A DNA stretch of 64,000 bases. It comes from a virus. A program made the position numbers and the translations under genes. Below the pieces are notes generated by a model. It was not told the DNA's origin. It worked only from the letters and a program-made list of their open reading frames with translations, and did not search any database. The stretch spans positions 25,346-89,345 of IMG/VR virus record IMGVR_UViG_3300032360_000001; one strand, given 5' to 3'. Below, piece after piece: positions 1 to 64,000 of the stretch. How positions within the stretch are numbered: the stretch's first letter is position 1; every line of letters begins with the position of its first letter.

Positions 1-235
1 CGGCGCGCCAACTAAATCCCCTCCTCGTCGGCGCTTGAACCCACCACGCGCCATTTCTCACCTCAGCTGGATATCTGGAACCGCCAACCGATATTCCGTA
101 CCCAGTAGAAATGCCGTGCCTTGTTCTTGATGCTTGATTATTGTATCTATTTCTCATTGCGTCCCCAACGGCAAACACAAGATCTGGGTGCTGTGGTCCG
201 ACTTCTGAAAATATTACCCTAGCTACGTCTTTATC
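1..235 (-). other. Start of an SleB/CwlJ (Hydrolase_2)-like cell wall hydrolase domain
   Basis: DVARVIFSEVGPQHPDLVFAVGDAMRNR resembles the xARxIxxE...AVxxVxxNR catalytic-Glu motif. Truncated by the window edge. Confidence 0.55.
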
Positions 236-3200
236 TACAGCTGACGGGTGTACTCCCCACGCTGCAAAGTCTGGGGTTTCTTCTCTTTGGAAATATCTTC
301 CTCGATTCCTCATCGCGTTGCGATGCGCTGCTGTCGGCGGGCCTATTCTGGCTACTCCACCACGATCAATATTACCCCCCACTAGAGTGCTTGCTTCTGG
401 CCCCCGCGTATATCTATATCCACCGGGAGAAACGCCGTGTGCTCCACGTGTTGCTCTCACGCGTGGAGCAGCCATGTGGCCGTGAATTCCGGCGCGATAT
501 CTTTCCGTAGCTAACGCTAATCGATTGGGGCCGGCAGCAGTAGCATTGTAGGTGTCTCGCCAAAAGTCACGGAGTCTATTATTCCATGCTTGGTGTTTCG
601 GTAGCAATGTCTGGTTACGGCCAGTAGCAGGAATTTCAAGTGCTGATTGTCTTCTAAATTGATTCGGAACAGAGCCCCCACCTCTGGGATTCCAAACAAA
701 ACCGCCTGCGCCATATTCTACGGGCTGCATTGTGCCATATATAGTTGACATCTTATTAAACTGCTCCCACCACCCTTGCCTAAAGCCCGGGAACGGTTTC
801 CCATCAAGCATACCCGGTCTTTTGTCTGCTTCCGGATTGAACAAATGTTCCCCTCCCGGTATAAGAACAACGTCATTTGGCTTAAGGAATTTACTAATAT
901 CAGGTTTCCCCCCGGCTCTCGTCTTTAACGCTTTCATTAATTCCGGATTGGCCGCCGCCAGTGCCGCAGAAATAGTAACTCCATTTGCGCCCATGCTGAT
1001 TGCCTTGGCGGTAGTCATTTCTTCTCGGTATTGCTGACCTATAGAGGTAAGACCTTCTCCCACCTTTACCACGTGACCTAGTCCCTTTCCGGGAATTATT
1101 TCGTATCTTGACGGAAAACCTTCATTTTCGTCGAAAAATTTGTTTTTAGGATCCAATTCCCATTTAGCCTCTGGATCGAAGCCCCCTGTATGCGGCAAGC
1201 CAGTATATGGATGCACCTCCACTTCAGCGCGGTTCTTCGATTTAAAATGTTTTTTGGTCAAAAACCCGCTGGGTGCCCTACCTTTCCACCCGGCTTTGGA
1301 CATGCCAGAGTAGCCCACCACCATACCTAATGCCTCTCTAGTCTTCTTGTCGCCCTCGATTCTGCTTGGTACTGGAACTCTGTGTGGCCCTTTGGGCTTA
1401 GGATTTATTGGCGACCTCCGTGCTCGTTCTTCCGTCAGTGTTGATCGACGTGTCGGGGTCGGTATACCTTTTTTCTTTCGGAATAATGTTAATGCCTCAG
1501 TAGTAGCGGCTCCAGCGTAGCCGTCAATCTTGAGAGGCTTAATCTGACCGGCTTTAGGATTTGGCGACATGAGACCCATGCTGGTTAAATGTTTATTAAG
1601 AGCTCTTTGTTGATCTTTCCTTTCGCTCTCGCCGGTGAAGAACGCGTTAATGCCACCCCCTTGCTCACCAGCGGCCCCCGGAAAATTTGTCATATCCTGA
1701 CCCCATAATCCCGTATAGCCTCCGCTCTTTATGCTAAACCATTCGTTTAATACTCCAAAAGCTTCTGGTTCAATCCACCCGGCAGCCATCATGTCATTCG
1801 CTACGCCGGGTTGCATACCGTTTTCCCATTCCGAAAAACCGGCTGGGTGCATCAGCTGACTCATTCTTTTTCCCGGTTTTAATTTAATCTTTTCGGCGTG
1901 ACGAATCATCTTCATGTAAGCTGACTCAAATGTATCGTTCTTTGTAAACCCAAATCTTTCTATATTATTTGGATCTTTTATCCAATTTAATATGTGGGAG
2001 TTATTAGCCAACTTCTTTATATAATTCTTGTCTAATTTTGGTACTTTCGCCCTGAACGTGTCTCTAGCCGTTACTACGCCACCCGCACCGAATTGTGGTA
2101 CGTCCCGATCCGGTCCACGACGTAGGTTTTCTAATTCCTCCATCAGATCTAGATTTAGAGGAAGCGCATTACCCTTGTTCTTACGGGGGTCGGGCCCAAC
2201 CCCTGCCCCCCATCCGCGTTTATTGAGGGCCCAAGGTGCTGGGTGAACGCCTTCGGGCCATGGGTCACCACCCAACGGCATGCCAAATGGACCAAATCCC
2301 GCATCCCTCATCCCATCGATCTCGTTCTCACGATCAAGCATGGCCAGATGGTCAGCTAATTGTTGTTGGCGTACTGGATCATCTTTCCTTGCTCCCCCCC
2401 ACTCAGCAGCGGTTGGCCCAAAGGCGTTGTTACCTGAGGAGCCGCCTACACGGCTGAAGCCGCGACGACGCGGGTCCACGCGGTCCCAAAACGGCAGTTT
2501 ATCGTTGAATTTGCGCGCCGGTGAGTCGCTCCATGGATAAGCAGTACCAACGATACCACCATCTCCAAATCTTGGAACCCCCTCCCCAAGACCGGGCATC
2601 GTTGAATTCCGGTCCCTCAGGTCCGGCCTAGGAAGACCCGTGGCGGGATCAATCTCAAACGGCCATGGTATCTGTGGTGGCATTGGCGTGCTTGGGCCTT
2701 GTTGCCGGTTTCGGCGCGAAGGTATGCGATGCATACCCTTTGGGAGTGGCGCAAAGGGGTCATTCCACCATCTGCCCTGACCGGGATCAGGTTCCAAACC
2801 CATTGCACTTGTAGGTGAGTCGGGGCTTCCAACAGGCAGCGCATTTGGCGCTTGAATAAATTTATTGTACCACGCGTTTCCCTTCCCCTGCATAAGACGG
2901 TCCTTCAAAAGTCTTTTATGAAGAGCGTAGTTTTCACTCCATCTATGCTGCGATCCAATCCCTATTTTATCCAACTCCGAAATGGATGCCGAGATCTTTG
3001 GATCCATTAGCAATCCCGAAGTGCCCATTTCTGTAAATATTCTTTTGTTATAATCTCCTATATGGGGTATAAGTTCGGGCATGGATTCATCCAGTAACTC
3101 TTTCTCACTAAGAATATGGCGTGGGTTCTGCGTTTGCCTTTTCATGAGGAACTTGTATATTCTGCTTGCTTGCGAATTGCCCTGATGAAAAGCCCCCATG

Positions 3201-6200
3201 TTATCGGCCTGCTCAAACTCACCGATGAGGCCCTTCTCCTTCATAAACGAGTGGAACCACAATCTCTCGCTCATCATGCCGGGGGTGGCCCTATCTTTGG
3301 TCCTGTTCGAAGTCGAAGTGTGCCGAGTTTGAGTACCTATCCTCTGCCCAAACATAGTTCTAGGTATCTCCATACCCGGCGGCGCAAACATCGCAACCCC
3401 CCTGTTGCTAGAGGAGGCAGCGCTCCTCATTTTGTTTTCGGTCCGGAATTCCAGATTGATCCTAGCCATGCGTTTTTTCTCGGCTTCTAATTCGGCCCTC
3501 TTCGCCAGAGCCTCCTTAGACAAGTTATACCATTCGTCACCTCTGGGTATTTCAGTGGATAGATCACCCCTCCCAGACTTTATGAGCGCTTCTCTTAAAC
3601 CTTCTTCTGTCATGGGTCCCCGCTTGTGGAGGGGTTGACCAAAGAAACCCTTACTTGGAATTTGTCCCGTAATTTGAAGCATTTGTCTTTGCTGGATCTT
3701 CTTCTCCCAAGCATTTTGATATTGCGTAACGGGACCTCCGTCTTGATAAACCTGTGGGTTAGCCCATCCGGATTTATTTTTTCTCCACCACTGATTTAGA
3801 TGAGCAAAGGCTAAAGGGTTTCTCTCTTGAAAGATTTGTAGCTCTTCTCTGGCGGCTATCTCTCTCTCGTTAAGACGAGCCGGAAATCCCGCTATGGGCA
3901 AGCCGTTAACGCCAATTCGTTCCGCGAATGTCAACAATGTGTGCTCTTTCTCATGATCGTAACCGCCCTCGGCAATGTTTCGCCTCATATTGCGCATCTT
4001 TTGCGAGGCAAGGTCCTTGGGGGTACCCTTGTGACGAAATGGATTACCCGGAATTCCAATTTCCCGTCTGAATAATTCTTGCATCTCCATTTGGGATTGC
4101 ACCTCATGAAACGCTGGCGGAGCTTTGTCAAAAGCAAATTGTCCGTGCTCACCGCCGGGATTGCCCGGCGCACCGGGCAAAACTTTCACTCCCCTTAATG
4201 GGTTCCGGCCCAAGTTTAAATTGCCGCCAAGCTGCTGGCCGCCGCCCCACCCCGGCATAAGTGGTTGCTGCTGCGCCCAAGTATTTGGGTGCCGCCAAGG
4301 ATTTTGAGGCACCGGACCACCTTGTTGGAACATCCTTCCTTCATTTATCTCGCGTAAATGACCCAGCACTCCGGGCTTTCTGACTTCGCTTTTTCTGACT
4401 ATGAATTCTCCGCCCTCTGCTTCGAGCTTAATGCCTCCCCTCGAGTGAGAAGGACCATGAAGCTCTCCACCTGACTGTTGTTGCGGTAAGCTTGGCCTCC
4501 CATAGTTTCCAAAGCCACCGCTCATCAAGTTCCCCATAAATCTACCTATCGTAGCGTTATAGAACGCTTGGTTTATCATCTTTAAAAAACCTCGAGCCCA
4601 CGCTTTCGCCGTCTCGGTGGCGCTTTCGCCCTCTACTGCAAAAGCTGCCCAACCGTCTGCGAAAGACGAAATCATTCCTTCTCTTATCTCAATCATGTCG
4701 TCGAGGACCCTTTCCTTCCATCCTCTTGACATTGCCTCACCCTTCTCAAACGTGTCCGCTCCAAACGCTTCCCAGACACCTATTTTTCCCGTTCTTAGTT
4801 GCTGACGGGTTATATCCTGTTCTCTTTGGTATGTATCTGCAGGTGTTCCTATGCCCGCTGCTTCTTCTAGTCTGGCTTGTTTTGCTGCTAGCCTTAATTG
4901 AACCTCTGTCAGTTTTTTTGTTGAGTTTAATAATTCTTTGAATTTTTTGGGGTCATCCATTATGGACAAACTCATTGTTGTATTCGCTATCTGCGTGTCG
5001 AGTGCCTCCATCCTCTTCACGTGCTCTGCGGTTACAAATCTTTTTTGTATTTCTATAGCTGCCTGAGTTACCGATCCCCAGTTATCGATAATTACCTTTT
5101 GAGCATTCAGCGCATCTGTGTGTGATTGTTTTGCTTTTCTTAATTCATTTTCAGCATCTTTTCCTGCGTTTATAATGTTTATGTAGTCAGCGTATGTTGC
5201 GTTATGCGCGTCGAGTTGATTTGTTTCATTTTTTCTTGCTAACGCTGACGCTTCGGTTGCTGCCTCCAGATCATCGTTGACCTTCTTAAGCTCTTCTTTA
5301 GTATCGTCGCTCTGCTCCTTCCTTAGTATTACAGCTTTCTCGTTAAGCAACCTAACCACATTATCCTCCGCGGTCTTCTTCTCATTAGCCGTTACCCCCA
5401 ACGCCGCATCACTTTTCTCAAAATCTTTGAATTTCGCTGTCCGCATCATGTGGGCCTTTAAAACATTTGCTTCCGCCACCTTACTCTCTGCGAGAGCTTC
5501 TTTTCTTCCCCCCGCGGCTGCTTCTTTTTCAATGGTCAAAATTTTCTCCATCTCTCTCTTGAGGTTCCGCTGCTGGGTTTCCCCCACTCTTGATGGTGAA
5601 ATCGCGCTAAATGTCTGCGCGGCAAATGCGCCACCCGGCTGTGATGTCCTTGGGCTGCGCATCTGTTGCAATAGGTTTTCCCTCGGTAAGCCCTCTTGTC
5701 TTATAAGCTCCTGATCGAGCTCGAAAGGAGACATGTCTTGCAAATCTTTTGAGGAAATACCAATTGCTTTAGAGAACTTTTCAAGCGCGGCACTGGCTTC
5801 GAGCAAAGCGTCTCTTTCTGCTTGTAAAGAGTCAACAAGCCCCTTAGACTGCTCGTTTGCTGCCTGATTTAGAGCTATTTGGTCCGCGGCTGCCTTTGCT
5901 CTTGGGTCAGTAATCTCGCTGGGAAGTAGCGCCGCGCCACCACGCGCCTCTATGGTTTTTTGGAGCATGGCCGATTGGTCTGTTCTTTCTTTTATAGCCC
6001 TCTGTTCTAAAGCTGTTCTTAATACCACCGCATTATGCCGCGCTCTTATGTTTCTGTCCCCAATTTTCGACTCTGCCACTAGCAGCCGCTTTTGCACTTC
6101 GGTTAGCTTCGATTCAATCAGCGTTCTCTGAGCGTATAAAGCCTTTAATTTGTCTTGTGCTTTGCCAGCCTCAATCGTTCTGTTTTTTATTTTTTCTTCT

Positions 6201-9200
6201 ATTGCCGCAATCTCCTTAGCGTTGTCTGTTATTTTTTTCTGGGCTACATTCGCCTTGTGTATTTCGTTATGGTATGCTACGCCTTCTTTAAATTGTTTGT
6301 CGAGTTGTGCAGCAATTTTCTTTTGTTGATTGGCGGTGAGTTTCTGCCCCAGCGTGTGTTCAATACTATATTGGGCCGGGATATTCATTTTGTCCCCAGC
6401 ATTAATTCTATTAATGTTTGCAATTTGGGGATTTGCCCCTTTTAAATTGTCTAGAGAGACTCCGTAGGTTTGCGCAATTGCATTAGCTGTATCGCCACCC
6501 AGTATTGTGTGCTCCCGCGCTGCCGTAAATCCAAGTGCCGGTGGCCCCCCGACATTTCCGCCGGGTGCTGTTATCATCCGTTGATGAGCCTTGCCCTGAC
6601 TTAGATTAGTCAAAAATCTGTACGCCATGTCTCGCTTATCACCAAACGTGGCCGGGTCGTTTTGCATACCTGAGATTTTCCATATACTACCGGGGCCCAG
6701 CATTGAGTGTTCGTAGTCACGGGTGCGGTCCGGGGTGAACACCCCCCCTTCTTTTCTCACTGCTGCCCGTCGCCACAAGGCATCTTGGTTCAGTTTACCG
6801 CCAAACAAACCCCCTTCGAAAGTACCGGGTGACAAACCCTCGGGGCCCATGCCTGTGACCTTGCCAGCAATGTCCGGCATCGCGTCCTTTAGCTTATCCA
6901 TCCATTGCCCCCCAACTCTTTTTGCCACGTTGACCTGTTGAGGCCCCCTGAAGGCCGCAAGCAGATTCTGATTTATGAAAACGTTGGCCATCTCCATCGT
7001 GTGCCTACCTAGCGTTCTTGCCATAGCAGATGCTTTCTGCGTGGCGGCGGTTTGGACCCGTTTGACGGCGGACATATCTTTGTTCGCAGCTTCTAAACCT
7101 TTTTCTAATTCTTGGAAAGGCAGATCGCCCAAAAACGGTGCCAATTTATGAATTTCATCAATCATTTCCGCGTTGTCGCCCATTAACCGTTCCGCGGCTT
7201 GTCGCGCTATATCATGTATTTTATCCGAGCCAGTCTTCAGCTTAGTTAGGTATATAACGCTTGCCCTTCCGCCGGGGTCGCTTACCTCTGGAGACGCTTT
7301 CTCTACGTCCTTCATCATTTTATCTATCTCGCTAGGATCAGGAATATTCTTAAACGCTTTATCCGGGTCGATACCTAAAAGTTCCTTTACGCTTGGTAAT
7401 CCGCTTCTCGGCCCCTGATAGCCTTTATTTCCTCTTAAGAATGATCTTCCGTATTTACCAAATGTTTGTCTAGCCATTGTGGTAAGTGGCTGAGTAGTTT
7501 GTTCTGTTCCTCTTCGTACTTGACCAGCAAGCATACTACCCGGAATAAGAGGTGGGGGTATTGGTGCTGATGTAGTTTGTTTCCTGAGGTCAAAAAGTTT
7601 GTCTCTTAGTAGTCTTGAGCTAGACCTTCCCTCTATTTCATCCATTGCCCTTTTGTATTGCTCCGGCAACAGATGGAGTGCGTTTTTTATTTCTTCTCGT
7701 TGACTTTTTGAAACAGTTTCGTCGGATAGTATAGCTTCAAGTATGTTAGTGAGAACATTTATAACTATATCTTCTTTATTATTAAGAGCATTTTTTGTGT
7801 CTTCGTTTTCGCTTGAATTAAGTTTACTCAAGGCGTCTATCGATTGCTGTATAGCTAATAAAGGAGTTTCAAGCGGGTCTGCCGATATCGCTAATTCGGT
7901 ATCTGCAAGCTCGTCAATGGTAGCATTAAGAATTTCCATGCCGTTTGAGAAATTATCTGCATAGTCTGCAAAACTGTTCAAGGCATCGCTGATATTATTC
8001 CCAACATCCATGGTGTTGACTGAAAAAATCCATTCCTTCATGGTATTTTCAGCCGCCTTGGAAAACGAATTTGTCCATTCTTTCACTGCATCCACAGTGC
8101 CGCCACCTTTAGGCCTGTCCGGAACACCCCCTCCAAGATCTATCGTTGATGACCTGAATGGTTTAAGCTCCTTTATCTGCTTGCTCAAAAGAGCCGCTAT
8201 CTGTTCTGCTAATTTTTTATCTACTACAATCCCTTTGTTTGGATCAATAATTGCCTTAAGACTGGCTTGAAACGCATCTGTTATTGTGTCGAATTGTTCT
8301 AAGAGCGGTTTAATATCCCCCTCCCTCTCAAAGAAGCCCTCCTCGTCACCGGTTCTTAAAGCCACGCCTTCTAAGACCTTTCTGATCCGAGCCTCTTGAC
8401 CTTCGAACTTGTCTAGAGCAGCCTTAATCAACTTAGCCTCTGAGACGTCTACTGTCCTCCCCTCCTTAAAGGTCTTTTGAAAATTAGTAAATAGCAGCTT
8501 CCCTGCGGAGCGGTAATCCTCCATCATGTCGCTGACCCCGACCATCATGCCCTCATATTCGCCTTGCTCCAGCGGCTGTTGTACCCTAATGAGTGGTATT
8601 TCATTATAATAAGACGCATCGGTTCGCCCACCACGCTGCTGCGTCTGATCCCATGTTTCACCGCCACCAATGCCGGGTGAGAGTACTTGTCGCGTTCCTC
8701 TGGTATATATCTGACCCGGTTGACTCGGGTGAACTCCGATCACGGCTGTTTGTATAGCCAATAATGCTGTAAGAAGTTTCTTCGGGTCGCTCTGCAATTC
8801 ATACGCTTCGAATCCCTTTTTGCCCGGAAGTAGAGCTACGACATCTGTCAACTTGGATAGTGCAGATATCATGTTCGGCTGCCAATTTCCGGAGTCTCCC
8901 TCGAAAACCATATCCTTTAAATCTTTTGTTAATATCTTTATCGCCTCAGAAGGGCTGGCGGAGGTTCCCATCCATGTCTGGGTTTTTTCCCAGTCATTTA
9001 AGTCCAATGGCAGAGTACCGCGCACCCTAGTCTCACCCGTGGGCAACTCCGTTCTTTCAATTAGTCCCTGCTCCTCTGTTACTTCACTTATTCTAGCGAA
9101 GGACCTCAGCAAGGCTTCCTGTGCTCTTACGAGGGATATCTTCATCTGACTGTCCTGCGGGACATTTGCATCAGTTAAAGTGGATTTATACGCCTCAAAG

Positions 9201-12200
9201 GCGACTGTCATTTTGCCTACGTCCTCAGCATTTCCGCCAGTTCGGACCCTCTCCATGAATTTTGCCATATTTATGTCAAAACTACTATCCTTCACTTCCT
9301 GTTTCGACACAGCCCAAACGTCCATCTTCTCCGTAATGTTTTCCCACGTCATAGACTCTCCCGGCAAAAGGCTCCCAGCCGCCGCGTCAATGTGCTTTAC
9401 AAGCCAAGTATTTGCCTTGTGCAAACTCCATAGAATTCCACCTTTATCAAAGATTTCCTCATGTTGTGGAGGGACCATCGAGAATTTAGTGCCCTTGCTC
9501 AAGTTGGCCATCATATCCTCGGCACCGGCTGTTTTACCCTCTAAAGAGGCGAAGGCCTTTTCTTGGTTTATTCTAGTATGCTGCAGGCTTTGTTCTCCCC
9601 TAAATACCTCTACCGCCTGCATGAACCCTGTGTTCGCCTTGGACATGATTTCGCCCATTTTTGACACGGCCCCAGTCATCGCAGTGTCTATCGCGGCTTT
9701 ATAAACTTGATCATTAGTTCTTCGCTGGTTTGCCCCGAATTCCTCTGCTGCCATTGCCGCGCTGCCAAGTTTTTCATTTGAAACTATAAGATCGTAATTA
9801 CTGCCAATAAGTAAAGCCGTTACGTCAACATTTGCACCCAGACTCTCCACCAACATGTTTCTGTTTTTGAACTCGGCCTCTAGAAGTTTAGCTTTATATG
9901 CTCGTTCTTCTGACGCAATTTTTGACAAATTAGCTGAGTCCATAACCTCCGCCATCATTCCGCCTTGAGCAGAATTCATGCTTTCTATTATACTTTTCCC
10001 TATGTCTGGATTAAAGTTGCTATTAATGACTCTACTTACGTTTTCCGGGCTCATTCCAAGGGCCTCTAAAGCGTCGGGGGCTTCTGCCCTAAAGGTTCTT
10101 TCCAGAAGGCTCTCTTTCATGGCCTTACCTATGCCATTTGCGAAATCAAATCCCATTTTTTCCAGATCTCTTAGCCCCTGCATCTGCATCATTGCCGCTT
10201 TTGACCTCTCGCCCCTAGTTGGAAGCCCCGCCACAGTCGTTAACTTCTTCAAGGCGTCAATAATGCCTCCTCCGCCAAAACCTCCCCCCGCTGTCATGGA
10301 TTCCTGCAGGGTTCTTCTTCTTTGAAACGCCCTGTTCGATTCTGCAATTTGATTTTGAATTATCAGAAGCCTATTTGATTGGGCAAGATTTAAATTGTTT
10401 TCTTTTATTTCGTATTCTGCTTTGGAAAGTGCATCTTCTAGTTTTCTACCCTGCTCTCTTCCGACCCCCCCTTCCTTGTCATTGATTATTCCTCTGTATA
10501 TATCCGCGGCAAGATCAGCTGGGCCGACTATCATTTGCCGCGCCAAGACTTGAAGTTGCTGCAATCCGCCGGGCAAGCTTCCCCCTGCGCTGCTTTTTTC
10601 CATGGTCATCTTAAGGATTGCGTCGTGAAATCTTTTTTGCAACAGGGTATTTTTTAAGGTGTTAGTTTCTATATTCTTGAGTATATTGCCGGCAACTCCA
10701 AATCTTTCCCTGCGTTCCCTACCAATCGTTTCGTCCCCCGTTACGGCACTTGATAATTCCTTGCTCACTTTCTGACTGTGGTCAAAGAGAGATTTTGATA
10801 CATTCATTAAATGTTCAAATGAATTTGATATTTGTGATAACCTATAGTTTAGATCAGCCGTAGCTAGTGCCATTCTTTCTATCGATTCTACAGATTTTGA
10901 AGTTTCTGCTTCGAGCTCTTCATACCCTCGGGCTTGAGCCATTATCTGCGGTATAAGACCTTGATTTTCTTCTCCAAGCGCTTCTATCATGTCTGCGGCT
11001 TCTTTAGCTCCAACGCCCATTTCTTCAAGCTTAGCCGTTAGATCAGCGCCGGATTTACCCATGAGTTCCCAACTCTTAATTCCTTTTAATTCGAATGCAG
11101 AAGATAAGGTTTTCGCCAAGTCCTTCATTACTCCTCTTTGCGCTGCGCCGCCTTCCCCCGCTTTCGCCGCTAATACGCCCATCGAACCTTTCTTTTCCTG
11201 CATGGAAATAGTTTCCTGCACTTTAGCCATGGCTTCTCGCATTTTGCTTTCATCACCAGCAGCACCAATTAGCTCTCTCCTTAGTCCCGCATCCTCGATT
11301 TGCATGAGTTGTTCTCTCATTTGTCTGCGCATCATCCCCGTTTCGGCAGGACCAGCGCCCCTATTAAACATGCCGGTTAATCTCCCCTGCAGTTTAATAT
11401 ATGCCTCCGCGCCGAGTAAGGCTTTCTTTCTCGCCTCCGTCTCTTTTTGAATAGCTTTCGCGTAGTCTTCCGCTGTTTTCTTGCTGGCTTTTTGATGGTC
11501 CATGAACGCCAGCCCGGCACCAATAGCTAAGCCCGCTGCCGCGCCCCAAGGACCGCCAATCATTGCGCCAGTTCCGGCCATCCCTGCCGCGGTGCCAACT
11601 CCTCTAACTTTTGCTTTCTCTGCTCTTTCTTCTGGGGTTTCGCCTTTGCCTCCAACAAATTGTTCGGCCACTCCAGCCATCATTTGAATACCTATTCCCA
11701 GCCCAAAGCCTTTTTGTTTGATCCACTTACTCGCGGCACCTTTCGTGTCCGGTTTTAGTGCTGCGGCCTTTTCTGCCGCTTTTGCTTCTGCGTGTTTTGC
11801 GGCGGCTACTTTCCTTGAGGTCGTTGCCATTTTCTTGTCCATCGCCCAAATTTTTGCTTGAGCGGCGGCCTTTTTTTCGTTTGCTGCGTTTGCTCGATCA
11901 GCAGCGCGGGCTTCAGCCTCTCTCGCCTTTTGAAGAAGTAAGGTTTTTTTGGTTAGGTCCTTGGCTGCTTTATCGCCGGAATGTTCGCCGACGGATCCCC
12001 TTGGGGTTCTTCCTGAAGTATCTACGGATTGTGAAATTATTTTACCAGCTTGGGCGTGGCCTTGTTGTCTTAGCTTTTCGATTTTTGCATTGTATGCTGG
12101 GGTGTGTGGAAGACCAGTAGAAGGATTTATTCCGGGAACGCCACCAACGGTGCCTCGCTCTGCGCGTAACCCAGTCATTCCTAGTCCCGCTGGTCCGGAA

Positions 12201-15200
12201 TGCGCCATTCCAGCGCCTCGCGGCCCCGGGGTACCGTGCATTATTGCCCTGTTCACTTCTCTTCGAACTATTCTATCTGCTGCTTTTTGCTGCGCCGCTT
12301 CAGCTTGCTTTACGCCTCCCGTTCTCTCCCCCCCCGGAGTGGTTCTCGTTCCGAATTTGGCCTCCATTCGGCTCTTGGTCGCCTTCTGAGCGTCGCGCCC
12401 ATGCTCCTTGACCTCCGTTTGTAATCTAGTTTTTTCTTTTTGTTGGGCTTTTCGTGCTCTTTCTTGTTTTTTAGCGGCTGCTTTCGCTTTTTTCTTTATA
12501 TCTTTTTGTTTTTCGTGATCCGCCTTTTGATCGGCCAGCATTTTTGTTTCTTGAGCGCTGTCTCCGCCCATTTGCATCATCATTCCTGCCATCATCATTC
12601 CTGATGTCATGGCCATGTAATCAACGCTATCTGCAGCATAGTTGGGTATGTAACCCCCACTTGCCCTCGAGCCCGCTTTAGCTGGGTCTGGGTGAGATCT
12701 AACAGCTTTAATTAGATCCGCCTTTGTCCGTTCATCTCTCTTATTTCCTACCGCCAAACCTTTGTATTCTGGAGTATCTATGGAAGCTGCATAAAGTTGA
12801 TTTTCGGGTAACCCGGTGGCTTTCTTTTCCCTTCTAAACGCATCCGCTAGTGCATCGCCTTTGCTGAAACTAGGAATGAGCCCTTGGCCAGCTGGATTAA
12901 CCTGCCCCCAATTACTGCCATAATTTACTATTCGGGGCCGTATATTCATATCTTTGCTTGCACCTCTTAGTGCCGCGTAATATGCGTTTGCCCGTGAGTC
13001 TTCATAGAACTTTGCGTTTTGTAAATGTGGGCGTTCAAAAATTTCATAGGCCTTCTTCTGGTGAGTTTTCTCTATCCCTTTGGGGTATTTTCTGCTTCCA
13101 GTAGCTATTACTTCCCTGTATGGAATTTTTTGGGCTTTTAACCAAGTCTGAATATATGGAATTGAATCTTCCCCTCTTGCGGTTAAAACCGTCATTGGCT
13201 CTTTATTTTTTGAGGCTGCCTTCGCTAATTTAGTTGGTACCATATGACCGACAGACCAACCATGCCACGTATCCCCTTCTCGCATTTTTCTCATACCTGT
13301 TGGGGTGGTAACCATCCCTTTTGGAGGTACTCCCAACGTCCCATCAAAATCAAAAATGTTTCCCTTTCCGCGTCCACGGGCTGCGGCTGCCATCGATCCT
13401 CCCCGCATTAAATTAGGAATGAAACCTTGGGCCGCACCAAAATGCGTCATTAGTTTATCATAATTCGATGCCGATGGACTCCCTTGAAGGATCTTCATTA
13501 TATCCTTACCAAAAATATCTTTTATTTGTGTAGCGCCTTTGGCCCCCTCAAGCGTAACTTCACTTTGGGAAACTCTTTGCATTCTTTGGAAGTCTGCCGT
13601 TTTTGCGGTATCTATATAGTTATCTAATTTTGTTAGATCGCCCTGCAACTTCTGCGGACTGTGGAATGTGCCGGCTTTATCTTTGTAGCCGCCGCGGGCA
13701 ATATTCTTTTCTATTCCTGTCCGTAAAAAATGCAATAGTCCGCCCTCTTTACCCGAGTCAGAAGAGAATAACGATTTGTACGACAGGCTTCCTCTGGCGT
13801 CTCTGCCGGACATCCCCGCATGAAAACTTGGTTTGAATTCAGCAGGTCCAATTATTTTCCCCCCTTTTATAGCTATTGCATCTAGAATTGTTTCTCCTTG
13901 CCCCCCCTTTACATTGCTAAACGGCAGAAGTTGATGGCCGCTACCACGACCAACAAGGGCTTTTTCTATTAAACTAGAATGAGTTAATTCCGCTTTTGCA
14001 AAAAATGAGCCTTTAGCAGCGGGGTTGTTACCTAGCACCTCCATTGCCCTTTCTCTTGCCCCCAAGAATGACCGTGCTGTCCCGCTTGGGTGGTATACTA
14101 TATCTTGTGCTATACGCGACGCGTTACCCGCACCCCCAACTGAATCGACGAAGCCCTTGTACGCCGTCTTACCAACCGCCGGAGATAATAGATCATTGTA
14201 AAATCGTTTTGCAACATCGCTTGGCATTGTAGCTCTCGCAACTGCTACTTCTCCTATTTCTCCTAACGCTATTTTTCCCTTTGCGGCTGACACACCATGA
14301 CCCGATATTGCATGATCATAAGCGGTCCTTAATACGTTTTTTTGCCCCTTAGGAACCTTGGGTCCGGATTTATGGAATCTCCCTATTCCGAAACTTTCTA
14401 AAGAAGCGGCTGCTCCTTTTCCGGGCATGGCTACTGTACCCAACCCCAGTTTGCCTCGACCAAATAAAGAAAGCATCGCTGGGTTGGCGAAATTTGGAAC
14501 TGAATAAGGATCGACACCAGTTTTGGCCATTGATTTTTCTCTATGTTGCCTACCGGCCTTCGAGTGCTGTGGTGGATTAATGAATGGCTGAGCAAAGCCG
14601 GGTACATGTTTAACCTGTTCTTTTGAGTTGTAGGTCATTGTTCCAAGCCCGGGCATTTTCATTTGTTTTATGGCTCCTGCTTTGTACCCGCCTTCTGCTG
14701 CGCTTATTATTTCACTTACAGCGCTTTCTCTCTTGTTAAAATTCGGTATGTGTCCCCGCGCCGAGTGTTTGGGCGGTCTACCCCTCATATACGCCGGTGC
14801 CTGTACTTGTCCTGCACCACTTACGGTTACCCCGCCCTTTACCATCATGCCAGCCATTCTTGCGGCAACCTTCTCCATGTTCTGCATCACAAGGGTCTCT
14901 TGCTCGAGCATAGCGATTATTTCTCTTTCTACCTGCACTCTTGCTTGCGATGACTGCGCTGCTCTTGCTATAAGTTGTGGCTGAGCTTCCAATATTTTGG
15001 CTATTCCTTCTTGCAAGCTTTTTTGTTGTACAGCAGCGGTGTTCAAACCCATGAATTGGGCTCCTGATTCCTTGACGAATTTTGCTAAATTCATTCCAAG
15101 TTTTCCAAGGAATCCAGTTAATAAAAGAAGTCCCGGGCCTTGCAAGAAATTTCCAATTCCGGACAACATTCCTTGCGCAATTTTTCCCCCCACATCTTTC

Positions 15201-16426
15201 GTGTCCTTTTCGTTTATGTCGCCTAAAACTTTTTGCATAACTCCAACCACCCTCTCTGTGACTGGTCTTAACGTTAGGTCTCCTACTTTCTTTGCTGCCT
15301 GCGTGGCTAGAGCCATCGTCTTTTTTACTTGAGCGTCGAGAGTTTTGTTGAGCAGTTCATTTCTTAATATCGCTTCGTTTGTCGATCCCGTCGATACCTT
15401 AACGGCTTTATCGTAAATCGAATATTCTTGTCCAAGGTCAGAGAGTATCGCTCTTAAGTTATTCATTTGGAATACGCCAGCAGTAACCTCAGCAGTATGA
15501 GCTTGTTGAGCCTTAGATAGCGTAGGAAACTTTTTGGCCAAATTGCCAAGAACATTCATTGCGGGCATCATTTGCCCCTCCAAGTCTCTCACCTTCACCC
15601 CTAATTCTTCCAAGAGATTAAGAGTGTCTTTTCTTTGGATTCTTGTAAATATACTTTTTAACGCGTTACCAATAACGGGACCACCACGGGCCGTTGTTTG
15701 CTGAACGGAAGCTGTGATTGCAAGAAGTTGATCAAAGGATACGCCAACGTCCTGAGCGGTACTTCCCACACGCCTCATGGATTGAGCTAAATCATCTGTG
15801 CTTACGGCAAATGCCGCATCCACATTGGCAAGCTTATTAATTACCTGAGTAGAACTTAATGCCTCCCTATTGAACGTATTTAATGCTGCCGTTAAGGAAG
15901 AAACTGATGCCGCCGCATCCATACCGGAAAGTCTCGTAAGAATGAGGGCGTCGCTTGTTCTCTGAAGCGTCTCTTCGGTTGACAAACCTTGCCTAGCTAA
16001 TTCTGTCGCTGCTTCAGCTACAGTATCGAAACTTTGTGCCGTTTTTTGCGCTATTGTGAAAAGGCTGTTTCCGAACTTTGCGAGGCCTCGATCTGTTTGT
16101 CCTAAAATTACATTGACATCCTGAAGTCTTTTCTCGACCTCAATAGTACTTTTAAGTAAAAATTCAAATGCCCTTTGGACTTGAAAAATCGCCCCAGCAG
16201 AAGCTCCAAACGCTAAAACACGCGCATTTGATGCTTCGAGTGATCTTGTGAATTCATTTGTGGCACCAGTGATTTTCCCAAGGGGCCTAGTAAATTTCCC
16301 AGAGTCAACGCTAACGTTAACCCCTCGCCTTTCTACTTGGGTAATAGCGCTGTTTATTTGCCTTAAAGTGGCTTGTAGTGACGCGCTATCTAACCTTGTT
16401 CCTAGTGTGATAAAACTATCCGCCAT
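1..16426 (-). CDS. Giant tape measure protein, at least 5475 aa, 3' end outside the window
   Basis: ATG at 16426 (MADSFITLGTRLD...). N-terminal TP901-type core (AEAATELARQGLS...LANVDAAFAVS...TARGGPVIGNALKSIFTRI). Gly/Ala-rich hydrophobic segment near 11500-11720. The segments I translated by hand have no stop, and its absence from the ORF track fits a frame open to the window edge. Lies downstream of the tail tube and chaperone genes. Confidence 0.93.
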   Translation of the reverse strand, partial: MADSFITLGTRLDSASLQATLRQINSAITQVERRGVNVSVDSGKFTRPLGKITGATNEFTRSLEASNARVLAFGASAGAIFQVQRAFEFLLKSTIEVEKRLQDVNVILGQTDRGLAKFGNSLFTIAQKTAQSFDTVAEAATELARQGLSTEETLQRTSDALILTRLSGMDAAASVSSLTAALNTFNREALSSTQVINKLANVDAAFAVSTDDLAQSMRRVGSTAQDVGVSFDQLLAITASVQQTTARGGPVIGNALKSIFTRIQRKDTLNLLEELGVKVRDLEGQMMPAMNVLGNLAKKFPTLSKAQQAHTAEVTAGVFQMNNLRAILSDLGQEYSIYDKAVKVSTGSTNEAILRNELLNKTLDAQVKKTMALATQAAKKVGDLTLRPVTERVVGVMQKVLGDINEKDTKDVGGKIAQGMLSGIGNFLQGPGLLLLTGFLGKLGMNLAKFVKESGAQFMGLNTAAVQQKSLQEGIAKILEAQPQLIARAAQSSQARVQVEREIIAMLEQETLVMQNMEKVAARMAGMMVKGGVTVSGAGQVQAPAYMRGRPPKHSARGHIPNFNKRESAVSEIISAAEGGYKAGAIKQMKMPGLGTMTYNSKEQVKHVPGFAQPFINPPQHSKAGRQHREKSMAKTGVDPYSVPNFANPAMLSLFGRGKLGLGTVAMPGKGAAASLESFGIGRFHKSGPKVPKGQKNVLRTAYDHAISGHGVSAAKGKIALGEIGEVAVARATMPSDVAKRFYNDLLSPAVGKTAYKGFVDSVGGAGNASRIAQDIVYHPSGTARSFLGARERAMEVLGNNPAAKGSFFAKAELTHSSLIEKALVGRGSGHQLLPFSNVKGGQGETILDAIAIKGGKIIGPAEFKPSFHAGMSGRDARGSLSYKSLFSSDSGKEGGLLHFLRTGIEKNIARGGYKDKAGTFHSPQKLQGDLTKLDNYIDTAKTADFQRMQRVSQSEVTLEGAKGATQIKDIFGKDIMKILQGSPSASNYDKLMTHFGAAQGFIPNLMRGGSMAAAARGRGKGNIFDFDGTLGVPPKGMVTTPTGMRKMREGDTWHGWSVGHMVPTKLAKAASKNKEPMTVLTARGEDSIPYIQTWLKAQKIPYREVIATGSRKYPKGIEKTHQKKAYEIFERPHLQNAKFYEDSRANAYYAALRGASKDMNIRPRIVNYGSNWGQVNPAGQGLIPSFSKGDALADAFRREKKATGLPENQLYAASIDTPEYKGLAVGNKRDERTKADLIKAVRSHPDPAKAGSRASGGYIPNYAADSVDYMAMTSGMMMAGMMMQMGGDSAQETKMLADQKADHEKQKDIKKKAKAAAKKQERARKAQQKEKTRLQTEVKEHGRDAQKATKSRMEAKFGTRTTPGGERTGGVKQAEAAQQKAADRIVRREVNRAIMHGTPGPRGAGMAHSGPAGLGMTGLRAERGTVGGVPGINPSTGLPHTPAYNAKIEKLRQQGHAQAGKIISQSVDTSGRTPRGSVGEHSGDKAAKDLTKKTLLLQKAREAEARAADRANAANEKKAAAQAKIWAMDKKMATTSRKVAAAKHAEAKAAEKAAALKPDTKGAASKWIKQKGFGLGIGIQMMAGVAEQFVGGKGETPEERAEKAKVRGVGTAAGMAGTGAMIGGPWGAAAGLAIGAGLAFMDHQKASKKTAEDYAKAIQKETEARKKALLGAEAYIKLQGRLTGMFNRGAGPAETGMMRRQMREQLMQIEDAGLRRELIGAAGDESKMREAMAKVQETISMQEKKGSMGVLAAKAGEGGAAQRGVMKDLAKTLSSAFELKGIKSWELMGKSGADLTAKLEEMGVGAKEAADMIEALGEENQGLIPQIMAQARGYEELEAETSKSVESIERMALATADLNYRLSQISNSFEHLMNVSKSLFDHSQKVSKELSSAVTGDETIGRERRERFGVAGNILKNIETNTLKNTLLQKRFHDAILKMTMEKSSAGGSLPGGLQQLQVLARQMIVGPADLAADIYRGIINDKEGGVGREQGRKLEDALSKAEYEIKENNLNLAQSNRLLIIQNQIAESNRAFQRRRTLQESMTAGGGFGGGGIIDALKKLTTVAGLPTRGERSKAAMMQMQGLRDLEKMGFDFANGIGKAMKESLLERTFRAEAPDALEALGMSPENVSRVINSNFNPDIGKSIIESMNSAQGGMMAEVMDSANLSKIASEERAYKAKLLEAEFKNRNMLVESLGANVDVTALLIGSNYDLIVSNEKLGSAAMAAEEFGANQRRTNDQVYKAAIDTAMTGAVSKMGEIMSKANTGFMQAVEVFRGEQSLQHTRINQEKAFASLEGKTAGAEDMMANLSKGTKFSMVPPQHEEIFDKGGILWSLHKANTWLVKHIDAAAGSLLPGESMTWENITEKMDVWAVSKQEVKDSSFDINMAKFMERVRTGGNAEDVGKMTVAFEAYKSTLTDANVPQDSQMKISLVRAQEALLRSFARISEVTEEQGLIERTELPTGETRVRGTLPLDLNDWEKTQTWMGTSASPSEAIKILTKDLKDMVFEGDSGNWQPNMISALSKLTDVVALLPGKKGFEAYELQSDPKKLLTALLAIQTAVIGVHPSQPGQIYTRGTRQVLSPGIGGGETWDQTQQRGGRTDASYYNEIPLIRVQQPLEQGEYEGMMVGVSDMMEDYRSAGKLLFTNFQKTFKEGRTVDVSEAKLIKAALDKFEGQEARIRKVLEGVALRTGDEEGFFEREGDIKPLLEQFDTITDAFQASLKAIIDPNKGIVVDKKLAEQIAALLSKQIKELKPFRSSTIDLGGGVPDRPKGGGTVDAVKEWTNSFSKAAENTMKEWIFSVNTMDVGNNISDALNSFADYADNFSNGMEILNATIDELADTELAISADPLETPLLAIQQSIDALSKLNSSENEDTKNALNNKEDIVINVLTNILEAILSDETVSKSQREEIKNALHLLPEQYKRAMDEIEGRSSSRLLRDKLFDLRKQTTSAPIPPPLIPGSMLAGQVRRGTEQTTQPLTTMARQTFGKYGRSFLRGNKGYQGPRSGLPSVKELLGIDPDKAFKNIPDPSEIDKMMKDVEKASPEVSDPGGRASVIYLTKLKTGSDKIHDIARQAAERLMGDNAEMIDEIHKLAPFLGDLPFQELEKGLEAANKDMSAVKRVQTAATQKASAMARTLGRHTMEMANVFINQNLLAAFRGPQQVNVAKRVGGQWMDKLKDAMPDIAGKVTGMGPEGLSPGTFEGGLFGGKLNQDALWRRAAVRKEGGVFTPDRTRDYEHSMLGPGSIWKISGMQNDPATFGDKRDMAYRFLTNLSQGKAHQRMITAPGGNVGGPPALGFTAAREHTILGGDTANAIAQTYGVSLDNLKGANPQIANINRINAGDKMNIPAQYSIEHTLGQKLTANQQKKIAAQLDKQFKEGVAYHNEIHKANVAQKKITDNAKEIAAIEEKIKNRTIEAGKAQDKLKALYAQRTLIESKLTEVQKRLLVAESKIGDRNIRARHNAVVLRTALEQRAIKERTDQSAMLQKTIEARGGAALLPSEITDPRAKAAADQIALNQAANEQSKGLVDSLQAERDALLEASAALEKFSKAIGISSKDLQDMSPFELDQELIRQEGLPRENLLQQMRSPRTSQPGGAFAAQTFSAISPSRVGETQQRNLKREMEKILTIEKEAAAGGRKEALAESKVAEANVLKAHMMRTAKFKDFEKSDAALGVTANEKKTAEDNVVRLLNEKAVILRKEQSDDTKEELKKVNDDLEAATEASALARKNETNQLDAHNATYADYINIINAGKDAENELRKAKQSHTDALNAQKVIIDNWGSVTQAAIEIQKRFVTAEHVKRMEALDTQIANTTMSLSIMDDPKKFKELLNSTKKLTEVQLRLAAKQARLEEAAGIGTPADTYQREQDITRQQLRTGKIGVWEAFGADTFEKGEAMSRGWKERVLDDMIEIREGMISSFADGWAAFAVEGESATETAKAWARGFLKMINQAFYNATIGRFMGNLMSGGFGNYGRPSLPQQQSGGELHGPSHSRGGIKLEAEGGEFIVRKSEVRKPGVLGHLREINEGRMFQQGGPVPQNPWRHPNTWAQQQPLMPGWGGGQQLGGNLNLGRNPLRGVKVLPGAPGNPGGEHGQFAFDKAPPAFHEVQSQMEMQELFRREIGIPGNPFRHKGTPKDLASQKMRNMRRNIAEGGYDHEKEHTLLTFAERIGVNGLPIAGFPARLNEREIAAREELQIFQERNPLAFAHLNQWWRKNKSGWANPQVYQDGGPVTQYQNAWEKKIQQRQMLQITGQIPSKGFFGQPLHKRGPMTEEGLREALIKSGRGDLSTEIPRGDEWYNLSKEALAKRAELEAEKKRMARINLEFRTENKMRSAASSSNRGVAMFAPPGMEIPRTMFGQRIGTQTRHTSTSNRTKDRATPGMMSERLWFHSFMKEKGLIGEFEQADNMGAFHQGNSQASRIYKFLMKRQTQNPRHILSEKELLDESMPELIPHIGDYNKRIFTEMGTSGLLMDPKISASISELDKIGIGSQHRWSENYALHKRLLKDRLMQGKGNAWYNKFIQAPNALPVGSPDSPTSAMGLEPDPGQGRWWNDPFAPLPKGMHRIPSRRNRQQGPSTPMPPQIPWPFEIDPATGLPRPDLRDRNSTMPGLGEGVPRFGDGGIVGTAYPWSDSPARKFNDKLPFWDRVDPRRRGFSRVGGSSGNNAFGPTAAEWGGARKDDPVRQQQLADHLAMLDRENEIDGMRDAGFGPFGMPLGGDPWPEGVHPAPWALNKRGWGAGVGPDPRKNKGNALPLNLDLMEELENLRRGPDRDVPQFGAGGVVTARDTFRAKVPKLDKNYIKKLANNSHILNWIKDPNNIERFGFTKNDTFESAYMKMIRHAEKIKLKPGKRMSQLMHPAGFSEWENGMQPGVANDMMAAGWIEPEAFGVLNEWFSIKSGGYTGLWGQDMTNFPGAAGEQGGGINAFFTGESERKDQQRALNKHLTSMGLMSPNPKAGQIKPLKIDGYAGAATTEALTLFRKKKGIPTPTRRSTLTEERARRSPINPKPKGPHRVPVPSRIEGDKKTREALGMVVGYSGMSKAGWKGRAPSGFLTKKHFKSKNRAEVEVHPYTGLPHTGGFDPEAKWELDPKNKFFDENEGFPSRYEIIPGKGLGHVVKVGEGLTSIGQQYREEMTTAKAISMGANGVTISAALAAANPELMKALKTRAGGKPDISKFLKPNDVVLIPGGEHLFNPEADKRPGMLDGKPFPGFRQGWWEQFNKMSTIYGTMQPVEYGAGGFVWNPRGGGSVPNQFRRQSALEIPATGRNQTLLPKHQAWNNRLRDFWRDTYNATAAGPNRLALATERYRAGIHGHMAAPRVRATRGAHGVSPGGYRYTRGPEASTLVGGNIDRGGVARIGPPTAAHRNAMRNRGRYFQREETPDFAAWGVHPSAVDKDVARVIFSEVGPQHPDLVFAVGDAMRNRYNNQASRTRHGISTGYGISVGGSRYPAEVRNGAWWVQAPTRRGFSWRA
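855..1078 (-). other. Second, interrupted LysM-like domain inside the tape measure ORF
   Basis: HVVKVGEGLTSIGQQY...LAAANPEL...LKPNDVVLIP: both LysM ends are present, with insertions between them. Confidence 0.55.
1460..1620 (-). other. Peptidoglycan-binding (PG_binding_1-like) domain inside the tape measure ORF
   Basis: QQRALNKHL...LKIDGYAGAATTEALTLFRKKKGIP resembles the DGxFGxxTxxAxxxFQxxxGL motif. Confidence 0.7.
6377..6514 (-). other. LysM domain inside the tape measure ORF
   Basis: EHTILGGDTANAIAQTYGVSLDNLKGANPQIANINRINAGDKMNIP matches the LysM pattern. Confidence 0.88.
12950..13365 (-). other. HAD-superfamily phosphatase-like domain inside the tape measure ORF
   Basis: In-frame translation gives IFDFDGTL (motif I), VLTARG (motif II), HQKK (motif III) and FYED (motif IV) in the correct order. 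Confidence 0.8.
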
Positions 16427-16447
16427 GGCCTTTTCTGTTTTTATTAA

Positions 16448-16453
16448 TTACAC
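16448..16453 (-). promoter_or_regulatory. Putative late promoter motif GTGTAA (representative copy, upstream of the tape measure gene)
   Basis: The same hexamer lies shortly upstream of starts at 18764, 22680, 22956, 39165, 43495, 44753, 44883, 45884, 47956, 51322 and 58259. Confidence 0.75.
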
Positions 16454-16460
16454 TAAAAAA

Positions 16461-17486
16461 TCAGTGCCCATGTAACTTTATAAGTTCCTCCATATTAAGT
16501 GATCCTCCCTTTTTCATAGCCTCTTGAGCTAAGTCGACGAACTTCTCTCCTTCATCTATGGCTCCAAGTTTATTCATTTCGTCCTTGGATGCACCCACTA
16601 TTGAGCTTCCGCCCACGTTACCGGAGTCCTTAACCTTATCAAACGCAGCTTGAGACGCCTTGCTGGACTCATACCAGTCTATAATGGCATCTGGGTCATC
16701 CATTATGTCGTGTGGGGGCTTGTTTTTTGAATCTTGAAGTATCGATTTGAAATATTTTGCATGACCAAAAAGTTCAGCCTGATAAAAGGTCAAGTTTACC
16801 GCCGCCTTACCGAAGAATGTCATCGGGTTATCATCACACAAATAAAAGAAATTAAGAAAAAAGCCCGATAAAGCTATCTTTTTTAGATTTCTTGGAAAAA
16901 ATGGCTCCATTTTATTATTGTAAAGAGTAACTAAATAAAAAATATCCTGAGTGCTTAACTCGTCGAATTCTTCCTCAGAGAGCAAATGCTCAGAACATTC
17001 GGGGTTTTTAAATAATGATTGAAATATATAGTGTTCGTTTGATTTTTTTGAGCTATAAGAGTTACAAGTCATCCCTATAAACTCTGACCTTCTGTTCTCT
17101 TTTATCTGTATTTCGCCTTCTGTTTCTCTTATTTGGTTAGTTAGTTGATTCTTGTCTTTCTCTAAAAAAAGTTTGGATTTGTTTACTTTTAGTTGTTTAA
17201 CCCAGCTTCTTAGTCCATCCAACTCATTGTCTTGTTGTTTCGTCCAATCCCCCTCTTTATGGAGGTACTCAAGCTTGTCTTCTTCTGTTGGTAGTCCTTC
17301 TTTTTTAGCCTCTTCGTAGTACCTATTTTTTATTTGATCCATGCCGGCAGCGTCAATAGTACCGAGGTGTTTGATGTGTGTGCTTTTATATTTTTTGTCT
17401 TCAGTCTTAGAGTAGCCGTTTATTATATCAGCATAAAGAAGCCTCAGCGAGGCGCTATTCATTCTTTCTTTCTCTTTGTCGTTCAT
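16461..17486 (-). CDS. Putative tail assembly chaperone (downstream member)
   Basis: 341-aa helical ORF immediately upstream of the tape measure gene. Function inferred from position only. Confidence 0.5.
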   Translation of the reverse strand: MNDKEKERMNSASLRLLYADIINGYSKTEDKKYKSTHIKHLGTIDAAGMDQIKNRYYEEAKKEGLPTEEDKLEYLHKEGDWTKQQDNELDGLRSWVKQLKVNKSKLFLEKDKNQLTNQIRETEGEIQIKENRRSEFIGMTCNSYSSKKSNEHYIFQSLFKNPECSEHLLSEEEFDELSTQDIFYLVTLYNNKMEPFFPRNLKKIALSGFFLNFFYLCDDNPMTFFGKAAVNLTFYQAELFGHAKYFKSILQDSKNKPPHDIMDDPDAIIDWYESSKASQAAFDKVKDSGNVGGSSIVGASKDEMNKLGAIDEGEKFVDLAQEAMKKGGSLNMEELIKLHGH

Positions 17487-17492
17487 ATGTAT

Positions 17493-17518
17493 AAAAAAAC
17501 CCCCACCTTAGGCGGGGG
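17493..17518 (-). terminator. Intrinsic terminator between the two chaperone-like genes
   Basis: Minus strand CCCCCGCC-TAA-GGTGGGGG followed by T7. Confidence 0.75.
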
Positions 17519-17540
17519 AGTTCAGGTTAGTTTTCCATTA

Positions 17541-18494
17541 TTACTCTGTATCTTGTTGCTCCGTAGGTTCTTCAGGATTATTATCATTCTTAGGATCTTT
17601 TTTTACGGAAGCTTTCTTTTTTGTTTTTTTGCTTTTTTTAGGTTTGACCTCGGGTTCTTCTTCCTCCGGTTTCTCTTCGCTCACTACGTTCTCAAGGACT
17701 ATATCTTGCATTTCTTTGGCTATTTCTTCAGCTGGGAGTTCTTCTTGTGCGTCAAGGTCTTCTTCTTGTAGGCCTTGTTCCCTAAGCATGGCGTCGAACT
17801 CTTCTTGCGTGGATGCCCTACCCACAAACCAAAAACTTACAAAGTACGTAAGTCTTTGAATCACAGTATTTATAAAAATGTCTTCCTCTTCGCTTAATTC
17901 GTCATATACGGCAAGTCTATCTTCAAACGTTTTGCCGGGAAAATATGCGTTATTGTCATCCCCATATGACAGTTGTAAAATCCACCATAAGATGGTTTTA
18001 TTTCTGGCCCTAACTTCCGCTGTCTGTTCATACAGACTCTGCTGTTCCATCTCAAATTGGGTCAGGGTACTTCGTGACTCCGTCAATTCCTTTTCTAGTC
18101 GCGCCATTTCGTCCCGGTCTTCTTCGGACAAATTTTCTTCGTCTTTTATTAATAGCTTTTGATATTCGTCTGTTCTTCTGTAGAAATCTAGGTATAAGTT
18201 GCCATATCTTTCTATTTCTCCGTCGCTTAAAGAGCCGCCGTCGTTTTCGTACCTTTTGGCTAGAAGGGCCTTTGTGAGTAATCCAGCCTTAATGCCCTTG
18301 GAAAGCTCTATACCGTAAAATAACTCGGCCTCGTCATAAAGGGACCTAGTGGGTTTTCTCAGGAAAAATTGATGTTTGACCTTCTCATCTACGCTTTTTT
18401 CCGTGGTTACCTTCTCGCCTTTTTCGTTAGTGGTAGTGTCCTTCTTTACGACGGACTCTACTTTAGTTACTGCAAATTCATATAGTTTTTTCAT
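17541..18494 (-). CDS. Putative tail assembly chaperone
   Basis: 317-aa ORF with an acidic tail, between the tail tube and tape measure genes. Confidence 0.5.
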   Translation of the reverse strand: MKKLYEFAVTKVESVVKKDTTTNEKGEKVTTEKSVDEKVKHQFFLRKPTRSLYDEAELFYGIELSKGIKAGLLTKALLAKRYENDGGSLSDGEIERYGNLYLDFYRRTDEYQKLLIKDEENLSEEDRDEMARLEKELTESRSTLTQFEMEQQSLYEQTAEVRARNKTILWWILQLSYGDDNNAYFPGKTFEDRLAVYDELSEEEDIFINTVIQRLTYFVSFWFVGRASTQEEFDAMLREQGLQEEDLDAQEELPAEEIAKEMQDIVLENVVSEEKPEEEEPEVKPKKSKKTKKKASVKKDPKNDNNPEEPTEQQDTE

Positions 18495-18736
18495 AACTTT
18501 AGTTCAATATCAAATTTTTCTAAATTTTCCTCAATTTCCCTTATGGTGTCATTCCCGTAGTCAAGAATTCTTTTTCTTATTCTTTGAAACTCTTCCTCTG
18601 GAATATCATAGCCAGCCTTTTCTAAATCTTCTAAAATAAAAAGATAATTTTTATAAAGATTGACTACCTTACGGCGTAATTGAAATACTAAGAAGTCCTT
18701 GGACTTTTCGTCCCCTTTGTTCATGTCTCCATGCAT
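18491..18736 (-). CDS. Hypothetical protein
   Basis: 81 aa; ATGA overlap with the next gene; GTGTAA motif upstream. Confidence 0.7.
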   Translation of the reverse strand: MHGDMNKGDEKSKDFLVFQLRRKVVNLYKNYLFILEDLEKAGYDIPEEEFQRIRKRILDYGNDTIREIEENLEKFDIELKL

Positions 18737-18792
18737 TCCTTTTAACCTTTTTCCTGCAAAGATTTACACATTTTAACCACAACCTGTAAAAT

Positions 18793-18820
18793 AAAAAAAC
18801 CCCCGGTTTGCACCGGGGGC
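18793..18820 (-). terminator. Intrinsic terminator after the tail tube gene
   Basis: CCCCCGGT-GCAA-ACCGGGGG followed by a T tract on the minus strand. Confidence 0.85.
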
Positions 18821-18848
18821 TGGTTAAGGTTTAGTTGCTTAATTCGGC

Positions 18849-20156
18849 TTAGGAATCAGCACTCGCGTCTCTCTGCATGGAGAGATATCCAGTCGAGATA
18901 CCACTCATATACAGGCCTTGGTTCTTCTGGTTCGGTCCACCAACCTGAGTTGCGAACTCGAGAGTCACACTCTTGTTGCTGCCGATATCCGAGCTAAACG
19001 CTTGGCTATTCACTTTGCAGTTCTTCAACCAATACTGGGCGAAGACATCCTTTGCGGTTCCATCAGTAAGCGTGCCGGGGCAGCTTGTAGGACGCAGAAG
19101 GTTAACTACAATATCGTAAGAATCATCACAATTGATGATATCCGACAAACTACCAGTGGTCAGATCGGCCACCAGAGCGTCAATCGAGCAGGTCACGGAC
19201 ATCGGGAATGTGATCTCACGAGAGAACGCAAACCGGCTTCCGAGTCTGTTGATTGGCTCTCTTGCCATATCTAGACTGATGTTGTAGCTTTGGATCTTAG
19301 CGTGTGCCTTGGAATCCATATTTCCGAGGTGTGCACCGGGAGCATCGTAGTTGTCTTGATCCGCAGTCACTGAATCAAAGAGATGTCCAGATAATGAGAC
19401 GGACTCTCTATCAGCTTTCGCGAAGGCGAAGGTGATGTCTCCGGGGCGCAGGGCGCTTGTGGACATAATGCCACTGTCGGCGCTACCTGTGGTAGTCGGA
19501 AGAATGTACTTGAAATGCTCGAGTCTTGTTCCACTTTCGGGCTTCACCGCGGGGCTTGCGCCACTCACGCCGCTCTCGAAAGTCATGTTAAGACCCTCAA
19601 CATTTACTGTAACGGTTGGGAAATTACCCACTGAACACTCTGTGGTGTATGAGGTAATGAATCCATTTCCAATTCCAATTACAAACTCGTAATCGCCTTC
19701 GATTGCGATAGCATCTTTTTCGGGTCCAAGATCTCCGACGGCGTCAACGCCCTCACCAACAGTCTTGATGAAGTAGTTTTTCTCGTCATTAGTCTTATTA
19801 AGAATCCCAGAAATGCAGCTAGCATGTCCATCCGTAACAAATCCAAGATTCGTTTCGTTTTCCATGGTCGCTAGAATGTAGCTGAAGTCCAATGCTACCG
19901 TTGGAGTGTCCATTACAACTCTGTCGATAGCAGCCAATTCGCCAAACTGGTTAATGTCTGTGCGCGGTATATTAAACGAATAGTTAGCGGTCTGAATTCT
20001 GTGCAACTGCCTTACTTGGTTTCCAGACGGATGCAGCGGAGGGCTGATATATCCTTCTGCTCCAACGGCAGTTTTGTCAGTAAAGAAGCCACTAACAGCC
20101 GGTGATTGACTCACATAAAGAGCCTCACTTTGATAAATAACTCTGTTTCTTGCCAT
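18849..20156 (-). CDS. Major tail tube protein
   Basis: 435 aa, beta-rich, with tail-tube-like segments (QTANYSFNIPRTDINQFG; SYNISLDMAREPINRLG...REITFP). Has its own promoter motif and terminator, and sits in the expected position. Confidence 0.75.
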   Translation of the reverse strand: MARNRVIYQSEALYVSQSPAVSGFFTDKTAVGAEGYISPPLHPSGNQVRQLHRIQTANYSFNIPRTDINQFGELAAIDRVVMDTPTVALDFSYILATMENETNLGFVTDGHASCISGILNKTNDEKNYFIKTVGEGVDAVGDLGPEKDAIAIEGDYEFVIGIGNGFITSYTTECSVGNFPTVTVNVEGLNMTFESGVSGASPAVKPESGTRLEHFKYILPTTTGSADSGIMSTSALRPGDITFAFAKADRESVSLSGHLFDSVTADQDNYDAPGAHLGNMDSKAHAKIQSYNISLDMAREPINRLGSRFAFSREITFPMSVTCSIDALVADLTTGSLSDIINCDDSYDIVVNLLRPTSCPGTLTDGTAKDVFAQYWLKNCKVNSQAFSSDIGSNKSVTLEFATQVGGPNQKNQGLYMSGISTGYLSMQRDASADS

Positions 20157-20215
20157 GATTTATAATCCTTTCTTTTTATTACATATTTTTTAGTTTATAG
20201 GGAAAACTTTTTTTG

Positions 20216-21130
20216 TTATTGTAGATCCTGATTTCTATTTGCTTTTCGAGGGTACCTAGGTTTTGTAACCTCAAAGTCAATTACACCATTAAAGACATCC
20301 GGGTTTAAATTATTTACCTTAACGTTCACATCTCTAGAAAATTTGGAAATTCCTACGTTTTCTATGAAAATGTAACTGTTTTCTTCATAACTCGCTTTCT
20401 TCCCGGTATAGCTCCAAGGCACGCCGCTTTTATAGTCGCCAAGAGTGTTGTAAGGCATATCCCCTGTACCAAACAACGTAAAAAATGTTCTTACTTTGTC
20501 CCTCATTATGGAACAAACCGCATCTAAGTTAAATTGATTATCAGCCAAGACTACCGCCCTTAGGTTTATGGTTGTCATGTCGTACCCACCAAATGCTAAT
20601 GGCTCGCTGTGGGAGCCGTTATATCTTAAGAAAATAGCTGGATAGGTTATCGCGTTAGGAGCCAAGCCTGTTTGTATTTCTGCGGTTCTAGGCCTTAGGT
20701 TGAACTTCGTCTCAAAAAGCAATTTTTCTTCTGGCTCGTTAGTTAGATATACATTAAAATCTTTTACGGCATAATCACCACTTATCCTCGTCTCGGGGGA
20801 TGTTATTTGTGTTCCAAAATAAACTTGTCCCTGCTCGTAATTTATGCCGCTAAAATTATTTGTTCCTGTTCCTATAAGGGAACCATCTAGGTAGATTCCT
20901 GTAGGAATCTGCACTGTCGTGTTGGCAAATGCCGCGCCGGTTCCTGTTATAGAAAAATCACTCACAAACTGTTTGAACGGAGCGCCATATGTATACAGGT
21001 TATTATGCAGACTCTGCACGGGATAAAACCAACTAGAGGTATCTGTAAATGCTTCACCTTCTCTAAGCAGCGTGTGGTCAAACCACAGCAAGAAGCTGGA
21101 CATCACTCTATTGTCAAATTGTGCTTTCAT
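20216..21130 (-). CDS. Putative tail terminator/completion protein
   Basis: 304 aa with YPAIF...INLRAVV; directly upstream of the tail tube gene. Confidence 0.5.
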   Translation of the reverse strand: MKAQFDNRVMSSFLLWFDHTLLREGEAFTDTSSWFYPVQSLHNNLYTYGAPFKQFVSDFSITGTGAAFANTTVQIPTGIYLDGSLIGTGTNNFSGINYEQGQVYFGTQITSPETRISGDYAVKDFNVYLTNEPEEKLLFETKFNLRPRTAEIQTGLAPNAITYPAIFLRYNGSHSEPLAFGGYDMTTINLRAVVLADNQFNLDAVCSIMRDKVRTFFTLFGTGDMPYNTLGDYKSGVPWSYTGKKASYEENSYIFIENVGISKFSRDVNVKVNNLNPDVFNGVIDFEVTKPRYPRKANRNQDLQ

Positions 21131-21718
21131 TTATCTTCTAAAATTTAAAAAGAACGTTCTCAGTAACGAGCTTACGTATTTAGTGGGCCTATAGGCTCCT
21201 CCCCTGTATGATGTTTTTGCCTGTAAACCTCCTCCTGACCTACTTCCGATTGCCCCCATCAGCGCTAAATAGTTTCCCAACCCGCTCATTCCTCTCTCTA
21301 CGCCCCTTACCCAACTTTTCCCAAGCCAGCTTAGATATGTCGCCGCTTCAATTTCTTCGATAGTTGGGCCAGTTACTCTAAATTGAAAGTCTACCCCGGT
21401 ATTCCTTTTAACTATCTTTGGCGACATAATATTGATTCGGTAACTATTTAGCATCTCTCTTAGCGTAGCCATTGGATTTGTTCCTTCTTGAAAACCTATG
21501 AAGCTAAATAGATTTCCTACCCCTCCAAGCGTACCAGAGATGTTTCCTCCCCCGGCTCCGCCTTCTAACTCTTGAGTAATTGAGTGGCTTTCGAATTCAG
21601 TTATCATCTCGCTCTTTGACCGGTTGAACTTTCTTTTAGCTTCCATTTTAACCCTTTCAGGAACCTTATTCAAGTTCTTTATGATCCTTCTTTTGACTTT
21701 TATTGGGTTTATTCTCAT
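21131..21718 (-). CDS. Putative neck/tail completion protein
   Basis: Basic 195-aa ORF in the head-tail connector block. Confidence 0.45.
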   Translation of the reverse strand: MRINPIKVKRRIIKNLNKVPERVKMEAKRKFNRSKSEMITEFESHSITQELEGGAGGGNISGTLGGVGNLFSFIGFQEGTNPMATLREMLNSYRINIMSPKIVKRNTGVDFQFRVTGPTIEEIEAATYLSWLGKSWVRGVERGMSGLGNYLALMGAIGSRSGGGLQAKTSYRGGAYRPTKYVSSLLRTFFLNFRR

Positions 21719-22158
21719 TATGCGGTAAATTGTAGATGGAAAACATAGAGCTTTATTCCGAAAAAATACTTCACAGATTCTTCAGTCATTAGCTGAAAGT
21801 CTTTTCCGTCTATCGTAATCTTTTCTGTTTTCCCATCTTTTATGTAGTCTTTTGTTTCTTCGTCAACTTTTACTCTTACGTCTCCAGCGAAATAGGTTAA
21901 GTTAACGTTTTCCATTTCGTCTGCGTCCTGCCTGTCTTTGTATAGAACCATACAATCAAAATCTTGGGACACCGGAGAATATGTATAGTTAACCTGATCA
22001 GCTGGCTCGCCGTAGCCATGCAGAAAATCAGTGTTGATTTGTTTTATTATCCTTTTAGGAGCCTTGTGCACCGTGATCGACCTCTTGAAAGTATCAAACA
22101 GGTTCTGGAAGTCGCCGGTAAACGAATCAATCTCCGTAGCTGAAACTAAACTCGCCAT
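21718..22158 (-). CDS. Putative head closure protein
   Basis: 146 aa, beta-rich C-terminus (KITIDGKDFQL); positional inference. Confidence 0.5.
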   Translation of the reverse strand: MASLVSATEIDSFTGDFQNLFDTFKRSITVHKAPKRIIKQINTDFLHGYGEPADQVNYTYSPVSQDFDCMVLYKDRQDADEMENVNLTYFAGDVRVKVDEETKDYIKDGKTEKITIDGKDFQLMTEESVKYFFGIKLYVFHLQFTA

Positions 22159-22160
22159 AA

Positions 22161-22673
22161 TTAGTATTTCCTAATTCTCGTATATTCTCTATTCGGAAGT
22201 ACATGTGATGACTGATCATCGTCCCCTGCCACCTGCAATGGTTGCACGTCGTTTAGCTTGTATTGCCCCACCATGCGCTCCAATTCCGCTTGACTTGAGG
22301 ATCGTATGCCTGCGTAGAGTTTTGCTTGTTCGTTTTTGTTAATTTTTCTAATTGATGACCCGTCTGAAGACAAAGCGATAACCGCATCTGAGGTTGCTGC
22401 GGATAATACGCTCCTCAGCTTGTTGTCGTAATAGTGTATTTGATACATTTTTTTGAGTATGCCCCCCTCATTAATACCTATTACGGTTGCTGTGCCATTA
22501 ATGTCCCTCTCTATTTCATAAGAGGACTGATTGATTGCATAGCTAGTATTCAGATAGTTATTCAACGCGCCGATGTTTGTACGTACCCAAAATGATATGG
22601 CGGCTATGCCTAGGTCTGTCGGGCTTCCTAATTCTCTGTGGATTTGGTCTGCAATGTCAACGGCTTTCATCAA
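22161..22673 (-). CDS. Putative head-tail adaptor
   Basis: 170 aa; first gene of the connector block, with GTGTAA upstream. Confidence 0.5.
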   Translation of the reverse strand: MMKAVDIADQIHRELGSPTDLGIAAISFWVRTNIGALNNYLNTSYAINQSSYEIERDINGTATVIGINEGGILKKMYQIHYYDNKLRSVLSAATSDAVIALSSDGSSIRKINKNEQAKLYAGIRSSSQAELERMVGQYKLNDVQPLQVAGDDDQSSHVLPNREYTRIRKY

Positions 22674-22695
22674 TTAACATTACACCGGAAAGAGC

Positions 22696-22947
22696 TCAAC
22701 TAATCCATTGTTCTGTAAAATATGGAAATTTACCGTCAGAAACCCTTCTCCCGGGCTGATCGTACCTTATTGAACCCAGTCTGTCTATGTCCAACCTTCT
22801 TGTTCTAGCCCTGACATCTCTCTGCAAGGGCCACCCGGGGTGTATTAGTTCCCCCCCACGAGCAGAGCAGATCTTTTTGCCGGGGTCACCATCCCATTCC
22901 ACCGTACAGTTAGTTTTGAGTAGGTTTACGCTGTCATAGTAGGGCAT
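22696..22947 (-). CDS. Hypothetical protein
   Basis: 83 aa, with its own GTGTAAATA motif at 22956-22961. Confidence 0.65.
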   Translation of the reverse strand: MPYYDSVNLLKTNCTVEWDGDPGKKICSARGGELIHPGWPLQRDVRARTRRLDIDRLGSIRYDQPGRRVSDGKFPYFTEQWIS

Positions 22948-22961
22948 GCTCTTATTTACAC

Positions 22962-23711
22962 CTATTCATAACCAAAAATTTCGAAATCTCTTTTATATAT
23001 GGATTTAACCATGTCTCTTGTTTTTTTGTTATAGTAAGTAGTATATATTTCATGCTTGGTAGCGTTTACCTTTTTGAACAGGAGCTCTTCATCGTATTCT
23101 ACTTTTAGATTATCCAATAGCGTAGCCAAGTCCGTGGAGAAGTCTTCAAATCTACCTAGAAAATCTACCATTAATTTGCCCCTGCTGTTGCAAATGAATT
23201 TATATTGGGGCTTGTAGAATGGCGAATTCAAAAACCAGTCGAGAGACATGTAATTTTCTACAGCACCACGGATATCCGGCTCTCCTCTTTTTTTATATAG
23301 AAACCCAACAAAGTCCTCAAACCTAGAAAAATATTTATATCCCAGCCAAAAATATACAGAAACAACCCTGTCAAGTGGGTTTCTAACAAAAGCAAATTTA
23401 TAACATCTGTTGAATAAGGCTTTATCCACCTGCCCGAACTCTAGTATCTGTCTGTATGTTAGGTGCTGCAGTTCGTAGAGGGATCTGCGTGATTGCCCCT
23501 CTCTGTGTTTCATAATAACGAGTGCTCCGCTGGAGTCATACCAATGTCCGTTTCCACGCCGATCCTCTATCTGCACGAATCCGAATAATTTTTCAATTGC
23601 CATCCTTGGGTCATCCCCGCCAAACTTCATGCCGAGTATATTCTCCACTTTTGATCCGCCGGTTTTAGGGACATGAATAAAGAGGAGTTCCTTTTCTCTA
23701 TTAATTGGCAT
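22962..23711 (-). CDS. Sulfotransferase (Sulfotransfer_2, carbohydrate sulfotransferase-like)
   Basis: PAPS-binding motifs FIHVPKTGGS and FVRNPLDRVVS; C-terminal DFEIFGY. Confidence 0.9.
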   Translation of the reverse strand: MPINREKELLFIHVPKTGGSKVENILGMKFGGDDPRMAIEKLFGFVQIEDRRGNGHWYDSSGALVIMKHREGQSRRSLYELQHLTYRQILEFGQVDKALFNRCYKFAFVRNPLDRVVSVYFWLGYKYFSRFEDFVGFLYKKRGEPDIRGAVENYMSLDWFLNSPFYKPQYKFICNSRGKLMVDFLGRFEDFSTDLATLLDNLKVEYDEELLFKKVNATKHEIYTTYYNKKTRDMVKSIYKRDFEIFGYE

Positions 23712-23714
23712 ATC

Positions 23715-24827
23715 TTAGTAACCTATATCCCAGTCGATTGTCTTGATTCTTTCTCTATCCCAGCCACGTATGTCGTCTAGGTAATCGTTCATGTTCCAGC
23801 CATTAGAAATATTAGCGATAGGGATGTTTGCTATCGTTTCTTTTTTGTGCTCGAGCCCATATCCATTAAGCCAACTCTTAAATCCTGAATGATTTAAAAA
23901 CTTGTTAAGGCCATTATTTTGATCGACGCAAAGGCACGCAGCGTGACGCAAGTCGATATTACATATATCTACGTTAGTCGGGTCGTCTTCGTCCAGCCAA
24001 CATTGGTGGTAATCTTTACCAAGTATATCTTTTAGTAGCCATATGTCGTGGTTTTCAAACGAGCAATACCTTCTCCATTCTTGTTTAAAGTTGTTTTGGT
24101 CGCTTGGCAATATCATACCGCACCCATTATCCGCTCTTACGTCGAAACGTTGGGTTATGTGCCATGATTCTTCTTCGGAAATTATATCCCTAATTTTATG
24201 TTTGTTGCTGGTTTCTGTGTAAGATTCAAAATTGTGAATGTCTCTATTAATAATATGGACTAATTCCTTGAACCTGTTAACAGGAGCTTCTAGCGGGACT
24301 TTAGCTAGGCTACCCTTGGGAGCAAATAAATCACAGAACCAGTCTCGATCAGATTCTTTCGCCTCAACCAAATGTTCGTGTTCACATTCAAGTGGGAATT
24401 TCCACATGACGCTACGCAAGAATCCTTTACCATGTTGTTCGGGGTCTCGATCCTTATCACAAGCCACATACTTCATTTCAGACGTAGTAAAACAACGATG
24501 GATAAGATTGCATTCTGGTTGCTGCATCTCGACAAAAGCGTGGGGCTTAGGAAAATCTAAACCAAATTCAGTTTTTAGATTTGCTATGGCCTCATTGATA
24601 TTGTTAACGAGCTCCTGCTTTCTTGCTAAAATCTTTTCTGCGGGCCAATTTTCTTTGTCATATGTTAAGGGGGTGTGTCTCCAGTACCCAGTTTTGGTGT
24701 CCGCTAATTTCTTACCATACTTTTTTTGTTCTTGAAATAATTCGCAGAATGCTTCGGTAAAATCATTTTCAATTATGTTCGCTTCCAATTCGGACCCGTT
24801 ATTAAATTTCATGTACAGTTTCTTCAT
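23715..24827 (-). CDS. Hypothetical protein, possibly metal-binding
   Basis: 370 aa inside the sulfotransferase cluster; LIHRCF, INRDIHNFE and LGKDY...DEDDP segments. Confidence 0.7.
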   Translation of the reverse strand: MKKLYMKFNNGSELEANIIENDFTEAFCELFQEQKKYGKKLADTKTGYWRHTPLTYDKENWPAEKILARKQELVNNINEAIANLKTEFGLDFPKPHAFVEMQQPECNLIHRCFTTSEMKYVACDKDRDPEQHGKGFLRSVMWKFPLECEHEHLVEAKESDRDWFCDLFAPKGSLAKVPLEAPVNRFKELVHIINRDIHNFESYTETSNKHKIRDIISEEESWHITQRFDVRADNGCGMILPSDQNNFKQEWRRYCSFENHDIWLLKDILGKDYHQCWLDEDDPTNVDICNIDLRHAACLCVDQNNGLNKFLNHSGFKSWLNGYGLEHKKETIANIPIANISNGWNMNDYLDDIRGWDRERIKTIDWDIGY

Positions 24828-24829
24828 AG

Positions 24830-25549
24830 TTAAAATGCATATTTGAATCTATCAATATCCTCTTCGTAGTGTTTTCCTACATCGTCTATCAATTTTTGAT
24901 TAGTATAAAAGTCTTTGTAGGTTTTGCCGCTTTTAGCTAACTGTTTTTGTTCCCATGGAACCTCGTCAATGGGAGCTCCGATAATACCCGCTACGTGCTT
25001 CAAATCTTTTTCGAATGTTTCCAATCTACCAATAAAATCATAGTCAGATATACGCGTCTTTCTTTTTTTATCTTCAAGTTCAAATAAGCGTATTAGACGA
25101 CATTGGCTCATCCAGTGACAATTTGTTTTAGCATGTTGCTCCTCAATGTTAATAACAAAGTCAGCGAAAGCGTCAAAAGTTGGAGGGTCTTCTCTCGAAG
25201 AGATAAGCTCAGTCATTTGCGGTATAGTTAATCTCTTTTCGTTAGCCCATTTCTTGTTTTGCCGCACTGCCCCGGGGTAGCCAGCGTTGGTTGATTCAAG
25301 ATATTTAAGAAACTCGTAGTAACCAGAGACCAGTCGAGACCATGGGTTTCTCACAAAACTAAATATATAATAATCTTTTGGAATGATTCCGCTGCGCTTC
25401 TCCCACTCATTGCGGAGTGTACTCCCGCCGGAGTCATGCCACTTAATTGGCTGCACATCGAGAAGATCTGCGAAATAATGACACACCGACGTTGAACCGC
25501 TCTTAGGGACGTGTTGATACCCACACTTATATTCGTCAATTATTATCAC
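24830..25549 (-). CDS. Sulfotransferase (Sulfotransfer_2)
   Basis: YQHVPKSGSTS, FVRNPWSRLVS, HWMSQ, DFIGRLE, DIDRFKY. Confidence 0.9.
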   Translation of the reverse strand: MIIIDEYKCGYQHVPKSGSTSVCHYFADLLDVQPIKWHDSGGSTLRNEWEKRSGIIPKDYYIFSFVRNPWSRLVSGYYEFLKYLESTNAGYPGAVRQNKKWANEKRLTIPQMTELISSREDPPTFDAFADFVINIEEQHAKTNCHWMSQCRLIRLFELEDKKRKTRISDYDFIGRLETFEKDLKHVAGIIGAPIDEVPWEQKQLAKSGKTYKDFYTNQKLIDDVGKHYEEDIDRFKYAF

Positions 25550-26600
25550 GCTTATACTCTGTTAAATTTCCAAGATCCACGATAGGATCGTTAAAAATTG
25601 GATTTTGTAAAATTTTAATAAACTCATTAAATTCCGGGTGATTCTTTCGCCAAACCGCTTCTTTTTTAAAGCCTCTTTTACTGAAGGCTCCCCAGTTTAT
25701 TATACGTGAAAAATATACGCTGTCTACTTTATATTTTTTTCCTATTTCTACAACCAAAGGCATTTCTTTGTAGTTGCCTACTTGCGTAACGACATCCAGC
25801 CTTAATTTTTTAACTTTGTTTTGCTGCCTTAGTTCAGAAATGAATTCTAGATTGCGATGTAATTGGTCCCAATCTCCCCCACGCCTGATAACATCATAAG
25901 TTTCCTTTGTTCCCGCGTCAATTGAGATAATGACGGTATTGATGTTGTTCTGAATTTTTTTCATTTTATCCCAGTATTTGGGGGTAAACATCACGCCATT
26001 AGTTTGAAGATTGAAAAAGACCCTAGGGAATTTCGCGCCATCTATATTAAATAATAATTCTCTAAATAGCTTTGAGCCAAATGGGTCACCCGAGCCAGTC
26101 ACGTTAACCAAGCAATACTCATTATGAGGTTTACCAAATACTTCTTTTATAATTTCATTTTGAATTTCTAAGCTCTTTTCGTATGCGGAGCCGCAAGTAT
26201 TACTGATTTTATCTGTTCTGCAACTGGGGCAACTCAAATTACAAGAGTAATCATAACACAAATTATAAAATTTAGGCCTTAGGTCGTCTATAATTTTATT
26301 GTCAACGATTTCCTTGAAGCGGGGCTCAACTTTTTCTTTTTCGGGTAGGGAATCGTTTTGTATGAGCGGGCACAGGCCCCAGTTGCAATACTTAAAACTT
26401 CCGTCATGAATGCTTGTTCTTATTTTTTTTGCTACGTCTGAATTAAACACTTCCTTAACGGAGTTGTTCTTATCTATCTTACCGGCGTGGTGAGGCAGCC
26501 ATGAGAAGCAGCAAAGCGAAACCTTGCCATCGGGGGCAACCTCGAAATGCTCAAACGGCTTAGAACAGAACTTATTCTTTAAGCTGCGCATGCCATTCAT
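25536..26600 (-). CDS. Radical SAM protein with an N-terminal SPASM/twitch-like Cys domain
   Basis: CNLSCPSC (CxxxCxxC), GSGDPF, QTNG and ISIDA; N-terminal CSKPF...VSLCC...CNWGLCP. Confidence 0.9.
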   Translation of the reverse strand: MNGMRSLKNKFCSKPFEHFEVAPDGKVSLCCFSWLPHHAGKIDKNNSVKEVFNSDVAKKIRTSIHDGSFKYCNWGLCPLIQNDSLPEKEKVEPRFKEIVDNKIIDDLRPKFYNLCYDYSCNLSCPSCRTDKISNTCGSAYEKSLEIQNEIIKEVFGKPHNEYCLVNVTGSGDPFGSKLFRELLFNIDGAKFPRVFFNLQTNGVMFTPKYWDKMKKIQNNINTVIISIDAGTKETYDVIRRGGDWDQLHRNLEFISELRQQNKVKKLRLDVVTQVGNYKEMPLVVEIGKKYKVDSVYFSRIINWGAFSKRGFKKEAVWRKNHPEFNEFIKILQNPIFNDPIVDLGNLTEYKRDNN

Positions 26601-27438
26601 GAATCTCTTTTATGTTCGGGATCTTTTCGTAGTGATTTTTTTGGTGTTGTTTCGTTTCGGGGCTTAATGCGCTTGTAATTATTTCATTGTCTATATACTC
26701 CAGCCCAATAAATTCTAGTACGTTTTTGAAAAAGCTTACGCGTTCTTCTAACCCAATAGAGGGCCCGAGAAAGTCTTCATAACACACATCAAGATATTCA
26801 AGGCTTTTGAACTCCAAATAGGTTGGATATGTTTCACTTAGTCTGCTCATCTTTTCATACTCCGCCCCGACCCAATTCATTGGGATCGGTTCGTATTCGG
26901 TAGAGTCAACTACTTTTCTGTTATCTTTGTCAAGGGCGTGCCATATTCCTTCCTGCTTAGCTGCCCCTTTTGAGAGTATGATATCAAGAATACCCTTCCT
27001 ATGTGCGTATAATATTTTTATATCATGATCCGCCGCGTAATCAAGTATAATTTTATTATTCTGTATTGAAATTACATCATGTAAGTGCTTTATACCATGA
27101 AATTTTGCATAGAATTCATCAAGTAGTTTATATATTTGGCCCGCGGTTAATTTTCTGATTACGGTTACTCCACCTTTTTTATCAAGGACGAGTTTATGTA
27201 GCAGGCCAGCTTTTTCGAAGCAGCGCGCTATGCTATGACCGTCTTGCTTGTTTAAACGGGGCTTTCTTAGGGGGTTATTCAATGGCTCATCTATAAAAAG
27301 GCTATTTGCTAAGTGTTGGCTGCTGCCCGGATCGGGAGGCGCTGCCCGATTACAGTTAAGGAGCATGGTATTTCTAATGCAATGGGAAAGTGTCGTTGTT
27401 CCCGTTCTAGCACCACCGAATATCAATACTTTGTTCAT
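26572..27438 (-). CDS. Sulfotransferase (Stf0/Sulfotransfer_1-like)
   Basis: GGARTGTT 5'-PAPS loop, DEPLN, R...S, VCYEDF. Confidence 0.8.
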   Translation of the reverse strand: MNKVLIFGGARTGTTTLSHCIRNTMLLNCNRAAPPDPGSSQHLANSLFIDEPLNNPLRKPRLNKQDGHSIARCFEKAGLLHKLVLDKKGGVTVIRKLTAGQIYKLLDEFYAKFHGIKHLHDVISIQNNKIILDYAADHDIKILYAHRKGILDIILSKGAAKQEGIWHALDKDNRKVVDSTEYEPIPMNWVGAEYEKMSRLSETYPTYLEFKSLEYLDVCYEDFLGPSIGLEERVSFFKNVLEFIGLEYIDNEIITSALSPETKQHQKNHYEKIPNIKEIHEWHAQLKE

Positions 27439-29714
27439 AGGCTTTTGTATATCTCACTTTCTTCGAAGGTCGCCCTAAAATGTTCTTGAGATATTTTTTT
27501 TCTGATCTCGCAATTTTTAAGGTATTTATGAGTTTCCCCAACAAGATCTAAATTCTCTGCTTTTCTCGCGCACTCCTCTAATGAATCATAATATAATGGA
27601 TAATCCTTACCTAGGTATTCCATCACCGCAGGCAATGGATTAACAAGGAGCGGCGTTGCCCGCGCAATGCACTCTATCACTGCATTATTTGCGCTAGAAT
27701 CATAAAGATCTAAAAAAACTATATTTTCAGAAAGAAGTATATCATAGTCCTCGTTGGAGAGGGAGCTACTTGTCTCCGTGTTGTCTATGTATTTTTGTTC
27801 TATTTCTATCTTATATATACCTTTTTCTTTCTGCAGCATCCCGTTTATTACCTCAAGCGGCCTAGCGGAAGAATAGGGTATCAACCTAAGCTTGGTGTAT
27901 TGATTGCCTTGCGCGATTGGCACCGAATAAATGGAGTTCAGTTTCCTTAACCAATAACCAATGTTTACTATTCGTTTGTTTTTATTTTTTAAAAATTTAT
28001 CATAGTCGAAAAGAGTTTCGGGTATTTCTGTTGGATGAATGAGTGAGCATACCGTTTTTCCCGTCGTTTCCCTTAGGTACTTTGCGTGGTACTCTGATAA
28101 CGTGAACAACCCCGCACAATGCTCTAGGCTTTCTTGGAACTCGTCTCCCGCGATAATGTTCTGCAAGGAATACTTGTTGAAAAACCAAGGGGGCATGTTT
28201 TGTGGGTTATGGAAAAATCCGATCCAAGGAATCTTGTAGGGTATAACTTTTTTTTCTCTCCTGTGTTCTTCTAAGTGCCAAGCGAAATTATTCTCCAAGA
28301 AGCCGTCCAACAGAACTCCATTTTTATTGTGCAAAGAAGTTAACGCGCCCACGGCGTATCTCCAGCCGCTCCTATGGGAATCGAAAACGGTTTGTAAGCC
28401 TAAGTTTATTTTCCCCTTGGGGTTTGACGCTCCGAACTTAAAGTTCTCCTGTCTCCCTCCCCACCCACTATCTATTTGCTTTATGAATTCTAATATTTCT
28501 TTGTGTTTTTTGTTTTCGCTATTGGTTAGAAATTTAATGGTTTTTGATTTTAACCTTTTGTTTTCGACGTTAAGCCTCGCGTGTTTTTGTAAATTTTGAT
28601 TTTCTACCGCGTGCACATGGATACTCTTGGGCTGAATTTTCGAGCTAAAGCTTTTTCTCCAAAACCCTATATTATGAAGCTTGTCAAAAAGCCCGACGTC
28701 GAACTTTTCACATATCTGATTCATGCATTCTTGTTCAAAAAAATCAGAATTATTTATATAAGCATCTTTCCAGAAATTTGGTAAATCCGAGTCCGCACAG
28801 AACACGTATCCCGCGTTAAAGAACCCATAGTCAATAGAGTTGCCCGCGTCAGACGAACCCGCCTTATGATAGTGTGGAGACAGAAAAATATCTTTATCAA
28901 ATTTCTCCTGAAGGGAATCTAGCACAATCATATCACTGTCCAAAAAGAATACATTATCATGATTCTCTAGCGCGTAACTCATGCAATCCATTTTTTTTAT
29001 AATACATTCTGGGCGATGGTAATCATTTTTTCTTTCGAAATTATATTTCTCATTTATAGAGTCTAGAGTTTTTTGTTCCATTTCGGCCCTAAAGAAAACA
29101 TTACCCAAGTCCAAATTTAGACAAGATAGGAAGTACTCGGTTTCTTTATCGCAGACAACATATATAGGCTCATCATGGAACCCCCTTAAGCTTTTGATTA
29201 AAATCGCCGACTCTTCTTTCACTTCTTTCGTTGCCACGAAGCAAAAGCTTTGTATCTTGTGGTCAATTTCCGAGGAGCCTTTCCCTTCAAAAATTAACTT
29301 GTATGGATATTCCTTTTCGTAGATATCCGCTATCTTGTCTATAGCTTTATAAGCAGACGTTTCGTCTTCGGAATGTTTAAGCTTTATTGGGAAAAGCGTA
29401 CTTGCAGAAGTGGTGTGCCGCTTTATTGTTTCGAAAGCCTCTCGGTCTTCTGAGTAGTCTGCGACAAAGAAAATCCATTTTTTACCAAGCATTTGTTCTT
29501 CTATGTCGTTCAGAAGTTCCGTGGTCTCTTCCGCGTTGCTTGCTGTATATAGACAGACCCTAAACTTGTCCGTTAAGTGTGATTTCTCGGTTTTGTTTAA
29601 AATAGATTCAAAAATTTTTGAATTTTTGGGTCCAAGTGTGCCGTCGCTTAGTCTGCGTAAGCCAATCTTCACCTCCCCTAGGGTTAGCGTGTCTGCTGTC
29701 TCTAGAGAGTCCAT
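27435..29714 (-). CDS. Multidomain glycosyltransferase
   Basis: Central GT-A-like FLDSD...FNAG...EQ; C-terminal GT-B/GT4-like NAVIECIARATPLLVN. Confidence 0.8.
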   Translation of the reverse strand: MDSLETADTLTLGEVKIGLRRLSDGTLGPKNSKIFESILNKTEKSHLTDKFRVCLYTASNAEETTELLNDIEEQMLGKKWIFFVADYSEDREAFETIKRHTTSASTLFPIKLKHSEDETSAYKAIDKIADIYEKEYPYKLIFEGKGSSEIDHKIQSFCFVATKEVKEESAILIKSLRGFHDEPIYVVCDKETEYFLSCLNLDLGNVFFRAEMEQKTLDSINEKYNFERKNDYHRPECIIKKMDCMSYALENHDNVFFLDSDMIVLDSLQEKFDKDIFLSPHYHKAGSSDAGNSIDYGFFNAGYVFCADSDLPNFWKDAYINNSDFFEQECMNQICEKFDVGLFDKLHNIGFWRKSFSSKIQPKSIHVHAVENQNLQKHARLNVENKRLKSKTIKFLTNSENKKHKEILEFIKQIDSGWGGRQENFKFGASNPKGKINLGLQTVFDSHRSGWRYAVGALTSLHNKNGVLLDGFLENNFAWHLEEHRREKKVIPYKIPWIGFFHNPQNMPPWFFNKYSLQNIIAGDEFQESLEHCAGLFTLSEYHAKYLRETTGKTVCSLIHPTEIPETLFDYDKFLKNKNKRIVNIGYWLRKLNSIYSVPIAQGNQYTKLRLIPYSSARPLEVINGMLQKEKGIYKIEIEQKYIDNTETSSSLSNEDYDILLSENIVFLDLYDSSANNAVIECIARATPLLVNPLPAVMEYLGKDYPLYYDSLEECARKAENLDLVGETHKYLKNCEIRKKISQEHFRATFEESEIYKSL

Positions 29715-29953
29715 TCTGAGCCGTTAATTATTTCTAAAAATTCTTGGTGAGAATACTCTTTTCTTCCTATCAAATCTTTTGTAATTTCAAATATAAAGTT
29801 GGGCTGCTCTCCCTTGTATTTTACAAATGTTTTGCTCCGGTCTATAGAATACCTCATTGTTGATGGGCTGCTTTGCAGGACATCTGCGAAATCGATATAG
29901 TCTATTTCATCCGCGTCTAGTATAACATATTTTACGTCTTCTCTTAATCTCAT
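29702..29953 (-). CDS. Hypothetical protein, possibly fibre-associated
   Basis: 83 aa, in the same operon after a LamG gene. Confidence 0.7.
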   Translation of the reverse strand: MRLREDVKYVILDADEIDYIDFADVLQSSPSTMRYSIDRSKTFVKYKGEQPNFIFEITKDLIGRKEYSHQEFLEIINGSEWTL

Positions 29954-29969
29954 TGTGTTTTTCTTTTAT

Positions 29970-31019
29970 TTAATGATTTGGGTGATTTGGGCCAATAGCG
30001 CCGCCTTGACGCCATGGGTAATATATATGATTTAGTGCTAAGTAGTTTTGTCTTAATTCTGAGTGTTTTAGGGCTCTATCATAAACTAAAATGTGACCGA
30101 CCCCGCCGTTTAGCGCGTAGTTTACCGACCCCAAGAAACCTTCATACTCTTCCGCCATCGCCATGGCGATTATCGACTGCGTTCCGCCAATAACCCCGGC
30201 AGGAACCATTTCTCCTCCGTGATTTGTGCCGGCTTGACAATTCGATCCCGGAATTAACCTTTGATAAACTCCATTTACATACAAAGTAATTCTATCCTTG
30301 TCCTGATAGGAACTTTCACCCTCGCCTATGATATTCCCCGTTTCTTTCACTAATGAAAACATATACCATTTATTAAACTCAAGCTTCTGTCCGATTGAAC
30401 GGCGAGCACTAAACATTGGCATCGAGAATTGTAACGGGTCTCCGCAGAAGAGGGCAATTCTCATGCCTTGGGAGTCATTGTCCTCCATGATTCCAACTGA
30501 GCATCCGCCGTTGGAGTAGTCGTTCATGGCACCAACCCCAATGAGACCCTGCTGTCTTACACACGCCCCCTTGGACCCCGGGAATGAGCTTGTGAAACCC
30601 CAGATATTTAAGGTAAAATCACCTGCCGCGTTAAGCGTGAAATTATCTGAATACCCCCCATCGCATTGGTGTAAATGATTATCGATTCCATCCCCTACCA
30701 TATACCCTTCGGAGGTAGTCGTCGGTCCTTCAAAATCGGGTGCCCCAGATTCTCCAGCTGGCGTCGTCTCCATGCTAATAAGACATAAATCCTCTCCCCC
30801 CTCCACTAAATTCTCGTATACATCTCCCCCATTTGAATCGTCGTAAGAATCGCTATTGTTCGGGTCAAAGTGGCCAATAAGATTTTTGCTTATGAGCCCT
30901 CCGCTATCTCCACCTTCGCCTACGCTTTTTGGCCTGAACCAATCGTCAGAGACAATTGAGCTAGACTTCTGCCCCAGTGCTCGTAACCAAGCAGTGCTTT
31001 TCCAATCTGTTATATGCAT
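29970..31019 (-). CDS. LamG/concanavalin A-like virion protein
   Basis: GDGIDN, FTLNIW, NKWYMFSLV, LYVNG, ILVYDRAL...ELRQNY. Confidence 0.8.
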   Translation of the reverse strand: MHITDWKSTAWLRALGQKSSSIVSDDWFRPKSVGEGGDSGGLISKNLIGHFDPNNSDSYDDSNGGDVYENLVEGGEDLCLISMETTPAGESGAPDFEGPTTTSEGYMVGDGIDNHLHQCDGGYSDNFTLNAAGDFTLNIWGFTSSFPGSKGACVRQQGLIGVGAMNDYSNGGCSVGIMEDNDSQGMRIALFCGDPLQFSMPMFSARRSIGQKLEFNKWYMFSLVKETGNIIGEGESSYQDKDRITLYVNGVYQRLIPGSNCQAGTNHGGEMVPAGVIGGTQSIIAMAMAEEYEGFLGSVNYALNGGVGHILVYDRALKHSELRQNYLALNHIYYPWRQGGAIGPNHPNH

Positions 31020-31021
31020 CC

Positions 31022-31969
31022 TTAATCCTGTATCCCGTATGCCGCTAAGACCCCGCTTGGAAGCGTATTGTGCTCATGAGGAGAAATCCCCGGGCCCCCT
31101 GTACCAAAGCAAGTAAAAACAAGCATGCCTGTTTTCCCAGAGTGAAAAGCTACAGGTTTTTCTCCTATGAATGAGAATTCATTCATGAAGCTCACGTTGT
31201 TACCCGTTGGACAGGTCACCATTATCGTGGCTGCTGCGCCAGTTGTAAACCCGGACATATTAAATCCAGTTATATCTCCCGTCACCATCATCTGTGAAAA
31301 CGAGTGCTCAAAGCTTCCCGTAAATCCGCTTTGTTCAATCATGCCAATTCCGCTATCTTCCGAATTTGTTCCTCCGCTATAAATATGGTGACCCGTGTAG
31401 CCACCACCCCCTCCGCCGCCTCCGCCACCCCCGGCGCTGGCGCTATTATTTCCGCTTATAATTAATCTGCCCGTGTCACCTGTGATAATAATATTTCCGG
31501 CACCACTTAGGCTTCTGAATCGAAAAATACTTGTTCCATCTTCCGTTACGCCTATACCGCTGAATACGCCGCTTAGGCCCGTGGCCGAGTCATCAGTGCC
31601 TATATTGTGTCCCGTTGGAGATGGTTTTCCGGTGAAGTCTATCACCAAATCTCCTGTGTAGCCAGTAATCTGTATACCGCTACCACCCACCATTGATTTA
31701 AAAAGAAAAGTATTCTGAACTTTCACTATGAATAGCCCTGAGCCGCTTACGCCATCGCCGCTCACATTCCTCACCTCCGCCAGCTGGTTTGTGGAGGCAA
31801 TGTCGCCGCTAATCATAAACCTATCTCCCTCCGAAGAAATAAATATTCCGTCCCCCGGGCTTCCTATTTTGAAAATATTCTCATAATCAGTATGAGCTCC
31901 GCCTTGTTCCCATCCTGATGTGCTTATTTGTTTTACAAATATTTGCTTATTTTTCTTTCCTAGATCCAT
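31022..31969 (-). CDS. Short tail fibre-like protein, SG/TG-rich
   Basis: Two FKSMVGG/FRSLSGAG fibre repeats, a poly-Gly linker, and a C-terminal domain similar to that of 33018-38270. Confidence 0.7.
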   Translation of the reverse strand: MDLGKKNKQIFVKQISTSGWEQGGAHTDYENIFKIGSPGDGIFISSEGDRFMISGDIASTNQLAEVRNVSGDGVSGSGLFIVKVQNTFLFKSMVGGSGIQITGYTGDLVIDFTGKPSPTGHNIGTDDSATGLSGVFSGIGVTEDGTSIFRFRSLSGAGNIIITGDTGRLIISGNNSASAGGGGGGGGGGGYTGHHIYSGGTNSEDSGIGMIEQSGFTGSFEHSFSQMMVTGDITGFNMSGFTTGAAATIMVTCPTGNNVSFMNEFSFIGEKPVAFHSGKTGMLVFTCFGTGGPGISPHEHNTLPSGVLAAYGIQD

Positions 31970-32017
31970 CTTCTTCTTCTTATTTTAGATATTAAATTGC
32001 GTTCTTGCTAATTATTT

Positions 32018-33016
32018 TTAGATAGTAAAGGTATCATTCGGGTCTTCTACAAAGAATTGATTTTTTTCCCCGCTGTGCCTGTTGTAGTCTTCTCTTGTCG
32101 CTATATAATTTTGTATAATTCTGTTAATTCCTATGTTCCCGCTATATATCATAATTTTTCCGAACTTCGCGCCTGATCTAGCATACTCATAGCTCCTTTC
32201 AATGACCTCTGCTTCCACTTCGTATTGCGAGTAGCTTGCACCTATGTATATCGGGGTACTATCGCCGTTTATCTCAAAGGGCCCGTTATCATTCTTAAGG
32301 GGTTGGATCTTACCGTCGACGGCCATCGTCCAACTCCTCGCGGCGTTTTCAATGGTCCTAGTGCCATCTTGTCCATACGCAACGAAATACCACCTCTCTT
32401 TTTCTATTGTCTTGAGATATGTTTTGGAAGTTGTTCCCCCCGCATTTTGTCCAAAGTCGTAATTATATCCCGTCTGAAATGCATACGCTGCGACTCCACC
32501 CCAGCTTAAGCTGGGTGACTGTGGCCCGCAGCTAAATATCATACTGCCGCTGCTGTTCCAAGATTGCTCAGGAAAGTTTACCCACATGCATACCGTCCAA
32601 GAACCTGCAAAATTCAAATTAAGGCCTGTCTCTTCGCCGTAGCTAAGCGACTCTGTGGGCCCCAAATAATCATCTACCCCATCTGCCTCAAAATAACGAG
32701 TAAGTCTAAAATCTGCCGAGCCGCTTGTCTCGCTATGGAAACCCGCTCCATTTACATACCCGCTGTTGTAAGACATCCCGTTATGGATAACTAAATGAGG
32801 ATATTCATCGCTAACAAGATTCTTGTATTCCGCACCTACAACAGTACTTGTATCATTTGGGGCAAAATATCCAACTAATTTTGTGCCATCAATTGGCGCT
32901 CCCAATTTTCCTCTCTCCGCCCTCCCAAGCCCCGGTAAAGGAGTCCCGTCACCAGAAAATATTCCTGATGGTATGCTTCCAATAAGCGCGCAATTCCGTG
33001 GCTGTGTAGAGAACAT
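32018..33016 (-). CDS. LamG/concanavalin A-like virion protein
   Basis: ADGVDDY, WTVCMWV, ERWYFVA, IMIY...IIQNY. Start moved to ATG 33016, just after the upstream stop. Confidence 0.8.
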   Translation of the reverse strand: MFSTQPRNCALIGSIPSGIFSGDGTPLPGLGRAERGKLGAPIDGTKLVGYFAPNDTSTVVGAEYKNLVSDEYPHLVIHNGMSYNSGYVNGAGFHSETSGSADFRLTRYFEADGVDDYLGPTESLSYGEETGLNLNFAGSWTVCMWVNFPEQSWNSSGSMIFSCGPQSPSLSWGGVAAYAFQTGYNYDFGQNAGGTTSKTYLKTIEKERWYFVAYGQDGTRTIENAARSWTMAVDGKIQPLKNDNGPFEINGDSTPIYIGASYSQYEVEAEVIERSYEYARSGAKFGKIMIYSGNIGINRIIQNYIATREDYNRHSGEKNQFFVEDPNDTFTI

Positions 33017-33017
33017 G

Positions 33018-36000
33018 TTAAAGCGTGTAGTCTGATTCGGCCCAATGACACACACAAGAGCCGGTAGTACTACCATACGCGGTTATCGTTAACATTCCGA
33101 CTTTTCCTATTTCTAAGGTATGAGGCTCAATTCCTATAAAGCTAAAATTGTTTCCGCTTAAGAACCTAAAGTAATTCTCACCCACAGAATAAGCATCTAC
33201 CGCGGTAACCTGAATCGTTATTGAGCGCCCCGCTTCTATGTTCACCAAGTTAAGTCCGTGAGCATGGTATGATAAATTAAACTTCTTTAAATTGCTGCCG
33301 GCCATATTAATATTGAAACTGGAGCCCCCTGCGCCTATAGCGTATGGATCTGGTGCCCACCCCGTAGACTTGAATTCACCCAAGTCTTCTACGCATTGAT
33401 TAACCTGTCCACAGAATGTCAAATCTCCCACGGAGGAGCCAGCGTCATGGACATCAAATATTGTTTCACCCGCGTCATCTGTTATGCTCAAGCCTGATAC
33501 GAGGGTCCCAGATTGTCCAGAGAACAAAGTGGTTTGAAGAACTGGTGAGGTTACTTTAGCGTTGGAAAGAGTTGTTTGTCCTCCCTCTTCGCTTTCGGTT
33601 GATATAGATATCTCTCCTTCGCTGGTTGCCCTTAGTGTCGTAGCCTCTGACGCTGAATCACCAGAGAGCCTTAGGTCAGCTAAGGTATTGGGAGAATAAC
33701 CCGTTACGGGTGTTCCGCTTAGTGTTACTTCGTTTCCTGTTTTGGGCGCGCTTATCCTAAGGTTATGATCGTTATCGAATCCTATATGTACTGCACCGCT
33801 CATGCCTACGCCAGACATTACCAAACTGTTATTGTTTAAATATAAACTATTCCAATATAAATCAGGAGTACCAAGATCTGCTCCTCCATCCCACTGAGGA
33901 GAAAAGTGCATACAATTCTCGTGCAGGAAAATTCCATGGAAAGATGTGTCTACTGCCGGCGATCCCATGTAATCTGACCATGAACCTAATGTATCATAGT
34001 AGCCAGTTGGTGAAGTTATTATCCCATTACCGCCCTCAAACGTCATTGGGTCATACGTGCCAACACTTATTTTTGCGGGGGGATGGCCCAACGCACCCGT
34101 GACATGTATTCCTCGGGTTTCTAAATTATTAATATACCCGTAGTCCGCGAGAACTTCGAACCACCATTTACCATTTTCAAAATTTCCGGGCTCGAAGCCT
34201 TCTTCGCCTTTATCACCAAGGCTATAAGCTCCGCTTTGGTGGGGAATTAAACTTCCGCTGGAATAAATGTCTCCCCTCACATCCAGCGTTCCAGACATGC
34301 CGGTGAGCAGTTCCCACGCTTGCGTTGAGCCAACCTCCATCCCGAAGAATTCCCCAACGCCTATTGAGTTAGAACGCGTAAAGCACCCGCAAACCGCTTC
34401 GTAAGCCAGCCCTTGCCAAAGCGCATTTGAACCAGACAATGAACCGGGACCAAGGCGGTCTCCCTCCAGACTCAGGACAATATCGCCACCATGGAATTGA
34501 AATGCGCCAGTATATCCTGTGGCCGGAGCTCCTGCGCCGCCACCGCCGCCTTCTCCAGCAGCGCCTGATCCCCCTGAGGGGCCTGCTGGAACGAAAGAGA
34601 CTACGGTTTCCCCGGAATGAGTAAACACGCCTCCATCAACATCTCGGACAGTGTTACTTGACGAGGATTTCCATGTAACTCCTACGCTATGATGGTAACC
34701 ATGGTACGCAGGCTCGCCAGTAATCAAAAATGCAGCCCAATTTACATTGACTTTATCTCGATGGAATAATTTTAATATGCCTCTATTTGCTACATCACCA
34801 TAGTTTCCAAAATCATCAAGCCACTGAGAGGCATCTCCCCCGCGATAATTAGTATGAGATATATCTATGCCCGACGTATCACGCATATCATCATTCGGGG
34901 TCACAAGCTTAAGCCCGCTGGTTCCCGGTCCCTCGGACCAAAGAGCTTCTGAATACCCGCTATTAAAATAGAAACTAAAACTATATCCCCCGAAATCTCC
35001 GGTTGCTCCCGTTGCTCCCGTAATACCCGCCCCCGTGGCCCCCGTGACCCCTGTAGCGCCAATGCTCCCTACCTGCCCGGTGGGGCCAGCAGGAACAAAA
35101 GAGATCACGGTTTCCCCGGAATGAGTAAACGGGAAGTTCTCCTCCGAAGAGGTTCTCCATGAAGCTCCTATGTTTACCCAAGGTGCTGACGTTTTGGGCA
35201 TGTTGTAGCGAACCGTGGGATTACCAGTAATCGTAAATGACATCCAATTTTCATTTACTTTATCTCTTGTAAATATTTTTAATATACCTCTATTTGTTTC
35301 GTCACCATAACTTCCAAAATCTAGAAGCCAACCAGAAACGGCACCTCCGCGATGATTAAAATAAGATACATCTATGCCTGTCGTGTCGGGTGGAATAGCT
35401 GAGGCGAAGAGCTTAAATCCGCTGTCTCCCGGCCCATCAGCCCAATGAGCCGCTGTGTACCCGCTGTTATAATAGAAACTGAAACTGTCTCCACCGAAGT
35501 CTCCTGTTCCCTGCCCCGCCGCGCCTGTAGCGCCTGTAGCGCCTGTGGGTCCCGCTACGGTACTATCTGCGCCGGCTGGTCCCTGTATGCCTTGCGGTCC
35601 TTGCGGTCCAACTTGCGCATAAGACATTATTACCGGTTCTCCACTAAAAAAGGCTCCAGTATAGCCAGTGTAGGCCATCCCAGAAGAGACCCCCGTAACG
35701 GGTATTATGTTGTACCCTGTTATGTTATTTCCGGTTTGGAACGGGTCTCCCGAGTGGTGCACGATAGATCCAGTTATTTTATAAACTACAAATTGCGAAG
35801 AACCGGTTGCGCTATAGATTCTTAGTCTTCCTTTTATGTCTCCATCTGCATCGTCATCAAATGACTGTACCCATCCCGATATATCTATCATATCGATTTG
35901 CTGATCGTCTACGTGTATACCTGAAACTTTTAGATAATCTATGCCAGAAGGTAGAGCACGATTATGTGGAGCCTGAGCAAAACCTAAGTACCCAGATCCG

Positions 36001-38270
36001 GGGTCTTGATATCCACTATTTGCATACCCAGAGTTGAACCAGAACATCATGCTGTCGCCACCAAATTGTCCTGTCGTGCCCGTATGGCCCGTGGCCCCGG
36101 TTGCGCCTGTGGCTTGTATATCTAATGGGCCTATATTCCCCGGAAGGTCGGTAAGAAAATAGACCCCAGTTCCAAACCCGCTTACTCCCGTAATAGATAT
36201 GCCCGTCGCGCCTGTGACCCCCGTTGCTCCAACTGGTCCCGGATGTCCCGGTGCTCCGCTAGCTGCTGGCGCAAAACTTACGGACACTTCTTCAAGGTTC
36301 GTAAAGGAATCGCTATGAGCTATATAGTGAACATTAAGTTGTTTAGCGCCGCCCAAGTCGGTGTTGTCTGTTGCTATTCTAAATATGGCCCATTTTTCCG
36401 CAGTGCTTGTGTCAAAAATTTTGAATCTTGAGCCTGTTACGTGGTCGAAAGAACTAATCCAGTCGATTACTGAATCTCCTCCCCTTTCCAGATTGTCAAT
36501 AATAACCTTCTGGACGTTTGGATAAGTTGTAGTATCAAACCTTATGTTCCCATTTCCGGGATCGGCAACACTCGTGTCAGTGCTCCAATTAAAATTAAAA
36601 GTATCTCCGCCAACAAAGCCTTGGATTCCTTGGTCTCCTTGAATCCCTTGAGACCCCTGAATGCCTTGGACCCCTTGAGGACCTGTGCTTCCCAGACCTC
36701 CCGGCATTCCAGAGATTCCCGTAGTTCCTTGTATGTTTATTGGCCCTAGAACGCCTCCTCCGGAGACAAAGAAGCTTGTCCCTGTCCCACTGCCACTTAC
36801 GCCTGTAATGTGCGGCCCTATGGGTCCTACGGCCCCCGTGGCCCCCGTGGCCCCGCTTGGTCCTTGGATTCCCTGAATTCCTTGGTCACCTTGGTCGCCT
36901 TTGTCGCCTTTGTCGCCTTGGGCCCCTTGGGGACCTGTGCTTCCTAGACCTCCCGGCATTCCAGAGATTCCAGATAAGCCAGATAAGCCAGATGGGCCCT
37001 GTATATTTATTGGGCCAAGAGTTCCGCCGCCAGATAATAAAAAGCTTACCCCTGTTCCGCTCCCGCTTATGCCGGTGATTCCAATACCACTAGTTCCGGC
37101 GGCTCCTTGATCTCCCTGATCACCTTGAGCGCCCCCCGGCCCTGTCGGTCCAGTATCCCCTTTCGGCCCTTGCGCTGCTGGCGCAAAAGTCATTGCCACT
37201 TCTTCGTCTGCGACAAAAAGATCGCTATGGCCTATATAAGTGACATTAATTTGAGTATAACCGACCTTCGCGGTGTTGTCTGAAACCACCTTGAAAACCG
37301 CCCACTTCTCTGCGTCGCTGGAAGAAAAAACTTTTACTCTTGATTGATAAACGTCATCTAAGGAATTGACCCAGTCAGATATTGAGTCTCCACCCTTTTC
37401 TAAATCATCGACGTATATTTCGGTTGTGCTTGTGGGGCTAGAATTCCCAAATTTTAAATATCCATTTCCGGGGTCTGCATCTATTGTATCCGTACTAAAA
37501 TAGAACTGAAAAGTGTCTCCACCGACGAGACCTTGATCTCCTTGACTGCCTTGTGGTCCCGTTGGTCCCGTACCCCCGGCGTCGCCTTGTGGCCCCGTGT
37601 CGCCTTTTAACCCTGATATCCCACTAACGCCTGTTGCACCGCTTGGTCCTTGTATGTTTATTGGCCCGAGGATGCCTCCTCCGGAGACAAAGAAGCTTGT
37701 CCCTGTCCCACTGCCACTTACGCCTGTAATGTGCGGTCCTATGGGTCCTAAAGCCCCTACAGCCCCCGTGACCCCCGTGGCCCCGCTTGGACCCTGAATA
37801 CCTTGGTCGCCTTGGTCGCCTTGGTCACCCTGAACGCCTTGAATGCCCTGTTCCCCCTGCATTCCAGAAATACCCGAAATGCCAGTAGCCCCAGAAGGGC
37901 CCTGAATGCCCTGCATTCCAGAAATACCCGAGGCTCCTGTAGCTCCACTCGGACCCTGAATGCCTTGGTCGCCTTGGTCACCCTGAGAGCCTTGTTCTCC
38001 TTGCATCCCAGAAATACCAGAGACTCCAGTCGCTCCACTTGGACCAACTGGGCCAGTGCCAGACAGGCCTGATATACCCTGCATACCAGATATGCCAGAT
38101 GGTCCCGGAGGACCTTGAGGACCAACCATGATAACCTGCGCTTGATCAACCTTGGCGCTGGTTACCGTAGCAGAAGATGAAGATTGCTCTATGGAAGCGC
38201 CTATAGAAGTTGCAGCTTCTACACTTGCACTTGTCTGCGTAAGCTGTACGGATACTTCCTTTTGAGCCAT
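33018..38270 (-). CDS. Collagen-like long tail fibre, 1750 aa
   Basis: Many Gly-X-Y runs alternate with five related globular repeats starting GG[D/Y][T/S]. Confidence 0.9.
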   Translation of the reverse strand: MAQKEVSVQLTQTSASVEAATSIGASIEQSSSSATVTSAKVDQAQVIMVGPQGPPGPSGISGMQGISGLSGTGPVGPSGATGVSGISGMQGEQGSQGDQGDQGIQGPSGATGASGISGMQGIQGPSGATGISGISGMQGEQGIQGVQGDQGDQGDQGIQGPSGATGVTGAVGALGPIGPHITGVSGSGTGTSFFVSGGGILGPINIQGPSGATGVSGISGLKGDTGPQGDAGGTGPTGPQGSQGDQGLVGGDTFQFYFSTDTIDADPGNGYLKFGNSSPTSTTEIYVDDLEKGGDSISDWVNSLDDVYQSRVKVFSSSDAEKWAVFKVVSDNTAKVGYTQINVTYIGHSDLFVADEEVAMTFAPAAQGPKGDTGPTGPGGAQGDQGDQGAAGTSGIGITGISGSGTGVSFLLSGGGTLGPINIQGPSGLSGLSGISGMPGGLGSTGPQGAQGDKGDKGDQGDQGIQGIQGPSGATGATGAVGPIGPHITGVSGSGTGTSFFVSGGGVLGPINIQGTTGISGMPGGLGSTGPQGVQGIQGSQGIQGDQGIQGFVGGDTFNFNWSTDTSVADPGNGNIRFDTTTYPNVQKVIIDNLERGGDSVIDWISSFDHVTGSRFKIFDTSTAEKWAIFRIATDNTDLGGAKQLNVHYIAHSDSFTNLEEVSVSFAPAASGAPGHPGPVGATGVTGATGISITGVSGFGTGVYFLTDLPGNIGPLDIQATGATGATGHTGTTGQFGGDSMMFWFNSGYANSGYQDPGSGYLGFAQAPHNRALPSGIDYLKVSGIHVDDQQIDMIDISGWVQSFDDDADGDIKGRLRIYSATGSSQFVVYKITGSIVHHSGDPFQTGNNITGYNIIPVTGVSSGMAYTGYTGAFFSGEPVIMSYAQVGPQGPQGIQGPAGADSTVAGPTGATGATGAAGQGTGDFGGDSFSFYYNSGYTAAHWADGPGDSGFKLFASAIPPDTTGIDVSYFNHRGGAVSGWLLDFGSYGDETNRGILKIFTRDKVNENWMSFTITGNPTVRYNMPKTSAPWVNIGASWRTSSEENFPFTHSGETVISFVPAGPTGQVGSIGATGVTGATGAGITGATGATGDFGGYSFSFYFNSGYSEALWSEGPGTSGLKLVTPNDDMRDTSGIDISHTNYRGGDASQWLDDFGNYGDVANRGILKLFHRDKVNVNWAAFLITGEPAYHGYHHSVGVTWKSSSSNTVRDVDGGVFTHSGETVVSFVPAGPSGGSGAAGEGGGGGAGAPATGYTGAFQFHGGDIVLSLEGDRLGPGSLSGSNALWQGLAYEAVCGCFTRSNSIGVGEFFGMEVGSTQAWELLTGMSGTLDVRGDIYSSGSLIPHQSGAYSLGDKGEEGFEPGNFENGKWWFEVLADYGYINNLETRGIHVTGALGHPPAKISVGTYDPMTFEGGNGIITSPTGYYDTLGSWSDYMGSPAVDTSFHGIFLHENCMHFSPQWDGGADLGTPDLYWNSLYLNNNSLVMSGVGMSGAVHIGFDNDHNLRISAPKTGNEVTLSGTPVTGYSPNTLADLRLSGDSASEATTLRATSEGEISISTESEEGGQTTLSNAKVTSPVLQTTLFSGQSGTLVSGLSITDDAGETIFDVHDAGSSVGDLTFCGQVNQCVEDLGEFKSTGWAPDPYAIGAGGSSFNINMAGSNLKKFNLSYHAHGLNLVNIEAGRSITIQVTAVDAYSVGENYFRFLSGNNFSFIGIEPHTLEIGKVGMLTITAYGSTTGSCVCHWAESDYTL
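36727..36860. repeat. Internal direct repeat in the fibre gene, copy 1
   Basis: Near-identical to 37648-37790 (encodes GPHITGVSGSGTGTSFFVSGGGxLGPINIQG). Confidence 0.85.
37648..37790. repeat. Internal direct repeat in the fibre gene, copy 2
   Basis: Near-identical to 36727-36860. Confidence 0.85.
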
Positions 38271-38280
38271 TTATCGTTCC

Positions 38281-38667
38281 CTACTGTAGTGATATTGTCA
38301 CTTCTGGAACGACATTGAAATACCCCCTTACCACCTTTTCAGCTTCCCAATCGCCAGACGCAATAGGAACAGTCCTATATCTTTCGACATCATACACGCC
38401 TTGTACCACGGGCACGCCAGAGGTATCGGTTGGCCTGATGTAAACGTCAATAAACCCGCTTGCGCCAAGGGTGGCATCAGAGTCGTTTCCAGAAATTACC
38501 TTTGGATTTAGATTTAACAGTGTACCAGTGCTTCCATACCCCATTCGGGCAACACCCCTCGCTGAATATCCGCTTAAATTTACTGGATTTTCGTCTGAAT
38601 CTGTGACCTTAAATCTGAGATCTAAAGTGTCTCCCTGCACGAGGGTAATGTCATAAGTGGTAGCCAT
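38281..38667 (-). CDS. BppU-N-like fibre adaptor protein
   Basis: YDITLVQGDT...PVNLSGYSARG...GVYDVE...VVRGYFNVVPEVT; directly precedes the fibre gene. Confidence 0.7.
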   Translation of the reverse strand: MATTYDITLVQGDTLDLRFKVTDSDENPVNLSGYSARGVARMGYGSTGTLLNLNPKVISGNDSDATLGASGFIDVYIRPTDTSGVPVVQGVYDVERYRTVPIASGDWEAEKVVRGYFNVVPEVTISLQ

Positions 38668-38718
38668 GGTTCGTCACTATTATTTATAATAGAAGAAATC
38701 GAAACCTTATCCAAAAGA

Positions 38719-39144
38719 TTATCTACCTTCTTTTAAAATATCCCACACTTTTTTGGGGATTTTACTCATTTCTTCTTCCTTAGTTGGCGTAGAAGATCCG
38801 ACATTTGGCTTTCTGTAGACGTTTACATGTCTATTGAATTCTTTCACAAGTCTTCTCTCCAGCATATCTCTGCTATCAATGGGAATTATACCCACTTCTG
38901 CTGCGTGTGCGTGGAGGTCTGTGAGAGAAAACTCGTCTAATTCTCTTTGATACTCCTCTTCGTCTAGCGTACCGTATTTATCATTTCCCGTATCCCCCCA
39001 AATTTGATCTAGCGTCGTGGGTTGGAATTCTGGCTCTTCTGTCTTCCCATGGGTTTGGGATAATTCAGAAGTTTTACGGGGTTTTTTTTGCGTTTTTGCC
39101 TTAGAAGCCTTAGGTTTTTCCGTGTTATTTTTTTTCCTTTTCAT
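38719..39144 (-). CDS. Hypothetical protein
   Basis: 141 aa after the capsid gene; GTGTAA upstream. Confidence 0.75.
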   Translation of the reverse strand: MKRKKNNTEKPKASKAKTQKKPRKTSELSQTHGKTEEPEFQPTTLDQIWGDTGNDKYGTLDEEEYQRELDEFSLTDLHAHAAEVGIIPIDSRDMLERRLVKEFNRHVNVYRKPNVGSSTPTKEEEMSKIPKKVWDILKEGR

Positions 39145-39171
39145 ACCTTTTTCCTTACCTAGGGTTACACG

Positions 39172-39204
39172 AAAAAAGACCCGGAGGGAATCCCTCCGGG
39201 CCTT
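39172..39204 (-). terminator. Intrinsic terminator after the major capsid gene
   Basis: GGCCCGGAGGG-ATT-CCCTCCGGGTC followed by T6. Confidence 0.88.
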
Positions 39205-39221
39205 AAATCTATTCCGAACAA

Positions 39222-40400
39222 TTAGCCCAGAATCAGTCCAACGACTGCGCGTCCATCCAAGCAGAGTCTGCCTTCCTCAAGGAAGCCATACCAGCCTGTT
39301 TTGTCAGCACGAGTGGCGTAGAATTGGTCATCGGGCAATGCCGCGAAGGTTCCACCACTTTCAGCTTGACGAGCAACTGGACGAACAAACGACTCGCGAC
39401 TCAGGTCCAACCCAACAAGAACTTGATGGGAGGCTGTTGCGAAGTTGGAAATGCTGTTCGTGGAACCATCAAGGTTCGTTGCAGCAGAGCCAACACTGTC
39501 GAAGAACGTCTCGAATAGCGCGTTGTATCTTTCGCTAAGACCGAGCTCAATGAGCTCATGCAGCGCCACGCCGTAGATCTCAGACATTCCGGCGGAGTTC
39601 CAGACTCCCATCCGTGCCGCGTCGGGCAAGTTCTGAGCGTTTGTGGCTGTTGCCGAACCGTCAGTGCGAATTGCGTTGAACGCAAAAGCGCGAACTTGAG
39701 CCATTACTTCTGGACTCATCCAAAGGTCAGTAAGACCTCTGCCGATCAGACCAGCGGGAGTACCGCCAGCAAAACCAACATTGATTCTCTTAACTCTGGT
39801 AAGCAGATCGTTAAGGTCAGTCAGTCTGAACTCAGCGGTTGCACCAGTGTTTCTCGAAGTCAACACGTGACGTAGAGAACCACCTGTTCCAGCAGCAACA
39901 GAGCGGCCATTCTTCGTGGCTCCCTCCGCGAGGGCCTTCATGATCACTGACCATGCGTTGCGCTCTTGCTTAATGAGTACCTCTTGCGCCATGCGCTCAA
40001 TAGCCTTCGCCACAACGTCCAGACGCGCTTTGCGCGCATAACGTTTGTGAAGGTGAACGGCACTGTCAAGACGGTAAGTCATGAGCTTTAACTCTTGGAT
40101 CGGAACCATCGCGTTGGATGACGGAAGACCGCCAGCAACGTCTTGGGACCAAACGCTGATAAAGCCCTTGTCCGTATTGTAATATAGGTCAAGTGGGTAG
40201 CTCGGATGATCGTCTTCGTCGAATACGGTATCAGTATAAATGGCGCTAGACGTTCCAGCCTCATTCAAAACCTTACTCACGACGGGACCGATAAATGCAG
40301 CAAAAGCTTCGTTGGCTTCTTGAGAAATCGCAGGATTTCTAGAGCCAAGCGCTCTTACGAGCTCTACTTGTTCCGGTGTTTCTTTTAATTTAAGCTTCAT
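39222..40400 (-). CDS. Major capsid protein
   Basis: 392 aa in the order protease-decoration-MCP-terminator. HK97-like backbone helix (DVVAKAIERMAQEVLIKQE) and C-terminal GWYGFLEEGRLCLDGRAV. Confidence 0.85.
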   Translation of the reverse strand: MKLKLKETPEQVELVRALGSRNPAISQEANEAFAAFIGPVVSKVLNEAGTSSAIYTDTVFDEDDHPSYPLDLYYNTDKGFISVWSQDVAGGLPSSNAMVPIQELKLMTYRLDSAVHLHKRYARKARLDVVAKAIERMAQEVLIKQERNAWSVIMKALAEGATKNGRSVAAGTGGSLRHVLTSRNTGATAEFRLTDLNDLLTRVKRINVGFAGGTPAGLIGRGLTDLWMSPEVMAQVRAFAFNAIRTDGSATATNAQNLPDAARMGVWNSAGMSEIYGVALHELIELGLSERYNALFETFFDSVGSAATNLDGSTNSISNFATASHQVLVGLDLSRESFVRPVARQAESGGTFAALPDDQFYATRADKTGWYGFLEEGRLCLDGRAVVGLILG

Positions 40401-40425
40401 AGTAAATTTCCTCTCTTATTTAATA

Positions 40426-40989
40426 TTAAAGTTCCAGTTTGATCAGGAGGTAACCATCGACGTCACTGACACCGAGTGATTTGCCAACTAAATGGTTAGC
40501 GCTGTCCTGATTTAGCGTTGTGATCTCGCCATCGTCAGCAGTATAGAGCTTGGTGTTGGCGTATGCAACCGTTCCGATTGTGTCTCCAGTATATAGGAAT
40601 ACTCCTCTGGTTACCACAGGGACGGTTTGTCCGCTGATCACCACTTCCATTTCAGCCGCCTTGCGGGGGTTGAACTTCAGTAATTCTCCGTTTTCATCGA
40701 CCTCTTGAATGTCGTGCAGCATCATGCCTAGGGCAACGTTACCGCTTGACGCAAGGGCCACCTTTGCTACTGTTCCGTATCTCTGCGAAACAGTGCCGTC
40801 GTAGGAAGCTCCGGGGCTTCCGAGCATTTCGACAGGTTCGGATGTATTATCCCATCCCTGTACTACTTTAACAATTGATCCACGAGGGATTTTGTCACCC
40901 GCACTTACGCCAATAGCACCGCTATAGGCGTAAAGGTTGATAACATCATGCTCATCGTAAATTCTAAATGGTTTTAGATTAATAGCCAT
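40426..40989 (-). CDS. Capsid decoration/cement protein
   Basis: 187 aa directly upstream of the MCP; beta-tulip-like (VPVVTRG...LYTADDG...VGKSLG). Confidence 0.7.
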   Translation of the reverse strand: MAINLKPFRIYDEHDVINLYAYSGAIGVSAGDKIPRGSIVKVVQGWDNTSEPVEMLGSPGASYDGTVSQRYGTVAKVALASSGNVALGMMLHDIQEVDENGELLKFNPRKAAEMEVVISGQTVPVVTRGVFLYTGDTIGTVAYANTKLYTADDGEITTLNQDSANHLVGKSLGVSDVDGYLLIKLEL

Positions 40990-41025
40990 AATTTATTTCT
41001 CCTTTTTTCTTAATGTAAAATTTAA

Positions 41026-42561
41026 TTATTCTTTCAATTCCCATTGGTCTACGTCAAAAGCTCTTCTGAACTTGTCGTGTACAGTGGGTTCTTCGGCTGG
41101 TGTAGAAACTGGAACCGTAGACGCTTCCGCTTCAGCATTTTCCAAAGCCTCCGTAACAGCTTCCTCGGTTTCCTCGGACTCTTGTTTCGCGTTGGTTTCG
41201 GAAGTCTCAGCTTCCTTTTCAACGGGGGTTTTGGTCTCTGCTGCCACGGCAACTTCTTGCGCTTCGGCCTCTTCAGCCAGCAACTCTTTATTTTTGTGAC
41301 GAATAAGGGTGGACATTTTCTTTTGGTATGTCTCAAACCCGTCATCATCCAAATCCTTTACGTCTGACGCGATAACTTCTCGATCTTCATCGTTAAGCTC
41401 GTAGACGTCGTCCATGTGGGCCATACGTTGGTTAAACTTCTCTTCGGCCTCCTTTGCCTCTTTCTCGTCAACGAGTTTGGCAATTTCGGTCTTGAGGGTA
41501 TTAAGCTCCTCGTGGGTGTTCTTCTCTGCTTTCTCGATTTTGTCATTGGCCTCTTTGGCTGCCTTTAGCGACTCGTTAAGTTCGGTTTTTTCGGCCTCAT
41601 ACTTGTCGACAGACTCTTGGAGTTCCGTTTTGATAAAATCCGTGATAGCAGAAGCGGAAACTTCCTGTAGGCTCTCATCAGTGATATCTTTCAAACTGTT
41701 TATTTTCATAGCTAGTCTCTTTTCTTTGATTACATTGTTTATATTGGTTTGTGAAATATTTTCTTTATTTTTGGTTTCTGGGTTAATCTGCTTGTTTTTA
41801 GCAAGATTCTCCTTTGCTTCCTCTTTTTTGACGAAGACGCCTTTCACATCCGCTGCCGGAGTTTCCGTAAGTCCTATCCCAAGGGGAATGACCGTGTTGA
41901 TTACTTTGCGGTAAATAAATTTACCATCATCAAGTTCTCCTGATCCGCCAAAAATTTTTAAATTTTCTTTCAATGATTCTATCTGTTCCGGGTCGTCAAT
42001 GACAACCGCGTTTTCGATATTCTTTTCTTCTCCTGCTAGAACCAATAAGTTGTAGTCTGTGAAACCCAACTCCCAACTCGCTGAAATTTTCATGAAGTGT
42101 TCGCTTGTTGGATCGTTTGATTCTTCTATGATATCAGATAAGTCGTTATTTACTACTTTCCACACTATTCCGCCGAGGGTAATGTTAAATGGCTCATTTC
42201 CGCTTGCCACCTTATCCTTATCTACTAGAGCATCCGTTCCGAACTCGCTGAACCCAGCGGTAAGGATGGTACCTATTACTCTTTGTCTGTTATGTTCAAT
42301 ATTTATAGGTTTGTTAATGAACGATTCAAAAATTTCTACAGCCGTTTTCGTGTCAATGACGTCCCCATTCCTATTAACCCTATTGGCTACGCAAGCATTG
42401 AAAGCGATGGGAAGGAGGTCGATGTTTTTGGAGGTATCAATTTCCGGGATGAAATTCGACACGTCTAACGTGCTCGCCATAGCAAGGTACTTGTCCTTCT
42501 CTTCTGATACTAAGGGTCTTATGACCGAGCTAAATATTGTGGTGTGTTCGAATTTTTTCAT
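41026..42561 (-). CDS. Prohead protease fused to a scaffold domain
   Basis: N-terminal NRNGD...PINIEH...SASWE...GIGLTETPA; acidic coiled-coil C-terminal half. Confidence 0.8.
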   Translation of the reverse strand: MKKFEHTTIFSSVIRPLVSEEKDKYLAMASTLDVSNFIPEIDTSKNIDLLPIAFNACVANRVNRNGDVIDTKTAVEIFESFINKPINIEHNRQRVIGTILTAGFSEFGTDALVDKDKVASGNEPFNITLGGIVWKVVNNDLSDIIEESNDPTSEHFMKISASWELGFTDYNLLVLAGEEKNIENAVVIDDPEQIESLKENLKIFGGSGELDDGKFIYRKVINTVIPLGIGLTETPAADVKGVFVKKEEAKENLAKNKQINPETKNKENISQTNINNVIKEKRLAMKINSLKDITDESLQEVSASAITDFIKTELQESVDKYEAEKTELNESLKAAKEANDKIEKAEKNTHEELNTLKTEIAKLVDEKEAKEAEEKFNQRMAHMDDVYELNDEDREVIASDVKDLDDDGFETYQKKMSTLIRHKNKELLAEEAEAQEVAVAAETKTPVEKEAETSETNAKQESEETEEAVTEALENAEAEASTVPVSTPAEEPTVHDKFRRAFDVDQWELKE

Positions 42562-42565
42562 TGGC

Positions 42566-42916
42566 TTATGATTGTAAATAATAAGTTACTAAAATAGAAT
42601 AATTGGTGTTCGAATTATTCAGTTTCATTTTCAATGCGTTTCCGGCTGTTAACTTAAGTGGGCCAGACAGGTTCACTGAGGCTACCCCACCCGCCGCTAC
42701 GTATAAGTCTGCAATCTCTGTTGAGTCATCCTGAACGGTTACCGTTCCTGCTGTTCCCTTGCTTACAACGATATCCGTTATTACAATTGAATCAGTACTT
42801 ACCGAAGGGGCCGCAATCACTGCCGCTGCTGTGCTGATGTCTGACCCTTTCTTATATGCATAACTCAGCCCCGCTGCAATGCCGTCATGCTTAAAATCGC
42901 TTTCTTTTCTTGCCAT
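42566..42916 (-). CDS. Small beta-rich putative virion protein
   Basis: 116 aa with an RBS-like GAGG and a GTGTAT motif upstream. Confidence 0.65.
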   Translation of the reverse strand: MARKESDFKHDGIAAGLSYAYKKGSDISTAAAVIAAPSVSTDSIVITDIVVSKGTAGTVTVQDDSTEIADLYVAAGGVASVNLSGPLKLTAGNALKMKLNNSNTNYSILVTYYLQS

Positions 42917-42936
42917 AATAAAATATCCTCTTCTTA

Positions 42937-43458
42937 TTAATACACCTTATTAATTGGTGAATACTCTTCTAAATACAGATCTTCTAGGTTATTAAAGCTC
43001 ACTCTCATGTTATATTTCTCAATGTCTTGGTCTGCTTTTTCGAAATTTGGCTCCTCTGCCTTCTCTAAAAAAGCATTAACATTAGCCATCCCCCATTGGT
43101 TGCATGTTTTTTTTGAACCTTTTGGGCGTAAATTGACACCCTGCCTGTATGCTTCTTTTATTTTTGAAAATTGAGCTTTTGTGTTAAATTCGGAGTTGTG
43201 ATCTTTCTGTTTTTTTCTTAAAACCCCAATTATCTTACTAGAATAATCTATAGCCTCTTCTTGAGATAAAGCAGCTTGAGCTTTCTTCTTGGCGGGGGCG
43301 GGTATACATTTTCCGCCCTTCTCTACGTACCCTTTGTTGCAATTGGGTGGATAGCCAGCCTTTTCGTCAGCCTCCACAAGAGGAACCTCGTTTACCTTTT
43401 CCCAGAGATTAGAGTATAACTCTTTCTTCTTTTTGGTGATAAAAAGTTTTTCTTTCAT
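42937..43458 (-). CDS. Hypothetical head-region protein
   Basis: 173 aa; short Cys pair (CNKGYVEKGGKC) and KEAYRQG...QWGMANVNAFL segment. Confidence 0.7.
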   Translation of the reverse strand: MKEKLFITKKKKELYSNLWEKVNEVPLVEADEKAGYPPNCNKGYVEKGGKCIPAPAKKKAQAALSQEEAIDYSSKIIGVLRKKQKDHNSEFNTKAQFSKIKEAYRQGVNLRPKGSKKTCNQWGMANVNAFLEKAEEPNFEKADQDIEKYNMRVSFNNLEDLYLEEYSPINKVY

Positions 43459-43522
43459 TTTAGCGCAACGTGAATTCAGACCCGTTAGAACATATTACAC
43501 AAAAATGATTAGATATTAAAAA

Positions 43523-44017
43523 TTATATTTTTTTTAAGAGCAATATTTTGCTTATCTTGGTGTACCTTCCGAAAAAGTTATCTATGTTTACATCTATCGG
43601 AAAGCAAAGCCAATGTGCGTCAAGAATCTCCCCCCATACAAGAACGAGTGCTACGTCCTTCTTTGGGTCAAGCTCATTTAGCTTATCAGCAGCTATTACT
43701 TTGTAGCCATATTTTTTGCATACGGTTTTTATTTCGCTAGGGAGAGTTATCTGTAGTGCGCCGTGGTGAAGCATGGAAAGAAGAAGCCTCGTGCCGTTTC
43801 CGGTGTCTTGTATATCTCTACTTATCTGAATTCTATTTATGGGATTCTCTAAGGCTTCGAAAGCCTTTTCTAAAGCGATGGGGCCACAAGCATTGAAGTG
43901 CGATATATAATATCCTAGTTCGTCTTTCTTGGTTCTGTCTGGATGAAATATAGCGCAGCTTACATTCAATAAGCATATTGCTATTACCCAAAGTATAGTT
44001 CTTCTTAGTTTTACCAT
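43523..44017 (-). CDS. Putative lipoprotein with a C39/papain-like peptidase domain
   Basis: From ATG 44017: signal-like MVKLRRTILWVIAICLLNVSC, then ACGPIAL (Cys) and AHW (His). Confidence 0.6.
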   Translation of the reverse strand: MVKLRRTILWVIAICLLNVSCAIFHPDRTKKDELGYYISHFNACGPIALEKAFEALENPINRIQISRDIQDTGNGTRLLLSMLHHGALQITLPSEIKTVCKKYGYKVIAADKLNELDPKKDVALVLVWGEILDAHWLCFPIDVNIDNFFGRYTKISKILLLKKI

Positions 44018-44262
44018 AGTAAAAAAATTAAATTTAAACCGATGCTTACTCCCAGCGCTCCCGCCATAACCGCTAGCATGATTCTGGCGTCGCAAACTGT
44101 AGATTCATTTTTTTTCTTTGTAACGAGTTTTTTCTTTTGAGGGGATTTCTTCTCTGGGCGCGTAATCCACCAGTCTCCATTTTTAGTTTGGAAAGCGTAG
44201 GTGGTTTTTTCCTTGTCCCACCACCTGTAGGATCGAGATTTGTCGAGGATCGCAAGTTTCAT
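44011..44262 (-). CDS. Hypothetical membrane protein
   Basis: 83 aa with a C-terminal hydrophobic helix. Confidence 0.6.
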   Translation of the reverse strand: MKLAILDKSRSYRWWDKEKTTYAFQTKNGDWWITRPEKKSPQKKKLVTKKKNESTVCDARIMLAVMAGALGVSIGLNLIFLLW

Positions 44263-44272
44263 TACGATTCTC

Positions 44273-44743
44273 CTATATTAATTTGTCTGGGTCGATTGGC
44301 TCAGGTCGCTGTGGTGGTGCAATTTTCGGCGGCCATTCTTTTATACTCTTTAAATATTCTATTAGCTTTTGGACCATGGCTTTTTGAAATTCAAGTTCGG
44401 CGGAGAGGCTTTGAATAGCTTCGCCTGCCCTTTGTAAAGTGTTTTCCTGTTTGGTATTTAATTTTCTTAGGCTGTGATTTATTTCGCCTTGGAAATCAAT
44501 AAAGTCTCCTTGCTCTTTATTAATCTGCCTAGCTAAATTAAGATTCCCCTCGACGCCGATGACATCTTTTTGGATTTCTAAAAGGTTAATTGCGTAGTCG
44601 GCCTGATATTTTAGACCCAACCCTATAAAAAGAATCGCAGTAACTAATACTGCATATATAGATTTTATGTTATCGTTTAGGAAGTTTGATGTTCGTTTCA
44701 GGAGATTTCCAGCTTTCTCCCTTAGTATCTTTAGGGCTTTCAT
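44273..44743 (-). CDS. Membrane-anchored coiled-coil protein
   Basis: One transmembrane segment followed by a heptad region; GTGTAAATA upstream. Confidence 0.7.
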   Translation of the reverse strand: MKALKILREKAGNLLKRTSNFLNDNIKSIYAVLVTAILFIGLGLKYQADYAINLLEIQKDVIGVEGNLNLARQINKEQGDFIDFQGEINHSLRKLNTKQENTLQRAGEAIQSLSAELEFQKAMVQKLIEYLKSIKEWPPKIAPPQRPEPIDPDKLI

Positions 44744-44873
44744 CTTTTGTATTTACACAAATAAACCCAAAAATCATAACAAATAAACAAAGTATAAACA
44801 TCACAATGTAAAATTGAGGAGTTCGGTCTTCCGGAGGATATCTCTTCCAGCTACAACCATGTGGCTTTGGCAT
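44670..44873 (-). CDS. Small membrane protein
   Basis: One transmembrane segment; GTGTAA just upstream; overlaps the next gene. Confidence 0.45.
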   Translation of the reverse strand: MPKPHGCSWKRYPPEDRTPQFYIVMFILCLFVMIFGFICVNTKDESPKDTKGESWKSPETNIKLPKR

Positions 44874-44892
44874 GATGTAACCTTACACAATT

Positions 44893-45096
44893 TTATCTAA
44901 GTATTCTGTGCTTTATAACTTTTTTTGTCTTTTTGTCAGAATAAAGAAATACTATTTGATCCCTACCCTCCATTGGGTTGAAATACTTCACCCACTCTAC
45001 ATGGAAAGGGTACCTGTCGGAGTTCCTGTAAAGGTCGGTGAGGTCCCAGCTTCCGTCCCTTTTTTTGTGCGGCTTTTTTTTATAGTTTTTTTTCAC
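44893..45096 (-). CDS. Hypothetical protein
   Basis: Probable GTG start overlapping the ClpP stop (GTGA). Confidence 0.55.
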   Translation of the reverse strand: MKKNYKKKPHKKRDGSWDLTDLYRNSDRYPFHVEWVKYFNPMEGRDQIVFLYSDKKTKKVIKHRILR

Positions 45097-45836
45097 TTCT
45101 TCTTTTTCTTTTTGCCCGCCGGGTGTTCGGGCATCATCGCTCTGATTTCGTCGACCAGCCCCGACTCTAGACATTCGTCTGCATCTATCCACCAATCTTT
45201 GCGATCCCAGTTTCTTTTAATTTTTTGTTTAGATAATTTAGATCTGGAAACGAAAATATCAAGACAACGTTCTTCAATTCTCTTAACTAGCTTCACCTCG
45301 TCCTCTACTTCATAGGTTTTGCCGATTGCCCCGAAAGCTGCTCTGTGGATCATCATCCATGCTTGGTGGCCTATCCACCTGATATCTCCAGCTTGCAAAA
45401 GGATACCAGCCATGGACGCAGCCATTCCTAAAGAACCAGTTATAACTTTGTGTCCTTGGGATCTCATTTCTTGAAGAAAATCAAACAATTCGAAACCATC
45501 AATAATACTTCCTCCGGGTGACGAAAAGATAATCTCCATATCACATTCTGGATCTAGGCGGTGCCATTGCGTAAGCTTGCTCATGCATGCCTGCACAGAG
45601 TTAGAGTTAACATCTTTATTAAATCTGTAAAGATGATTCTCCTCGTCGGTTGTGAGTTCTTTTTTTCTTGAAATATAAGCCTTCTGGTACTCGATTTCGA
45701 CTTTACCTGCTTCGGCAAGGAGTTTTCTTGTCTCTGCGTCCTGCCTTCTTATTTCAGATTCAGATTTTAATACTTCCGCCTCTTTAATCTTAAGGTCGGC
45801 CTTGATTTCTTCTTTTGTTCTTTTTTCTTCACTCAT
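45093..45836 (-). CDS. clpP: ClpP-family serine protease with an N-terminal coiled coil
   Basis: SPGGS, MAASMAG (catalytic Ser), MIH (His), DWWIDADECLESGLVD. Confidence 0.88.
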   Translation of the reverse strand: MSEEKRTKEEIKADLKIKEAEVLKSESEIRRQDAETRKLLAEAGKVEIEYQKAYISRKKELTTDEENHLYRFNKDVNSNSVQACMSKLTQWHRLDPECDMEIIFSSPGGSIIDGFELFDFLQEMRSQGHKVITGSLGMAASMAGILLQAGDIRWIGHQAWMMIHRAAFGAIGKTYEVEDEVKLVKRIEERCLDIFVSRSKLSKQKIKRNWDRKDWWIDADECLESGLVDEIRAMMPEHPAGKKKKKK

Positions 45837-45862
45837 AATGCGTTTCTCCAAGTGACCTTATC

Positions 45863-45899
45863 AAAAAAAGGCTACACAAGTGTTTACACCCGCATAGCC
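45863..45899 (-). terminator. Intrinsic terminator after the lysis-like cluster
   Basis: GGCTATGCGGGTG-TAAA-CACTTGTGTAGCC followed by a T tract. Confidence 0.75.
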
Positions 45900-45929
45900 C
45901 TGTTGCTTTAAAAAGCTTTTCGTGTAGAA

Positions 45930-46154
45930 TTAATCCTTGGGTATGCCCCCTGCGTACCAACCCTCCGGCAGCTTAACTTTATTCTTACTAAGCACCCATT
46001 CTCCGTTTTTAAGTATATAGCATTTTCCGGTTACATTTGGGCCAATTCTTATCATGTCTGCGCCAGTATCAACAAACACTACACGAGTGCTTCCGCACCC
46101 CATAAGGAGAAACGCAAAACTAAGAATCGTCAGATTTTTCAATAGGTTCTTCAT
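45930..46154 (-). CDS. Lipoprotein, o-spanin-like
   Basis: MKNLLKNLTILSFAFLLMG-C lipobox; overlaps the 3' end of the upstream gene. Confidence 0.6.
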   Translation of the reverse strand: MKNLLKNLTILSFAFLLMGCGSTRVVFVDTGADMIRIGPNVTGKCYILKNGEWVLSKNKVKLPEGWYAGGIPKD

Positions 46155-46317
46155 CTTTTTTGTTTTTTGACTTCTCAAGCTGCTTGTTTATTCTATCCCG
46201 CCACCTATCTCTTAGGGACTGAGGTATATCATCCGCGTCTGAAGCTTTAGTATCTTTCTTTACTTCCGCCGTCAGCCATTCTAAGACGGCTTTTATAAGT
46301 GCCGTCAGCCAAGCCAT
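46120..46317 (-). CDS. Small protein with an N-terminal amphipathic helix, i-spanin-like
   Basis: MAWLTALIKAVLEWL; lies between the holin-like and lipoprotein genes. Confidence 0.45.
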   Translation of the reverse strand: MAWLTALIKAVLEWLTAEVKKDTKASDADDIPQSLRDRWRDRINKQLEKSKNKKDEEPIEKSDDS

Positions 46318-46323
46318 TTTGGA

Positions 46324-46533
46324 TTAACCCTTCTTGGCGAGACCTCTAGACACTGTGTATCCGACTGCTGCCAGCCCAGAAACCACCATGCCAAAGACTT
46401 GGTTCGCTGTTCCACTGGCCTCTGGATCGAGCACATCTGCTCCCCAGAGCAATGATCCCAATGCGACCACCACTGTCAACCAGAATTCCGTAGTTTTCCA
46501 ACCCGGCTTCACTTCGTTCTTTTTTACTGCCAT
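46324..46533 (-). CDS. Holin-like protein
   Basis: 69 aa, two transmembrane segments, KPGWKTTEFW N-terminus and a basic C-terminus. Confidence 0.65.
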   Translation of the reverse strand: MAVKKNEVKPGWKTTEFWLTVVVALGSLLWGADVLDPEASGTANQVFGMVVSGLAAVGYTVSRGLAKKG

Positions 46534-46589
46534 AATATTATTCCCTTAATCTGTTCAATTATAAATGGTAATTGCGAAAAATACCAAAT

Positions 46590-47774
46590 TTATACTCCGA
46601 GCTTCTTGAGCTCCTTAAGTTTTTCGTCAGGGCTCGCTAAGCCACCAATTGTTGTAAATACGGTGAGGCTATCTTTGTCTCCGGAATAAATTCCCCTGTG
46701 TACAACGTTCCCAGCGGCAAGCATCCGACACAGCTGGTCAAAGGCTTGATCTAGGTTAGCTTGAGGTATATTGTCTAATTGATTCTGTCCACCAACGACA
46801 ATTGCTCCAGCGCAACTACCAGTAGATAAGTCTATTCCTCCAGATAATACTCCACTATTGAAATTGTCTCTTACAGCCCTAGAGATACTGACGGGATTTT
46901 CCCAATCATTAACTGGTGCTGCTCCAAAGACCATGAGTCCTGAGTCTAGGACGTTCTTATAATCATTCGCGTCAAATGCGGTATAAGAGCTATCTCTAGC
47001 CGCAGTCAAATTAAATAGATGGAAAAGCCCAGCCATACTCATATTAGCGGTTTGCCAAAAATTCGATACCACAAGGTTCGGGTATACTTTTCCTATCCTT
47101 TCGTTGTCGATGACCACCAAAGGAGAAACCACGCCTTCCTTAACTAACGCATAGACGCTTTTTAGGCAATCATGAGCATTAGCGTTGACCTTCTTACCTT
47201 CTGAAGCTTTCGGTAAAGCTAAGATTACTCCTACTTTAGAAGTGGAGCATCCGAGTGTCTCTTGTAGCTCTTTAGCTGCGCGAACCAATGGTACCACAGT
47301 ACCACCTCCGGTTCCGCCACCAGCGCCTGCACAGACCATAATTCTATCAAGCTCTTCGCCAAAAGAGTACCTCATGAAATCTATTACATCTTCTTTTCTT
47401 TCTGCGAATACCTTTCTGGCGACTTCAGGGTCTTTCCCCGCTCCTCCTTCACCAATGCAAAGTTTATTGTTTAAATTAACCGTATTTAAATCCTGCTCAG
47501 CGGTGTTTAGAACCGCAATTTTTCTATAACCCAAACCGTGAAAAGTCTCAGCTATTCTTGATCCCCCTTGTCCAGCGCCGATAAATGCAAATTTGAATGC
47601 TACATCAATTTCGTCCTTCACTTCGACTGTCTGCTCCGACTGTGGGGCAGGCATGGGGATGTCTGGCAGGGATAGATCTGGTCCAGATGGGTTATTGTAG
47701 CCGACTACCCCTTGTCCGGCTTGGCCCTCTATGGGCAAGTCTACTTTTATAGAATTATCGTTTTGTTCTTCCAT
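46590..47774 (-). CDS. Tubulin/FtsZ-family GTPase
   Basis: GAGQGGSRIA, GAGKDP, signature GAGGGTGGG, IDNE and FDAND (T7-like loop). Confidence 0.93.
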   Translation of the reverse strand: MEEQNDNSIKVDLPIEGQAGQGVVGYNNPSGPDLSLPDIPMPAPQSEQTVEVKDEIDVAFKFAFIGAGQGGSRIAETFHGLGYRKIAVLNTAEQDLNTVNLNNKLCIGEGGAGKDPEVARKVFAERKEDVIDFMRYSFGEELDRIMVCAGAGGGTGGGTVVPLVRAAKELQETLGCSTSKVGVILALPKASEGKKVNANAHDCLKSVYALVKEGVVSPLVVIDNERIGKVYPNLVVSNFWQTANMSMAGLFHLFNLTAARDSSYTAFDANDYKNVLDSGLMVFGAAPVNDWENPVSISRAVRDNFNSGVLSGGIDLSTGSCAGAIVVGGQNQLDNIPQANLDQAFDQLCRMLAAGNVVHRGIYSGDKDSLTVFTTIGGLASPDEKLKELKKLGV

Positions 47775-47783
47775 GATTAACCT

Positions 47784-47945
47784 TTATTTTTTAGCCTTTT
47801 TCCTAAATGTCACCCCTCTTGCATCTCGTCTTTCGGCAGCTTTAAGAAAGCGGGGGTGTACTCTGTCTACAAGGTTTTTCAGCCTGAAAACCCAAAAACC
47901 AAGACCAGCATTCACCAAAAGACTTAAAATTAACAGTTCCAGCAT
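47784..47945 (-). CDS. Small membrane protein, 53 aa (not in the ORF track)
   Basis: MLELLILSLLVNAGLGFWVFRLK...KKAKK; GTGTAAT 10 nt upstream. Confidence 0.65.
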   Translation of the reverse strand: MLELLILSLLVNAGLGFWVFRLKNLVDRVHPRFLKAAERRDARGVTFRKKAKK

Positions 47946-47962
47946 GCTTCTCTTATTACACC

Positions 47963-49273
47963 TTAAAAGTTAAAACCAGAGAAGGCAAATCCTGTTTCGA
48001 ATACCATTCCACTCATGAAGATACCCTTCCCTCCGACCCCTTCTGCTACATCAGTTATAAAATTTAGCTCTACCTCTCTCCCTTGATTTACTTGGTTTGT
48101 AAAAGAAAAATTATCCAAATTTGACCCAAGAACATCATACCTAAGCCTTACGTCTTGCTCAAAACCCGGACACCACATCGTAGGAGCCTTACATTCAAAG
48201 ACTAAATCATATGGATAATCTTTTGATATGAAATTATGTAAATCGCCTGTTCGGGTTTCCCCCACCAGTCCCTTTATTCTAGTCGTTACGGTAATTGGGT
48301 ATTTTATGGGTCGGTCTATAGGTAGTTTATGACCCAACCCTTTCCACGCGTGTCTATTTATTTCAATTGAGATGGCTGCGTTTTGAACGCTAAGATCTCT
48401 ATAATTTATACCGGCGTCCAGTATGTCTTCTTTTTCTGTTCCATATAGGGGCGCGGTTATTCTAAGGTTCATGTCCCCTATTCTTAGTGGCTCAGCTACC
48501 CCTGATACATTACCGCTGACTTCACCTTTAAGTTTCGGAATCGTGAAAATGTTATCATTTACAGGAGTAAAGTCTACGGTTTTCATTGCGGGAATAAACC
48601 CTGACCCACTCGAATGATACTGTATGTTCGCGCACTGATACGACGTGTTGACAACTATGGGGCTATTGAGGCTAAATTCTACATCATATTTAGCCAAGTG
48701 GCAGTCACCGAAAGATACACAATGGATTTTCTCGTATTGCTCGTCTGGGATGTCTTTCATATCCGTTCCTTCGGGGGCTATACCTAAAAACAAATTTCTT
48801 TTATCCCTATCAGAATATGGCCAAGCAGATGTAAACACCTTATTGTCCACGGTATTAAATCCGCTATACACTGGATAACTTTCCCTACTGAGCATTCCGG
48901 ATAAGCAAAATATCCCAGTATTGTTTGCGTGAAGTGGATCCGTCCAAGAGTACCCGGTGTGAAAATTGACGTCGAACCCCATTCTGATTTCGTTTTTTAA
49001 ATCAGAAGCAATATACGAAAAATTTACATTAACATCGGGAGGCGTAATGATAGCTCTTTTCACGGTCTCCCTTCTACCGAGTTCACTTACCGGAACTCTA
49101 TTGTTGATTATCTCATAGTCTAAAGATTGAAGGCCGTTGAGTTGCTTAAGTAAATTGGTGGAGTTCACATTACCGGTAGGATCGCCACTCGCATTTATGA
49201 AGTGATAACCGGTAGACGGCGCAGGACCCACGTATAGAGCCTGAGATTGTGAAGTTATCCTTACTCTTGACAT
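47963..49273 (-). CDS. Tail-tube-like protein, paralogue of 18849-20156
   Basis: MSRVRITSQSQALYVG versus MARNRVIYQSEALYVS; LG...DRPIKYP versus LG...SREITFP; GIFMSG versus GLYMSG; nearly the same length. Confidence 0.75.
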   Translation of the reverse strand: MSRVRITSQSQALYVGPAPSTGYHFINASGDPTGNVNSTNLLKQLNGLQSLDYEIINNRVPVSELGRRETVKRAIITPPDVNVNFSYIASDLKNEIRMGFDVNFHTGYSWTDPLHANNTGIFCLSGMLSRESYPVYSGFNTVDNKVFTSAWPYSDRDKRNLFLGIAPEGTDMKDIPDEQYEKIHCVSFGDCHLAKYDVEFSLNSPIVVNTSYQCANIQYHSSGSGFIPAMKTVDFTPVNDNIFTIPKLKGEVSGNVSGVAEPLRIGDMNLRITAPLYGTEKEDILDAGINYRDLSVQNAAISIEINRHAWKGLGHKLPIDRPIKYPITVTTRIKGLVGETRTGDLHNFISKDYPYDLVFECKAPTMWCPGFEQDVRLRYDVLGSNLDNFSFTNQVNQGREVELNFITDVAEGVGGKGIFMSGMVFETGFAFSGFNF

Positions 49274-51309
49274 GGGTCAACTTCCGATCTGCTTGCATGT
49301 AATATTCCTGCCAGATATGAGTCAACTTGATGTTCGCATGCTATTTCGTTAATAGAGTTTACCGCTTCTTTATTCGTGTCCTTGGGGGCTTTTATATATT
49401 TTCTTATATAAGTTACCTTGTTCCAATTCTTAGAATCCTCATTCGCAATCACTAGCTGCGCTATATTTTCGACCACCTCCATTTGCAGGGTATCCAATTT
49501 CTTAAGCTTGAATTTCTTTTTCAGTTCTATTTCTATTTTTTCCTCCAGCTTATTCGCGAGAAGCATATTGTCTTTTATTTTGTCTATACTGAACAACGCT
49601 TTTGATTGTTTCTCTCCAATTTTTCCGGGCTTTCTATCGCTTGGTTGCGGTGTGCTAACCCCAGCGGGTCTACCTACCGGGCCTCCTCGCTGAGGCGGCA
49701 TCGCGAGTTTTGGAGCCTTCGCGGCCTCCTTCGCTTTCTCTTTGCCCATTTTCTCTTGAGACTTGATATTTTTATCAGCGAGGTCCATTGCTCCCTTTTG
49801 GTTTTTGTCTGCTATTTCTTTTTGGGTTTCTGGTCCTCCTAACAACGGCTCGTATAAACCCTTATCTCTGAGTTTTTTGTATTCCATTTGAGACTCTACA
49901 GACGAATCGGAATCGGGTAGTCTATTATCTGAAATAGCCAACATACCTTCTTCTGGGGTAAGCACGCCAAGCTCAATTAGTCTGCTATATATTCTTTGCA
50001 TGTTGTAGTCCTGTTTGAGCGGCGTATCTTCGAAATGAGCTTGTGGAAACTTCCTGAAGCCCATAAGTTTTGATATCCTTTTAATTTCGGGCATCAAGAA
50101 GTCTTTCATGAAAGATTGTCTGGCCTGTTTTAGCCTCGCCATAAAGACTTCTGTCTTAGTTTGCTGATTAGCATACTTTTCTCCACCTACTAAAATATTA
50201 TTTAGTCCGATATTTATATCTCTTTCCACTACTTCGTATTTTTCCGGAGAAAGCAAGGTCCCAATTTGCGGGATGACAAATTCAGCTTTCGTAGTATAAT
50301 CCGAAACTAAAACTCTCCCTATCGACTCGTTGATGAAAAGAGACTGCATGCGCTCAAGATTTTTTTGGTTAACTCCGCCTTTGTCTGGCTCATTGCCCAT
50401 TGTAATTAAAAGTATAGCTTGCTGCATGGTTCTGGTGATTGCCATGTCCATTTTTCTCATTTCAGCTTTGCAGTTTATCGCTTCGAGAACAGGCCAACCC
50501 ATTGGGATCGCCAAGGGCTCGTAATCCTGTTTCTTGTAAAAAATAGCTAGAGTTTTGTCTTTGTCCAAGGGGAGCCTTATCGCATGATTCCCGGGCTTGC
50601 TAATTTGTTTTTTTATGTCTGGTGGAAGCGTCTTGTAGAGTTCCTTGTCTTCCTCTGTTCTGGGTGATCTTAACCTTTCTATTTCATAATCAGAAAGAAG
50701 CTTGTAATAATCATTCCTTACGAATGAAACGTTTCCGCCTGATTCAATACTTACGGGATTAAGTATAACGTACCTTATTGGTAACAGGAGATCTTGAGCT
50801 TTGCTTGAGAGGATTTTGGTTTTGAAAACTCTCGTGAGTTTGTTCACTTCGTTTATCGGTATCTTCCCGTCAAACCTATGTATAAATACATTACCAGATC
50901 TAAAGTACTCTCTGAAAAATTTATCCTGTAATCCCCATATATTAATCTTTTCCAAAAGCGCTTCAAAGAATTGTTTGGACTTTTTTGACCCTCCCGTAAA
51001 ATAGATATTCTCGATGGAAAATTCAGTCATCAAGTCAATGGTGTTACGAAACACCGCAAAATTCCAATATGCTTTTTGACAGAGGACGCATGCCTCCCTA
51101 ACGTCCATATTGGTATATTTTGCTATACCTTTGGAATAATTGAACGGAACCAGCCCGTTCTCTATGTTGGTGAACCTGTTAGTCCTTTCTATGGTTCCGG
51201 CAATGTTACGGCGGGATCTGGTTTTTTTCTCGGCGTTTACGTAAGCCCGAGACTCTTCCATTCCGGTCATTAGAGGTTCAACTTCTACGGTTTTCTTTGG
51301 TCTTGGCAT
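49261..51309 (-). CDS. Portal protein
   Basis: 682 aa directly after the terminase; NTIDLMTEF, FFREYFRSGNVF, KKQDYEPLAIP. Confidence 0.82.
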   Translation of the reverse strand: MPRPKKTVEVEPLMTGMEESRAYVNAEKKTRSRRNIAGTIERTNRFTNIENGLVPFNYSKGIAKYTNMDVREACVLCQKAYWNFAVFRNTIDLMTEFSIENIYFTGGSKKSKQFFEALLEKINIWGLQDKFFREYFRSGNVFIHRFDGKIPINEVNKLTRVFKTKILSSKAQDLLLPIRYVILNPVSIESGGNVSFVRNDYYKLLSDYEIERLRSPRTEEDKELYKTLPPDIKKQISKPGNHAIRLPLDKDKTLAIFYKKQDYEPLAIPMGWPVLEAINCKAEMRKMDMAITRTMQQAILLITMGNEPDKGGVNQKNLERMQSLFINESIGRVLVSDYTTKAEFVIPQIGTLLSPEKYEVVERDINIGLNNILVGGEKYANQQTKTEVFMARLKQARQSFMKDFLMPEIKRISKLMGFRKFPQAHFEDTPLKQDYNMQRIYSRLIELGVLTPEEGMLAISDNRLPDSDSSVESQMEYKKLRDKGLYEPLLGGPETQKEIADKNQKGAMDLADKNIKSQEKMGKEKAKEAAKAPKLAMPPQRGGPVGRPAGVSTPQPSDRKPGKIGEKQSKALFSIDKIKDNMLLANKLEEKIEIELKKKFKLKKLDTLQMEVVENIAQLVIANEDSKNWNKVTYIRKYIKAPKDTNKEAVNSINEIACEHQVDSYLAGILHASRSEVDPCQE

Positions 51310-51350
51310 ATCAAAAAGAATTTACACGGTTTTTCTTGGTTTTTTTTGGA

Positions 51351-53186
51351 TTATTGTATCATGAACGGAGTAAAGGTATCCTCGACTCCAATCATTTTAG
51401 CATTTTGTATATCATAATAGCACTTAATGCCCCAACATCCAAGCATTAAAGTTGTATAGTTATCTTTTCTGGCTTTATGCGCGGATGTGCTTTTCTTAAG
51501 GTGAAGGGGCAAGTCGAATGTTTGGGTTCCCTTCGCTGTGCTTTTTACCTCTACAAGAGCGCATTGTTTTTTTGTTTGATATATTAGGGCGTCTTGAGTT
51601 TCCACAAACTCTAATGTGTTTATTTCATTAACGTCCTTTAAGGGGAGCTTCTTAGATGTGTTCCTGTTGAACGCTGGGTCACACGCTGCTGCTCTCGACG
51701 CGAACCATACCTTCTTATGGTCTATGCATGTTTGGAGATGCTCATTCGCCTTTCTTATAAAGTCAGAAGTAAACACCTGTTTGAAGCATATATAATTGGC
51801 GGTCTTATTATACGCTCTGCCTGCTCTCGCGATTTCTTTTCTGTAATCTTCTCCGTCTTTGGCGCTATTGAATTCGAAAAAATTTATCTTAATTTTACTC
51901 TCTTTAAACATGGCGGATGCATTGGCGCTATCTATGAATTCTGCTCCTGCATTATCAATGATAACCATCTCTATATTAAAATGAGTTAAAATGTAATGAA
52001 GGTATTTTATATGGTCCGTCAAATTCCCACCAGCTACAGCGTAAGTATGGACCAGTGTGCCCTGCTGGGTTTTATCGTCTAGCTCCAGCACAGACATTGC
52101 AAAAAAGTCAGACGACGGACTGTTACTAAAACTTGGATCGATGCCCAATATGTATTTTGACCCCTTGGTTCCAAATAGTTGCGTGGTTGGCTCCTCCCCA
52201 TCTGGAATTGTACATTCGTGCATTTTTCTGGCACTAAAATAACTATCGCTTCCGTCGGTAAACGTAGCGCAATACTCGCGCAAGAAAGAACTATGGCTCT
52301 GTCCCCCGCCTTGAGCTTCCTCAATAATAATTGGGTCGATCATTTCCTCCGGGAGAGATTCGTATCCCATTTGGGAAATAAAATATTTTGCGTCCCCAAC
52401 CTTTTCTGGCGTGGTTATTTTCTCCATCCATTCTTTGTATGTTTTGTATAGATTTTCAAATGTATAACTGGCTGAGGAAAGGGCAACCATCTTTGATGTG
52501 TTTTCAAAAGCCATTCTGTCTTCTTCTTTCATGGCTCCCTTCTTGATTAGATTGTCTTCCATTTCCCTGATCTCTAGTCGCTCTTTAATATTTTGTGGTG
52601 CAACCAAGAACGGCATAAGGACGTTAGATATGATATCTTCTGGAATGAGGAGATACTCGTCTAGCACTAGGACGTTTGCCCTGAAACCACGAATCTTTTC
52701 TCCGTTGAGCGGGATGGCTGTTATGGTTCCTCCGTTTATCTTCCATTCATACTGATCGTTTCTTTTGATCTTCGCGCCAAAGGCTTGCGCTAGGAGTTCG
52801 GCACCTTCTGATTCTACTATGGTTTCCAGATTGTTAAATATAAACCTAGCGGTTCTAAAGGTCGGCCCGGCTATTAAAATTTTTGTCCTTGGCTCAAAGA
52901 TGCACTGCAAAAAACAAAATACACTTGCGATGAAAGTCTTACCACAACCACGACCCCACACGCACATAGAAAAGTTCCTATTCATTAAGGCCTTTAAGGT
53001 CACCTCCTGATAGGGCGCTAGCTTTATACCTGAAATAAGCTCCGTTGTAAGGCCTAGGTTGCTCCTTAGGAATTTAGCTAGGGTAATTTTTGCCTCCTCG
53101 TCGTCTAGCCCACCTTTTAGCTTAAGGAATTCGGCGTTAATGTCCGTCAGCGGCTTTTCATTATATTTGTCTGGTGAGTACCACAT
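51351..53186 (-). CDS. Terminase large subunit
   Basis: LAPYQ, GRGCGKT (Walker A), IRG...LVLDE (Walker B), LGIDP nuclease motif and a terminal KD. Confidence 0.93.
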   Translation of the reverse strand: MWYSPDKYNEKPLTDINAEFLKLKGGLDDEEAKITLAKFLRSNLGLTTELISGIKLAPYQEVTLKALMNRNFSMCVWGRGCGKTFIASVFCFLQCIFEPRTKILIAGPTFRTARFIFNNLETIVESEGAELLAQAFGAKIKRNDQYEWKINGGTITAIPLNGEKIRGFRANVLVLDEYLLIPEDIISNVLMPFLVAPQNIKERLEIREMEDNLIKKGAMKEEDRMAFENTSKMVALSSASYTFENLYKTYKEWMEKITTPEKVGDAKYFISQMGYESLPEEMIDPIIIEEAQGGGQSHSSFLREYCATFTDGSDSYFSARKMHECTIPDGEEPTTQLFGTKGSKYILGIDPSFSNSPSSDFFAMSVLELDDKTQQGTLVHTYAVAGGNLTDHIKYLHYILTHFNIEMVIIDNAGAEFIDSANASAMFKESKIKINFFEFNSAKDGEDYRKEIARAGRAYNKTANYICFKQVFTSDFIRKANEHLQTCIDHKKVWFASRAAACDPAFNRNTSKKLPLKDVNEINTLEFVETQDALIYQTKKQCALVEVKSTAKGTQTFDLPLHLKKSTSAHKARKDNYTTLMLGCWGIKCYYDIQNAKMIGVEDTFTPFMIQ

Positions 53187-54118
53187 TATAGTATCTTTAA
53201 GTCGTAAGCGTACTGTAGGTCTATGTCTTTATAAACACACCCACATGTAAAAATTCTTTCTATAACTCTGGAAGCTTCTACTCTTCCATTTACAAATAAA
53301 AATTGGATATGCGGATATTTCTGTATTAAACTCCTTACTCTATGAAATATGAACTCGGGGGTTGCTTTTATTTTTTTTGATATATGTGGCAAGTATGGAA
53401 AACTCATAGCGTGAGTTAAGCTGTCTTCCACTAGAACCACAAGATATGCTTCTGCATCTTCTGCTCTTTTTATTTCGTTTATGAATCTCTCGTATCCCCC
53501 GCTCATGGTACCTATAAAGTCAGATAGCATTTTTCTTTCTATGTAACAATTGCATGTCGCTATTTTGCTGCTGAACGCATAGTCTCCGAAATCCAATTTT
53601 CTCACTTCGATGCCTCTCTCAAATTTAAGTGGTATACGCTCACGGGTATCTACGAATATTTTATATTCTGGCTTGTTATACTCGTAACCACTTACCATGT
53701 CGCTAAAGCGGCCATGCTTATTCTTGAACCCTAGGCCAGAACACAGCCTATAGTAATCCCCGAATAATTCATTATAGTATTGCATGGGTGGACTTATTAC
53801 CGTTCTAAGTTCCACTTGAGACGGGGTGTATATAAGGTCTCGTTTTTCTTTTCTTTTTGTAAGTACGTCTTTACAGTATTCTTTTGCTTCGTCTTCGCTT
53901 ATGCTCTTGAGCCACATTCTAAGGTTAGTGCGGGTATTAAATTCGGTAGTGAGGTATTGCTCTTTGTTTTTGAATTTTATTATTTTGCCGTCGTGTTTAT
54001 CATAGCGGGGGGAGTACTTTTGGTAATACTCTACCATGCGCAATCCATGAGCCTTTAGGTGCCCATGTAATTGCCTGTCGTTTTCGAATTCTTTTTCACA
54101 GACCTTACAGTTAACCAT
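53186..54118 (-). CDS. ERCC4/XPF-type nuclease with an N-terminal C2H2 zinc finger
   Basis: CKVC...HGHLKAH; VDTRE...GDY...IERK..SDF. Confidence 0.85.
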   Translation of the reverse strand: MVNCKVCEKEFENDRQLHGHLKAHGLRMVEYYQKYSPRYDKHDGKIIKFKNKEQYLTTEFNTRTNLRMWLKSISEDEAKEYCKDVLTKRKEKRDLIYTPSQVELRTVISPPMQYYNELFGDYYRLCSGLGFKNKHGRFSDMVSGYEYNKPEYKIFVDTRERIPLKFERGIEVRKLDFGDYAFSSKIATCNCYIERKMLSDFIGTMSGGYERFINEIKRAEDAEAYLVVLVEDSLTHAMSFPYLPHISKKIKATPEFIFHRVRSLIQKYPHIQFLFVNGRVEASRVIERIFTCGCVYKDIDLQYAYDLKIL

Positions 54119-55199
54119 TGAGTATTTCGTCCTCCGTAATTCCCATTATTCTAGCTTTGACCTCATCTATGGATGACAGCTTTTCGATTTCTTTTTTTAC
54201 GACCTTTTTCCTTTTCTCTGCTAGTTGGATAAGCTTTTCCCTGCTCTCTTCCTCTTTCCACATTTGTACCAAATTTAAGATGCTGGCATTCTGTTTGACG
54301 AGCTTACTCAGTCTGTCGCTCCTTTTGACCTTTAAATCGTTTAATAGTTTTTGCTGTCTCGTGACGCATTGGTTGTACTCAGAGCGGGCCGTATTGCTCG
54401 CCTCGACCAAGGACATTGGAACTTTCCCTCCATTTGTCACTTCTTGGTCGATTTGCATTTGAAGCATCTGAATAGTTTCTTGGATGGTGGACGATATAAC
54501 GACCTCGGTACATAGGACAATATATTGATCAACTTCTTCTTGCGTTAGGTCCGCCTTGTCATGGGTGTACCTTACGAAACTGCTCTCGAATAATTCTCTG
54601 TCTTGATCGGATTGATACGTGTTGATTTGATGGCCAAATCTATATGTATTCATATATCCAGTTACCGAGTCTAGCTCTTTTGTCTGCTGGTGGGTAACTT
54701 TGTCCTTGTCTATCTTTACATGTATGTATTTGTTTACTACTAATAGTGTTGCATAAAAAGTTTTAGGAGGCTTATAATATTCTATGGTATAATCCCTATC
54801 GGGCTCAGAATATACTTTTACGTCTGCGGTCTTTAAAAATTCAGTTACGGTTCTGAACTCTTGACTCAATGTTGTCAAACTGTCACTATCAAAAATGTTC
54901 TTTGTGAGTTCTAACGGCTTAAGTAGTGAAGCGTTGTTCTCAAGGTATTCTTTTTGGTCCACAGTTAGCTCTAGGAGCCCTTTTGCCTTATATTGGTGTG
55001 ATCCCCTTGCCTTCAGTTCTCTGCTCGCTAGAAAGGCTTTTACGGCCCTTCCCTCTTTACTTCTACCATCTACATTTTCCACGTCTGGGAACGCTATCGT
55101 CGTCAATTCCATTAGCGACGGCGGATTATCCGGCCTGCTATTCCATGCCTCCAGAATGTCCTGTTCTTGCTTCGGGGTAAGTTGGATTTCGTTACTCAT
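54111..55199 (-). CDS. Hypothetical protein, terminase small subunit candidate
   Basis: 362 aa with a C-terminal coiled coil, two genes upstream of TerL. The ORF is solid; the function is positional. Confidence 0.45.
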   Translation of the reverse strand: MSNEIQLTPKQEQDILEAWNSRPDNPPSLMELTTIAFPDVENVDGRSKEGRAVKAFLASRELKARGSHQYKAKGLLELTVDQKEYLENNASLLKPLELTKNIFDSDSLTTLSQEFRTVTEFLKTADVKVYSEPDRDYTIEYYKPPKTFYATLLVVNKYIHVKIDKDKVTHQQTKELDSVTGYMNTYRFGHQINTYQSDQDRELFESSFVRYTHDKADLTQEEVDQYIVLCTEVVISSTIQETIQMLQMQIDQEVTNGGKVPMSLVEASNTARSEYNQCVTRQQKLLNDLKVKRSDRLSKLVKQNASILNLVQMWKEEESREKLIQLAEKRKKVVKKEIEKLSSIDEVKARIMGITEDEILNG

Positions 55200-55920
55200 C
55201 AGATTCCTCAGGTTCCTGAGCGGGGGGTTGTTTTTCGGCGATTAAATTACAGTCGCTTCCGTGGTCGTAGAGAACATAGTACCCGCAACTATTAAAATAG
55301 CCGATAAGGCTTCTGAGTCTGTTTCCTTGGGTAAGCATTCCGTCAGCGTGAAGATGCTCGAAACAAACCTGCTTGAGAGAAGGATACCGCAATAAATCAA
55401 TACTAAACAGGTTCAGCATATCGTACCCCTCCGTATCTATGATTAAATGAGTTATGTCTGGTACTTCTCCCATTAATTTCTCTAAAGAAATCGTATCCAC
55501 CTCATATTGAAATAGTTCCCCCACTTGCGCGTGTGCGGCAGTGAAGTCTGGGTCAATTGATGAGAATGGAGAACCCCTGTCTTCGTTGGGGACATGAAAT
55601 GAGATCTGCTTACCACCAATTTCTATTGGAATGACCGCGGCAAACTTAAAATCACAAAATGAAAAATCCTTGTATTTTTCCCTCGCCTTTTCTAGTGCCC
55701 ATGGGTTCGCATCGACGAGCATGCATGAATCCATCTCTAATGCGTTTTCCTCTACGAAGGTAAAAACTGGATCATCACCGTCGTTTGTTCCTATCTGGAG
55801 AAGCTTGAGACCCTCAGGGCTTTCTTCTTCATGTGGCAATCTCGTTTTGAGATGCGTGCTATTTTCTTTTGTCTTACTCATGGGTTCTTCCTTTTTATCT
55901 CCTGTAGTCTTAAAGCTCAT
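55192..55920 (-). CDS. FkbM-family methyltransferase
   Basis: QIGTNDG, VDAN, IDTEGYD, FEH. Confidence 0.82.
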   Translation of the reverse strand: MSFKTTGDKKEEPMSKTKENSTHLKTRLPHEEESPEGLKLLQIGTNDGDDPVFTFVEENALEMDSCMLVDANPWALEKAREKYKDFSFCDFKFAAVIPIEIGGKQISFHVPNEDRGSPFSSIDPDFTAAHAQVGELFQYEVDTISLEKLMGEVPDITHLIIDTEGYDMLNLFSIDLLRYPSLKQVCFEHLHADGMLTQGNRLRSLIGYFNSCGYYVLYDHGSDCNLIAEKQPPAQEPEESDE

Positions 55921-56618
55921 AGTATATCTACGTCTCCTTCATATATTAGTCCTTTCGCTTTTTTTAGTATGGATTTTTTTATGTTTTTAAGTTGCTTGTA
56001 CCCCGGGGATCTATTTTTTTCAGACGTCTTATACCCCATTGCCTTTGCGACTTTCTCTTCGTCCATGTTTTGCACATATAATTTTTCATAGACAGCCCAC
56101 TCTGATGGTTTTAATATTTTCTTCATTTTTTTATGAAGTTTTACCGCAGACTTTTCAATATCTACATAGTCGGATGACATACTGAACACTTCTTGGGAAT
56201 GATTTTCTAATGATACTGGCAGCTTTGTGTCGTGTGCTCTTTTTTTACTTTTTTCCCAGTTGGCGTATAGTGGGCATGTATTACATTGTTTTTGGTATAT
56301 AGTACATAAGTCCTCACCCTCAGCAGCGGCACACTTTAAACATGGTCTGGAGAAGTTTCCATAGTTGTTTCTTATTAGGTTTTTTATTTGGTTGGAGATT
56401 ATTCTGTTTAGCCAAGGACTGAGGGGTTTTTCCGGATCATATAGGTGCCATTTTTTATATATATGGATTCTTATAATTTGAGAAACATCATCAAAATCCA
56501 TCCAACTTAGAATGGTAAGATTCCACTTACCCTTCCTTTTTTGGATTTCGGTGTTGATGTCTGAGATTACGTCCTCAAAGCGAGGACGCTTCGCTTGCGT
56601 TTTTTTCGAATTAGCCAT
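55917..56618 (-). CDS. Phage sigma factor with a Cys-rich insertion
   Basis: Region 2-like DDVSQ...YDPEK..SPW..RIISNQIKNLIR; region 4-like helix-turn-helix (EEKVAKAMGY). Confidence 0.78.
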   Translation of the reverse strand: MANSKKTQAKRPRFEDVISDINTEIQKRKGKWNLTILSWMDFDDVSQIIRIHIYKKWHLYDPEKPLSPWLNRIISNQIKNLIRNNYGNFSRPCLKCAAAEGEDLCTIYQKQCNTCPLYANWEKSKKRAHDTKLPVSLENHSQEVFSMSSDYVDIEKSAVKLHKKMKKILKPSEWAVYEKLYVQNMDEEKVAKAMGYKTSEKNRSPGYKQLKNIKKSILKKAKGLIYEGDVDIL

Positions 56619-56988
56619 CCTTAGTGTGGTCCGGTCTTAGCGTGCCTGCTTCACGCTTGAACTCTTCCATGGCTTCTTCTGCGGTCCTTTCGGGTGCTTC
56701 ATAATTTGGGTCATCTTGGGGCGCTTCTTCTTGTCGCGATGCGTCTTGAAAGATTGAGCCTAAGGTAACCTTTGGGGAAGCCTCATCACTAATAATTTCA
56801 AAATCTAATTTATTAATTTTAGGGATGGGTCCCTCAGAGGGCTTGCCGCCCTCTGCGTCGTCATCGAGTTCGAGTTCGGATGCCTGAGCGGTTGATCCTG
56901 CAAAAGGCGTACCGCACTTCATGCAGAAGTTCGGCTTCTCCGAAGTGTACGCAACCCCGTTTCCGCATTTGGTACAGTAAATTTTCAT
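56611..56988 (-). CDS. Zinc-ribbon protein
   Basis: YCTKCG...FCMKCG followed by an acidic tail. Confidence 0.8.
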   Translation of the reverse strand: MKIYCTKCGNGVAYTSEKPNFCMKCGTPFAGSTAQASELELDDDAEGGKPSEGPIPKINKLDFEIISDEASPKVTLGSIFQDASRQEEAPQDDPNYEAPERTAEEAMEEFKREAGTLRPDHTKDG

Positions 56989-57089
56989 AACTATTCAAAT
57001 TATAATAATTAGCTGGGGCAAAAAACCCCACAATATTTAAACAAATATAGAAACCGTTGGTTTTTAAAAAAGTGTAAATAATAACGAAG

Positions 57090-57185
57090 GGTTGTAGTAG
57101 ATCAATGCCAAAACTTATCCGGTTAGGAATATTGATTAACAAACCAAGTGGATCACGATTGCTGTAACCAACCTTTACGAAGGCT
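57090..57185 (+). ncRNA. Candidate structured small RNA (or 20-aa ORF) on the opposite strand
   Basis: GTGTAAATA at 57072; stems GGTTGTAGTAG/TTGCTGTAACC and ATCAATG/TATTGAT; CCTT-TACG-AAGG hairpin. Confidence 0.3.
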
Positions 57186-57193
57186 AACTGTCA

Positions 57194-57418
57194 CTATGCT
57201 AGTCCATTATCTTCACGGTGCTTTGAATTTATTCCGTAATAGTGAGCATCCTGCCAAGGACATGGCATATCCTTACCTTTCATCTTGGCCATCCATTGCT
57301 TCTTCCCCGCGTCGGGGTATCTGTTCAAGAAATGTTGAAGTTCGTCACTCGCTTCATGATCAGTCATGATAAGACTCTCACTGGTTCCGTCACCGTAGCT
57401 AAATTCTACTTTAACCAT
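57194..57418 (-). CDS. Hypothetical protein
   Basis: ATG at 57418 with a GGAGG RBS and TATAAAT upstream. Confidence 0.7.
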   Translation of the reverse strand: MVKVEFSYGDGTSESLIMTDHEASDELQHFLNRYPDAGKKQWMAKMKGKDMPCPWQDAHYYGINSKHREDNGLA

Positions 57419-57478
57419 CTTTATTCCTCCATAATTTATAGAAAGCCGCTTGAGCAACTTTCAGTTGAGAAAACCAAT

Positions 57479-58246
57479 TTATTCTGTGTTTGTATTCTTA
57501 AGTTTTTTTACTACGTATTTCACTAACTCTGATCTCATAATATCATCCTCAGTAAATTCAAATGTATGTATACCCATATCCTTACTCTCTTCATCAGAAA
57601 AAGTATTAAACATCTTCTGAAAGCCGCCGGTGGAGCGCCTTAAATCTGTCTGCATGGGGTCGGCCAACACGAAGCAGCGGCAATTCTTACCCATCCTTGT
57701 TAAGACCGTCGTTATTTCCTGCTCAGTTGAGTTTTGAGCCTCGTCCATGATGATTACCTTGTCTGGCCAGTGTAGTCCACGAGCAAAATTGATAGGAAAC
57801 ATAGAAACCCGCCCAGTTTCCTCTAGTTTTGTCACTTTAGTACCTATTAGAAGCTCATCCAGCTTATCAATGAAAGGCAAATTATAAAATCTTAATTTAT
57901 CATCCGCTGATCCGGGTAAAAATCCTAGGTGAGAGTCGGAAGATTCGACAGCAGACCTCAGATAGCAAATTTCTGAAGCAGCATGCATGTTTAAAAGCTG
58001 AAGACCGCAATAAGTGGCGAGTAAAGTCTTACTTGTGCCCGCAGGACCATCAACAAATACTATTCTAGTAGATGGATTGAGCGCAACTTTAAAGAATTCC
58101 TTTTGTTTGTCTGTCCAAGGGAATTGTCTTAATTTGATTTGCCCTTTTAGTGGATTACGAATCGGCGGAGGGCCGGGTGGTGTCATGGAGTCTTCTAATT
58201 GACCTTTTTGTTCCCCATCGACCTGTTTCAGTTTTTTACGAGGCAT
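57479..58246 (-). CDS. phoH: PhoH-family ATPase
   Basis: GPAGTSKT, LGFLPG, RG...IMDEAQN, LTRMG, DPMQTD, DIMRS. Confidence 0.93.
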   Translation of the reverse strand: MPRKKLKQVDGEQKGQLEDSMTPPGPPPIRNPLKGQIKLRQFPWTDKQKEFFKVALNPSTRIVFVDGPAGTSKTLLATYCGLQLLNMHAASEICYLRSAVESSDSHLGFLPGSADDKLRFYNLPFIDKLDELLIGTKVTKLEETGRVSMFPINFARGLHWPDKVIIMDEAQNSTEQEITTVLTRMGKNCRCFVLADPMQTDLRRSTGGFQKMFNTFSDEESKDMGIHTFEFTEDDIMRSELVKYVVKKLKNTNTE

Positions 58247-58276
58247 AGCTACTCGTAATTACACAAAATAAAAGAT

Positions 58277-58570
58277 TTATCCAGAAAGCAGATTTTTTAA
58301 GTCAGGCAACTCAACTCCCAACGCCTCCGCTTGTTCTTGGGTTATTTTCTTCTGTACTTTTTCGTATCCCTCAGGTAACCCTTTGAATTCTGCTATAATA
58401 ATTTGTTCTAATACGTTTTTTATAGTTTCGTCTTCTATATGTAAGCCGGAAGCTCCAAGGCGATTCAAATCTTGCCAAACTTGAAGAATAATATCAAGCT
58501 CTGAGACCTTTTCGCCCTGACTATTGAACAATTCTTTAGAATCATTCACATGTAATGTATAATCTTTCAT
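58277..58570 (-). CDS. Hypothetical protein
   Basis: 97 aa, translationally coupled to the upstream ORF. Confidence 0.7.
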   Translation of the reverse strand: MKDYTLHVNDSKELFNSQGEKVSELDIILQVWQDLNRLGASGLHIEDETIKNVLEQIIIAEFKGLPEGYEKVQKKITQEQAEALGVELPDLKNLLSG

Positions 58571-58776
58571 TTTTCTTCCTCCGTGTATGGTGTCATGAGT
58601 TTTAACCAGTCCCTCAAGACCCCTACGTTTCTATCTTTGAAGGTCTCTATGACGAATCCACCCTTCTCGAAGTGTTTATCTAGTGTCTCGATGAGTTTAG
58701 CTTCCTTAATGACGTCGTCTTCCGTTTTGACTTCCACAAGGAAGGCTTTATTCTTCATTACGAGATTCTTTTCCAT
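58567..58776 (-). CDS. Hypothetical protein
   Basis: 69 aa with coupled start and stop codons. Confidence 0.7.
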   Translation of the reverse strand: MEKNLVMKNKAFLVEVKTEDDVIKEAKLIETLDKHFEKGGFVIETFKDRNVGVLRDWLKLMTPYTEEEK

Positions 58777-58982
58777 TATAAATGAGGCGTTATGAGTTGG
58801 GACTGAGTTTCCGCCGCGTCTCGCTGACGAATTAACTCCTGTCTTAGCTCACTCGCTTTCCCCACAAGGAATTTTCTGTCTTCTGGGTCATCAATTTTGT
58901 TTGCTTCGCCCCAAGGGATCTGTAACAGGGTCATTAATAGCCAATTTTCTTCTTGTTTACTCATCGTTTTTTCTGTTTCCAT
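58776..58982 (-). CDS. Hypothetical protein
   Basis: 68 aa; TAATG overlap with the next gene. Confidence 0.7.
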   Translation of the reverse strand: METEKTMSKQEENWLLMTLLQIPWGEANKIDDPEDRKFLVGKASELRQELIRQRDAAETQSQLITPHL

Positions 58983-59137
58983 TTTTTAATTCTTTCTTTA
59001 ACCATTTTATCATTTTTTTACGATTTTTCAAACATTTTTTTGGCATTCTTTCGTGAAGCTCAGGCAAAATAACTAAACATATATAAAAAAGCACCAAAAT
59101 CTTAATATCGGGGTCCAAATTTGGATCATCAAGTAGG

Positions 59138-59356
59138 TTAAGTTTCTTCTTTTTCTTTTTCTTCTGTTTCTGCGCTGAGATTGATAGGTGATTCATTGTC
59201 TTCAAGCAGTTTTAATGTCGCGGAGGGTCTATATGTATACAGTAAGCGTCCTAGATCATTAATTACACCGTTGAGGATCTCATATTCTCTTTTGTCTTGA
59301 CTATTTTTTACCTGTTCCCGGTATTTCTTAATCAAACGTATGAGCAAATCTTCCAT
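59138..59356 (-). CDS. Hypothetical protein
   Basis: 72 aa downstream of the RNA genes. Confidence 0.6.
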   Translation of the reverse strand: MEDLLIRLIKKYREQVKNSQDKREYEILNGVINDLGRLLYTYRPSATLKLLEDNESPINLSAETEEKEKEET

Positions 59357-59366
59357 TTTTAAAATA

Positions 59367-59438
59367 AGACTGGGTGCCGGTTAGCTACTCCGGTCCTCCT
59401 ACTGCAGAAGGCATGCAAGCTCACACTACACCCAGCCT
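59367..59438 (-). ncRNA. Degenerate tRNA-like cloverleaf RNA
   Basis: Acceptor stem CTGGGTG/CACCCAG (extends to 10 bp), TA, D arm GTGT/GCAT, CCTTC/GGAGG with a 7-nt loop, and a CCGG/CCGG arm lacking TTC. No encoded CCA. Confidence 0.5.
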
Positions 59439-59445
59439 CTTAAAT

Positions 59446-59858
59446 TGGTGGAGGCGGTGGGAGTCGAACCCACGTCTTTAAAACCGTCAACAAGATATAC
59501 TACAAGCTTAGTCGGTGATGTACTCGTTAGGCGACCACCGACAGACTGACTAACGAGTTTTGAGCCGCCTTTTATACTAGTGCTGCACATTCCCTAGTTT
59601 TTTGCTCGCTGTCGTCGCCCTAGCCCCTTAACGAGCATCCAGAGTAGGACGTGACGGCTTATGCCGCCATTTGGAGGGCTTCCTCCTCAACGTAACCGAA
59701 CTTGGCGAGAATCTCGTCAGCCTCGGCTACAGAAAGAGCCATCTCCATGTCAATGTCATCATTGGCATATATGTTTTTGATAGATGTTTTAAGAGGCCAA
59801 CCATCATCCTCTACTTGCAATCTGGCGTAAGGAATCAAATCGAAACCAGTACGCCCCC
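59446..59858 (-). ncRNA. ssrA: tmRNA
   Basis: 5' GGGGGCGTACTGGTTTCGA; 3' GACGTGGGTTCGACTCCCACCGCCTCCACCA with a G3-U pair; tag frame 59766-59659 reads ANDD...LQMAA*. Confidence 0.95.
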
Positions 59859-60085
59859 TTGTTATATATTACAACACTATAAATGAAAAGGCCAGAAAAA
59901 ACGAAAGAGCCCGGGGGTTTTTTTGAATTGACTTTTATTTATTATTAATTATTGCTGCAAATTAATAGATTATATATTAATAGCGAGGAGATTCCCGGGG
60001 AGACTGAAGAGACCCCCCGCCCCTACGTCAGTCAAGAAAAACTTATTGACAATTTCGAGTATTAGGGGGTGGGGAGGGGGTGGCC

Positions 60086-60499
60086 CTAATCCCTGCAACG
60101 GATGTCGTTGCCCTCGTTGTCATCGTACCATCCGACAACAGCCGAACCATCAGAGTCACGCACTACCTCTTTGCCGCAGTAATACTCACGGTGGAGGGTG
60201 TTGTTTGAAAAGCTGCAAGGCTCGCCATCCATAAAGGATTTGTGCGATGGTGATTTTGCGGGTGTGGTGTAAACACGCAAGTCATCCAAGAAGTCTTGCA
60301 CTTCATCGACGTCTGCATAATGGCAGTCCTCGAATTTCACAAGGTCGCCATAACCTAGACCGTCGAAAGTCTCAAGCCAAACGCCTTGGCAAGATACGAT
60401 GTGAACCAAGCGGCAAGGCTGCCCAGTGTTTGCGTTGATGTAGATAGCCCCGATGATGAGGTTGTTAGCTTTGTTAGTTTTATCATTCATAATTTTCAT
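60086..60499 (-). CDS. Hypothetical early protein
   Basis: 137 aa; TATACT 6 nt before the ATG. Confidence 0.8.
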   Translation of the reverse strand: MKIMNDKTNKANNLIIGAIYINANTGQPCRLVHIVSCQGVWLETFDGLGYGDLVKFEDCHYADVDEVQDFLDDLRVYTTPAKSPSHKSFMDGEPCSFSNNTLHREYYCGKEVVRDSDGSAVVGWYDDNEGNDIRCRD

Positions 60500-60542
60500 G
60501 CGTTCAGTATATCACAGTAGGTGGGACATCCGTAGTCCTACC
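60500..60542 (-). promoter_or_regulatory. Palindrome plus -10 promoter, copy 1
   Basis: GGTAGGAC-TACGGAT-GTCCCACC-N8-TATACT-GAACGC-ATG. Confidence 0.8.
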
Positions 60543-60553
60543 ATTAAACTTTT

Positions 60554-60838
60554 TTATCTTTCCATGCTCTCCTCATAAGTGAGCACCCTAGTGCCTTTGC
60601 TACCTTTGTCGTCTGCGTGGTTGTGGCTCCACACCGTTTCTTTCTCTGTACCGTCTGCGCTTACGCAGCAAATCTCAATGCCGCCAGAGGTTAACCCAGC
60701 CTTGCGGCCATGATACATTAGCTCACCCGCGTCAATCAGCATCTTGTTGAGTGAGTCACGGCACACCACAAGGGAGTTGCACCTGTCGCCCAAGTACCAG
60801 AGTTCGTAGGTTCGTTTGCTTTCTTCTTTCATAATCAT
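60554..60838 (-). CDS. Hypothetical early protein
   Basis: Start reassigned to the ATG after the repeated promoter (MIMKEESKR...). Confidence 0.75.
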   Translation of the reverse strand: MIMKEESKRTYELWYLGDRCNSLVVCRDSLNKMLIDAGELMYHGRKAGLTSGGIEICCVSADGTEKETVWSHNHADDKGSKGTRVLTYEESMER

Positions 60839-60881
60839 GCGTACAGTATACCATACGAGGTGAGACATCCGCTGTCCTACC
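60839..60881 (-). promoter_or_regulatory. Palindrome plus -10 promoter, copy 2
   Basis: GGTAGGAC-AGCGGAT-GTCTCACC-N8-TATACT-GTACGC-ATG. Confidence 0.8.
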
Positions 60882-60903
60882 AAAAAGAAAAATAAAAAAA
60901 AAT

Positions 60904-60950
60904 AAGCTTGACAAAAAATCGGGGGCCCCATTTTTGGGGCAAGTAAAACT
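60904..60950. repeat. Intergenic repeat module (CTTGAC...CGGGGGCCCCATTTTT...CAAG)
   Basis: Similar to the modules at 62010, 63188 and 63976. Confidence 0.7.
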
Positions 60951-61132
60951 TACTGACACAGAACGTCGATTGCGTCAATAAGCTGGAAGCCATAGTCAAG
61001 CACAATCGCAACAAACATAATCGTCACAGCGAACTTGACCATTGGCATCATCAGTTCATCGGCAAACGCTTTGTTGAATTCGTCGTTGATGTCTTGAATT
61101 TTTCCGATAATGGGTAGGTTGTTTTTCTTCAT
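60950..61132 (-). CDS. Small membrane protein
   Basis: 60 aa with one transmembrane segment. Confidence 0.65.
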   Translation of the reverse strand: MKKNNLPIIGKIQDINDEFNKAFADELMMPMVKFAVTIMFVAIVLDYGFQLIDAIDVLCQ

Positions 61133-61201
61133 AATTTTTTTAGTTAGTTAGTATTAAAATAATTCCAATAAATATTCCGTAAAGGCAGCGCGGGTCAATG
61201 T

Positions 61202-61414
61202 TCATAGGCTGTGATTCTCTAGCCCGTACATGGTTTCGACCTTGGGAGTGCCGTCAGAGCATAGCCCGCAAGCGTTATAAAAACGCCCCTTGTCAAAGCG
61301 CGGGTTGTCCTTGGCGAACTTGGCAGCGGCCAAGATGGCGAGGTGTTGAGGTGCAACGCCCTTGTTGGCGGCGTCGATTAGTGAGGCAACAAATTCGAAA
61401 TGTTGTTTAGTCAT
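61202..61414 (-). CDS. Hypothetical protein
   Basis: MTKQHFEFVA...FAKDNPRFDKGRFYNACG; codon usage looks coding. Confidence 0.8.
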   Translation of the reverse strand: MTKQHFEFVASLIDAANKGVAPQHLAILAAAKFAKDNPRFDKGRFYNACGLCSDGTPKVETMYGLENHSL

Positions 61415-61433
61415 AATTTTTTAAGTGATAGGA

Positions 61434-61706
61434 TTAGAGTTGATTGTGAGGCAGAACGCTGTTGGCGTCAGGGCCGAGACTTTGCTCGGTCTTGGCGAAC
61501 TGTTGACGCTCTTGGATTTCACCAACGAGGGTGACGTCTAGGAACACATCTCCCACGCCGTCGAGGTCGATGTCTAGGGTGCGACCATCGGGCATGATTT
61601 TGTTCACGATGCCAGTGCGGCCAGTGAAACGCGAGAGGTGAGAGGTGACAACCACTTGCTGATTCAGCAGCAGTTGAGCTTCGGTGATGTTTTTCGTATC
61701 TTTCAT
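61434..61706 (-). CDS. Small KOW/SH3-like protein
   Basis: ATG 61706 follows TCGACT-N17-GACAAT-N7; contains VVVTSHLSRFTGRTGIV. Confidence 0.7.
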   Translation of the reverse strand: MKDTKNITEAQLLLNQQVVVTSHLSRFTGRTGIVNKIMPDGRTLDIDLDGVGDVFLDVTLVGEIQERQQFAKTEQSLGPDANSVLPHNQL

Positions 61707-61749
61707 TGTTAAAATTGTCTCATAAAATAGCCCAAAAGTCGATAAAAAC

Positions 61750-61932
61750 TTATTCACAATCCTCACAGGCAAATTCAATCTGTAAGCTCGGCGCGTTAAT
61801 GAACTCACCGCGTACCATCGCGTGGACGATGCGCGCAGCGTGGTCTTCGTCGCGAGCCTTCACGAACTCGGTGCGGGTGTCGGCCTCAGTGCTGAGGACT
61901 GTTACTTTGTAGATTGCTTCCTTAATCATCAT
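61750..61932 (-). CDS. Hypothetical early protein
   Basis: Start reassigned to the ATG after promoter copy 3. Confidence 0.75.
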   Translation of the reverse strand: MMIKEAIYKVTVLSTEADTRTEFVKARDEDHAARIVHAMVRGEFINAPSLQIEFACEDCE

Positions 61933-61975
61933 GCGTACAGTATAGCACAGAGGGTGGGACATCCGCTGACCCACC
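61933..61975 (-). promoter_or_regulatory. Palindrome plus -10 promoter, copy 3
   Basis: GGTGGGTC-AGCGGAT-GTCCCACC-N8-TATACT-GTACGC-ATG. Confidence 0.8.
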
Positions 61976-61984
61976 TAAAAAAAA

Positions 61985-62055
61985 GTATTCACAGACAATT
62001 CACAAAAATCCTTGACATTGTGAATAACTCCGGGGGCCCCATTTTTGCGTCAAGC
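61985..62055. repeat. Intergenic repeat module with DnaA-box-like 9-mers
   Basis: GTATTCACA, CAATTCACA, CTTGACAT-TGTGAATAA-CTCCGGGGGCCCCATTTTTGCGTCAAGC. Confidence 0.75.
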
Positions 62056-62060
62056 ATTAC

Positions 62061-62342
62061 TTACTCACCGCCCATGTAATACGGGTCTGCTTCAAAGTCT
62101 GCTTTGTTAGATGCTTGCGCTACGGTCAACCCATCCTCTAGGTAACTCATCAGCCCTTGCTTCTCAATGAAGTGTTCTTCTAACTCATCGAAATGAGGCC
62201 CACCCGTGCCCATGTCGTTGGCATACTGCAATGCCCGAAATAGGCTCACGGCCTCGTTAAAGGTCGCGCAAGTTTTCGCTGCGCCCATGTTTTGCTCCCA
62301 TGTGGTAGCTACTACGTTTTGCTTTTTACCGTTTTTTATCAT
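62061..62342 (-). CDS. Hypothetical protein
   Basis: ATG 62342 directly after the upstream stop. Confidence 0.7.
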   Translation of the reverse strand: MIKNGKKQNVVATTWEQNMGAAKTCATFNEAVSLFRALQYANDMGTGGPHFDELEEHFIEKQGLMSYLEDGLTVAQASNKADFEADPYYMGGE

Positions 62343-62343
62343 A

Positions 62344-62469
62344 CTAAAATAATGCTTTAAGGATTGCTTCAATGGTGATTGCGATAATAACTACCGCACC
62401 GAATACGGGGAAGATGCATAGCGTAAAAAATCCGCTTAACTGCAACATCTCTCTTGTGTCTCTTTTCAT
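62344..62469 (-). CDS. 41-aa membrane peptide (not in the ORF track)
   Basis: MKRDTREMLQLSGFFTLCIFPVFGAVVIIAITIEAILKALF; fills the gap exactly. Confidence 0.6.
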   Translation of the reverse strand: MKRDTREMLQLSGFFTLCIFPVFGAVVIIAITIEAILKALF

Positions 62470-62473
62470 AATC

Positions 62474-62632
62474 TTAATAAATATCAATCTCGTTTTCTGT
62501 TAGCTCAAAATCTTGCCCATCTTCATCAATCGCAATGATGGTGTCAAATTCTGTAATCTCATCAACTATCATTAGTTGCATACCAAAGCGAATCTCATCG
62601 CCTACCTTTAATGTCTTGTTTTCTATTGTCAT
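62474..62632 (-). CDS. 52-aa acidic SH3-like protein (not in the ORF track)
   Basis: MTIENKTLKVGDEIRFGMQLMIVDEI...; fills the gap. Confidence 0.7.
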   Translation of the reverse strand: MTIENKTLKVGDEIRFGMQLMIVDEITEFDTIIAIDEDGQDFELTENEIDIY

Positions 62633-62638
62633 AATCTT

Positions 62639-62878
62639 TTAGCTGTAAACTTCGTAATCTTCGTCGTAAGCAAATGCGTGAGTTGCTTCAGTGTAAGCAG
62701 CAACTTCATCGGTTACGGTGGTGTTGCTAATGTAGCCAAAGCGGCAAAGGTTGCGAGCAACCCATTCAGCTTGGTGAGAGTCAATCGCCTCTAGCACTAT
62801 GTTGATATAACGAGAGCCAGCAAATGCTGTCGTAAACTCTACGTTGTAAGTTTTCATTTTGTTTTTCATATTCTTCAT
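62639..62878 (-). CDS. Hypothetical early protein
   Basis: Start reassigned to the ATG after promoter copy 4. Confidence 0.75.
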   Translation of the reverse strand: MKNMKNKMKTYNVEFTTAFAGSRYINIVLEAIDSHQAEWVARNLCRFGYISNTTVTDEVAAYTEATHAFAYDEDYEVYS

Positions 62879-62921
62879 GCGTCTAGTATAGCATACAGGG
62901 TGGGACATCTGTAGTCCTACC
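62879..62921 (-). promoter_or_regulatory. Palindrome plus -10 promoter, copy 4
   Basis: GGTAGGAC-TACAGAT-GTCCCACC-N8-TATACT-AGACGC-ATG. Confidence 0.8.
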
Positions 62922-63120
62922 TACATCTTTCTATATCTTTTTCTCTGCGTAAATCTTCCTCTTCCTCATGGGTGAACAGGCGGCCCGCTTCTACGTTGGC
63001 AATCTTTAAGCCAATCTTGCTGCCAAAGAAATTGGCCCGCACATCAGCGATGGATGCGCCAGTAGCGGCCCAGCGTGTGCCGTTTGCGGTGGTTACGATA
63101 AAGTCTTTTATGTCTTTCAT
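62917..63120 (-). CDS. Hypothetical early protein
   Basis: ATG 63120 after a sigma70-type promoter. Confidence 0.75.
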   Translation of the reverse strand: MKDIKDFIVTTANGTRWAATGASIADVRANFFGSKIGLKIANVEAGRLFTHEEEEDLRREKDIERCR

Positions 63121-63155
63121 TGTTATAATATAACACAAAAAACCCTGTTTGTCAA
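63121..63155 (-). promoter_or_regulatory. Sigma70-type promoter, leaderless
   Basis: TTGACA-N17-TATATT-N6-ATG. Confidence 0.85.
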
Positions 63156-63163
63156 TGGCATAG

Positions 63164-63246
63164 TTATACAAAGTATTCACAAAATAAGCTTGCATTGTGA
63201 ATAACTTCGGGGGCCCGCCCAAGCCGTCAAGCTAAAGTTATCCACA
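63164..63246. repeat. Intergenic repeat module with DnaA-box-like 9-mers
   Basis: TTATACAAA, GTATTCACA, TGTGAATAA-CTTCGGGGGCCC...GTCAAGC, TTATCCACA. Confidence 0.75.
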
Positions 63247-63249
63247 GGC

Positions 63250-63489
63250 CTACCAGTCTGGGTACTCATGGGCGTCATGCCATGCGTCATCCGCATAGCT
63301 GCCATAGCCATCGTCCATGCTGCCACCACAGCACCCGCAGCAAGGCGCATCCTCACACTGGCCCGTGACCTCCTTATGGGAGGGCTGGGGCTGGGCCTGC
63401 TGGGCCTCATGCTCCATCTGGGCCTCGACGTCAGGGGTGATGGCCTCCTCGCAGGAAACCCGAATCATGTCATGTAGTTCGTTCATCAT
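63250..63489 (-). CDS. Small Cys-motif protein (CEDAPCCGCC)
   Basis: 79 aa; TTGCGC-N16-TATAAT-N6-ATG upstream. Confidence 0.8.
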   Translation of the reverse strand: MMNELHDMIRVSCEEAITPDVEAQMEHEAQQAQPQPSHKEVTGQCEDAPCCGCCGGSMDDGYGSYADDAWHDAHEYPDW

Positions 63490-63534
63490 TTAAAAATTAT
63501 ATCAGACTGGCTAAAAAGCGCAATTAAAAGTTAT

Positions 63535-63903
63535 TCACACACGCTGCGGGAATGGTTTAGACTCATGCCCACACGCGTCCATGGGGTCAAGATGGGCCTT
63601 GCCATCGATGCACTCACGTTGCCACGCGTGCAGATTAGACACACACCATCCCGCGCTCCGAAAATCACCGTCCTCATCGACGGGCCAAAAAATTCTAGAT
63701 GACCCCATTGGGCTGGTGGCCTGAATCTCATCGATGGGCAACCATCCCAACCACCCATGCCCACCGCGCAAACAAACACGCTCCGCGACGGAATTATGGC
63801 CCGTAAGCTCGCGGGTCACATCTTCAAAAATTGGCCCATGCTCGCGGATGCGGTTGCGGGTGCGGCGGGTGGCGTTAGAGGCTGCTGTCAATTTCAGTTT
63901 CAT
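63535..63903 (-). CDS. Hypothetical early protein
   Basis: ATG 63903 after a sigma70-type promoter; MKLKLTAASNATRRTRNRIREHG...GWLGWLP. Confidence 0.75.
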   Translation of the reverse strand: MKLKLTAASNATRRTRNRIREHGPIFEDVTRELTGHNSVAERVCLRGGHGWLGWLPIDEIQATSPMGSSRIFWPVDEDGDFRSAGWCVSNLHAWQRECIDGKAHLDPMDACGHESKPFPQRV

Positions 63904-63939
63904 TAGGGATAATATAACACGAAAAAACGCATCTGTCAA
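63904..63939 (-). promoter_or_regulatory. Sigma70-type promoter, leaderless
   Basis: TTGACA-N17-TATATT-N7-ATG. Confidence 0.85.
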
Positions 63940-63947
63940 CCCTAAAC

Positions 63948-64000
63948 TTACTCACACGTTATTCACGAAAAAAAAGCTTGACTGTGAATAACTCGGCGGG
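63948..64000. repeat. Intergenic repeat module with DnaA-box-like 9-mers (truncated)
   Basis: TTACTCACA, TTATTCACG, GCTTGAC-TGTGAATAA-CTCGGCGGG. Confidence 0.7.

Follow-up and report, generated by a model that had tools for sequence, protein, structure and literature searches.

The window analysed here is a 64,000-nt stretch (bases 25346–89345) of an 89,345-bp IMG/VR virus record, and its left end is occupied by a minus-strand open reading frame of 5475 aa (window 2..16426) that starts with ATG and is open at the window edge. On the contig, the full frame with its stop codon covers bases 22485–41771 and encodes 6,429 aa, of which residues 5476–6429 (contig 22485–25346) lie to the left of the window. 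An earlier sequence-only reading had claimed an unbroken minus-strand frame of at least 5475 aa with a TP901-type core, and both parts hold. The translation of window 2–16426 contains no in-frame stop, and a PF10145 (PhageMin_Tail/TP901-type) core is present at aa 126–312 (15491..16051, minus strand; 115.2 bits against a Pfam gathering cut-off of 33.2, E 4.6e-33), within an N-terminal 1,400-aa region that is matched by 19 PHROG tape-measure families. The same frame is retained by three independent relatives, P0003 (6,003 aa; JGI), P0004 (5,946 aa; ENA) and G001 (6,037 aa; IMG/VR), and an assembly artefact can be rejected for this reason. The protein is a genuine 6,429-aa tape measure protein (TMP) of the TP901/PF10145 family from an uncultured large phage.

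Terminase and collagen-like fibre genes belong to the same module as the TMP gene, and a 1,686-aa Phage-tail_3/FNIII-A_GpJ protein is encoded nearby on the opposite strand, so that the phage carries a lambda-J-type tail tip gene. Tail assembly chaperones are usually encoded directly upstream of the TMP, and this position is taken by two genes of 341 and 317 aa (16464..17486 and 17544..18494, minus strand), which have homologues in 71 and 68 of 80 related loci, respectively, and accompany the TMP in 60–71 of them. A ClpP-like gene is present further along the window, at 45093–45851. Neither upstream gene has a family match or a recognisable protease signature, and their profiles found no match in the PDB.

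The TMP is built on a conserved chassis, in the order core, bookend 1, bookend 2, hydrophobic segment, a ruler of ∼2,700 aa containing a LysM domain, three GEYV units, and a conserved C-terminal domain and tail. All coordinates below are on the minus strand. The hydrophobic segment (aa 1264–1295; 12542..12637) is rich in Met and Gly and follows the last copy of the first fence motif described below; in relatives, the equivalent position is taken by a hydrophobic stretch rich in Gly, Ala and Met. The long ruler part (aa 1296–3984; 4475..12541) is rich in A, E, K, Q, L, R and M, a composition from which we infer that it is helical. Embedded in it is the LysM domain (aa 3307–3350; 6377..6508; 30.2 bits against a Pfam cut-off of 20.9, E 4.2e-7). 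LysM is a binding domain. Among Pfam families, no peptidase domain (E ≤ 0.1) was found in the 6,429 aa and no peptidoglycan hydrolase was recognised in the TMP; a Pfam search of aa 5408–6429 returned no families.

Two short peptide motifs, which we call fences, punctuate this protein, and all ten copies listed in the sequence-only reading, from both families, are found where it had placed them. The first (‘PNF’) has the form G-x-[IV]-P-N-[FY], and PNF-like matches start at aa 558, 642, 1001, 1182 and 1258 (nt 14755, 14503, 13426, 12883 and 12655). The corresponding fences are GHIPNF (fence 1; aa 558–563, 14738..14755), YSVPNF (fence 2; aa 641–646, 14489..14506), GFIPNL (fence 3; aa 1001–1006, 13409..13426), GLIPSF (fence 4; aa 1182–1187, 12866..12883), in which Ser replaces Asn, and GYIPNY (fence 5; aa 1258–1263, 12638..12655). 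Four strict matches occur in the TMP, compared with 0.08 expected from 100 residue shuffles, and all 26 giant homologues contain 3–20 copies per protein where ∼0.1 would be expected. Across 279 instances, the motif has P in 100%, N in 94%, G in 92% and F or Y in 91%, with Ser (4%) and Gly (2%) also present at the Asn position. The family is large, with at least 468 IMG/VR candidate stretches confirmed as relatives by tblastn, and each of the 80 examined from this set has two or more copies (median 5).

Fences 1 and 2 flank bookend 1, a conserved module of ∼80 aa (aa 564–640; 14507..14737), and fences 4 and 5 flank bookend 2, a conserved module of ∼70 aa (aa 1188–1257; 12656..12865). Bookend 1 is represented by 19 copies in 18 of the 26 giants (mean column identity 51% in a 45-sequence alignment) and bookend 2 by 26 copies in 22 of the 26, from which a 58-sequence alignment was made. 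The two are similar to each other (hhalign probability 96.7%). Against the PDB, the bookend 2 profile found no match and that of bookend 1 only two at chance level (E 0.43–0.44). A search of a genome collection with bookend 1 matched only MAG contigs of mixed taxa, and for this reason no host is named.

Conservation of the fences is at the level of the peptide and does not extend to the DNA, and the fences are almost confined to TMPs. Synonymous codons vary between copies (ATA/GTT/ATT, CCG/CCA/CCT/CCC, AAT/AAC and TTT/TTC, with Gly codons differing as well), so selection acts on the peptide. This bears directly on the proposal that the motifs mark places of recombination or are remnants of mobile DNA cassettes, without any role as peptides. 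Such a proposal would account for insertions and deletions that start and end at the motifs (see below), but because the copies use different synonymous codons they share no DNA word on which recombination could act, and PNF is conserved across hundreds of phages at 40–50% protein identity. We reject a DNA-level repeat or recombination site on the codon differences and regard this explanation as very improbable. The motif is also absent outside the TMP on its own contig, and the non-TMP reading frames at the loci of PNF relatives contain only two loose matches in 330,012 residues; a tag carried by separate proteins is rejected on this count.

Array 1 lies between the bookends (aa 647–1187) and is composed of two modules, one an orphan and the other a HAD-like phosphatase, both of which end in A-x-G-[FLHY]-[IV]-P-N-[FY]. 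The orphan (module 2; aa 647–1000, 13427..14488) is a basic 354-aa segment with no Pfam or PDB match, and its sole match among 1.84 billion representatives is the P0004 cluster. A phmmer search of the PDB with the wider segment aa 541–1290 gave no match at E ≤ 1, and the region from bookend 1 to bookend 2 of a typical relative has no match in cultured phages.

The HAD-like cassette (aa 1007–1181; 12884..13408) was recognised from motifs by inspection and from weak HMM matches. The motifs seen by eye are DFDGT (aa 1026), LTARG (aa 1081), KK (aa 1124–1125) and FYEDS (aa 1140). DFDGT corresponds to motif I (DxDxT, containing the nucleophile Asp) and is invariant in all five sequences of the cassette; LTARG, KK and FYED, assigned by eye to HAD motifs II–IV, are likewise invariant in these five, which are 51–91% identical. 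Profile comparisons give weaker signals. The Pfam HAD family matches two of the five homologues at E 0.0054 and leaves the present copy unmatched, phrog_415 matches at E 0.0025, and hhalign aligns motif I only, with the phosphatase motif at aa 155–172 of T4 Pnk (18 columns, probability 45%). The best HAD-like match in a PDB profile search has E 0.92, an NCBIfam search with the alignment returned nothing relevant, and no curated HAD model was matched significantly. The suggestion that enzyme domains lie between the linkers is partly supported: one fenced module, the HAD-like one, resembles an enzyme, at the level of motifs and of HMM scores below curated thresholds. The remaining modules are orphans, and the LysM domain is not between fences.

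The second motif (fence B) has the form [FY]xxGGxV. Copies start at aa 4033, 4227, 4620, 4779 and 5238 (nt 4330, 3748, 2569, 2092 and 715), and two further copies (aa 5737 and 6273) lie outside the window. The protein contains eight matches, compared with 0.63 expected from 100 residue shuffles; the one at aa 2050, within a Gly run, is taken for a chance occurrence. GEYV unit 1 (aa 3985–4039; 4310..4474) ends in the fence FQQGGPV (nt 4310–4330) and is followed by array 2 (aa 4040–5689), whose modules each end in [FY]-x-x-G-G-x-V, the flanking peptide of the GEYV units. These modules are cassettes C1 (aa 4040–4226, 3749..4309; closing fence YQDGGPV, nt 3728–3748), C2 (aa 4234–4619, 2570..3727; FGDGGIV, nt 2549–2569), C3 (aa 4627–4778, 2093..2548; FGAGGVV, nt 2072–2092), C4 (aa 4786–5237, 716..2071; YGAGGFV, nt 695–715) and C5 (aa 5245–5689), which starts within 2..694 and runs past the window. 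Outside the window are GEYV unit 2 (aa 5690–5743), the conserved domain (aa ∼5791–5917), GEYV unit 3 (aa 6216–6280) and the C-terminal tail.

The sequence-only reading was correct about the copies of this second linker, which turns out not to be peculiar to the present protein: it flanks a conserved unit of ∼55 aa that occurs in many TMPs, including those of cultured phages. In the PDB, the GEYV-unit profile matches two copies in Douge gp16 (8zdo_S; E 6.8e-21), the JBD30 TMP (8rk3_A; E 1e-5) and lambda gpH aa 743–792 (8iyk_H; E 0.022), and it matches TMP genes in 234 cultured-phage records. These three proteins and the TMP described here thus have the unit in common, together with its [FY]xxGGxV flanks.

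Relatives match aa 3840–4040, 5690–5917 and 6196–6429 and nothing between 4047 and 5676, and array 2 itself is accordingly a lineage-specific insertion between two GEYV units. Its five cassettes have no family match, and phmmer found no PDB match at E ≤ 1 for aa 3951–6429. As stand-alone queries, C4 and C5 found nothing at E ≤ 0.01 among near-length proteins in a set of 5.8 billion, and a tblastn search of cultured phages with C4–C5 gave one marginal match, to the GEYV unit only. Stretches of C4 and C5 that by eye resemble SleB-type hydrolases (C5), PG_binding_1 (C4) and a second LysM had no search support and are not claimed. Pfam searches of the JoeDirt TMP and of the C-terminal regions of four relatives gave one marginal match to Tape_meas_lam_C and no match to a hydrolase in the stretches that separate the units.

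Comparison of homologues indicates that the fences bound swappable modules, as had been proposed. All three insertions or deletions of more than 100 aa relative to two close homologues start and end at motif pairs: the HAD-like cassette and C1 are absent from P0004, and C2 is absent from P0003. C2 is also missing from G001, a fourth relative. Ten shorter gap runs of 15–29 aa (nine distinct places) do not fall at motif pairs. The HAD-like cassette recurs in the TMPs of P0028 and P0029, where it is again fenced by PNF, with similarity extending from one PNF to the next and with unrelated neighbours. Cassettes are thus gained and lost as a whole domain together with its C-terminal fence. Single-protein scans of IMG/VR matched only the two closest relatives.

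The content of the arrays varies greatly across the family. The 239 inter-PNF modules of 26 proteins fall into 123 clusters, the two bookends being conserved and the others mostly singletons, and 190 modules from 80 loci form 74 families. Few of 132 module representatives from relatives reach Pfam at E ≤ 0.001, and >90% of modules match no known family. The 15 Pfam families that are matched are hit by one or two members each, and several of these matches are coiled-coil or TMP-like. Modules of the SNase, GNAT, ATPase and nucleotidyltransferase-associated kinds are present in relatives, and VanY and PolyA-polymerase-type domains occur there as well.

These data can be read in purely structural terms, with modules that are not cargo but fill space, lengthen the ruler or bind the envelope in an extremely long tail, and with fences that act as register clamps holding parallel TMP chains together. 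The scarcity of known families fits such a reading, as do the LysM domain inside the ruler and the place of fence B in a chassis element common to ordinary TMPs. Several giants, moreover, repeat bookend-like PNF pairs far into the protein, where helical stretches of 770–1,376 aa separate them. The HAD-like cassette nevertheless keeps its DxDxT, T, K and ED residues across five sequences, the enzyme-type domains of relatives have no obvious structural use, and the speed at which modules are exchanged among near-identical phages is a better fit to conflict-related cargo. We consider the structural reading improbable.

The explanation we favour, and hold to be somewhat probable, is that the TMP consists of a conserved chassis carrying two fenced cassette arrays, with the fences as standard joints and the modules as virion-borne cargo. 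The tail would then probably carry ready-made proteins into the host. Each fence would be read by one conserved partner, for which the candidates are the proteins in the upstream chaperone position, the tube lumen, sister TMP chains or a processing enzyme. With a single partner reading the fence, any cassette equipped with a fence could be incorporated into the tail. In lambda, T5 and others, the TMP exits the tail before the DNA does, with its C terminus leading. It would follow that array 2 meets the cell envelope first, and that array 1, with its putative phosphatase, comes last, beside the incoming DNA end. Such a joint, combined with this order of exit, would let the modules act as virion-borne cargo, either tethered or cut off. 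The tube lumen is ∼4 nm wide, and three or six parallel chains bearing folded modules of ∼18 kDa would not fit in it side by side; for this reason the modules may not be folded inside the particle, or may be located elsewhere.

A different role for the fences, as proteolytic sites, would make the TMP a polyprotein that is cut during tail maturation or after ejection, releasing the phosphatase and C1–C5 as free modules. The two accounts depart from each other only in what the fences do. Short, strongly conserved peptides placed exactly at module ends are what such sites would look like, and the near-invariant Asn of PNF invites comparison with Asn-dependent self-cleavage, which occurs at an N–F site in tetraviruses and at an N–PTH site in FlhB/YscU. 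Some copies, however, have Ser or Gly in place of Asn (fence 4 and the minority of instances given above), cuts at every PNF would separate the PF10145 core from the ruler, and neither the TMP nor the two upstream genes show a protease. Cleavage of the TMP is established in lambda and T5, according to PMC12617516, which describes both the site and the catalyst of gpH cleavage as unknown. The size of the C-terminal gpH fragment, ∼14 kDa, places the cut near aa 710–725, just upstream of lambda's own unit and, by this estimate, ∼10–25 residues from the fence-B-like peptide FATGGFT (aa 733–739); gpH also contains YATGGYV at aa 778–784. For the Thermus phage P23-45, by contrast, the authors of PMC10770324 propose that their polymerase operates in association with the TMP pore. 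Taken together, we view the polyprotein reading as possible though unlikely.

There is also a more far-reaching reading. Here the fences would be processing or release signals and the TMP family a true phage polyprotein and plug-in delivery rack, in which any domain that gains a C-terminal PNF fence (cytoplasm-facing) or [FY]xxGGxV fence (envelope-facing) would be packaged in the tail and set free inside the host as the DNA enters, always in the same order; fence B would also be the long-sought determinant of cleavage of lambda gpH into gpH* and gpHC. This reading we find doubtful.

Known systems share parts of the arrangement. Embedded cell-wall functions, or processing, are known for lambda gpH (gpH*, gpHC), T5 pb2 and the TMP of mycobacteriophage TM4, in which the extra functions are C-proximal and processing is near the C terminus. 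Such TMPs have one or two GEYV-type units and lack the 1,650-aa string of five modules found here between units, whereas the present protein has no recognisable muralytic domain of the T5 pb2/TM4 type, only LysM. The 5,002-aa TMP of P23-45, gp96, has a virion RNA polymerase as its N-terminal part (PMC10770324), and it resembles the present TMP in being giant and in having an enzyme near the N terminus; that enzyme is thought to enter with the DNA or to sit at the DNA entry channel. It is a single enzyme fused at the extreme N terminus of gp96, whereas the cargo in our 6,429-aa protein follows the PF10145 core, and the available text of PMC10770324 mentions no repeated delimiter peptide, cassette turnover or second array.

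The sequence-only reading drew a comparison with polyvalent proteins (Iyer et al. 2017; PMC5512222). Proteins of this kind are very large, are carried in the virion or transferred, and string together unrelated effector domains; the domains differ from one relative to another and are presumed to function as invasion begins. Polyvalent proteins have several recognisable effector or enzyme domains and typically an embedded peptidase, an MPTase in about 36%, whereas the TMP has one enzyme-like module and no processing peptidase in its 6,429 aa. No common delimiter peptide is described for them in the available text of PMC5512222, from which the term ‘tape measure’ is absent, and in our case the tail ruler itself takes the part of the carrier. 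A literature search found no published description of a fenced TMP family.

Entry of phage proteins into the cell envelope begins with the TMP. If the favoured explanation is correct, a peptide joint for swapping TMP cargo would provide a general, evolvable means of protein delivery ahead of the genome, with possible roles of the cargo in counter-defence, nucleic-acid end repair and cell-wall passage, and would account for the TMPs of 4,000–10,000 residues in some uncultured phages. Fence B is linked to the unit that adjoins the unmapped cleavage region of lambda gpH, and one part of the idea can accordingly be tested in a phage in common laboratory use. We also observed that the TMP contains no cysteine, a feature that it shares with lambda gpH and the JoeDirt TMP and that is accordingly not a family-specific trait.

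The minus-strand frame at window positions 2–16426 begins with an ATG and is still open at the left window edge after 5,475 residues. Inspection of the sequence had suggested a frame of at least 5475 aa, and its translation, searched for an in-frame stop, contains none. The window covers bases 25346–89345 of a linear IMG/VR record of 89,345 bp (CheckV completeness 57%). In the whole record the frame reaches a stop and encodes a 6,429-aa tape measure protein (TMP; contig 22485–41771). The TP901-type core proposed by the sequence-only reading lies at residues 126–312 (Pfam PF10145, PhageMin_Tail, E = 4.6e-33). The first 1,400 residues match 19 PHROG tape-measure families, and the 25 listed tblastn matches to cultured phages are all annotated TMPs, confined to residues 6–402. 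A LysM domain (Pfam) is located at residues 3307–3350, and the helical parts, judged by composition, amount to ~3,300 residues. The G+C content of the gene is 46–51% (window 1–16000) versus 39–44% in the adjoining genes (window 16001–30000), probably because of its Ala/Gly-rich composition.

The protein is divided by peptides of the G-x-[IV]-P-N-[FY] type (PNF fences), and the five copies noticed by the sequence-only reading are all found where it had placed them. The strict motif occurs four times, compared with 0.08 expected from residue shuffles of the 6,429-aa TMP. A logo of 279 copies contains A/S at position –2 (74%), followed by G (92%), F/L/Y/H, V/I (95%), P (100%), N (94%), F/Y (91%) and A (49%). 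Synonymous codons vary among the five copies in this gene, so the conserved entity is the peptide and not a DNA site. There is no PNF motif outside the TMP frame in this contig, and the non-TMP ORFs of related loci contain two loose matches in 330,012 residues. The fences are thus selected as peptides and are almost confined to TMPs.

When the homologue search was limited to a size range of 3,535–11,251 aa, 26 giants were identified at E ≤ 0.001, including the query's own record. P0003 and P0004 are 78% and 65% identical to the query across 85% and 58% of the searched region, respectively, and the other giants share only the N-terminal ~12%. A further close relative, G001 (6,037 aa), is 76% identical. 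At least 468 relatives were confirmed in IMG/VR by N-terminal alignment in one scan, and the best 80 of these form our set of related loci. The majority of the 80 match up to residue ~647, which is as far as the second PNF motif. PNF motifs number two or more in each of the 80 TMP frames, with a median of 5 and a maximum of 12, and the minimal layout is PNF, ~82 aa, PNF, ~230–310 aa, PNF, ~73 aa, PNF. Splitting the 26 giants at PNF yields 239 modules, which form 123 sequence clusters. Two clusters are recurrent ‘bookends’: the first (~85 aa) has 19 copies in 18 giants and the last (~75 aa) has 26 copies in 22 giants. The two align with an hhalign probability of 96.7%, much of the score being supplied by their shared motifs. 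The remaining clusters are for the most part singletons, and the 190 non-bookend modules of 100–650 aa in the best 80 loci fall into 74 families. Bookend-like PNF pairs, 76–95 aa apart, are repeated at intervals of 770–1,376 aa deep within P0021, P0018, P0016 and other giants, as if marking stations on the ruler.

In a species-genome collection, nothing but MAG contigs, from a mixture of aquatic taxa, matches through bookend 1; in isolate genomes the similarity is limited to the PF10145 core. No cultured phage matches the region spanning bookend 1 to bookend 2. Cysteine is absent from G001 and from 23 of the 26 giants, and only four cysteines occur in 218,003 TMP-frame residues of the best 80 loci. 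Lambda gpH (gene H, 853 aa) and the JoeDirt TMP (gene 16, L126:2106–7034, 1,643 aa) also lack cysteine, so its absence may be common to TMPs in general rather than a mark of this family.

Module gain and loss takes place at the motifs. Three-way alignment with P0003 and P0004 contains 15 gap runs of at least 15 aa, five of which make up three large events. Residues ~1007–1187 (the HAD-like module) and ~4040–4226 are missing from P0004, and residues 4234–4626 from P0003. All three events start and end at motif pairs, as expected for the swappable, linker-bounded modules that had been proposed; the other ten runs (15–29 aa, nine distinct places) do not lie at motifs. The second C-terminal module, C2, is also missing from G001, with its left break at a motif. 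Residues 646–1187 gave four matches among 1.84 billion representatives. The P0004 cluster covers module 2, which precedes the HAD-like module; P0028 (2,489 aa) and P0029 (2,408 aa) contain the HAD-like cassette at 50–52% identity; and the fourth, weakly matched at E = 5.9e-4, is a cysteine-rich protein that contains no PNF motif. Similarity to P0028 and P0029 extends from a few residues past one PNF up to the next, and the adjoining modules differ, indicating that the mobile unit is a domain plus its C-terminal fence. The HAD-like cassette is thereby seen in three distinct TMP settings. The TMP combines a conserved chassis with two sites that accept modules, each exchanged as domain and fence together.

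The second site is delimited by a different peptide, [FY]xxGGxV (fence B). The five copies listed by the sequence-only reading were recovered in place, with two more past the window edge. Eight are seen in the 6,429-aa TMP versus 0.63 expected from residue shuffles, and the copy at residue 2050, within a glycine run, is taken to be chance. Fence B borders both sides of a ~55-aa ‘GEYV unit’ with the consensus GGxV-xGGSGxKDDVPAMLxxGEYV-xxKxAVxKYGxxFLxxLNxG-...-[FY]AxGGxV. A profile built from 73 units matched TMP chains of solved structures: gp16 of mycobacteriophage Douge, in two copies (E = 6.8e-21), the TMP of JBD30 (E = 1e-5) and lambda gpH residues 743–792 (E = 0.022). By tblastn the unit occurs in 234 cultured-phage records, most of the matches listed being annotated as TMPs. 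In the Douge structure, TMP residues 1,658–1,699 alone are resolved (PMC13033339). The present TMP contains three units, at residues ~3985–4039, 5690–5743 and 6216–6280. More distant relatives match residues 3840–4040, 5690–5917 and 6196–6429 and have no match between about 4047 and 5676, indicating that modules C1–C5 are a lineage-specific insertion of 1,650 aa between two GEYV units. Each of C1–C5 closes with the flank peptide of the unit. This array (array 2) mirrors array 1, which the two bookends enclose and whose fences repeat the bookends' flank peptide.

The proposal that enzyme domains lie between the linkers holds in part: there is one enzyme-like module here and there are more in relatives, but the remaining modules are mostly orphans. 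The motifs DFDGT, LTARG, KK and FYED of the HAD-like module are invariant in all five sequences. HMM searches give weak support to a putative HAD assignment: phrog_415 (polynucleotide kinase) matches at E = 0.0025, and Pfam HAD matches two of the five homologues at E = 0.0054 but not the window's own copy. An NCBIfam search returned nothing relevant and a PDB profile search no significant match; hhalign against T4 polynucleotide kinase (Pnk) placed motif I alone, with a probability of 45%, on the phosphatase motif of Pnk. Module 2, which matched the P0004 cluster only, and C1–C5 have no known-family or solved-structure match in Pfam and the PDB. Apart from TMP-like and coiled-coil matches, Pfam searches (E ≤ 0.001) of 132 representative modules of relatives found SNase (two), GNAT and HATPase_c (one each for two models apiece), and a cytidyltransferase-associated region, PcfJ and a CI-type HTH (one each). 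Matches to PHROGs extend the list to endonuclease, nuclease, cytidyltransferase and polynucleotide kinase (two), and precomputed Pfam labels place PF01743 in P0016 and VanY (PF02557) in P0027. These matches argue that enzyme cargo is real in the family. A precedent for a TMP-borne enzyme is the TMP-fused RNA polymerase of P23-45 (PMC10770324).

Each fence would be read by one conserved partner, allowing any module with a fence to be built into the tail. A tail lumen of ~4 nm would be too narrow for three to six parallel chains to carry folded modules abreast, and in the virion the modules are therefore probably unfolded or staggered. Helical TMP rises ~1.5 Å per residue, and the tail would be ~0.5 μm or more if the ~3,300 helical residues alone run at this rise. 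The lambda and Douge papers place the TMP C terminus at the tail tip (PMC12617516, PMC13033339). TMPs exit ahead of the DNA. On these grounds array 2 would be the first to reach the envelope, and array 1 would come in last, beside the DNA end, where its putative phosphatase could usefully act on nucleic-acid ends or nucleotides. The modules may act tethered or after being cut free. Lambda gpH yields a 14-kDa C-terminal fragment, corresponding to a cut near residues 710–725, within GSAIGGAVGGGASASGG. This segment lies directly upstream of FATGGFT (residues 733–739), a GEFV core and YATGGYV (residues 778–784). The coincidence with a fence-B-like peptide is approximate, and processing near fence B is plausible. 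PMC12617516 describes the exact site and catalysis of lambda TMP cleavage as unknown. We found no published account of TMPs with delimiter peptides or arrays of cassettes, and the term ‘tape measure’ is absent from the polyvalent-protein paper (PMC5512222).

The TMP neighbourhood is a virion module that includes the large terminase gene. The window genes given with coordinates here are all on the minus strand. In a 1,750-aa fibre (33018–38270), Pfam Collagen (E = 4e-32) marks six triple-helix stretches. A 252-aa ClpP-family protein (45093–45851; Pfam CLP_protease, E = 1.1e-27), possibly the prohead protease, is a speculative candidate for TMP processing. Homologues of the genes immediately upstream of the TMP occur in 42–71 of the best 80 related loci (of at least 468), and these genes have no match in domain families or the PDB. 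The 436-aa product of 47963–49273 is 21–28% identical to a gene 2–3.5 kb upstream of the TMP in 48–60 of the 80 loci, a place taken in this phage by a 435-aa gene (18849–20156); the two products may be paralogues, perhaps tube proteins. Two phrog_3347 genes (galactose-3-O-sulfotransferase annotation) are situated among the tail and fibre genes (22962–23711, E = 7e-21; 24830–25549, E = 6e-13). A 394-aa tubulin/FtsZ-family protein (46590–47774) is encoded within the virion-gene region; it matches Pfam Tubulin at E = 1.2e-10 and, more weakly, Tubulin_2 and TubZ-like_C. Just outside the window, on the strand opposite to the TMP, is a 1,686-aa Phage-tail_3/FNIII-A_GpJ protein. Also outside the window is another very long open frame (contig 1–8352, minus strand), which encodes at least 2,784 aa and runs off the contig start.

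Follow-up and report, generated by a model that had tools for sequence, protein, structure and literature searches.

What is an apparent phosphatase doing inside a phage tape measure protein (TMP)? The question is raised by the 64,000-nucleotide stretch of viral DNA analysed here, hereafter the window (positions 25,346 to 89,345 of IMG/VR record IMGVR_UViG_3300032360_000001), which comes from an uncultured marine phage. An earlier, sequence-only reading had singled out an intact-looking HAD phosphatase domain within the TMP and suggested that it is delivered by the virion. Our main reading, which we hold with moderate confidence, is that this segment is a selected, HAD/Pnkp-related optional cassette that would act as an Mg2+-dependent phosphomonoesterase, built into the tail and expelled into the host.

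The identity of the surrounding 6,429-aa protein as a TMP is well supported by its sequence. A single frame on the minus strand opens in the window and runs past its beginning, with 5,475 residues inside the window and the end of the full protein at G000:C1:22482 in the genome (Table 1). Its N-terminal core matches TIGR01760 (E 2.9e-36, 125.2 bits against a cut-off of 28.8), PF10145 over residues 126-312 (E 5.9e-33, 114.9 bits against 33.2) and phrog_4211 (E 1.4e-51). The phosphatase-like segment lies in the same open frame as this core, as the sequence-only reading had claimed, and on the plus strand no ORF of at least 60 aa overlies 12950-13365, the closest being 12200-12424 and 13603-13836. 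Several modules share this one polypeptide, including a LysM domain at residues 3307-3350 (PF01476, E 1.1e-6). A nuclease identity for the module immediately upstream of the HAD segment (residues 648-1000) was considered and rejected, given an ESM score of just 0.76 and no profile match. The order of the co-oriented genes around the TMP is consistent with a tail module, none of them carrying a tail-gene name; in a PHROG scan of the ten ORFs upstream of the TMP, nine had no match and the remaining one was a sulfotransferase.

Table 1. Features of the TMP gene and its predicted phosphatase module (window positions; TMP residue numbers).
Feature	TMP residues	Window position	Strand	Basis or remark
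TMP gene		2..16426	-	start 16426, continues off window start
TP901-type TMP core	90-406	15209..16159	-	TIGR01760, PF10145, phrog_4211
Upstream linker GFIPNL	1001-1006 (IPNL from 1003, 13409-13420)	13409..13426	-	motif search
HAD-type phosphatase module (predicted)	about 1018-1168	12923..13375	-	span aligned to Pnkp phosphatase domains
Motif I DFDGT	1026-1030	13337..13351	-	invariant in 6/6 members; aligned to T4 D165/D167
Motif II LTAR	1081-1084	13175..13186	-	Thr1082 with T4 Ser211, Arg1084 with T4 Arg213; invariant in 6/6
Motif III candidate Lys1124-Lys1125	1124-1125	13052..13057	-	invariant in 6/6; assignment inferred
Motif IV FYED	1140-1143	12998..13009	-	Glu1142 and Asp1143 predicted Mg2+ ligands; invariant in 6/6
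Downstream linker GLIPSF	1182-1187 (IPSF from 1184, 12866-12877)	12866..12883	-	motif search

The segment that had drawn attention, window positions 12950-13365, corresponds to TMP residues 1021-1159 and contains the four signatures previously described, DFDGT, LTAR, KK and FYED, in sequential order; all are invariant in an alignment (A2) of the six family members, the window copy included. The two IPNF-like flanks noted in the same reading are also present, as GFIPNL and GLIPSF, and relatives have GFIPNF, GFLPNF or GFVPNF at the upstream position. The strict motif G-x-[IVLF]-P-[NS]-[FYL] occurs four times in the TMP, against a mean of 0.08 and a maximum of 2 in 2,000 shuffles; a looser version occurs five times against a shuffle mean of 0.72, a count of five being reached by 0.1% of shuffles.

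The contiguity of this arrangement was assessed in metagenomes, where uncovered parts of contig mappings and RNA runs holding a small share of the stretch were given no weight. In an independent marine run (X3), one 1,172-base contig matches 12533-13704 with 0 differences; because it crosses both linkers, the arrangement is not an assembly chimera. Contigs from two further runs (X4 and X8) each span single module junctions, no joint that skips the HAD module was seen among four metagenome runs, and more than half of the sampled words of the stretch are present in nine further runs, not counting the two samples that may be its source. A chance pattern of motifs or an assembly artefact thus has a negligible probability in our view: the absence of Pfam matches is the one observation in its favour, and it is countered by these identical junctions and recurring words, and by the profile, fold and conservation evidence set out below, including shuffle controls.

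Profile comparisons link the segment to phage polynucleotide end-processing enzymes. The model phrog_415, which scores T4 pseT at 8.6e-26, matches all six members (best E 5.1e-6, window copy 1.5e-4), and the TMP is its single match in this genome. When A2 was aligned by hhalign to a profile of 12 phage Pnkp phosphatase domains (A3), a probability of 96.1% was obtained (E 3.1e-9, 125 columns); 60 column shuffles gave at most 4.5% (score 21.8 versus 58.9), and a reversed alignment 0.1%. The 12-sequence profile was used in place of the single T4 sequence, with which motif I alone aligned, at 40%. Also matched by all six members is phrog_1238, and ESM features of the module score 0.93 to viral HAD clusters. 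Curated models behaved differently: neither Pfam nor NCBIfam yielded a HAD family for the window copy, in scans of the domain or of the whole TMP, so that the profile check proposed by the sequence-only reading is positive with phrog_415 and hhalign and not with the curated families. PF12710 (HAD) matches two of the six members, at a best E of 0.0073, whereas PF25109 (HAD_PNKP) finds nothing in G000 or G001 up to an E of 10 and scores the T4 Pnkp control at 201.3 bits; PF08645 and PF10307 do not match the TMP. Searches of PDB sequences with phmmer and hmmsearch gave nothing significant, the best being 1xpj_A at E 0.69.

A predicted structure leads to the same relatives. The AF2 model built from the six sequences has a pTM of 0.62 and the expected order of strands and helices, with block mean pLDDT values of 57-91 over model residues 15-110; its C-terminal third, which holds motifs III and IV, falls below 50, and the active-site geometry there is unreliable (a single-sequence model reached a pLDDT of 33). 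DFDGT follows a strand at 17-19, and strand 1 is succeeded by a hairpin at 31-40; Thr1082, within VLTAR, lies at the end of the strand at 71-75, and the lysine pair at the start of the helix at 116-124. In a VIA search of 48,161 chains the first rank went to 5uj0_B (rmsd 3.1, 113 residues aligned) at Z 8.5, which barely exceeds the 7-8 that the tool gives as typical of unmatched models. Ranks 2 and 3 were 1ltq_A and 4xrp_A (both Z 8.4), so that the top three comprise T4 Pnkp twice and Pnkp1, and among the best 50 matches at least 34 are HAD-type enzymes, as judged by title. Next after Pnkp came acid phosphatases of classes B and C, which are periplasmic or outer-membrane enzymes (Z 5.6-6.8, rmsd 4-5 Å, 8-12% identity), and GmhB. 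Foldseek ranked 4xru_A and 5uj0_A highest in the PDB, with no match at E <= 0.001; in BFVD two matches reached E <= 0.001, and 12 of the best 50 rows bear the name Pnk or Pnkp. Because phrog_415, hhalign, the structural matches of the AF2 model, BFVD and ESM concur, we conclude that residues of about 1018-1168 are a predicted compact HAD-superfamily (DxDxT) phosphatase module, distantly related to the T4 Pnkp 3'-phosphatase domain. The HAD assignment of the sequence-only reading, for which it had proposed fold prediction as a check, is therefore upheld by the Rossmannoid part of the model and its three Pnkp-type matches, and its link to phage RNA-repair 3'-phosphatases holds in that Pnkp-type enzymes are the nearest characterised relatives.

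The kinship is nevertheless remote. T4 Pnkp (PseT; 5uj0, 1ltq, 2ia5; phrog_415; PF25109) is the best match by both structure and profile, and shares the DxDxT acylphosphatase fold and a small cap, but identity is about 17% and the module fails the PF25109 model. The roles of T4 residues used to assign motif I were taken from the relevant part of PMC3592404. D1026, D1028, T1082, R1084 and W1095 align with T4 D165, D167, S211, R213 and W231. In each of two MAFFT alignments T4 Lys258 comes one column after Lys1124-Lys1125, and hhalign has a gap opposite the pair; since the pair is one column off, its assignment to motif III is inferred. Motif IV is ambiguous between two registers, one pairing its Glu and Asp with T4 D277/D278 and the other pairing D1143 with D277. 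Of the 19 Pnkp positions compared, all six modules retain 8 (165, 167, 168, 169, 211 as Thr, 213, 231 and 277). Lost Pnkp-family invariants include G212, replaced by Ala, and T228, replaced by Ile; no residue stands opposite R246, and conservation is also lost at D254.

The context differs as well. T4 Pnkp is a soluble early enzyme with a fused 5'-kinase, whereas the module has no kinase and belongs to a virion protein with a structural role. A similar HAD phosphatase domain (Z 8.4, 117 aligned) is found in Pnkp1 (4xrp, 4xru), but this protein is part of a bacterial kinase-ligase-methyltransferase assembly for RNA repair, Pnkp1/Rnl/Hen1, and such partners were not found here. The partial genomes G000, G001 and G002 (57, 71 and 32% complete) gave no hit for an AAA_33 kinase, Rnl2 or RtcB; the Rnl1 search, which matched no control genome either, was uninformative. 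Given the failure of the HAD_PNKP model, the lost invariants and the absence of kinase, Rnl2 and RtcB from those genomes, RNA repair is one possible role among several. Stand-alone phage HADs from Webervirus, Kagunavirus and Xanthomonas phages (L020-L022), annotated 'polynucleotide kinase' or 'acid phosphatase', and the viral HAD_SAK_1 and T5 dNMPase clusters resemble the module in size (about 150-160 aa), in being phage-borne and in sharing (S/T)GR and DD; they are separate genes, whereas the module is part of a virion protein. Such small HADs were rejected as nearer kin than the bifunctional Pnkp, since L020-L022 alone aligned with A2 at 87% over only 32 columns, while the bifunctional enzymes reached 95.2% over 125.

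The known family is small, at six sequences. Searching 1.84 billion representatives with phmmer returned three matches, of which P0002 and P0003 are both TMPs and P0004, a low-complexity repeat protein, was dropped as spurious. A motif in P0002 and P0003 suggested a module of GNAT-like type, but Pfam gave nothing and this reading was not adopted. The domain had no match when searched by tblastn in 50,697 phage records, and no copy was found by scanning the contigs of prokaryotic genomes. Word-index searches revealed no stand-alone (96-308 aa) or fused (309-2,000 aa) form, and among proteins of 1,368-4,356 aa P0002 and P0003 alone appeared. That this is not a usual tape measure domain, as the sequence-only reading put it, is supported by 81 related TMPs, in which HAD-like cassettes of any kind occur six times, in three sequence types that each adjoin the linker motif, and the window type twice. 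The two other types, L093 and YDWDGT, are much more divergent lineages that repeat the same motif set; the hhalign score of the YDWDGT cassettes against A2 was inflated by the flanking linker motifs taken into the alignment. One complete 1,776-aa TMP (L026) has no HAD module, and TMPs of this family accept many unrelated modules at the same site. Judged by these comparisons, the HAD module is an optional in-frame cassette in the TMP variable region, placed between two copies of G-x-I-P-N-F.

Such permissiveness could be taken to mean that the module is no injected enzyme but a structural spacer or plug, a pseudo-enzyme, or a protein whose work is confined to the assembly of virions in the cell that produces them. 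This explanation would also accommodate the failure of curated HAD models and the low model confidence at motifs III and IV, and it gains from the fact that activity and delivery are deduced from HAD chemistry and TMP analogy. We find it very improbable, since the nucleophile, the acid/base Asp, the Thr, the Arg, the Lys-Lys and the Glu-Asp are invariant in all six members at about 50% identity, and the motif set recurs in the two divergent cassette types. Moreover, the module has a dN/dS of 0.23-0.25 and is better conserved between clades than the TMP core (51-53% versus 38-42% identity). It is also the only cargo module common to the compared clades. The catalytic residues, unchanged among these relatives, are by sequence comparison under purifying selection.

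The HAD domain is apparently active as a phosphatase, and HAD chemistry predicts that it hydrolyses phosphomonoesters with the aid of Mg2+. In this scheme Asp1026 would serve as the nucleophile that attacks the phosphate, giving an aspartyl-phosphate intermediate, and Asp1028 as the general acid/base that protonates the leaving group and then activates water. Stabilisation of the transition state would fall to Thr1082 and Lys1124/1125, and the holding of Mg2+ to Glu1142/Asp1143. As part of the TMP, the module should be present in the tail at few copies per virion and, if TMP biology and the precedent of phage P23-45 discussed below are a guide, would be expelled to the host envelope and cytoplasm just before the DNA. 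It could therefore work ahead of any phage gene expression.

Enzymatic domains inside TMPs are not without parallel. The TMPs of mycobacteriophage TM4 and of T5 (pb2) reportedly carry muralytic motifs; these too are enzymatic domains within a TMP that are used in infection, but they cleave peptidoglycan and none is known to be a phosphatase. To our knowledge, all non-RNAP enzymatic TMP domains known before act on the cell wall. This pattern speaks for an alternative that we consider unlikely, in which the module would act outside the cytoplasm and take phosphomonoesters off the envelope polymers or lipids that the tail meets on its way; these might be the phosphates of LPS core or lipid A, the ends of teichoic acids, or carrier lipids. 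The LysM domain of the same TMP, the rank of class B/C acid phosphatases and GmhB directly after Pnkp, the phrog_1238 matches and an ESM-matched cluster that carries Acid_phosphat_B all agree with an envelope role. Against it, nucleic-acid end phosphatases are nearest by both profile and fold, and the class B/C matches are of the low identity and high rmsd given above. The cassette also lies in the N-terminal sixth of the TMP, far from LysM, and the N-terminal end of a TMP would be the last to exit the tail.

For the preferred reading, in which the module reaches the cytoplasm, the closest parallel is gp96 of the Thermus phage P23-45, a TMP of 5,002 aa with a virion RNA polymerase as its N-terminal portion, an enzyme that the authors propose to work at the pore while DNA enters (PMC10770324). 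As described there, gp96 resembles the present TMP in being giant and in bearing its enzyme, one that acts in the cytoplasm, in its N-terminal part; it differs in that the enzyme is an RNA polymerase, in having no G-x-I-P-N-F-fenced cassettes, and in its host and phage lineage. In the literature we met with no precedent other than gp96 for a TMP enzyme that is not muralytic. We found no printed report of a HAD or phosphatase domain within a TMP, the nearest papers on the subject (PMC3706429 and PMC8306868) dealing with separate genes. Polyvalent proteins of phages and conjugative elements combine many effector domains, frequently alongside processing peptidases, in one polypeptide that is delivered with DNA (Iyer et al. 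2017, PMC5512222). The main text of that study contains neither 'tape measure' nor 'phosphatase', and its supplementary architectures could hold such a fusion; in the present TMP, Pfam, NCBIfam and PHROG scans detected no peptidase domain. With this cassette in its TMP, the phage would probably bring a finished phosphatase along into the host cell.

As to the substrate, our tentative guess is a polymer phosphomonoester, foremost the 3'-phosphate or 2',3'-cyclic-phosphate ends of nucleic acids, because the cap is small, few enzyme copies would enter per infection and Pnkp is the nearest relative. A small-molecule nucleotidase would act instead on free dNMPs, as does the pre-early 5'-deoxynucleotidase of phage T5, or on a phosphorylated defence or alarm nucleotide. 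The clusters matched by ESM at 0.93 include one named for the T5 enzyme, with PF26880 on 89% of its members, dNMPases and one nucleotidase stand among the BFVD rows, and phrog_8630 ('nucleotidase') matches four of the six members, at an E of only 0.17. Nonetheless, few copies per infection would be ill-suited to bulk metabolite turnover, and the model has only a small cap, whereas capped HADs are the usual small-molecule enzymes; we regard this role as quite improbable.

A broader proposal, which we offer as speculation and think rather unlikely to hold in full, is that the G-x-I-P-N-F-fenced TMP region is an exchangeable platform for genome-coinjected proteins, with the HAD cassette as a counter-defence or genome-protecting enzyme of the first seconds of infection. 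On such a platform the cassette might rid the incoming DNA, or cleaved RNA of host or phage, of 3'-phosphate or 2',3'-cyclic-phosphate ends, or it might destroy a phosphorylated defence signal before phage genes are expressed.

The usual picture of a TMP is that of a ruler that also forms a channel, and most enzymes known from fusions with TMPs degrade the cell wall; the virion RNA polymerase of P23-45 showed that a TMP is able to bear a cytoplasm-acting enzyme too. An apparently active cassette of Pnkp lineage that is selected and recurs in several sequence lineages within one TMP family suggests that long-tailed phages also import ready-made enzymes by way of the TMP, and candidate roles for a TMP-borne phosphatase include end healing, counter-defence and envelope remodelling. 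At about 150 aa the module is small and easily expressed, which makes it convenient for testing the idea of TMP-borne enzymes. If true, this reading would add a new class of pre-expression functions to siphophage-type virions.

The phosphatase-like module of the HAD class that the sequence-only reading placed inside a tape measure protein (TMP) does lie in one: the N-terminus of the encoding frame matches TIGR01760, PF10145 (114.9 bits) and numerous PHROGs annotated 'tail length tape measure'. The frame comprises 5,475 codons within the window and is stop-free for 6,429 codons in the full source record, an 89,345-base IMG/VR virus with an estimated completeness of 57%, of which the window forms positions 25346-89345 (G000:C1). 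At 6,429 aa the protein exceeds P23-45 gp96 (5,002 aa), which the excerpted text of PMC10770324 already terms giant. Its Gly/Ala-rich segment is a candidate membrane-inserting part, and short motifs of another family, the 'GG-x-V' kind (e.g. VPRFGDGGIV, VPQFGAGGVV), are repeated in the C-terminal part. Among ten ORFs tested in the co-oriented genes upstream, one matched a galactose-3-O-sulfotransferase PHROG (phrog_3347, E 7.3e-21) and the other nine had no PHROG match.

Features of the window, and HAD-like cassettes in related TMPs (residues numbered in each protein's own frame)
Feature	Window positions	TMP residues	Strand	Remarks
TMP frame	2-16426, from 16426 to beyond window start		-	single very long ORF; G000:C1:22482-41771
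Tape measure core		90-406	-	TIGR01760, 125.2 bits
353-aa module	13424-14482	648-1000		directly before HAD module
HAD stretch	12950-13365	1021-1159	-
DFDGT		from 1026	-	HAD module
LTAR		from 1081	-	HAD module
KK		1124-1125	-	HAD module
FYED		from 1140	-	HAD module
Gly/Ala-rich hydrophobic segment	11504-11566	1621-1641	-	C-terminal to cassette region
LysM peptidoglycan-binding domain	6377-6508	3307-3350	-	PF01476, E 1.1e-6
Upstream ORF	22962-23711			sulfotransferase PHROG
L093 cassette		632-823		DFDET, VLTAR, KK, TDD; fenced by G-x-I-P-N-F
L082 cassette		~1577-1716		YDWDGT, ILT[AS]R, KPKDK, [IV][IV]DD; G-x-I-P-N-F-fenced
L087 cassette		1927-2058		as L082
L095 cassette		1752-1883		as L082

As had been read from the sequence, DFDGT, LTAR, KK and FYED occur in that order between two IPNF-like linkers. 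IPNL precedes by 20 residues and IPSF follows by 25; no plus-strand ORF of at least 60 aa overlapping the stretch was found. The stretch was detected in many marine metagenomes, and a single 1,172-base contig from an independent run reproduces 12533-13704 with 0 differences. Since this contig bridges both linkers, the HAD-TMP fusion is not an assembly artefact.

The module belongs to a tiny family. A phmmer search of 1.84 billion representatives returned only two real relatives, both TMPs (2,489 and 2,408 aa), and contig scans contributed three more, two of them close (92% and 87% identity) and the third a distant fragment. No stand-alone form was found in 50,697 phage records by tblastn or in word-index searches of proteins of 96–308 aa, nor any copy in a scan of prokaryotic genome contigs. 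The window copy matched zero Pfam or NCBIfam families and had no significant match in PDB sequence searches. Profile and fold tests based on an alignment of all six family members gave a consistent picture. Each member matched phrog_415 (best E 5.1e-6) and phrog_1238 (best E 1.8e-5). The former covers the phosphatase domain of T4 polynucleotide kinase-phosphatase (Pnkp; T4 pseT E 8.6e-26), and in the window's genome the TMP is its sole match. Against 12 phage Pnkp phosphatase domains, sampled at even steps from 2,571 records ranked by tblastn, hhalign aligned the family over 125 columns, the whole domain, with 96.1% probability (E 3.1e-9, score 58.9), whereas 60 column shuffles reached at most 4.5% (score 21.8) and the reversed alignment 0.1%. 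ESM features lay at 0.93 to viral HAD clusters (HAD_SAK_1, T5 dNMPase, Acid_phosphat_B).

The predicted catalytic residues are conserved within the family. In T4 Pnkp, the excerpted text of PMC3592404 describes Asp165 as the phospho-acceptor, Asp167 as the general acid/base, Ser211 and Lys258 as phosphate contacts, and Asp278 among the named Mg2+ ligands. In two MAFFT alignments and hhalign, TMP Asp1026, Asp1028, Thr1082, Arg1084 and Trp1095 correspond to D165, D167, S211, R213 and W231; Lys1124-Lys1125 fall one column ahead of K258, and of the two registers obtained for Glu1142-Asp1143, one pairs them with D277/D278. Each of these residues is invariant in six of six members, and the module has a dN/dS of 0.23–0.25 among three close relatives. 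The motif set had been taken to mark HAD hydrolases, among them nucleotidases and RNA-repair 3'-phosphatases; kinship to the latter stands as regards nearest relatives but not family membership: the Pnkp-family invariants G212, T228, R246 and D254 are not retained, and PF25109 (HAD_PNKP) is silent on the module while scoring 201 bits on the T4 control. We thus file the module in the HAD superfamily, nearest to Pnkp-type phosphatases but outside the Pnkp family.

Structure prediction agrees with this assignment. An AlphaFold2 model from the six sequences (pTM 0.62, mean pLDDT 61) has block means of 57–91 over residues 15–110 and lies below 50 in the last third. Its elements run strand, hairpin, short helices, strand, helix, strand, helix, as in a HAD core. 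In an exhaustive comparison with 48,161 chains, T4 Pnkp phosphatase 5uj0_B ranked first (Z 8.5, rmsd 3.1, 113 residues), followed by 1ltq_A and Pnkp1 4xrp_A (both Z 8.4); as unmatched models commonly reach Z 7–8, this ranking is supportive only jointly with the other lines. Below the Pnkp entries ranked class B/C acid phosphatases, together with a phage sugar-bisphosphate phosphatase and further HADs. Foldseek against the PDB gave the same leading entries with weak E values (0.015–0.15), and BFVD gave two matches at E ≤ 0.001, with 12 of the 50 listed rows named Pnk or Pnkp.

The module behaves as a cassette. A comparison of the pieces obtained by cutting TMPs at the linker motif showed only the TMP core (38–42% identity) and the HAD module (51–53%) to be common to the window clade and that of two related TMPs, P0002 and P0003. 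A further module, 68% identical between P0002 and P0003, precedes HAD in the former (residues ~935–1073) and follows it in the latter (~1093–1232), a position swap that is direct evidence of reordering at the linker motif; it had no Pfam match, and its 'RGKGFAK' stretch is faintly suggestive of acetyltransferases. Across 81 related TMPs (80 loci from an IMG/VR profile scan plus L026; L024–L104), the strict motif G-x-[IVLF]-P-[NS]-[FYL] occurs in exactly four copies in 57, and in up to ten in TMPs above 2,700 aa. It is native to the whole family, with hinge, docking site or cleavage site as candidate roles. The HAD domain had been called unusual for a TMP, and HAD-like cassettes do occur in only 6 of the 81: two are of the window type, one is divergent and the remaining three belong to a 'YDWDGT' type. 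Each of them adjoins linker motifs, and the catalytic motif set persists in lineages that otherwise have little common sequence. L026, a complete 1,776-aa TMP without HAD, is matched by window TMP residues 553–652 and 1177–1264, flanking a variable region. The phosphatase module is therefore a recurrent cargo that members of this TMP family may carry or lack.

The 353-aa module had zero profile matches. Its nearest ESM clusters are CDI-toxin EC869-like restriction-endonuclease-fold domains (0.76, where the tool trusts at least 0.9), and a D...E-x-K pattern is visible by eye; a nuclease neighbour of HAD is a weak lead.

HAD phosphatases and enzyme-carrying TMPs are each already a known kind, and a HAD module within a TMP is real and moderately surprising. 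We found no report of a TMP-embedded HAD domain or phosphatase in the literature, and the main text of a polyvalent-protein survey names neither tape measures nor phosphatases (PMC5512222). For TMP enzymes that are not muralytic we found a single published precedent, P23-45 gp96, whose N-terminal part is, in the excerpted text, a virion RNA polymerase proposed to act at the TMP pore while the DNA enters (PMC10770324). Like that enzyme, the HAD cassette is N-terminal, in the first sixth of the window TMP and ahead of the hydrophobic segment.

The analysis shows the fold class, intact motifs, selection, where the cassette sits and its TMP context; the substrate is a guess. A small cap and few copies per virion favour polymer-borne phosphate, and Pnkp kinship favours nucleic-acid 3' ends; the substrate may also lie in the envelope, or may be free nucleotides. 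Counting against nucleic-acid ends, searches of three partial genomes, the window's own (G000) and two relatives (G001, G002), turned up neither a kinase nor Rnl2 or RtcB; an Rnl1 search was uninformative, as control genomes gave no match either. An ATP-dependent DNA ligase was found in only one relative, of 116 kb (L105, G001:C1:2464-3129; PF01068, 51.4 bits), and none in the window's own 57%-complete record. Polymer-borne phosphate at nucleic-acid 3' ends is still our guess. From TMP biology, the module would be built into the virion and expelled at infection, and from HAD chemistry it would act as a Mg2+-dependent phosphomonoesterase through an Asp1026-phosphate intermediate.

Follow-up and report, generated by a model that had tools for sequence, protein, structure and literature searches.

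A 13-nt element matching the DnaA-box consensus as a probable upstream part of early promoters in a family of uncultured marine phages

Introduction

The promoter-early stem-loop (PeSL) cassettes of T4-type phages (Arbiol et al. 2010, PMC2839356; Comeau et al. 2014, PMC4122927) are described as short repeated units, each with a strong sigma70-like early promoter and a stem-loop, placed between small, mostly ORFan genes; related phages are described as differing by gain or loss of cassettes at the repeats. The locus reported here resembles them in both respects, including a 430-nt indel bounded by two boxes. Unlike the PeSL cassettes, it belongs to a different phage lineage (TerL at most about 25% identical to that of any cultured phage), its start codons follow the -10 box after 6-7 nt, it contains a second, palindrome-type promoter class and a sharply conserved 13-nt upstream element matching the DnaA box, and its hairpin terminators are putative.

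In the DnaA-regulated promoters treated in a review (PMC8203912), i.e. those of E. coli dnaA and nrdAB and of lambda ori/pR, a consensus 9-mer lies beside a sigma70 promoter, as it does here. In contrast to the promoters described in that review, the candidate box of the present locus occupies one fixed upstream position at many phage promoters, and has a fixed T as fifth base on the TTATTCACA strand, along with a conserved CTTT flank. Family-conserved consensus boxes, TTATTCACA among them, are likewise reported, within inverted repeats, from the early, first-step-transfer (iss) region of T5-like phages (Davison, bioRxiv 10.1101/866236). Unlike the boxes described below, those of T5 lie in a large untranslated region in pairs 3 bp apart, and the preprint's account of them does not describe a promoter register; the role of host DnaA, to stop DNA injection, is put forward there as a proposal only. 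Finally, UP elements (PMC2412878, PMC2613000) are located between -60 and -40 and combine a T-run with a following A-run, which are also found here in the right register. The present element differs from them by an invariant TGTG, a C/G inside the tract, the sharpness of the motif and the occurrence of reverse-oriented copies.

Results and Discussion

The phage and its relatives

The window analysed is a stretch of 64,000 nt (positions 25,346 to 89,345 of IMG/VR virus record IMGVR_UViG_3300032360_000001). Its source is an uncultured marine phage family with genomes of about 120-180 kb, and 15 marine metagenome runs, belonging to 12 studies, contained the window's own phage. The best TerL matches were Bacillus siphovirus-like phages, at ~24% identity, and membership of the T4-type myoviruses was rejected; the resemblance to PeSL cassettes is functional and not due to descent. 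A Sigma70_r2 protein is encoded at 55917-56618 and no RNA polymerase domain was found in the phage, the giant ORF being tape-measure-like and not a polymerase, so that the phage is probably dependent on the polymerase of its host. Ten early proteins were tested, and all were ORFans, with no Pfam or PHROG function.

Clustering of the boxes at the record end

The original prediction held that six exact TTWTNCACA sites are clustered within ~2.3 kb, together with near matches. A pattern scan of the window confirmed all six, with their strands, at 61750(+), 62019(-), 63196(-), 63238(+), 63531(+) and 63983(-). The near matches were also present, at 61985 and 63173 (GTATTCACA), 63948 (TTACTCACA), 63959 (TTATTCACG), 61996, which carries two mismatches, and 63164 (TTATACAAA), which lacks supporting context and may be a chance occurrence. 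In agreement with the claimed placement at gene boundaries, boxes 63531 and 61750 include the stop codons (TGA of gene 1 and TAA of gene 8) of the upstream ORFs 63535..63939 and 61750..61974, and convergent arrangements were recovered as opposite-strand pairs lying 23-24 bp (63983/63959, 63196/63173), 34 bp (62019/61985) and 42 bp (63238/63196) apart, start to start. The last box ends 9 nt before the end of the window, which is also the contig end, indicating that the array is probably truncated.

Enrichment over shuffled sequence, which had been expected, was found for the cluster and not for the window. Only two further TTWTNCACA copies (54092 and 56068) occur in the other 61.7 kb, giving a window-wide count of 8 versus 5.78 expected, and at least 8 were seen in 23 of 100 shuffles. 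Six sites in 2.24 kb, however, have a Poisson probability of 8e-8 if the shuffle rate is assumed and of 2e-10 with that of the remaining window, and none of 5000 dinucleotide-preserving shuffles of 61701-64000 reached six (mean 0.28, maximum 4). The exact 9-mer TTATTCACA occurs five times in the 89,345-bp record, each time within the final 2.3 kb. Copies in relatives were similarly concentrated, with five of six falling within 3.4 kb in G001 (complete genome, 178,487 bp) and 13 of 13 within 11.5 kb in G004.

Such a concentration of consensus boxes, here and in G004, and the 2-bp spacing of some tandem boxes would be expected of an origin of replication or a DnaA-titrating (datA-like) locus that loads or soaks up host DnaA, in which the link to promoters would be secondary. 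A parallel may be seen in T5-like phages, where conserved DnaA boxes in the first-entering region were proposed to bind DnaA (bioRxiv 10.1101/866236). The boxes are, however, locked to promoter geometry; each spacer has just one to three of them, with hundreds of bases in between, and they are spread over kilobases. Between 61701 and 64000, i.e. up to the contig end, the A+T-rich unwinding region expected next to an origin was not seen (no 40-nt window exceeded 80% A+T), and cumulative GC skew was monotonic through the region. DnaA domain IV, the DNA-binding domain, was found in none of the three records searched (this record and two relatives; G000, G001 and G004), and the fifth box position is not free to vary, unlike the N of an oriC/datA-type consensus. 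An origin or DnaA-titration locus, as originally suggested, is therefore very unlikely.

Register with predicted early promoters

Each box, read in gene direction, makes up the core of a 13-nt element, TGTGAATAACTTT. The element is located in the recurring promoter/terminator spacers that separate small early genes coding for ORFans. A total of 67 distinct exact copies was found in 183,837 bases, comprising the early regions of 23 related loci and the window end, compared with 2.8 expected. The sequence TTGAC followed at a gap of 7, 8, 17 or 18 nt in 36 of 68 distinct boxes (0.45 expected, P 7e-60). Among the forward copies (n=52), 28 were found at 17-18 nt and six at 7-8 nt from a TTGAC -35 box, behind which a 17-nt spacer, TATATT and, 6-7 nt later, ATG were found in most cases. 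With a gap of 17-18 nt the forward element spans -61 to -53, while in the 7-8-nt class it is placed one helical turn closer to the -35 box.

In the window, spacer S1 begins with a reverse-oriented box at 63983..63991 (+; + strand TGTGAATAAC, gene strand TTATTCACA); the starts of this box and of the forward variant CGTGAATAA at 63959..63967 (-) are 24 bp apart. The latter precedes the -35 box of P1 by 19 nt and forms the left junction of a cassette missing in G004; it is followed after 2 bp by the forward variant TGTGAGTAA (63948..63956, -), 8 nt upstream of the same -35 box. The predicted promoter P1 (63911..63939, -) consists of TTGACA, 17 nt and TATATT and precedes a gene for a 122-aa ORFan, whose ATG (63903-63901) begins 7 nt after the -10 box. 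Predicted promoter P3 (63127..63155, -; ATG 63120, 6 nt after the -10 box) has the same hexamers and spacing, and exactly 17 nt separate its forward box variant TGTGAATAC (63173..63181, -) from the -35 box downstream. In the promoter scan both P1 and P3 showed 11 of 12 consensus matches and a TG before the -10 box. The exact forward box TGTGAATAA (63531..63539, -), at which the cassette missing in G004 has its right junction, precedes by 7 nt the -35-like hexamer of predicted promoter P2 (63496..63523, -; TTGCGC, 16 nt, TATAAT, TG before the -10 box; ATG 63489, 6 nt after it). P2 was read from the sequence and is absent from the promoter scan list, having a 4/6 match in the -35 hexamer and a 16-nt spacing.

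The forward variant TGTGGATAA at 63238..63246 (-; + strand TTATCCACA, the canonical DnaA box) starts 3 nt past the gene 2 stop codon, and a TTGACG follows it after 7 nt. Next to this hexamer comes an imperfect palindrome rich in G+C, and no -10 box lies beyond it (63205..63230, -). The segment stands between an inverted box pair, completed by the reverse-oriented exact match at 63196..63204 (+), and is a possible terminator core; the 13-bp stem between the flanking boxes was not significant (z = -0.31). Another reverse-oriented exact box (62019..62027, +) directly follows a GGGGCCCCCGG palindrome, and two forward copies 2 bp apart, the weak TGTGAATTG and TGTGAATAC, occupy 61985..62004 (-). The second copy lies 40 nt upstream of the -10 sequence TATACT, which equals the box-to-(-10) distance of the TTGAC promoters. 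This TATACT belongs to a predicted palindrome-type promoter, module A (61939..61976, -), in which it is preceded by an imperfect palindrome ending in GATGTCCCACC; the ATG (61932) follows 6 nt after the -10 box. Module A is a member of repeat family D1 (four copies), and its pattern was found in 22 IMG/VR loci. The exact forward box at 61750..61758 (-) lies 7 nt upstream of TCGACT in the weaker predicted promoter P9 (61714..61742, -; TCGACT, 17 nt, GACAAT; ATG 61706, 7 nt after the -10 box), which was also read from the sequence; the relative L011 has TCGACC, 17 nt and TATACT in the same setting. Outside the range of the original prediction, a degenerate forward copy, TGTCAATAA, was found at 60043..60051 (-), 7 nt upstream of TTGACT, with similar two-mismatch copies at 60950-60958 and 62061-62069.

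Five of the six promoters read between 61700 and 64000 thus carried a forward copy at a register position, the exception being a palindrome-type promoter at 62885-62890. In the relatives, 39 of 67 core-promoter matches had no exact box within 45 nt. Both observations indicate that the element is not obligatory. We conclude, with a probability of roughly 0.85, that the phage early promoters include the element as an upstream part. The suggestion that early transcription is tied to the host fits this anatomy, the boxes being integral, fixed-register parts of sigma70-type early promoters; nothing in it identifies the protein as DnaA.

Conservation of the element and its possible readers

The position left free by the DnaA consensus was A in 67, G in seven, C in one and T in none of the distinct copies (TGTGNATAA strand, 184 kb). 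It varies as little as the other motif positions, being a T on the TTATTCACA strand, and differs from the C of the canonical TTATCCACA; the copies share descent, which makes this invariance a weaker test of the DnaA consensus. The base after the 9-mer was C or G in 63 of 67 copies, and the CTTT flank was invariant in 22 distinct promoters, i.e. as conserved as the box. Variants with one mismatch were near background, with the canonical TGTGGATAA (seven copies, ~2 expected) as the sole clear exception. Tandem copies 2 bp apart were observed at 63967-63948, at 62004-61985 and in L019. Inverted pairs with 12-nt arms and a constant spacing of 23-24 bp were found in eight distinct cases; 19 opposite-orientation pairs were counted among sites with at most one mismatch, and most forward copies in the relatives had no inverted partner.

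These properties were compared with those of UP elements. At a 17-nt gap the element (-61 to -47) falls within the UP region (-60 to -40; PMC2613000), and the UP consensus AAAWWTWTTTTNNNAAA (PMC2412878) matched best with its start at -57, giving a mean of 9.1/14 in 28 box-bearing promoters versus about 5.3/14 in 39 promoters without a box. In the commonest variant, TGTGAATAACTTTTTGAAAAAA, 12 of 14 UP-consensus matches were counted by hand. Strong phage early promoters often have UP elements, those of T4 being an example (PMC2613000). The element might accordingly be contacted by the polymerase alpha subunit through its C-terminal domain, with no separate factor and with a coincidental match to the DnaA box. 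We regard this as rather unlikely: the invariant TGTG at -61 to -58 is outside the UP consensus, the C/G after the 9-mer interrupts the A/T tract where that consensus has T, and in the 7-8-nt class the T-run stands where it has the A-run. Furthermore, reverse-oriented copies further upstream are not explained by a UP element, and UP elements are normally degenerate, whereas the present motif is sharp.

The length of the motif, the fixation of its 'free' position and the invariant CTTT flank would also suit another sequence-specific protein, one whose target is the full 13-nt motif instead of the 9-mer. Conceivable readers are a regulator of the host, a protein that enters the cell together with the DNA, and a phage product made early on, by which the early promoters are later shut off or boosted. 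The evenly spaced inverted pairs fit a dimer or two facing monomers, and a DNA-binding protein that was not recognised as such could be among the ten ORFan products. On the other hand, no candidate protein emerged, and a promoter active at time zero cannot rely on a phage protein not yet made, although a shut-off role is possible. In 121 sampled Pseudomonadales genomes the 12-mer TGTGAATAACTT gave 70 matches versus 45 for the reversed control, which is not a regulon-like excess, and several of the matches sit on probable phage contigs. Such a protein is thus an unlikely reader, if less so than polymerase alone.

A possible role for host DnaA

To our knowledge, DnaA is the one DNA-binding protein common to nearly all bacteria, and we know of detailed accounts of how unmodified host polymerase reads the first genes of a phage for a few model phages only. 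The early promoters presumably fire at time zero, and the element would then be read by a protein already in the cell. Once bound, this protein could help or gate the recruitment of host sigma70 holoenzyme, in the manner of an upstream, class-I-like activator site. The phage may therefore use a host protein, possibly DnaA, to switch its first-expressed genes on.

Host DnaA, acting as a monomer, would be the likeliest single binder, its stringent consensus TT(A/T)TNCACA being matched exactly by the 9-mer. TTATTCACA is among the consensus boxes in the T5 preprint (bioRxiv 10.1101/866236), and the sites are single and asymmetric, as a monomer would lead one to expect. Tandem copies 2 bp apart also occur, and the one single-mismatch variant that clearly exceeds background is the canonical TGTGGATAA. 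According to a review (PMC8203912), DnaA stabilises the polymerase-DNA complex at nrdAB, and activates transcription and contacts polymerase at lambda ori. Arguing against DnaA, a 9-bp DnaA site requires neither the fixed 'free' position nor the conserved CTTT flank, and the 3' half of the element with the following A-run resembles a UP element in the right register. In addition, the possible hint to a host, which came from one Pseudomonadales MAG only, has TGTGGATAA next to dnaA and not the phage variant. Judged on the motif and its setting, DnaA is a plausible binder, with the odds somewhat against it.

If DnaA is the binder, early transcription would hinge on how much of the host initiator is present or on its nucleotide state. 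In the full scheme, a DnaA monomer at -57, or one helical turn closer, would serve as upstream activator or gate for host polymerase, as a family-wide time-zero wiring; the first genes would fire according to the host DnaA level or its ATP/ADP state, and the host origin may lose DnaA to the many boxes present on phage DNA as it replicates. This scheme is tentative, and slightly more doubtful than the binding itself. It would couple phage early transcription to host replication status, a coupling via DnaA that is not described in the literature searched, the T5 preprint proposing a different role. Defined here is a compact, sharply conserved upstream signal, held in single-base register across a family of uncultured phages, that coincides with the DnaA binding-site consensus.

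The repeats as joints of early-gene cassettes

In G004 the 430-nt cassette comprising P1 and gene 1 was absent, with the junction inside two boxes. In this one case the element repeats double as joints for the gain or loss of cassettes between relatives. Whole promoters, spacer included, were conserved among many copies, indicating that concerted evolution could account for part of the invariance of the element. It might be asked whether the repeats have any protein-binding role, or persist only because promoter/terminator cassettes recombine at them and use them as hairpin arms, with gene conversion keeping them alike. RNA stems can arise from box pairs, such as the 13-bp stem in the 63175-63250 spacer, and of three full spacers folded, that at 60885-60960 gave z = -2.42 against shuffles and is followed by a T-run. 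The other two did not exceed shuffles in stability (z = 0.40 and -0.31). The majority of forward copies in relatives are unpaired, and 9-13 bp is short for homologous exchange. The box and its CTTT flank were invariant while the interval from box to -35 had diverged freely. Joints and hairpin arms as the sole function are therefore improbable, and the upstream promoter part remains the preferred reading. Even if DnaA is not its reader, the element is a well-defined promoter module that marks the joints of early-gene cassette exchange.

Clustering of boxes at the end of the contig

A sharply conserved 13-nt element was found at fixed distances upstream of early promoters of the sigma70 type, within repeated cassettes, and is read here as a promoter element with a probability of about 0.85. 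It includes a 9-mer matching the DnaA-box consensus TTWTNCACA (hereafter box), which in forward orientation, i.e. in gene direction, reads TGTGAATAA. The original prediction had described six exact matches near the end of the window; all six were recovered at their positions, and the near matches that it named were likewise found in the sequence. Comparison with shuffled sequence confirmed a local clustering at 61701-64000, but not an enrichment across the window. The whole window contained eight matches versus 5.78 expected, and eight or more were reached in 23 of 100 shuffles. Six of the eight were packed into 2.24 kb, with a Poisson P of 8e-8 at the shuffle rate and of 2e-10 at the rate of the remaining window, and shuffling 61701-64000 with dinucleotides preserved never gave that many in 5000 trials (mean 0.28, maximum 4). 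All five exact copies of TTATTCACA in the 89,345-bp IMG/VR record (estimated completeness 57%), of which the window is the final 64 kb, lie inside the final 2.3 kb. Only 9 nt separate the last box from the end of the contig, which probably truncates the array.

Predicted early promoters and box positions

The region 61700-64000 consists of small genes with repeated spacers between them, the gene direction being that of the minus strand. Near-consensus sigma70 promoters (TTGACA-17 nt-TATATT with TG ahead of the -10 box; 11 of 12 positions match the consensus) were located on this strand at 63939-63911 (promoter P1) and 63155-63127 (P3), and weaker predicted promoters were read from the sequence, also on the minus strand, at 63523-63496 (TTGCGC-16-TATAAT) and 61742-61714 (TCGACT-17-GACAAT). 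Two further spacers showed a palindrome followed by TATACT (repeat family D1). A forward box was present at five of the six predicted promoters in this region and absent at the palindrome promoter 62890-62885. All forward boxes are on the minus strand: the distance upstream of the -35 box is 17 nt for that at 63181-63173, 19 and 8 nt for the tandem boxes 63967-63959 and 63956-63948, which have 2 bp between them, and 7 nt for those at 63539-63531 and 61758-61750, each of which includes the stop codon of the upstream gene. The box at 61993-61985 lies 40 nt upstream of TATACT, where the distance from box to -10 equals that of the 17-nt class described below.

Each of the three exact boxes in the opposite orientation (63983, 63196 and 62019) comes after a G+C-rich palindrome, with a forward copy 23-24 bp downstream of the first two and 34 bp downstream of the third. 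A canonical TGTGGATAA box at 63246-63238 (minus strand) lies 42 bp from 63196-63204, to which it is inverted, with TTGACG and a G+C palindrome between the two. The palindrome-type promoter occurs in four copies (60478-60561, 60817-60900, 61911-61994 and 62857-62940); here the place of the -35 box is taken by an imperfect palindrome ending GATGTCCCACC; TATACT comes next, with ATG 6 nt on.

An ATG is found 6-7 nt past the -10 box at all six predicted promoters of 61700-64000. The same spacing of start codon and -10 hexamer at nearly all such promoters, in the window and in related loci, would imply leaderless early mRNAs. Some relatives have a leader starting TATTGAGAGTGAGAG instead of the leaderless start. 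ATG also directly follows the reverse boxes (TTATTCACAATG) at 63193-63195 and 62016-62018 (minus strand). The ATG at 63195 is in frame with gene 3, a small early ORF downstream of P3, but is probably a coincidence, because no convincing -10 box lies ahead of it.

The cluster had also been proposed to act as a replication origin or DnaA-titrating locus. The boxes are tied to promoters, A+T stays at or below 80% in every 40-nt window, GC skew is monotonic through the region, and a DnaA DNA-binding domain is encoded in none of the three records searched, one of which is a complete genome. Such a function is therefore highly improbable.

Conservation and register in related phages

A pattern search of IMG/VR for the palindrome promoter yielded 22 stretches, on contigs no longer than 178 kb, and one for box plus palindrome yielded four. 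Related loci together with the last 6 kb of the window (183,837 bases) contained the exact 9-mer in 67 distinct copies versus 2.8 expected from composition; sequence context was the sole basis for removing overlapping or near-identical loci, and the distinct copies therefore lack phylogenetic independence. L001-L005, which duplicate the window, were excluded from every count. In whole records of related phages the boxes were restricted to one region, i.e. five of six within 126447-129848 in G001 (complete, 178,487 bp), all 13 within 18512-29997 in G004, and four each over about 10 kb in G002 and G003. The order in the latter two (36822-46368 and 81009-90555, respectively) was minus, minus, plus, plus, in steps of about 3.1 kb, which points to an early region that either is laid out divergently or has undergone a large inverted duplication.

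TTGAC followed at a gap of 7, 8, 17 or 18 nt for 36 of 68 distinct boxes, versus 0.45 expected (P 7e-60). Among the 52 forward copies the gap was 17 nt in 22, 18 nt in six, 7-8 nt in six, and 19, 25, 37 or 38 nt in four, while 14 had no exact TTGAC within 45 nt, several of these showing variant hexamers at the same gaps. One locus with no orientation marker (L008) was omitted from one analysis and taken in arbitrary orientation in others, the gap and box-pair counts among them, and loci from metagenome-assembled genomes (MAGs; L029-L034) were excluded from the promoter counts (CTTT flank, TTGAC register and UP-consensus scoring). The main gap classes, 17-18 versus 7-8 nt, are one helical turn apart; in the 17-nt class the box spans -61 to -53 in the usual numbering. 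CTTT after the box was invariant in 22 distinct promoters of this class, whereas the stretch from CTTT to the -35 box was variable, and the element was therefore defined as TGTGAATAACTTT, 13 nt.

The phage and its possible host

Every long ORF of the window is on the minus strand. The window encodes a T4-type terminase large subunit (TerL), and on the minus strand a tubulin/FtsZ-like protein (46590-47774), a collagen-repeat protein of 1750 aa (33018-38270), a PhoH protein (57479-58246), a sigma-70 region 2 protein beside a zinc-ribbon protein (55917-56618) and an ORF, 5475 aa or longer, that runs off the window start (2-16426) and has a LysM domain and, close to the N-terminus, a minor-tail (tape-measure) domain. 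A full-length tmRNA was detected at 59446-59858 (minus strand; Rfam RF00023, 144 bits, E 1e-56), although ARAGORN reported no tRNA or tmRNA. None of ten early proteins received a functional assignment from Pfam and PHROGs. No RNA polymerase domain was found among the scanned proteins, so early transcription should depend on the host polymerase.

Megablast of 60000-64000 against cultured phages and blastn with the promoter of a relative gave no match, and the best TerL matches, from Bacillus phages, were only about 24% identical; consequently, neither a cultured relative nor a host was obtained by that route. The stretch 60000-64000 was present (half or more of sampled words) in 15 marine metagenome runs from 12 studies. 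At least two contigs of the phage family are found in a GTDB MAG titled 'uncultured Pseudomonadales' (L029; G005:C17 = L030-L032): the first encodes a TerL of 72% identity, the second carries the 12-mer three times. This may be a host hint or a binning artefact, and owing to the latter possibility it was counted as a weak hint only. The contig G015:C15 and several small G020 contigs are possible similar cases.

Candidate proteins reading the element

The element would be read by a protein already in the cell at infection, and this protein would aid or gate polymerase recruitment. Host DnaA is the leading candidate, at somewhat less than even odds. DnaA is found in any host at time zero. The 9-mer is an exact fit to the stringent consensus TT(A/T)TNCACA, the sites are single and asymmetric with tandem copies 2 bp apart, and the canonical box is the sole variant clearly above background (7 copies). 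The same 9-mer is among the consensus DnaA boxes given in the available part of a T5 preprint (bioRxiv 10.1101/866236), and DnaA is, according to excerpts of PMC8203912, a known transcription factor able to stabilise polymerase at a promoter. The preprint is the nearest case found, but in the available text it proposes a different role for the T5 DnaA boxes; among the papers listed by literature searches, none appeared from its title to treat DnaA boxes as components of early promoters in phages.

On the other hand, the consensus-free base of the box is as fixed as the other positions (A 67, G 7, C 1, T 0) and the CTTT flank is conserved. The entire promoter is also alike among many copies, so that shared descent and gene conversion may account for part of the invariance. 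Upstream of dnaA in the MAG, the only host hint, TGTGGATAA and TTATCCTCA occur rather than the phage variant, at one locus for which only about 200 nt of upstream sequence was available.

Binding by another specific factor would be possible, if on the unlikely side. In 121 sampled Pseudomonadales genomes, TGTGAATAACTT gave 70 hits versus 45 for the reversed control (a hand count), i.e. no clear excess indicating a host regulon. The TGTGA start is a feature of CRP-type sites; a CRP-type dimer site was considered and rejected, there being no recurring second half-site.

The element might alternatively be an UP element, read by the alpha C-terminal domain of RNA polymerase alone. The published UP consensus starts at -57. 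Scored along the promoters, the consensus AAAWWTWTTTTNNNAAA (available part of PMC2412878) fitted best when started at -57, in agreement with the UP location of -60 to -40 given in excerpts of PMC2613000, and its mean was 9.1/14 in 28 box-bearing promoters versus about 5.3 in 39 boxless core-promoter matches. An UP element does not account for several features: TGTG is invariant, a C/G interrupts the tract in 63 of 67 copies, reverse copies occur and the motif is sharp. Recognition by this domain alone would be unlikely.

Spacers and possible cassette exchange

RNA folding of the spacers gave one fold of four that was better than shuffles: a T-run follows the one spacer that reached z = -2.42, and two other folded spacers were not better than shuffles. 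A terminator function of the spacers is uncertain. Four RNA-library runs (Logan contigs) from two studies contained contigs of 151-246 nt identical to parts of 60651-63470, some of them spanning spacers. As such contigs cannot show transcript starts and may come from DNA, no conclusion on transcription was drawn. Conserved parts of the tmRNA drew unrelated RNA contigs in this comparison.

That the boxes have no binding role and are recombination or hairpin repeats is a distinctly unlikely alternative to a protein-binding site. In the related phage G004, 430 nt of the window are missing (promoter P1 with gene 1, the small early ORF downstream of it), and identity restarts within the boxes 63967-63959 and 63539-63531. 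This absence of a cassette at boxes resembles the promoter-early stem-loop (PeSL) cassettes of T4-type phages, in which, according to the available parts of PMC2839356 and PMC4122927, recombination between repeats shuffles small early genes.
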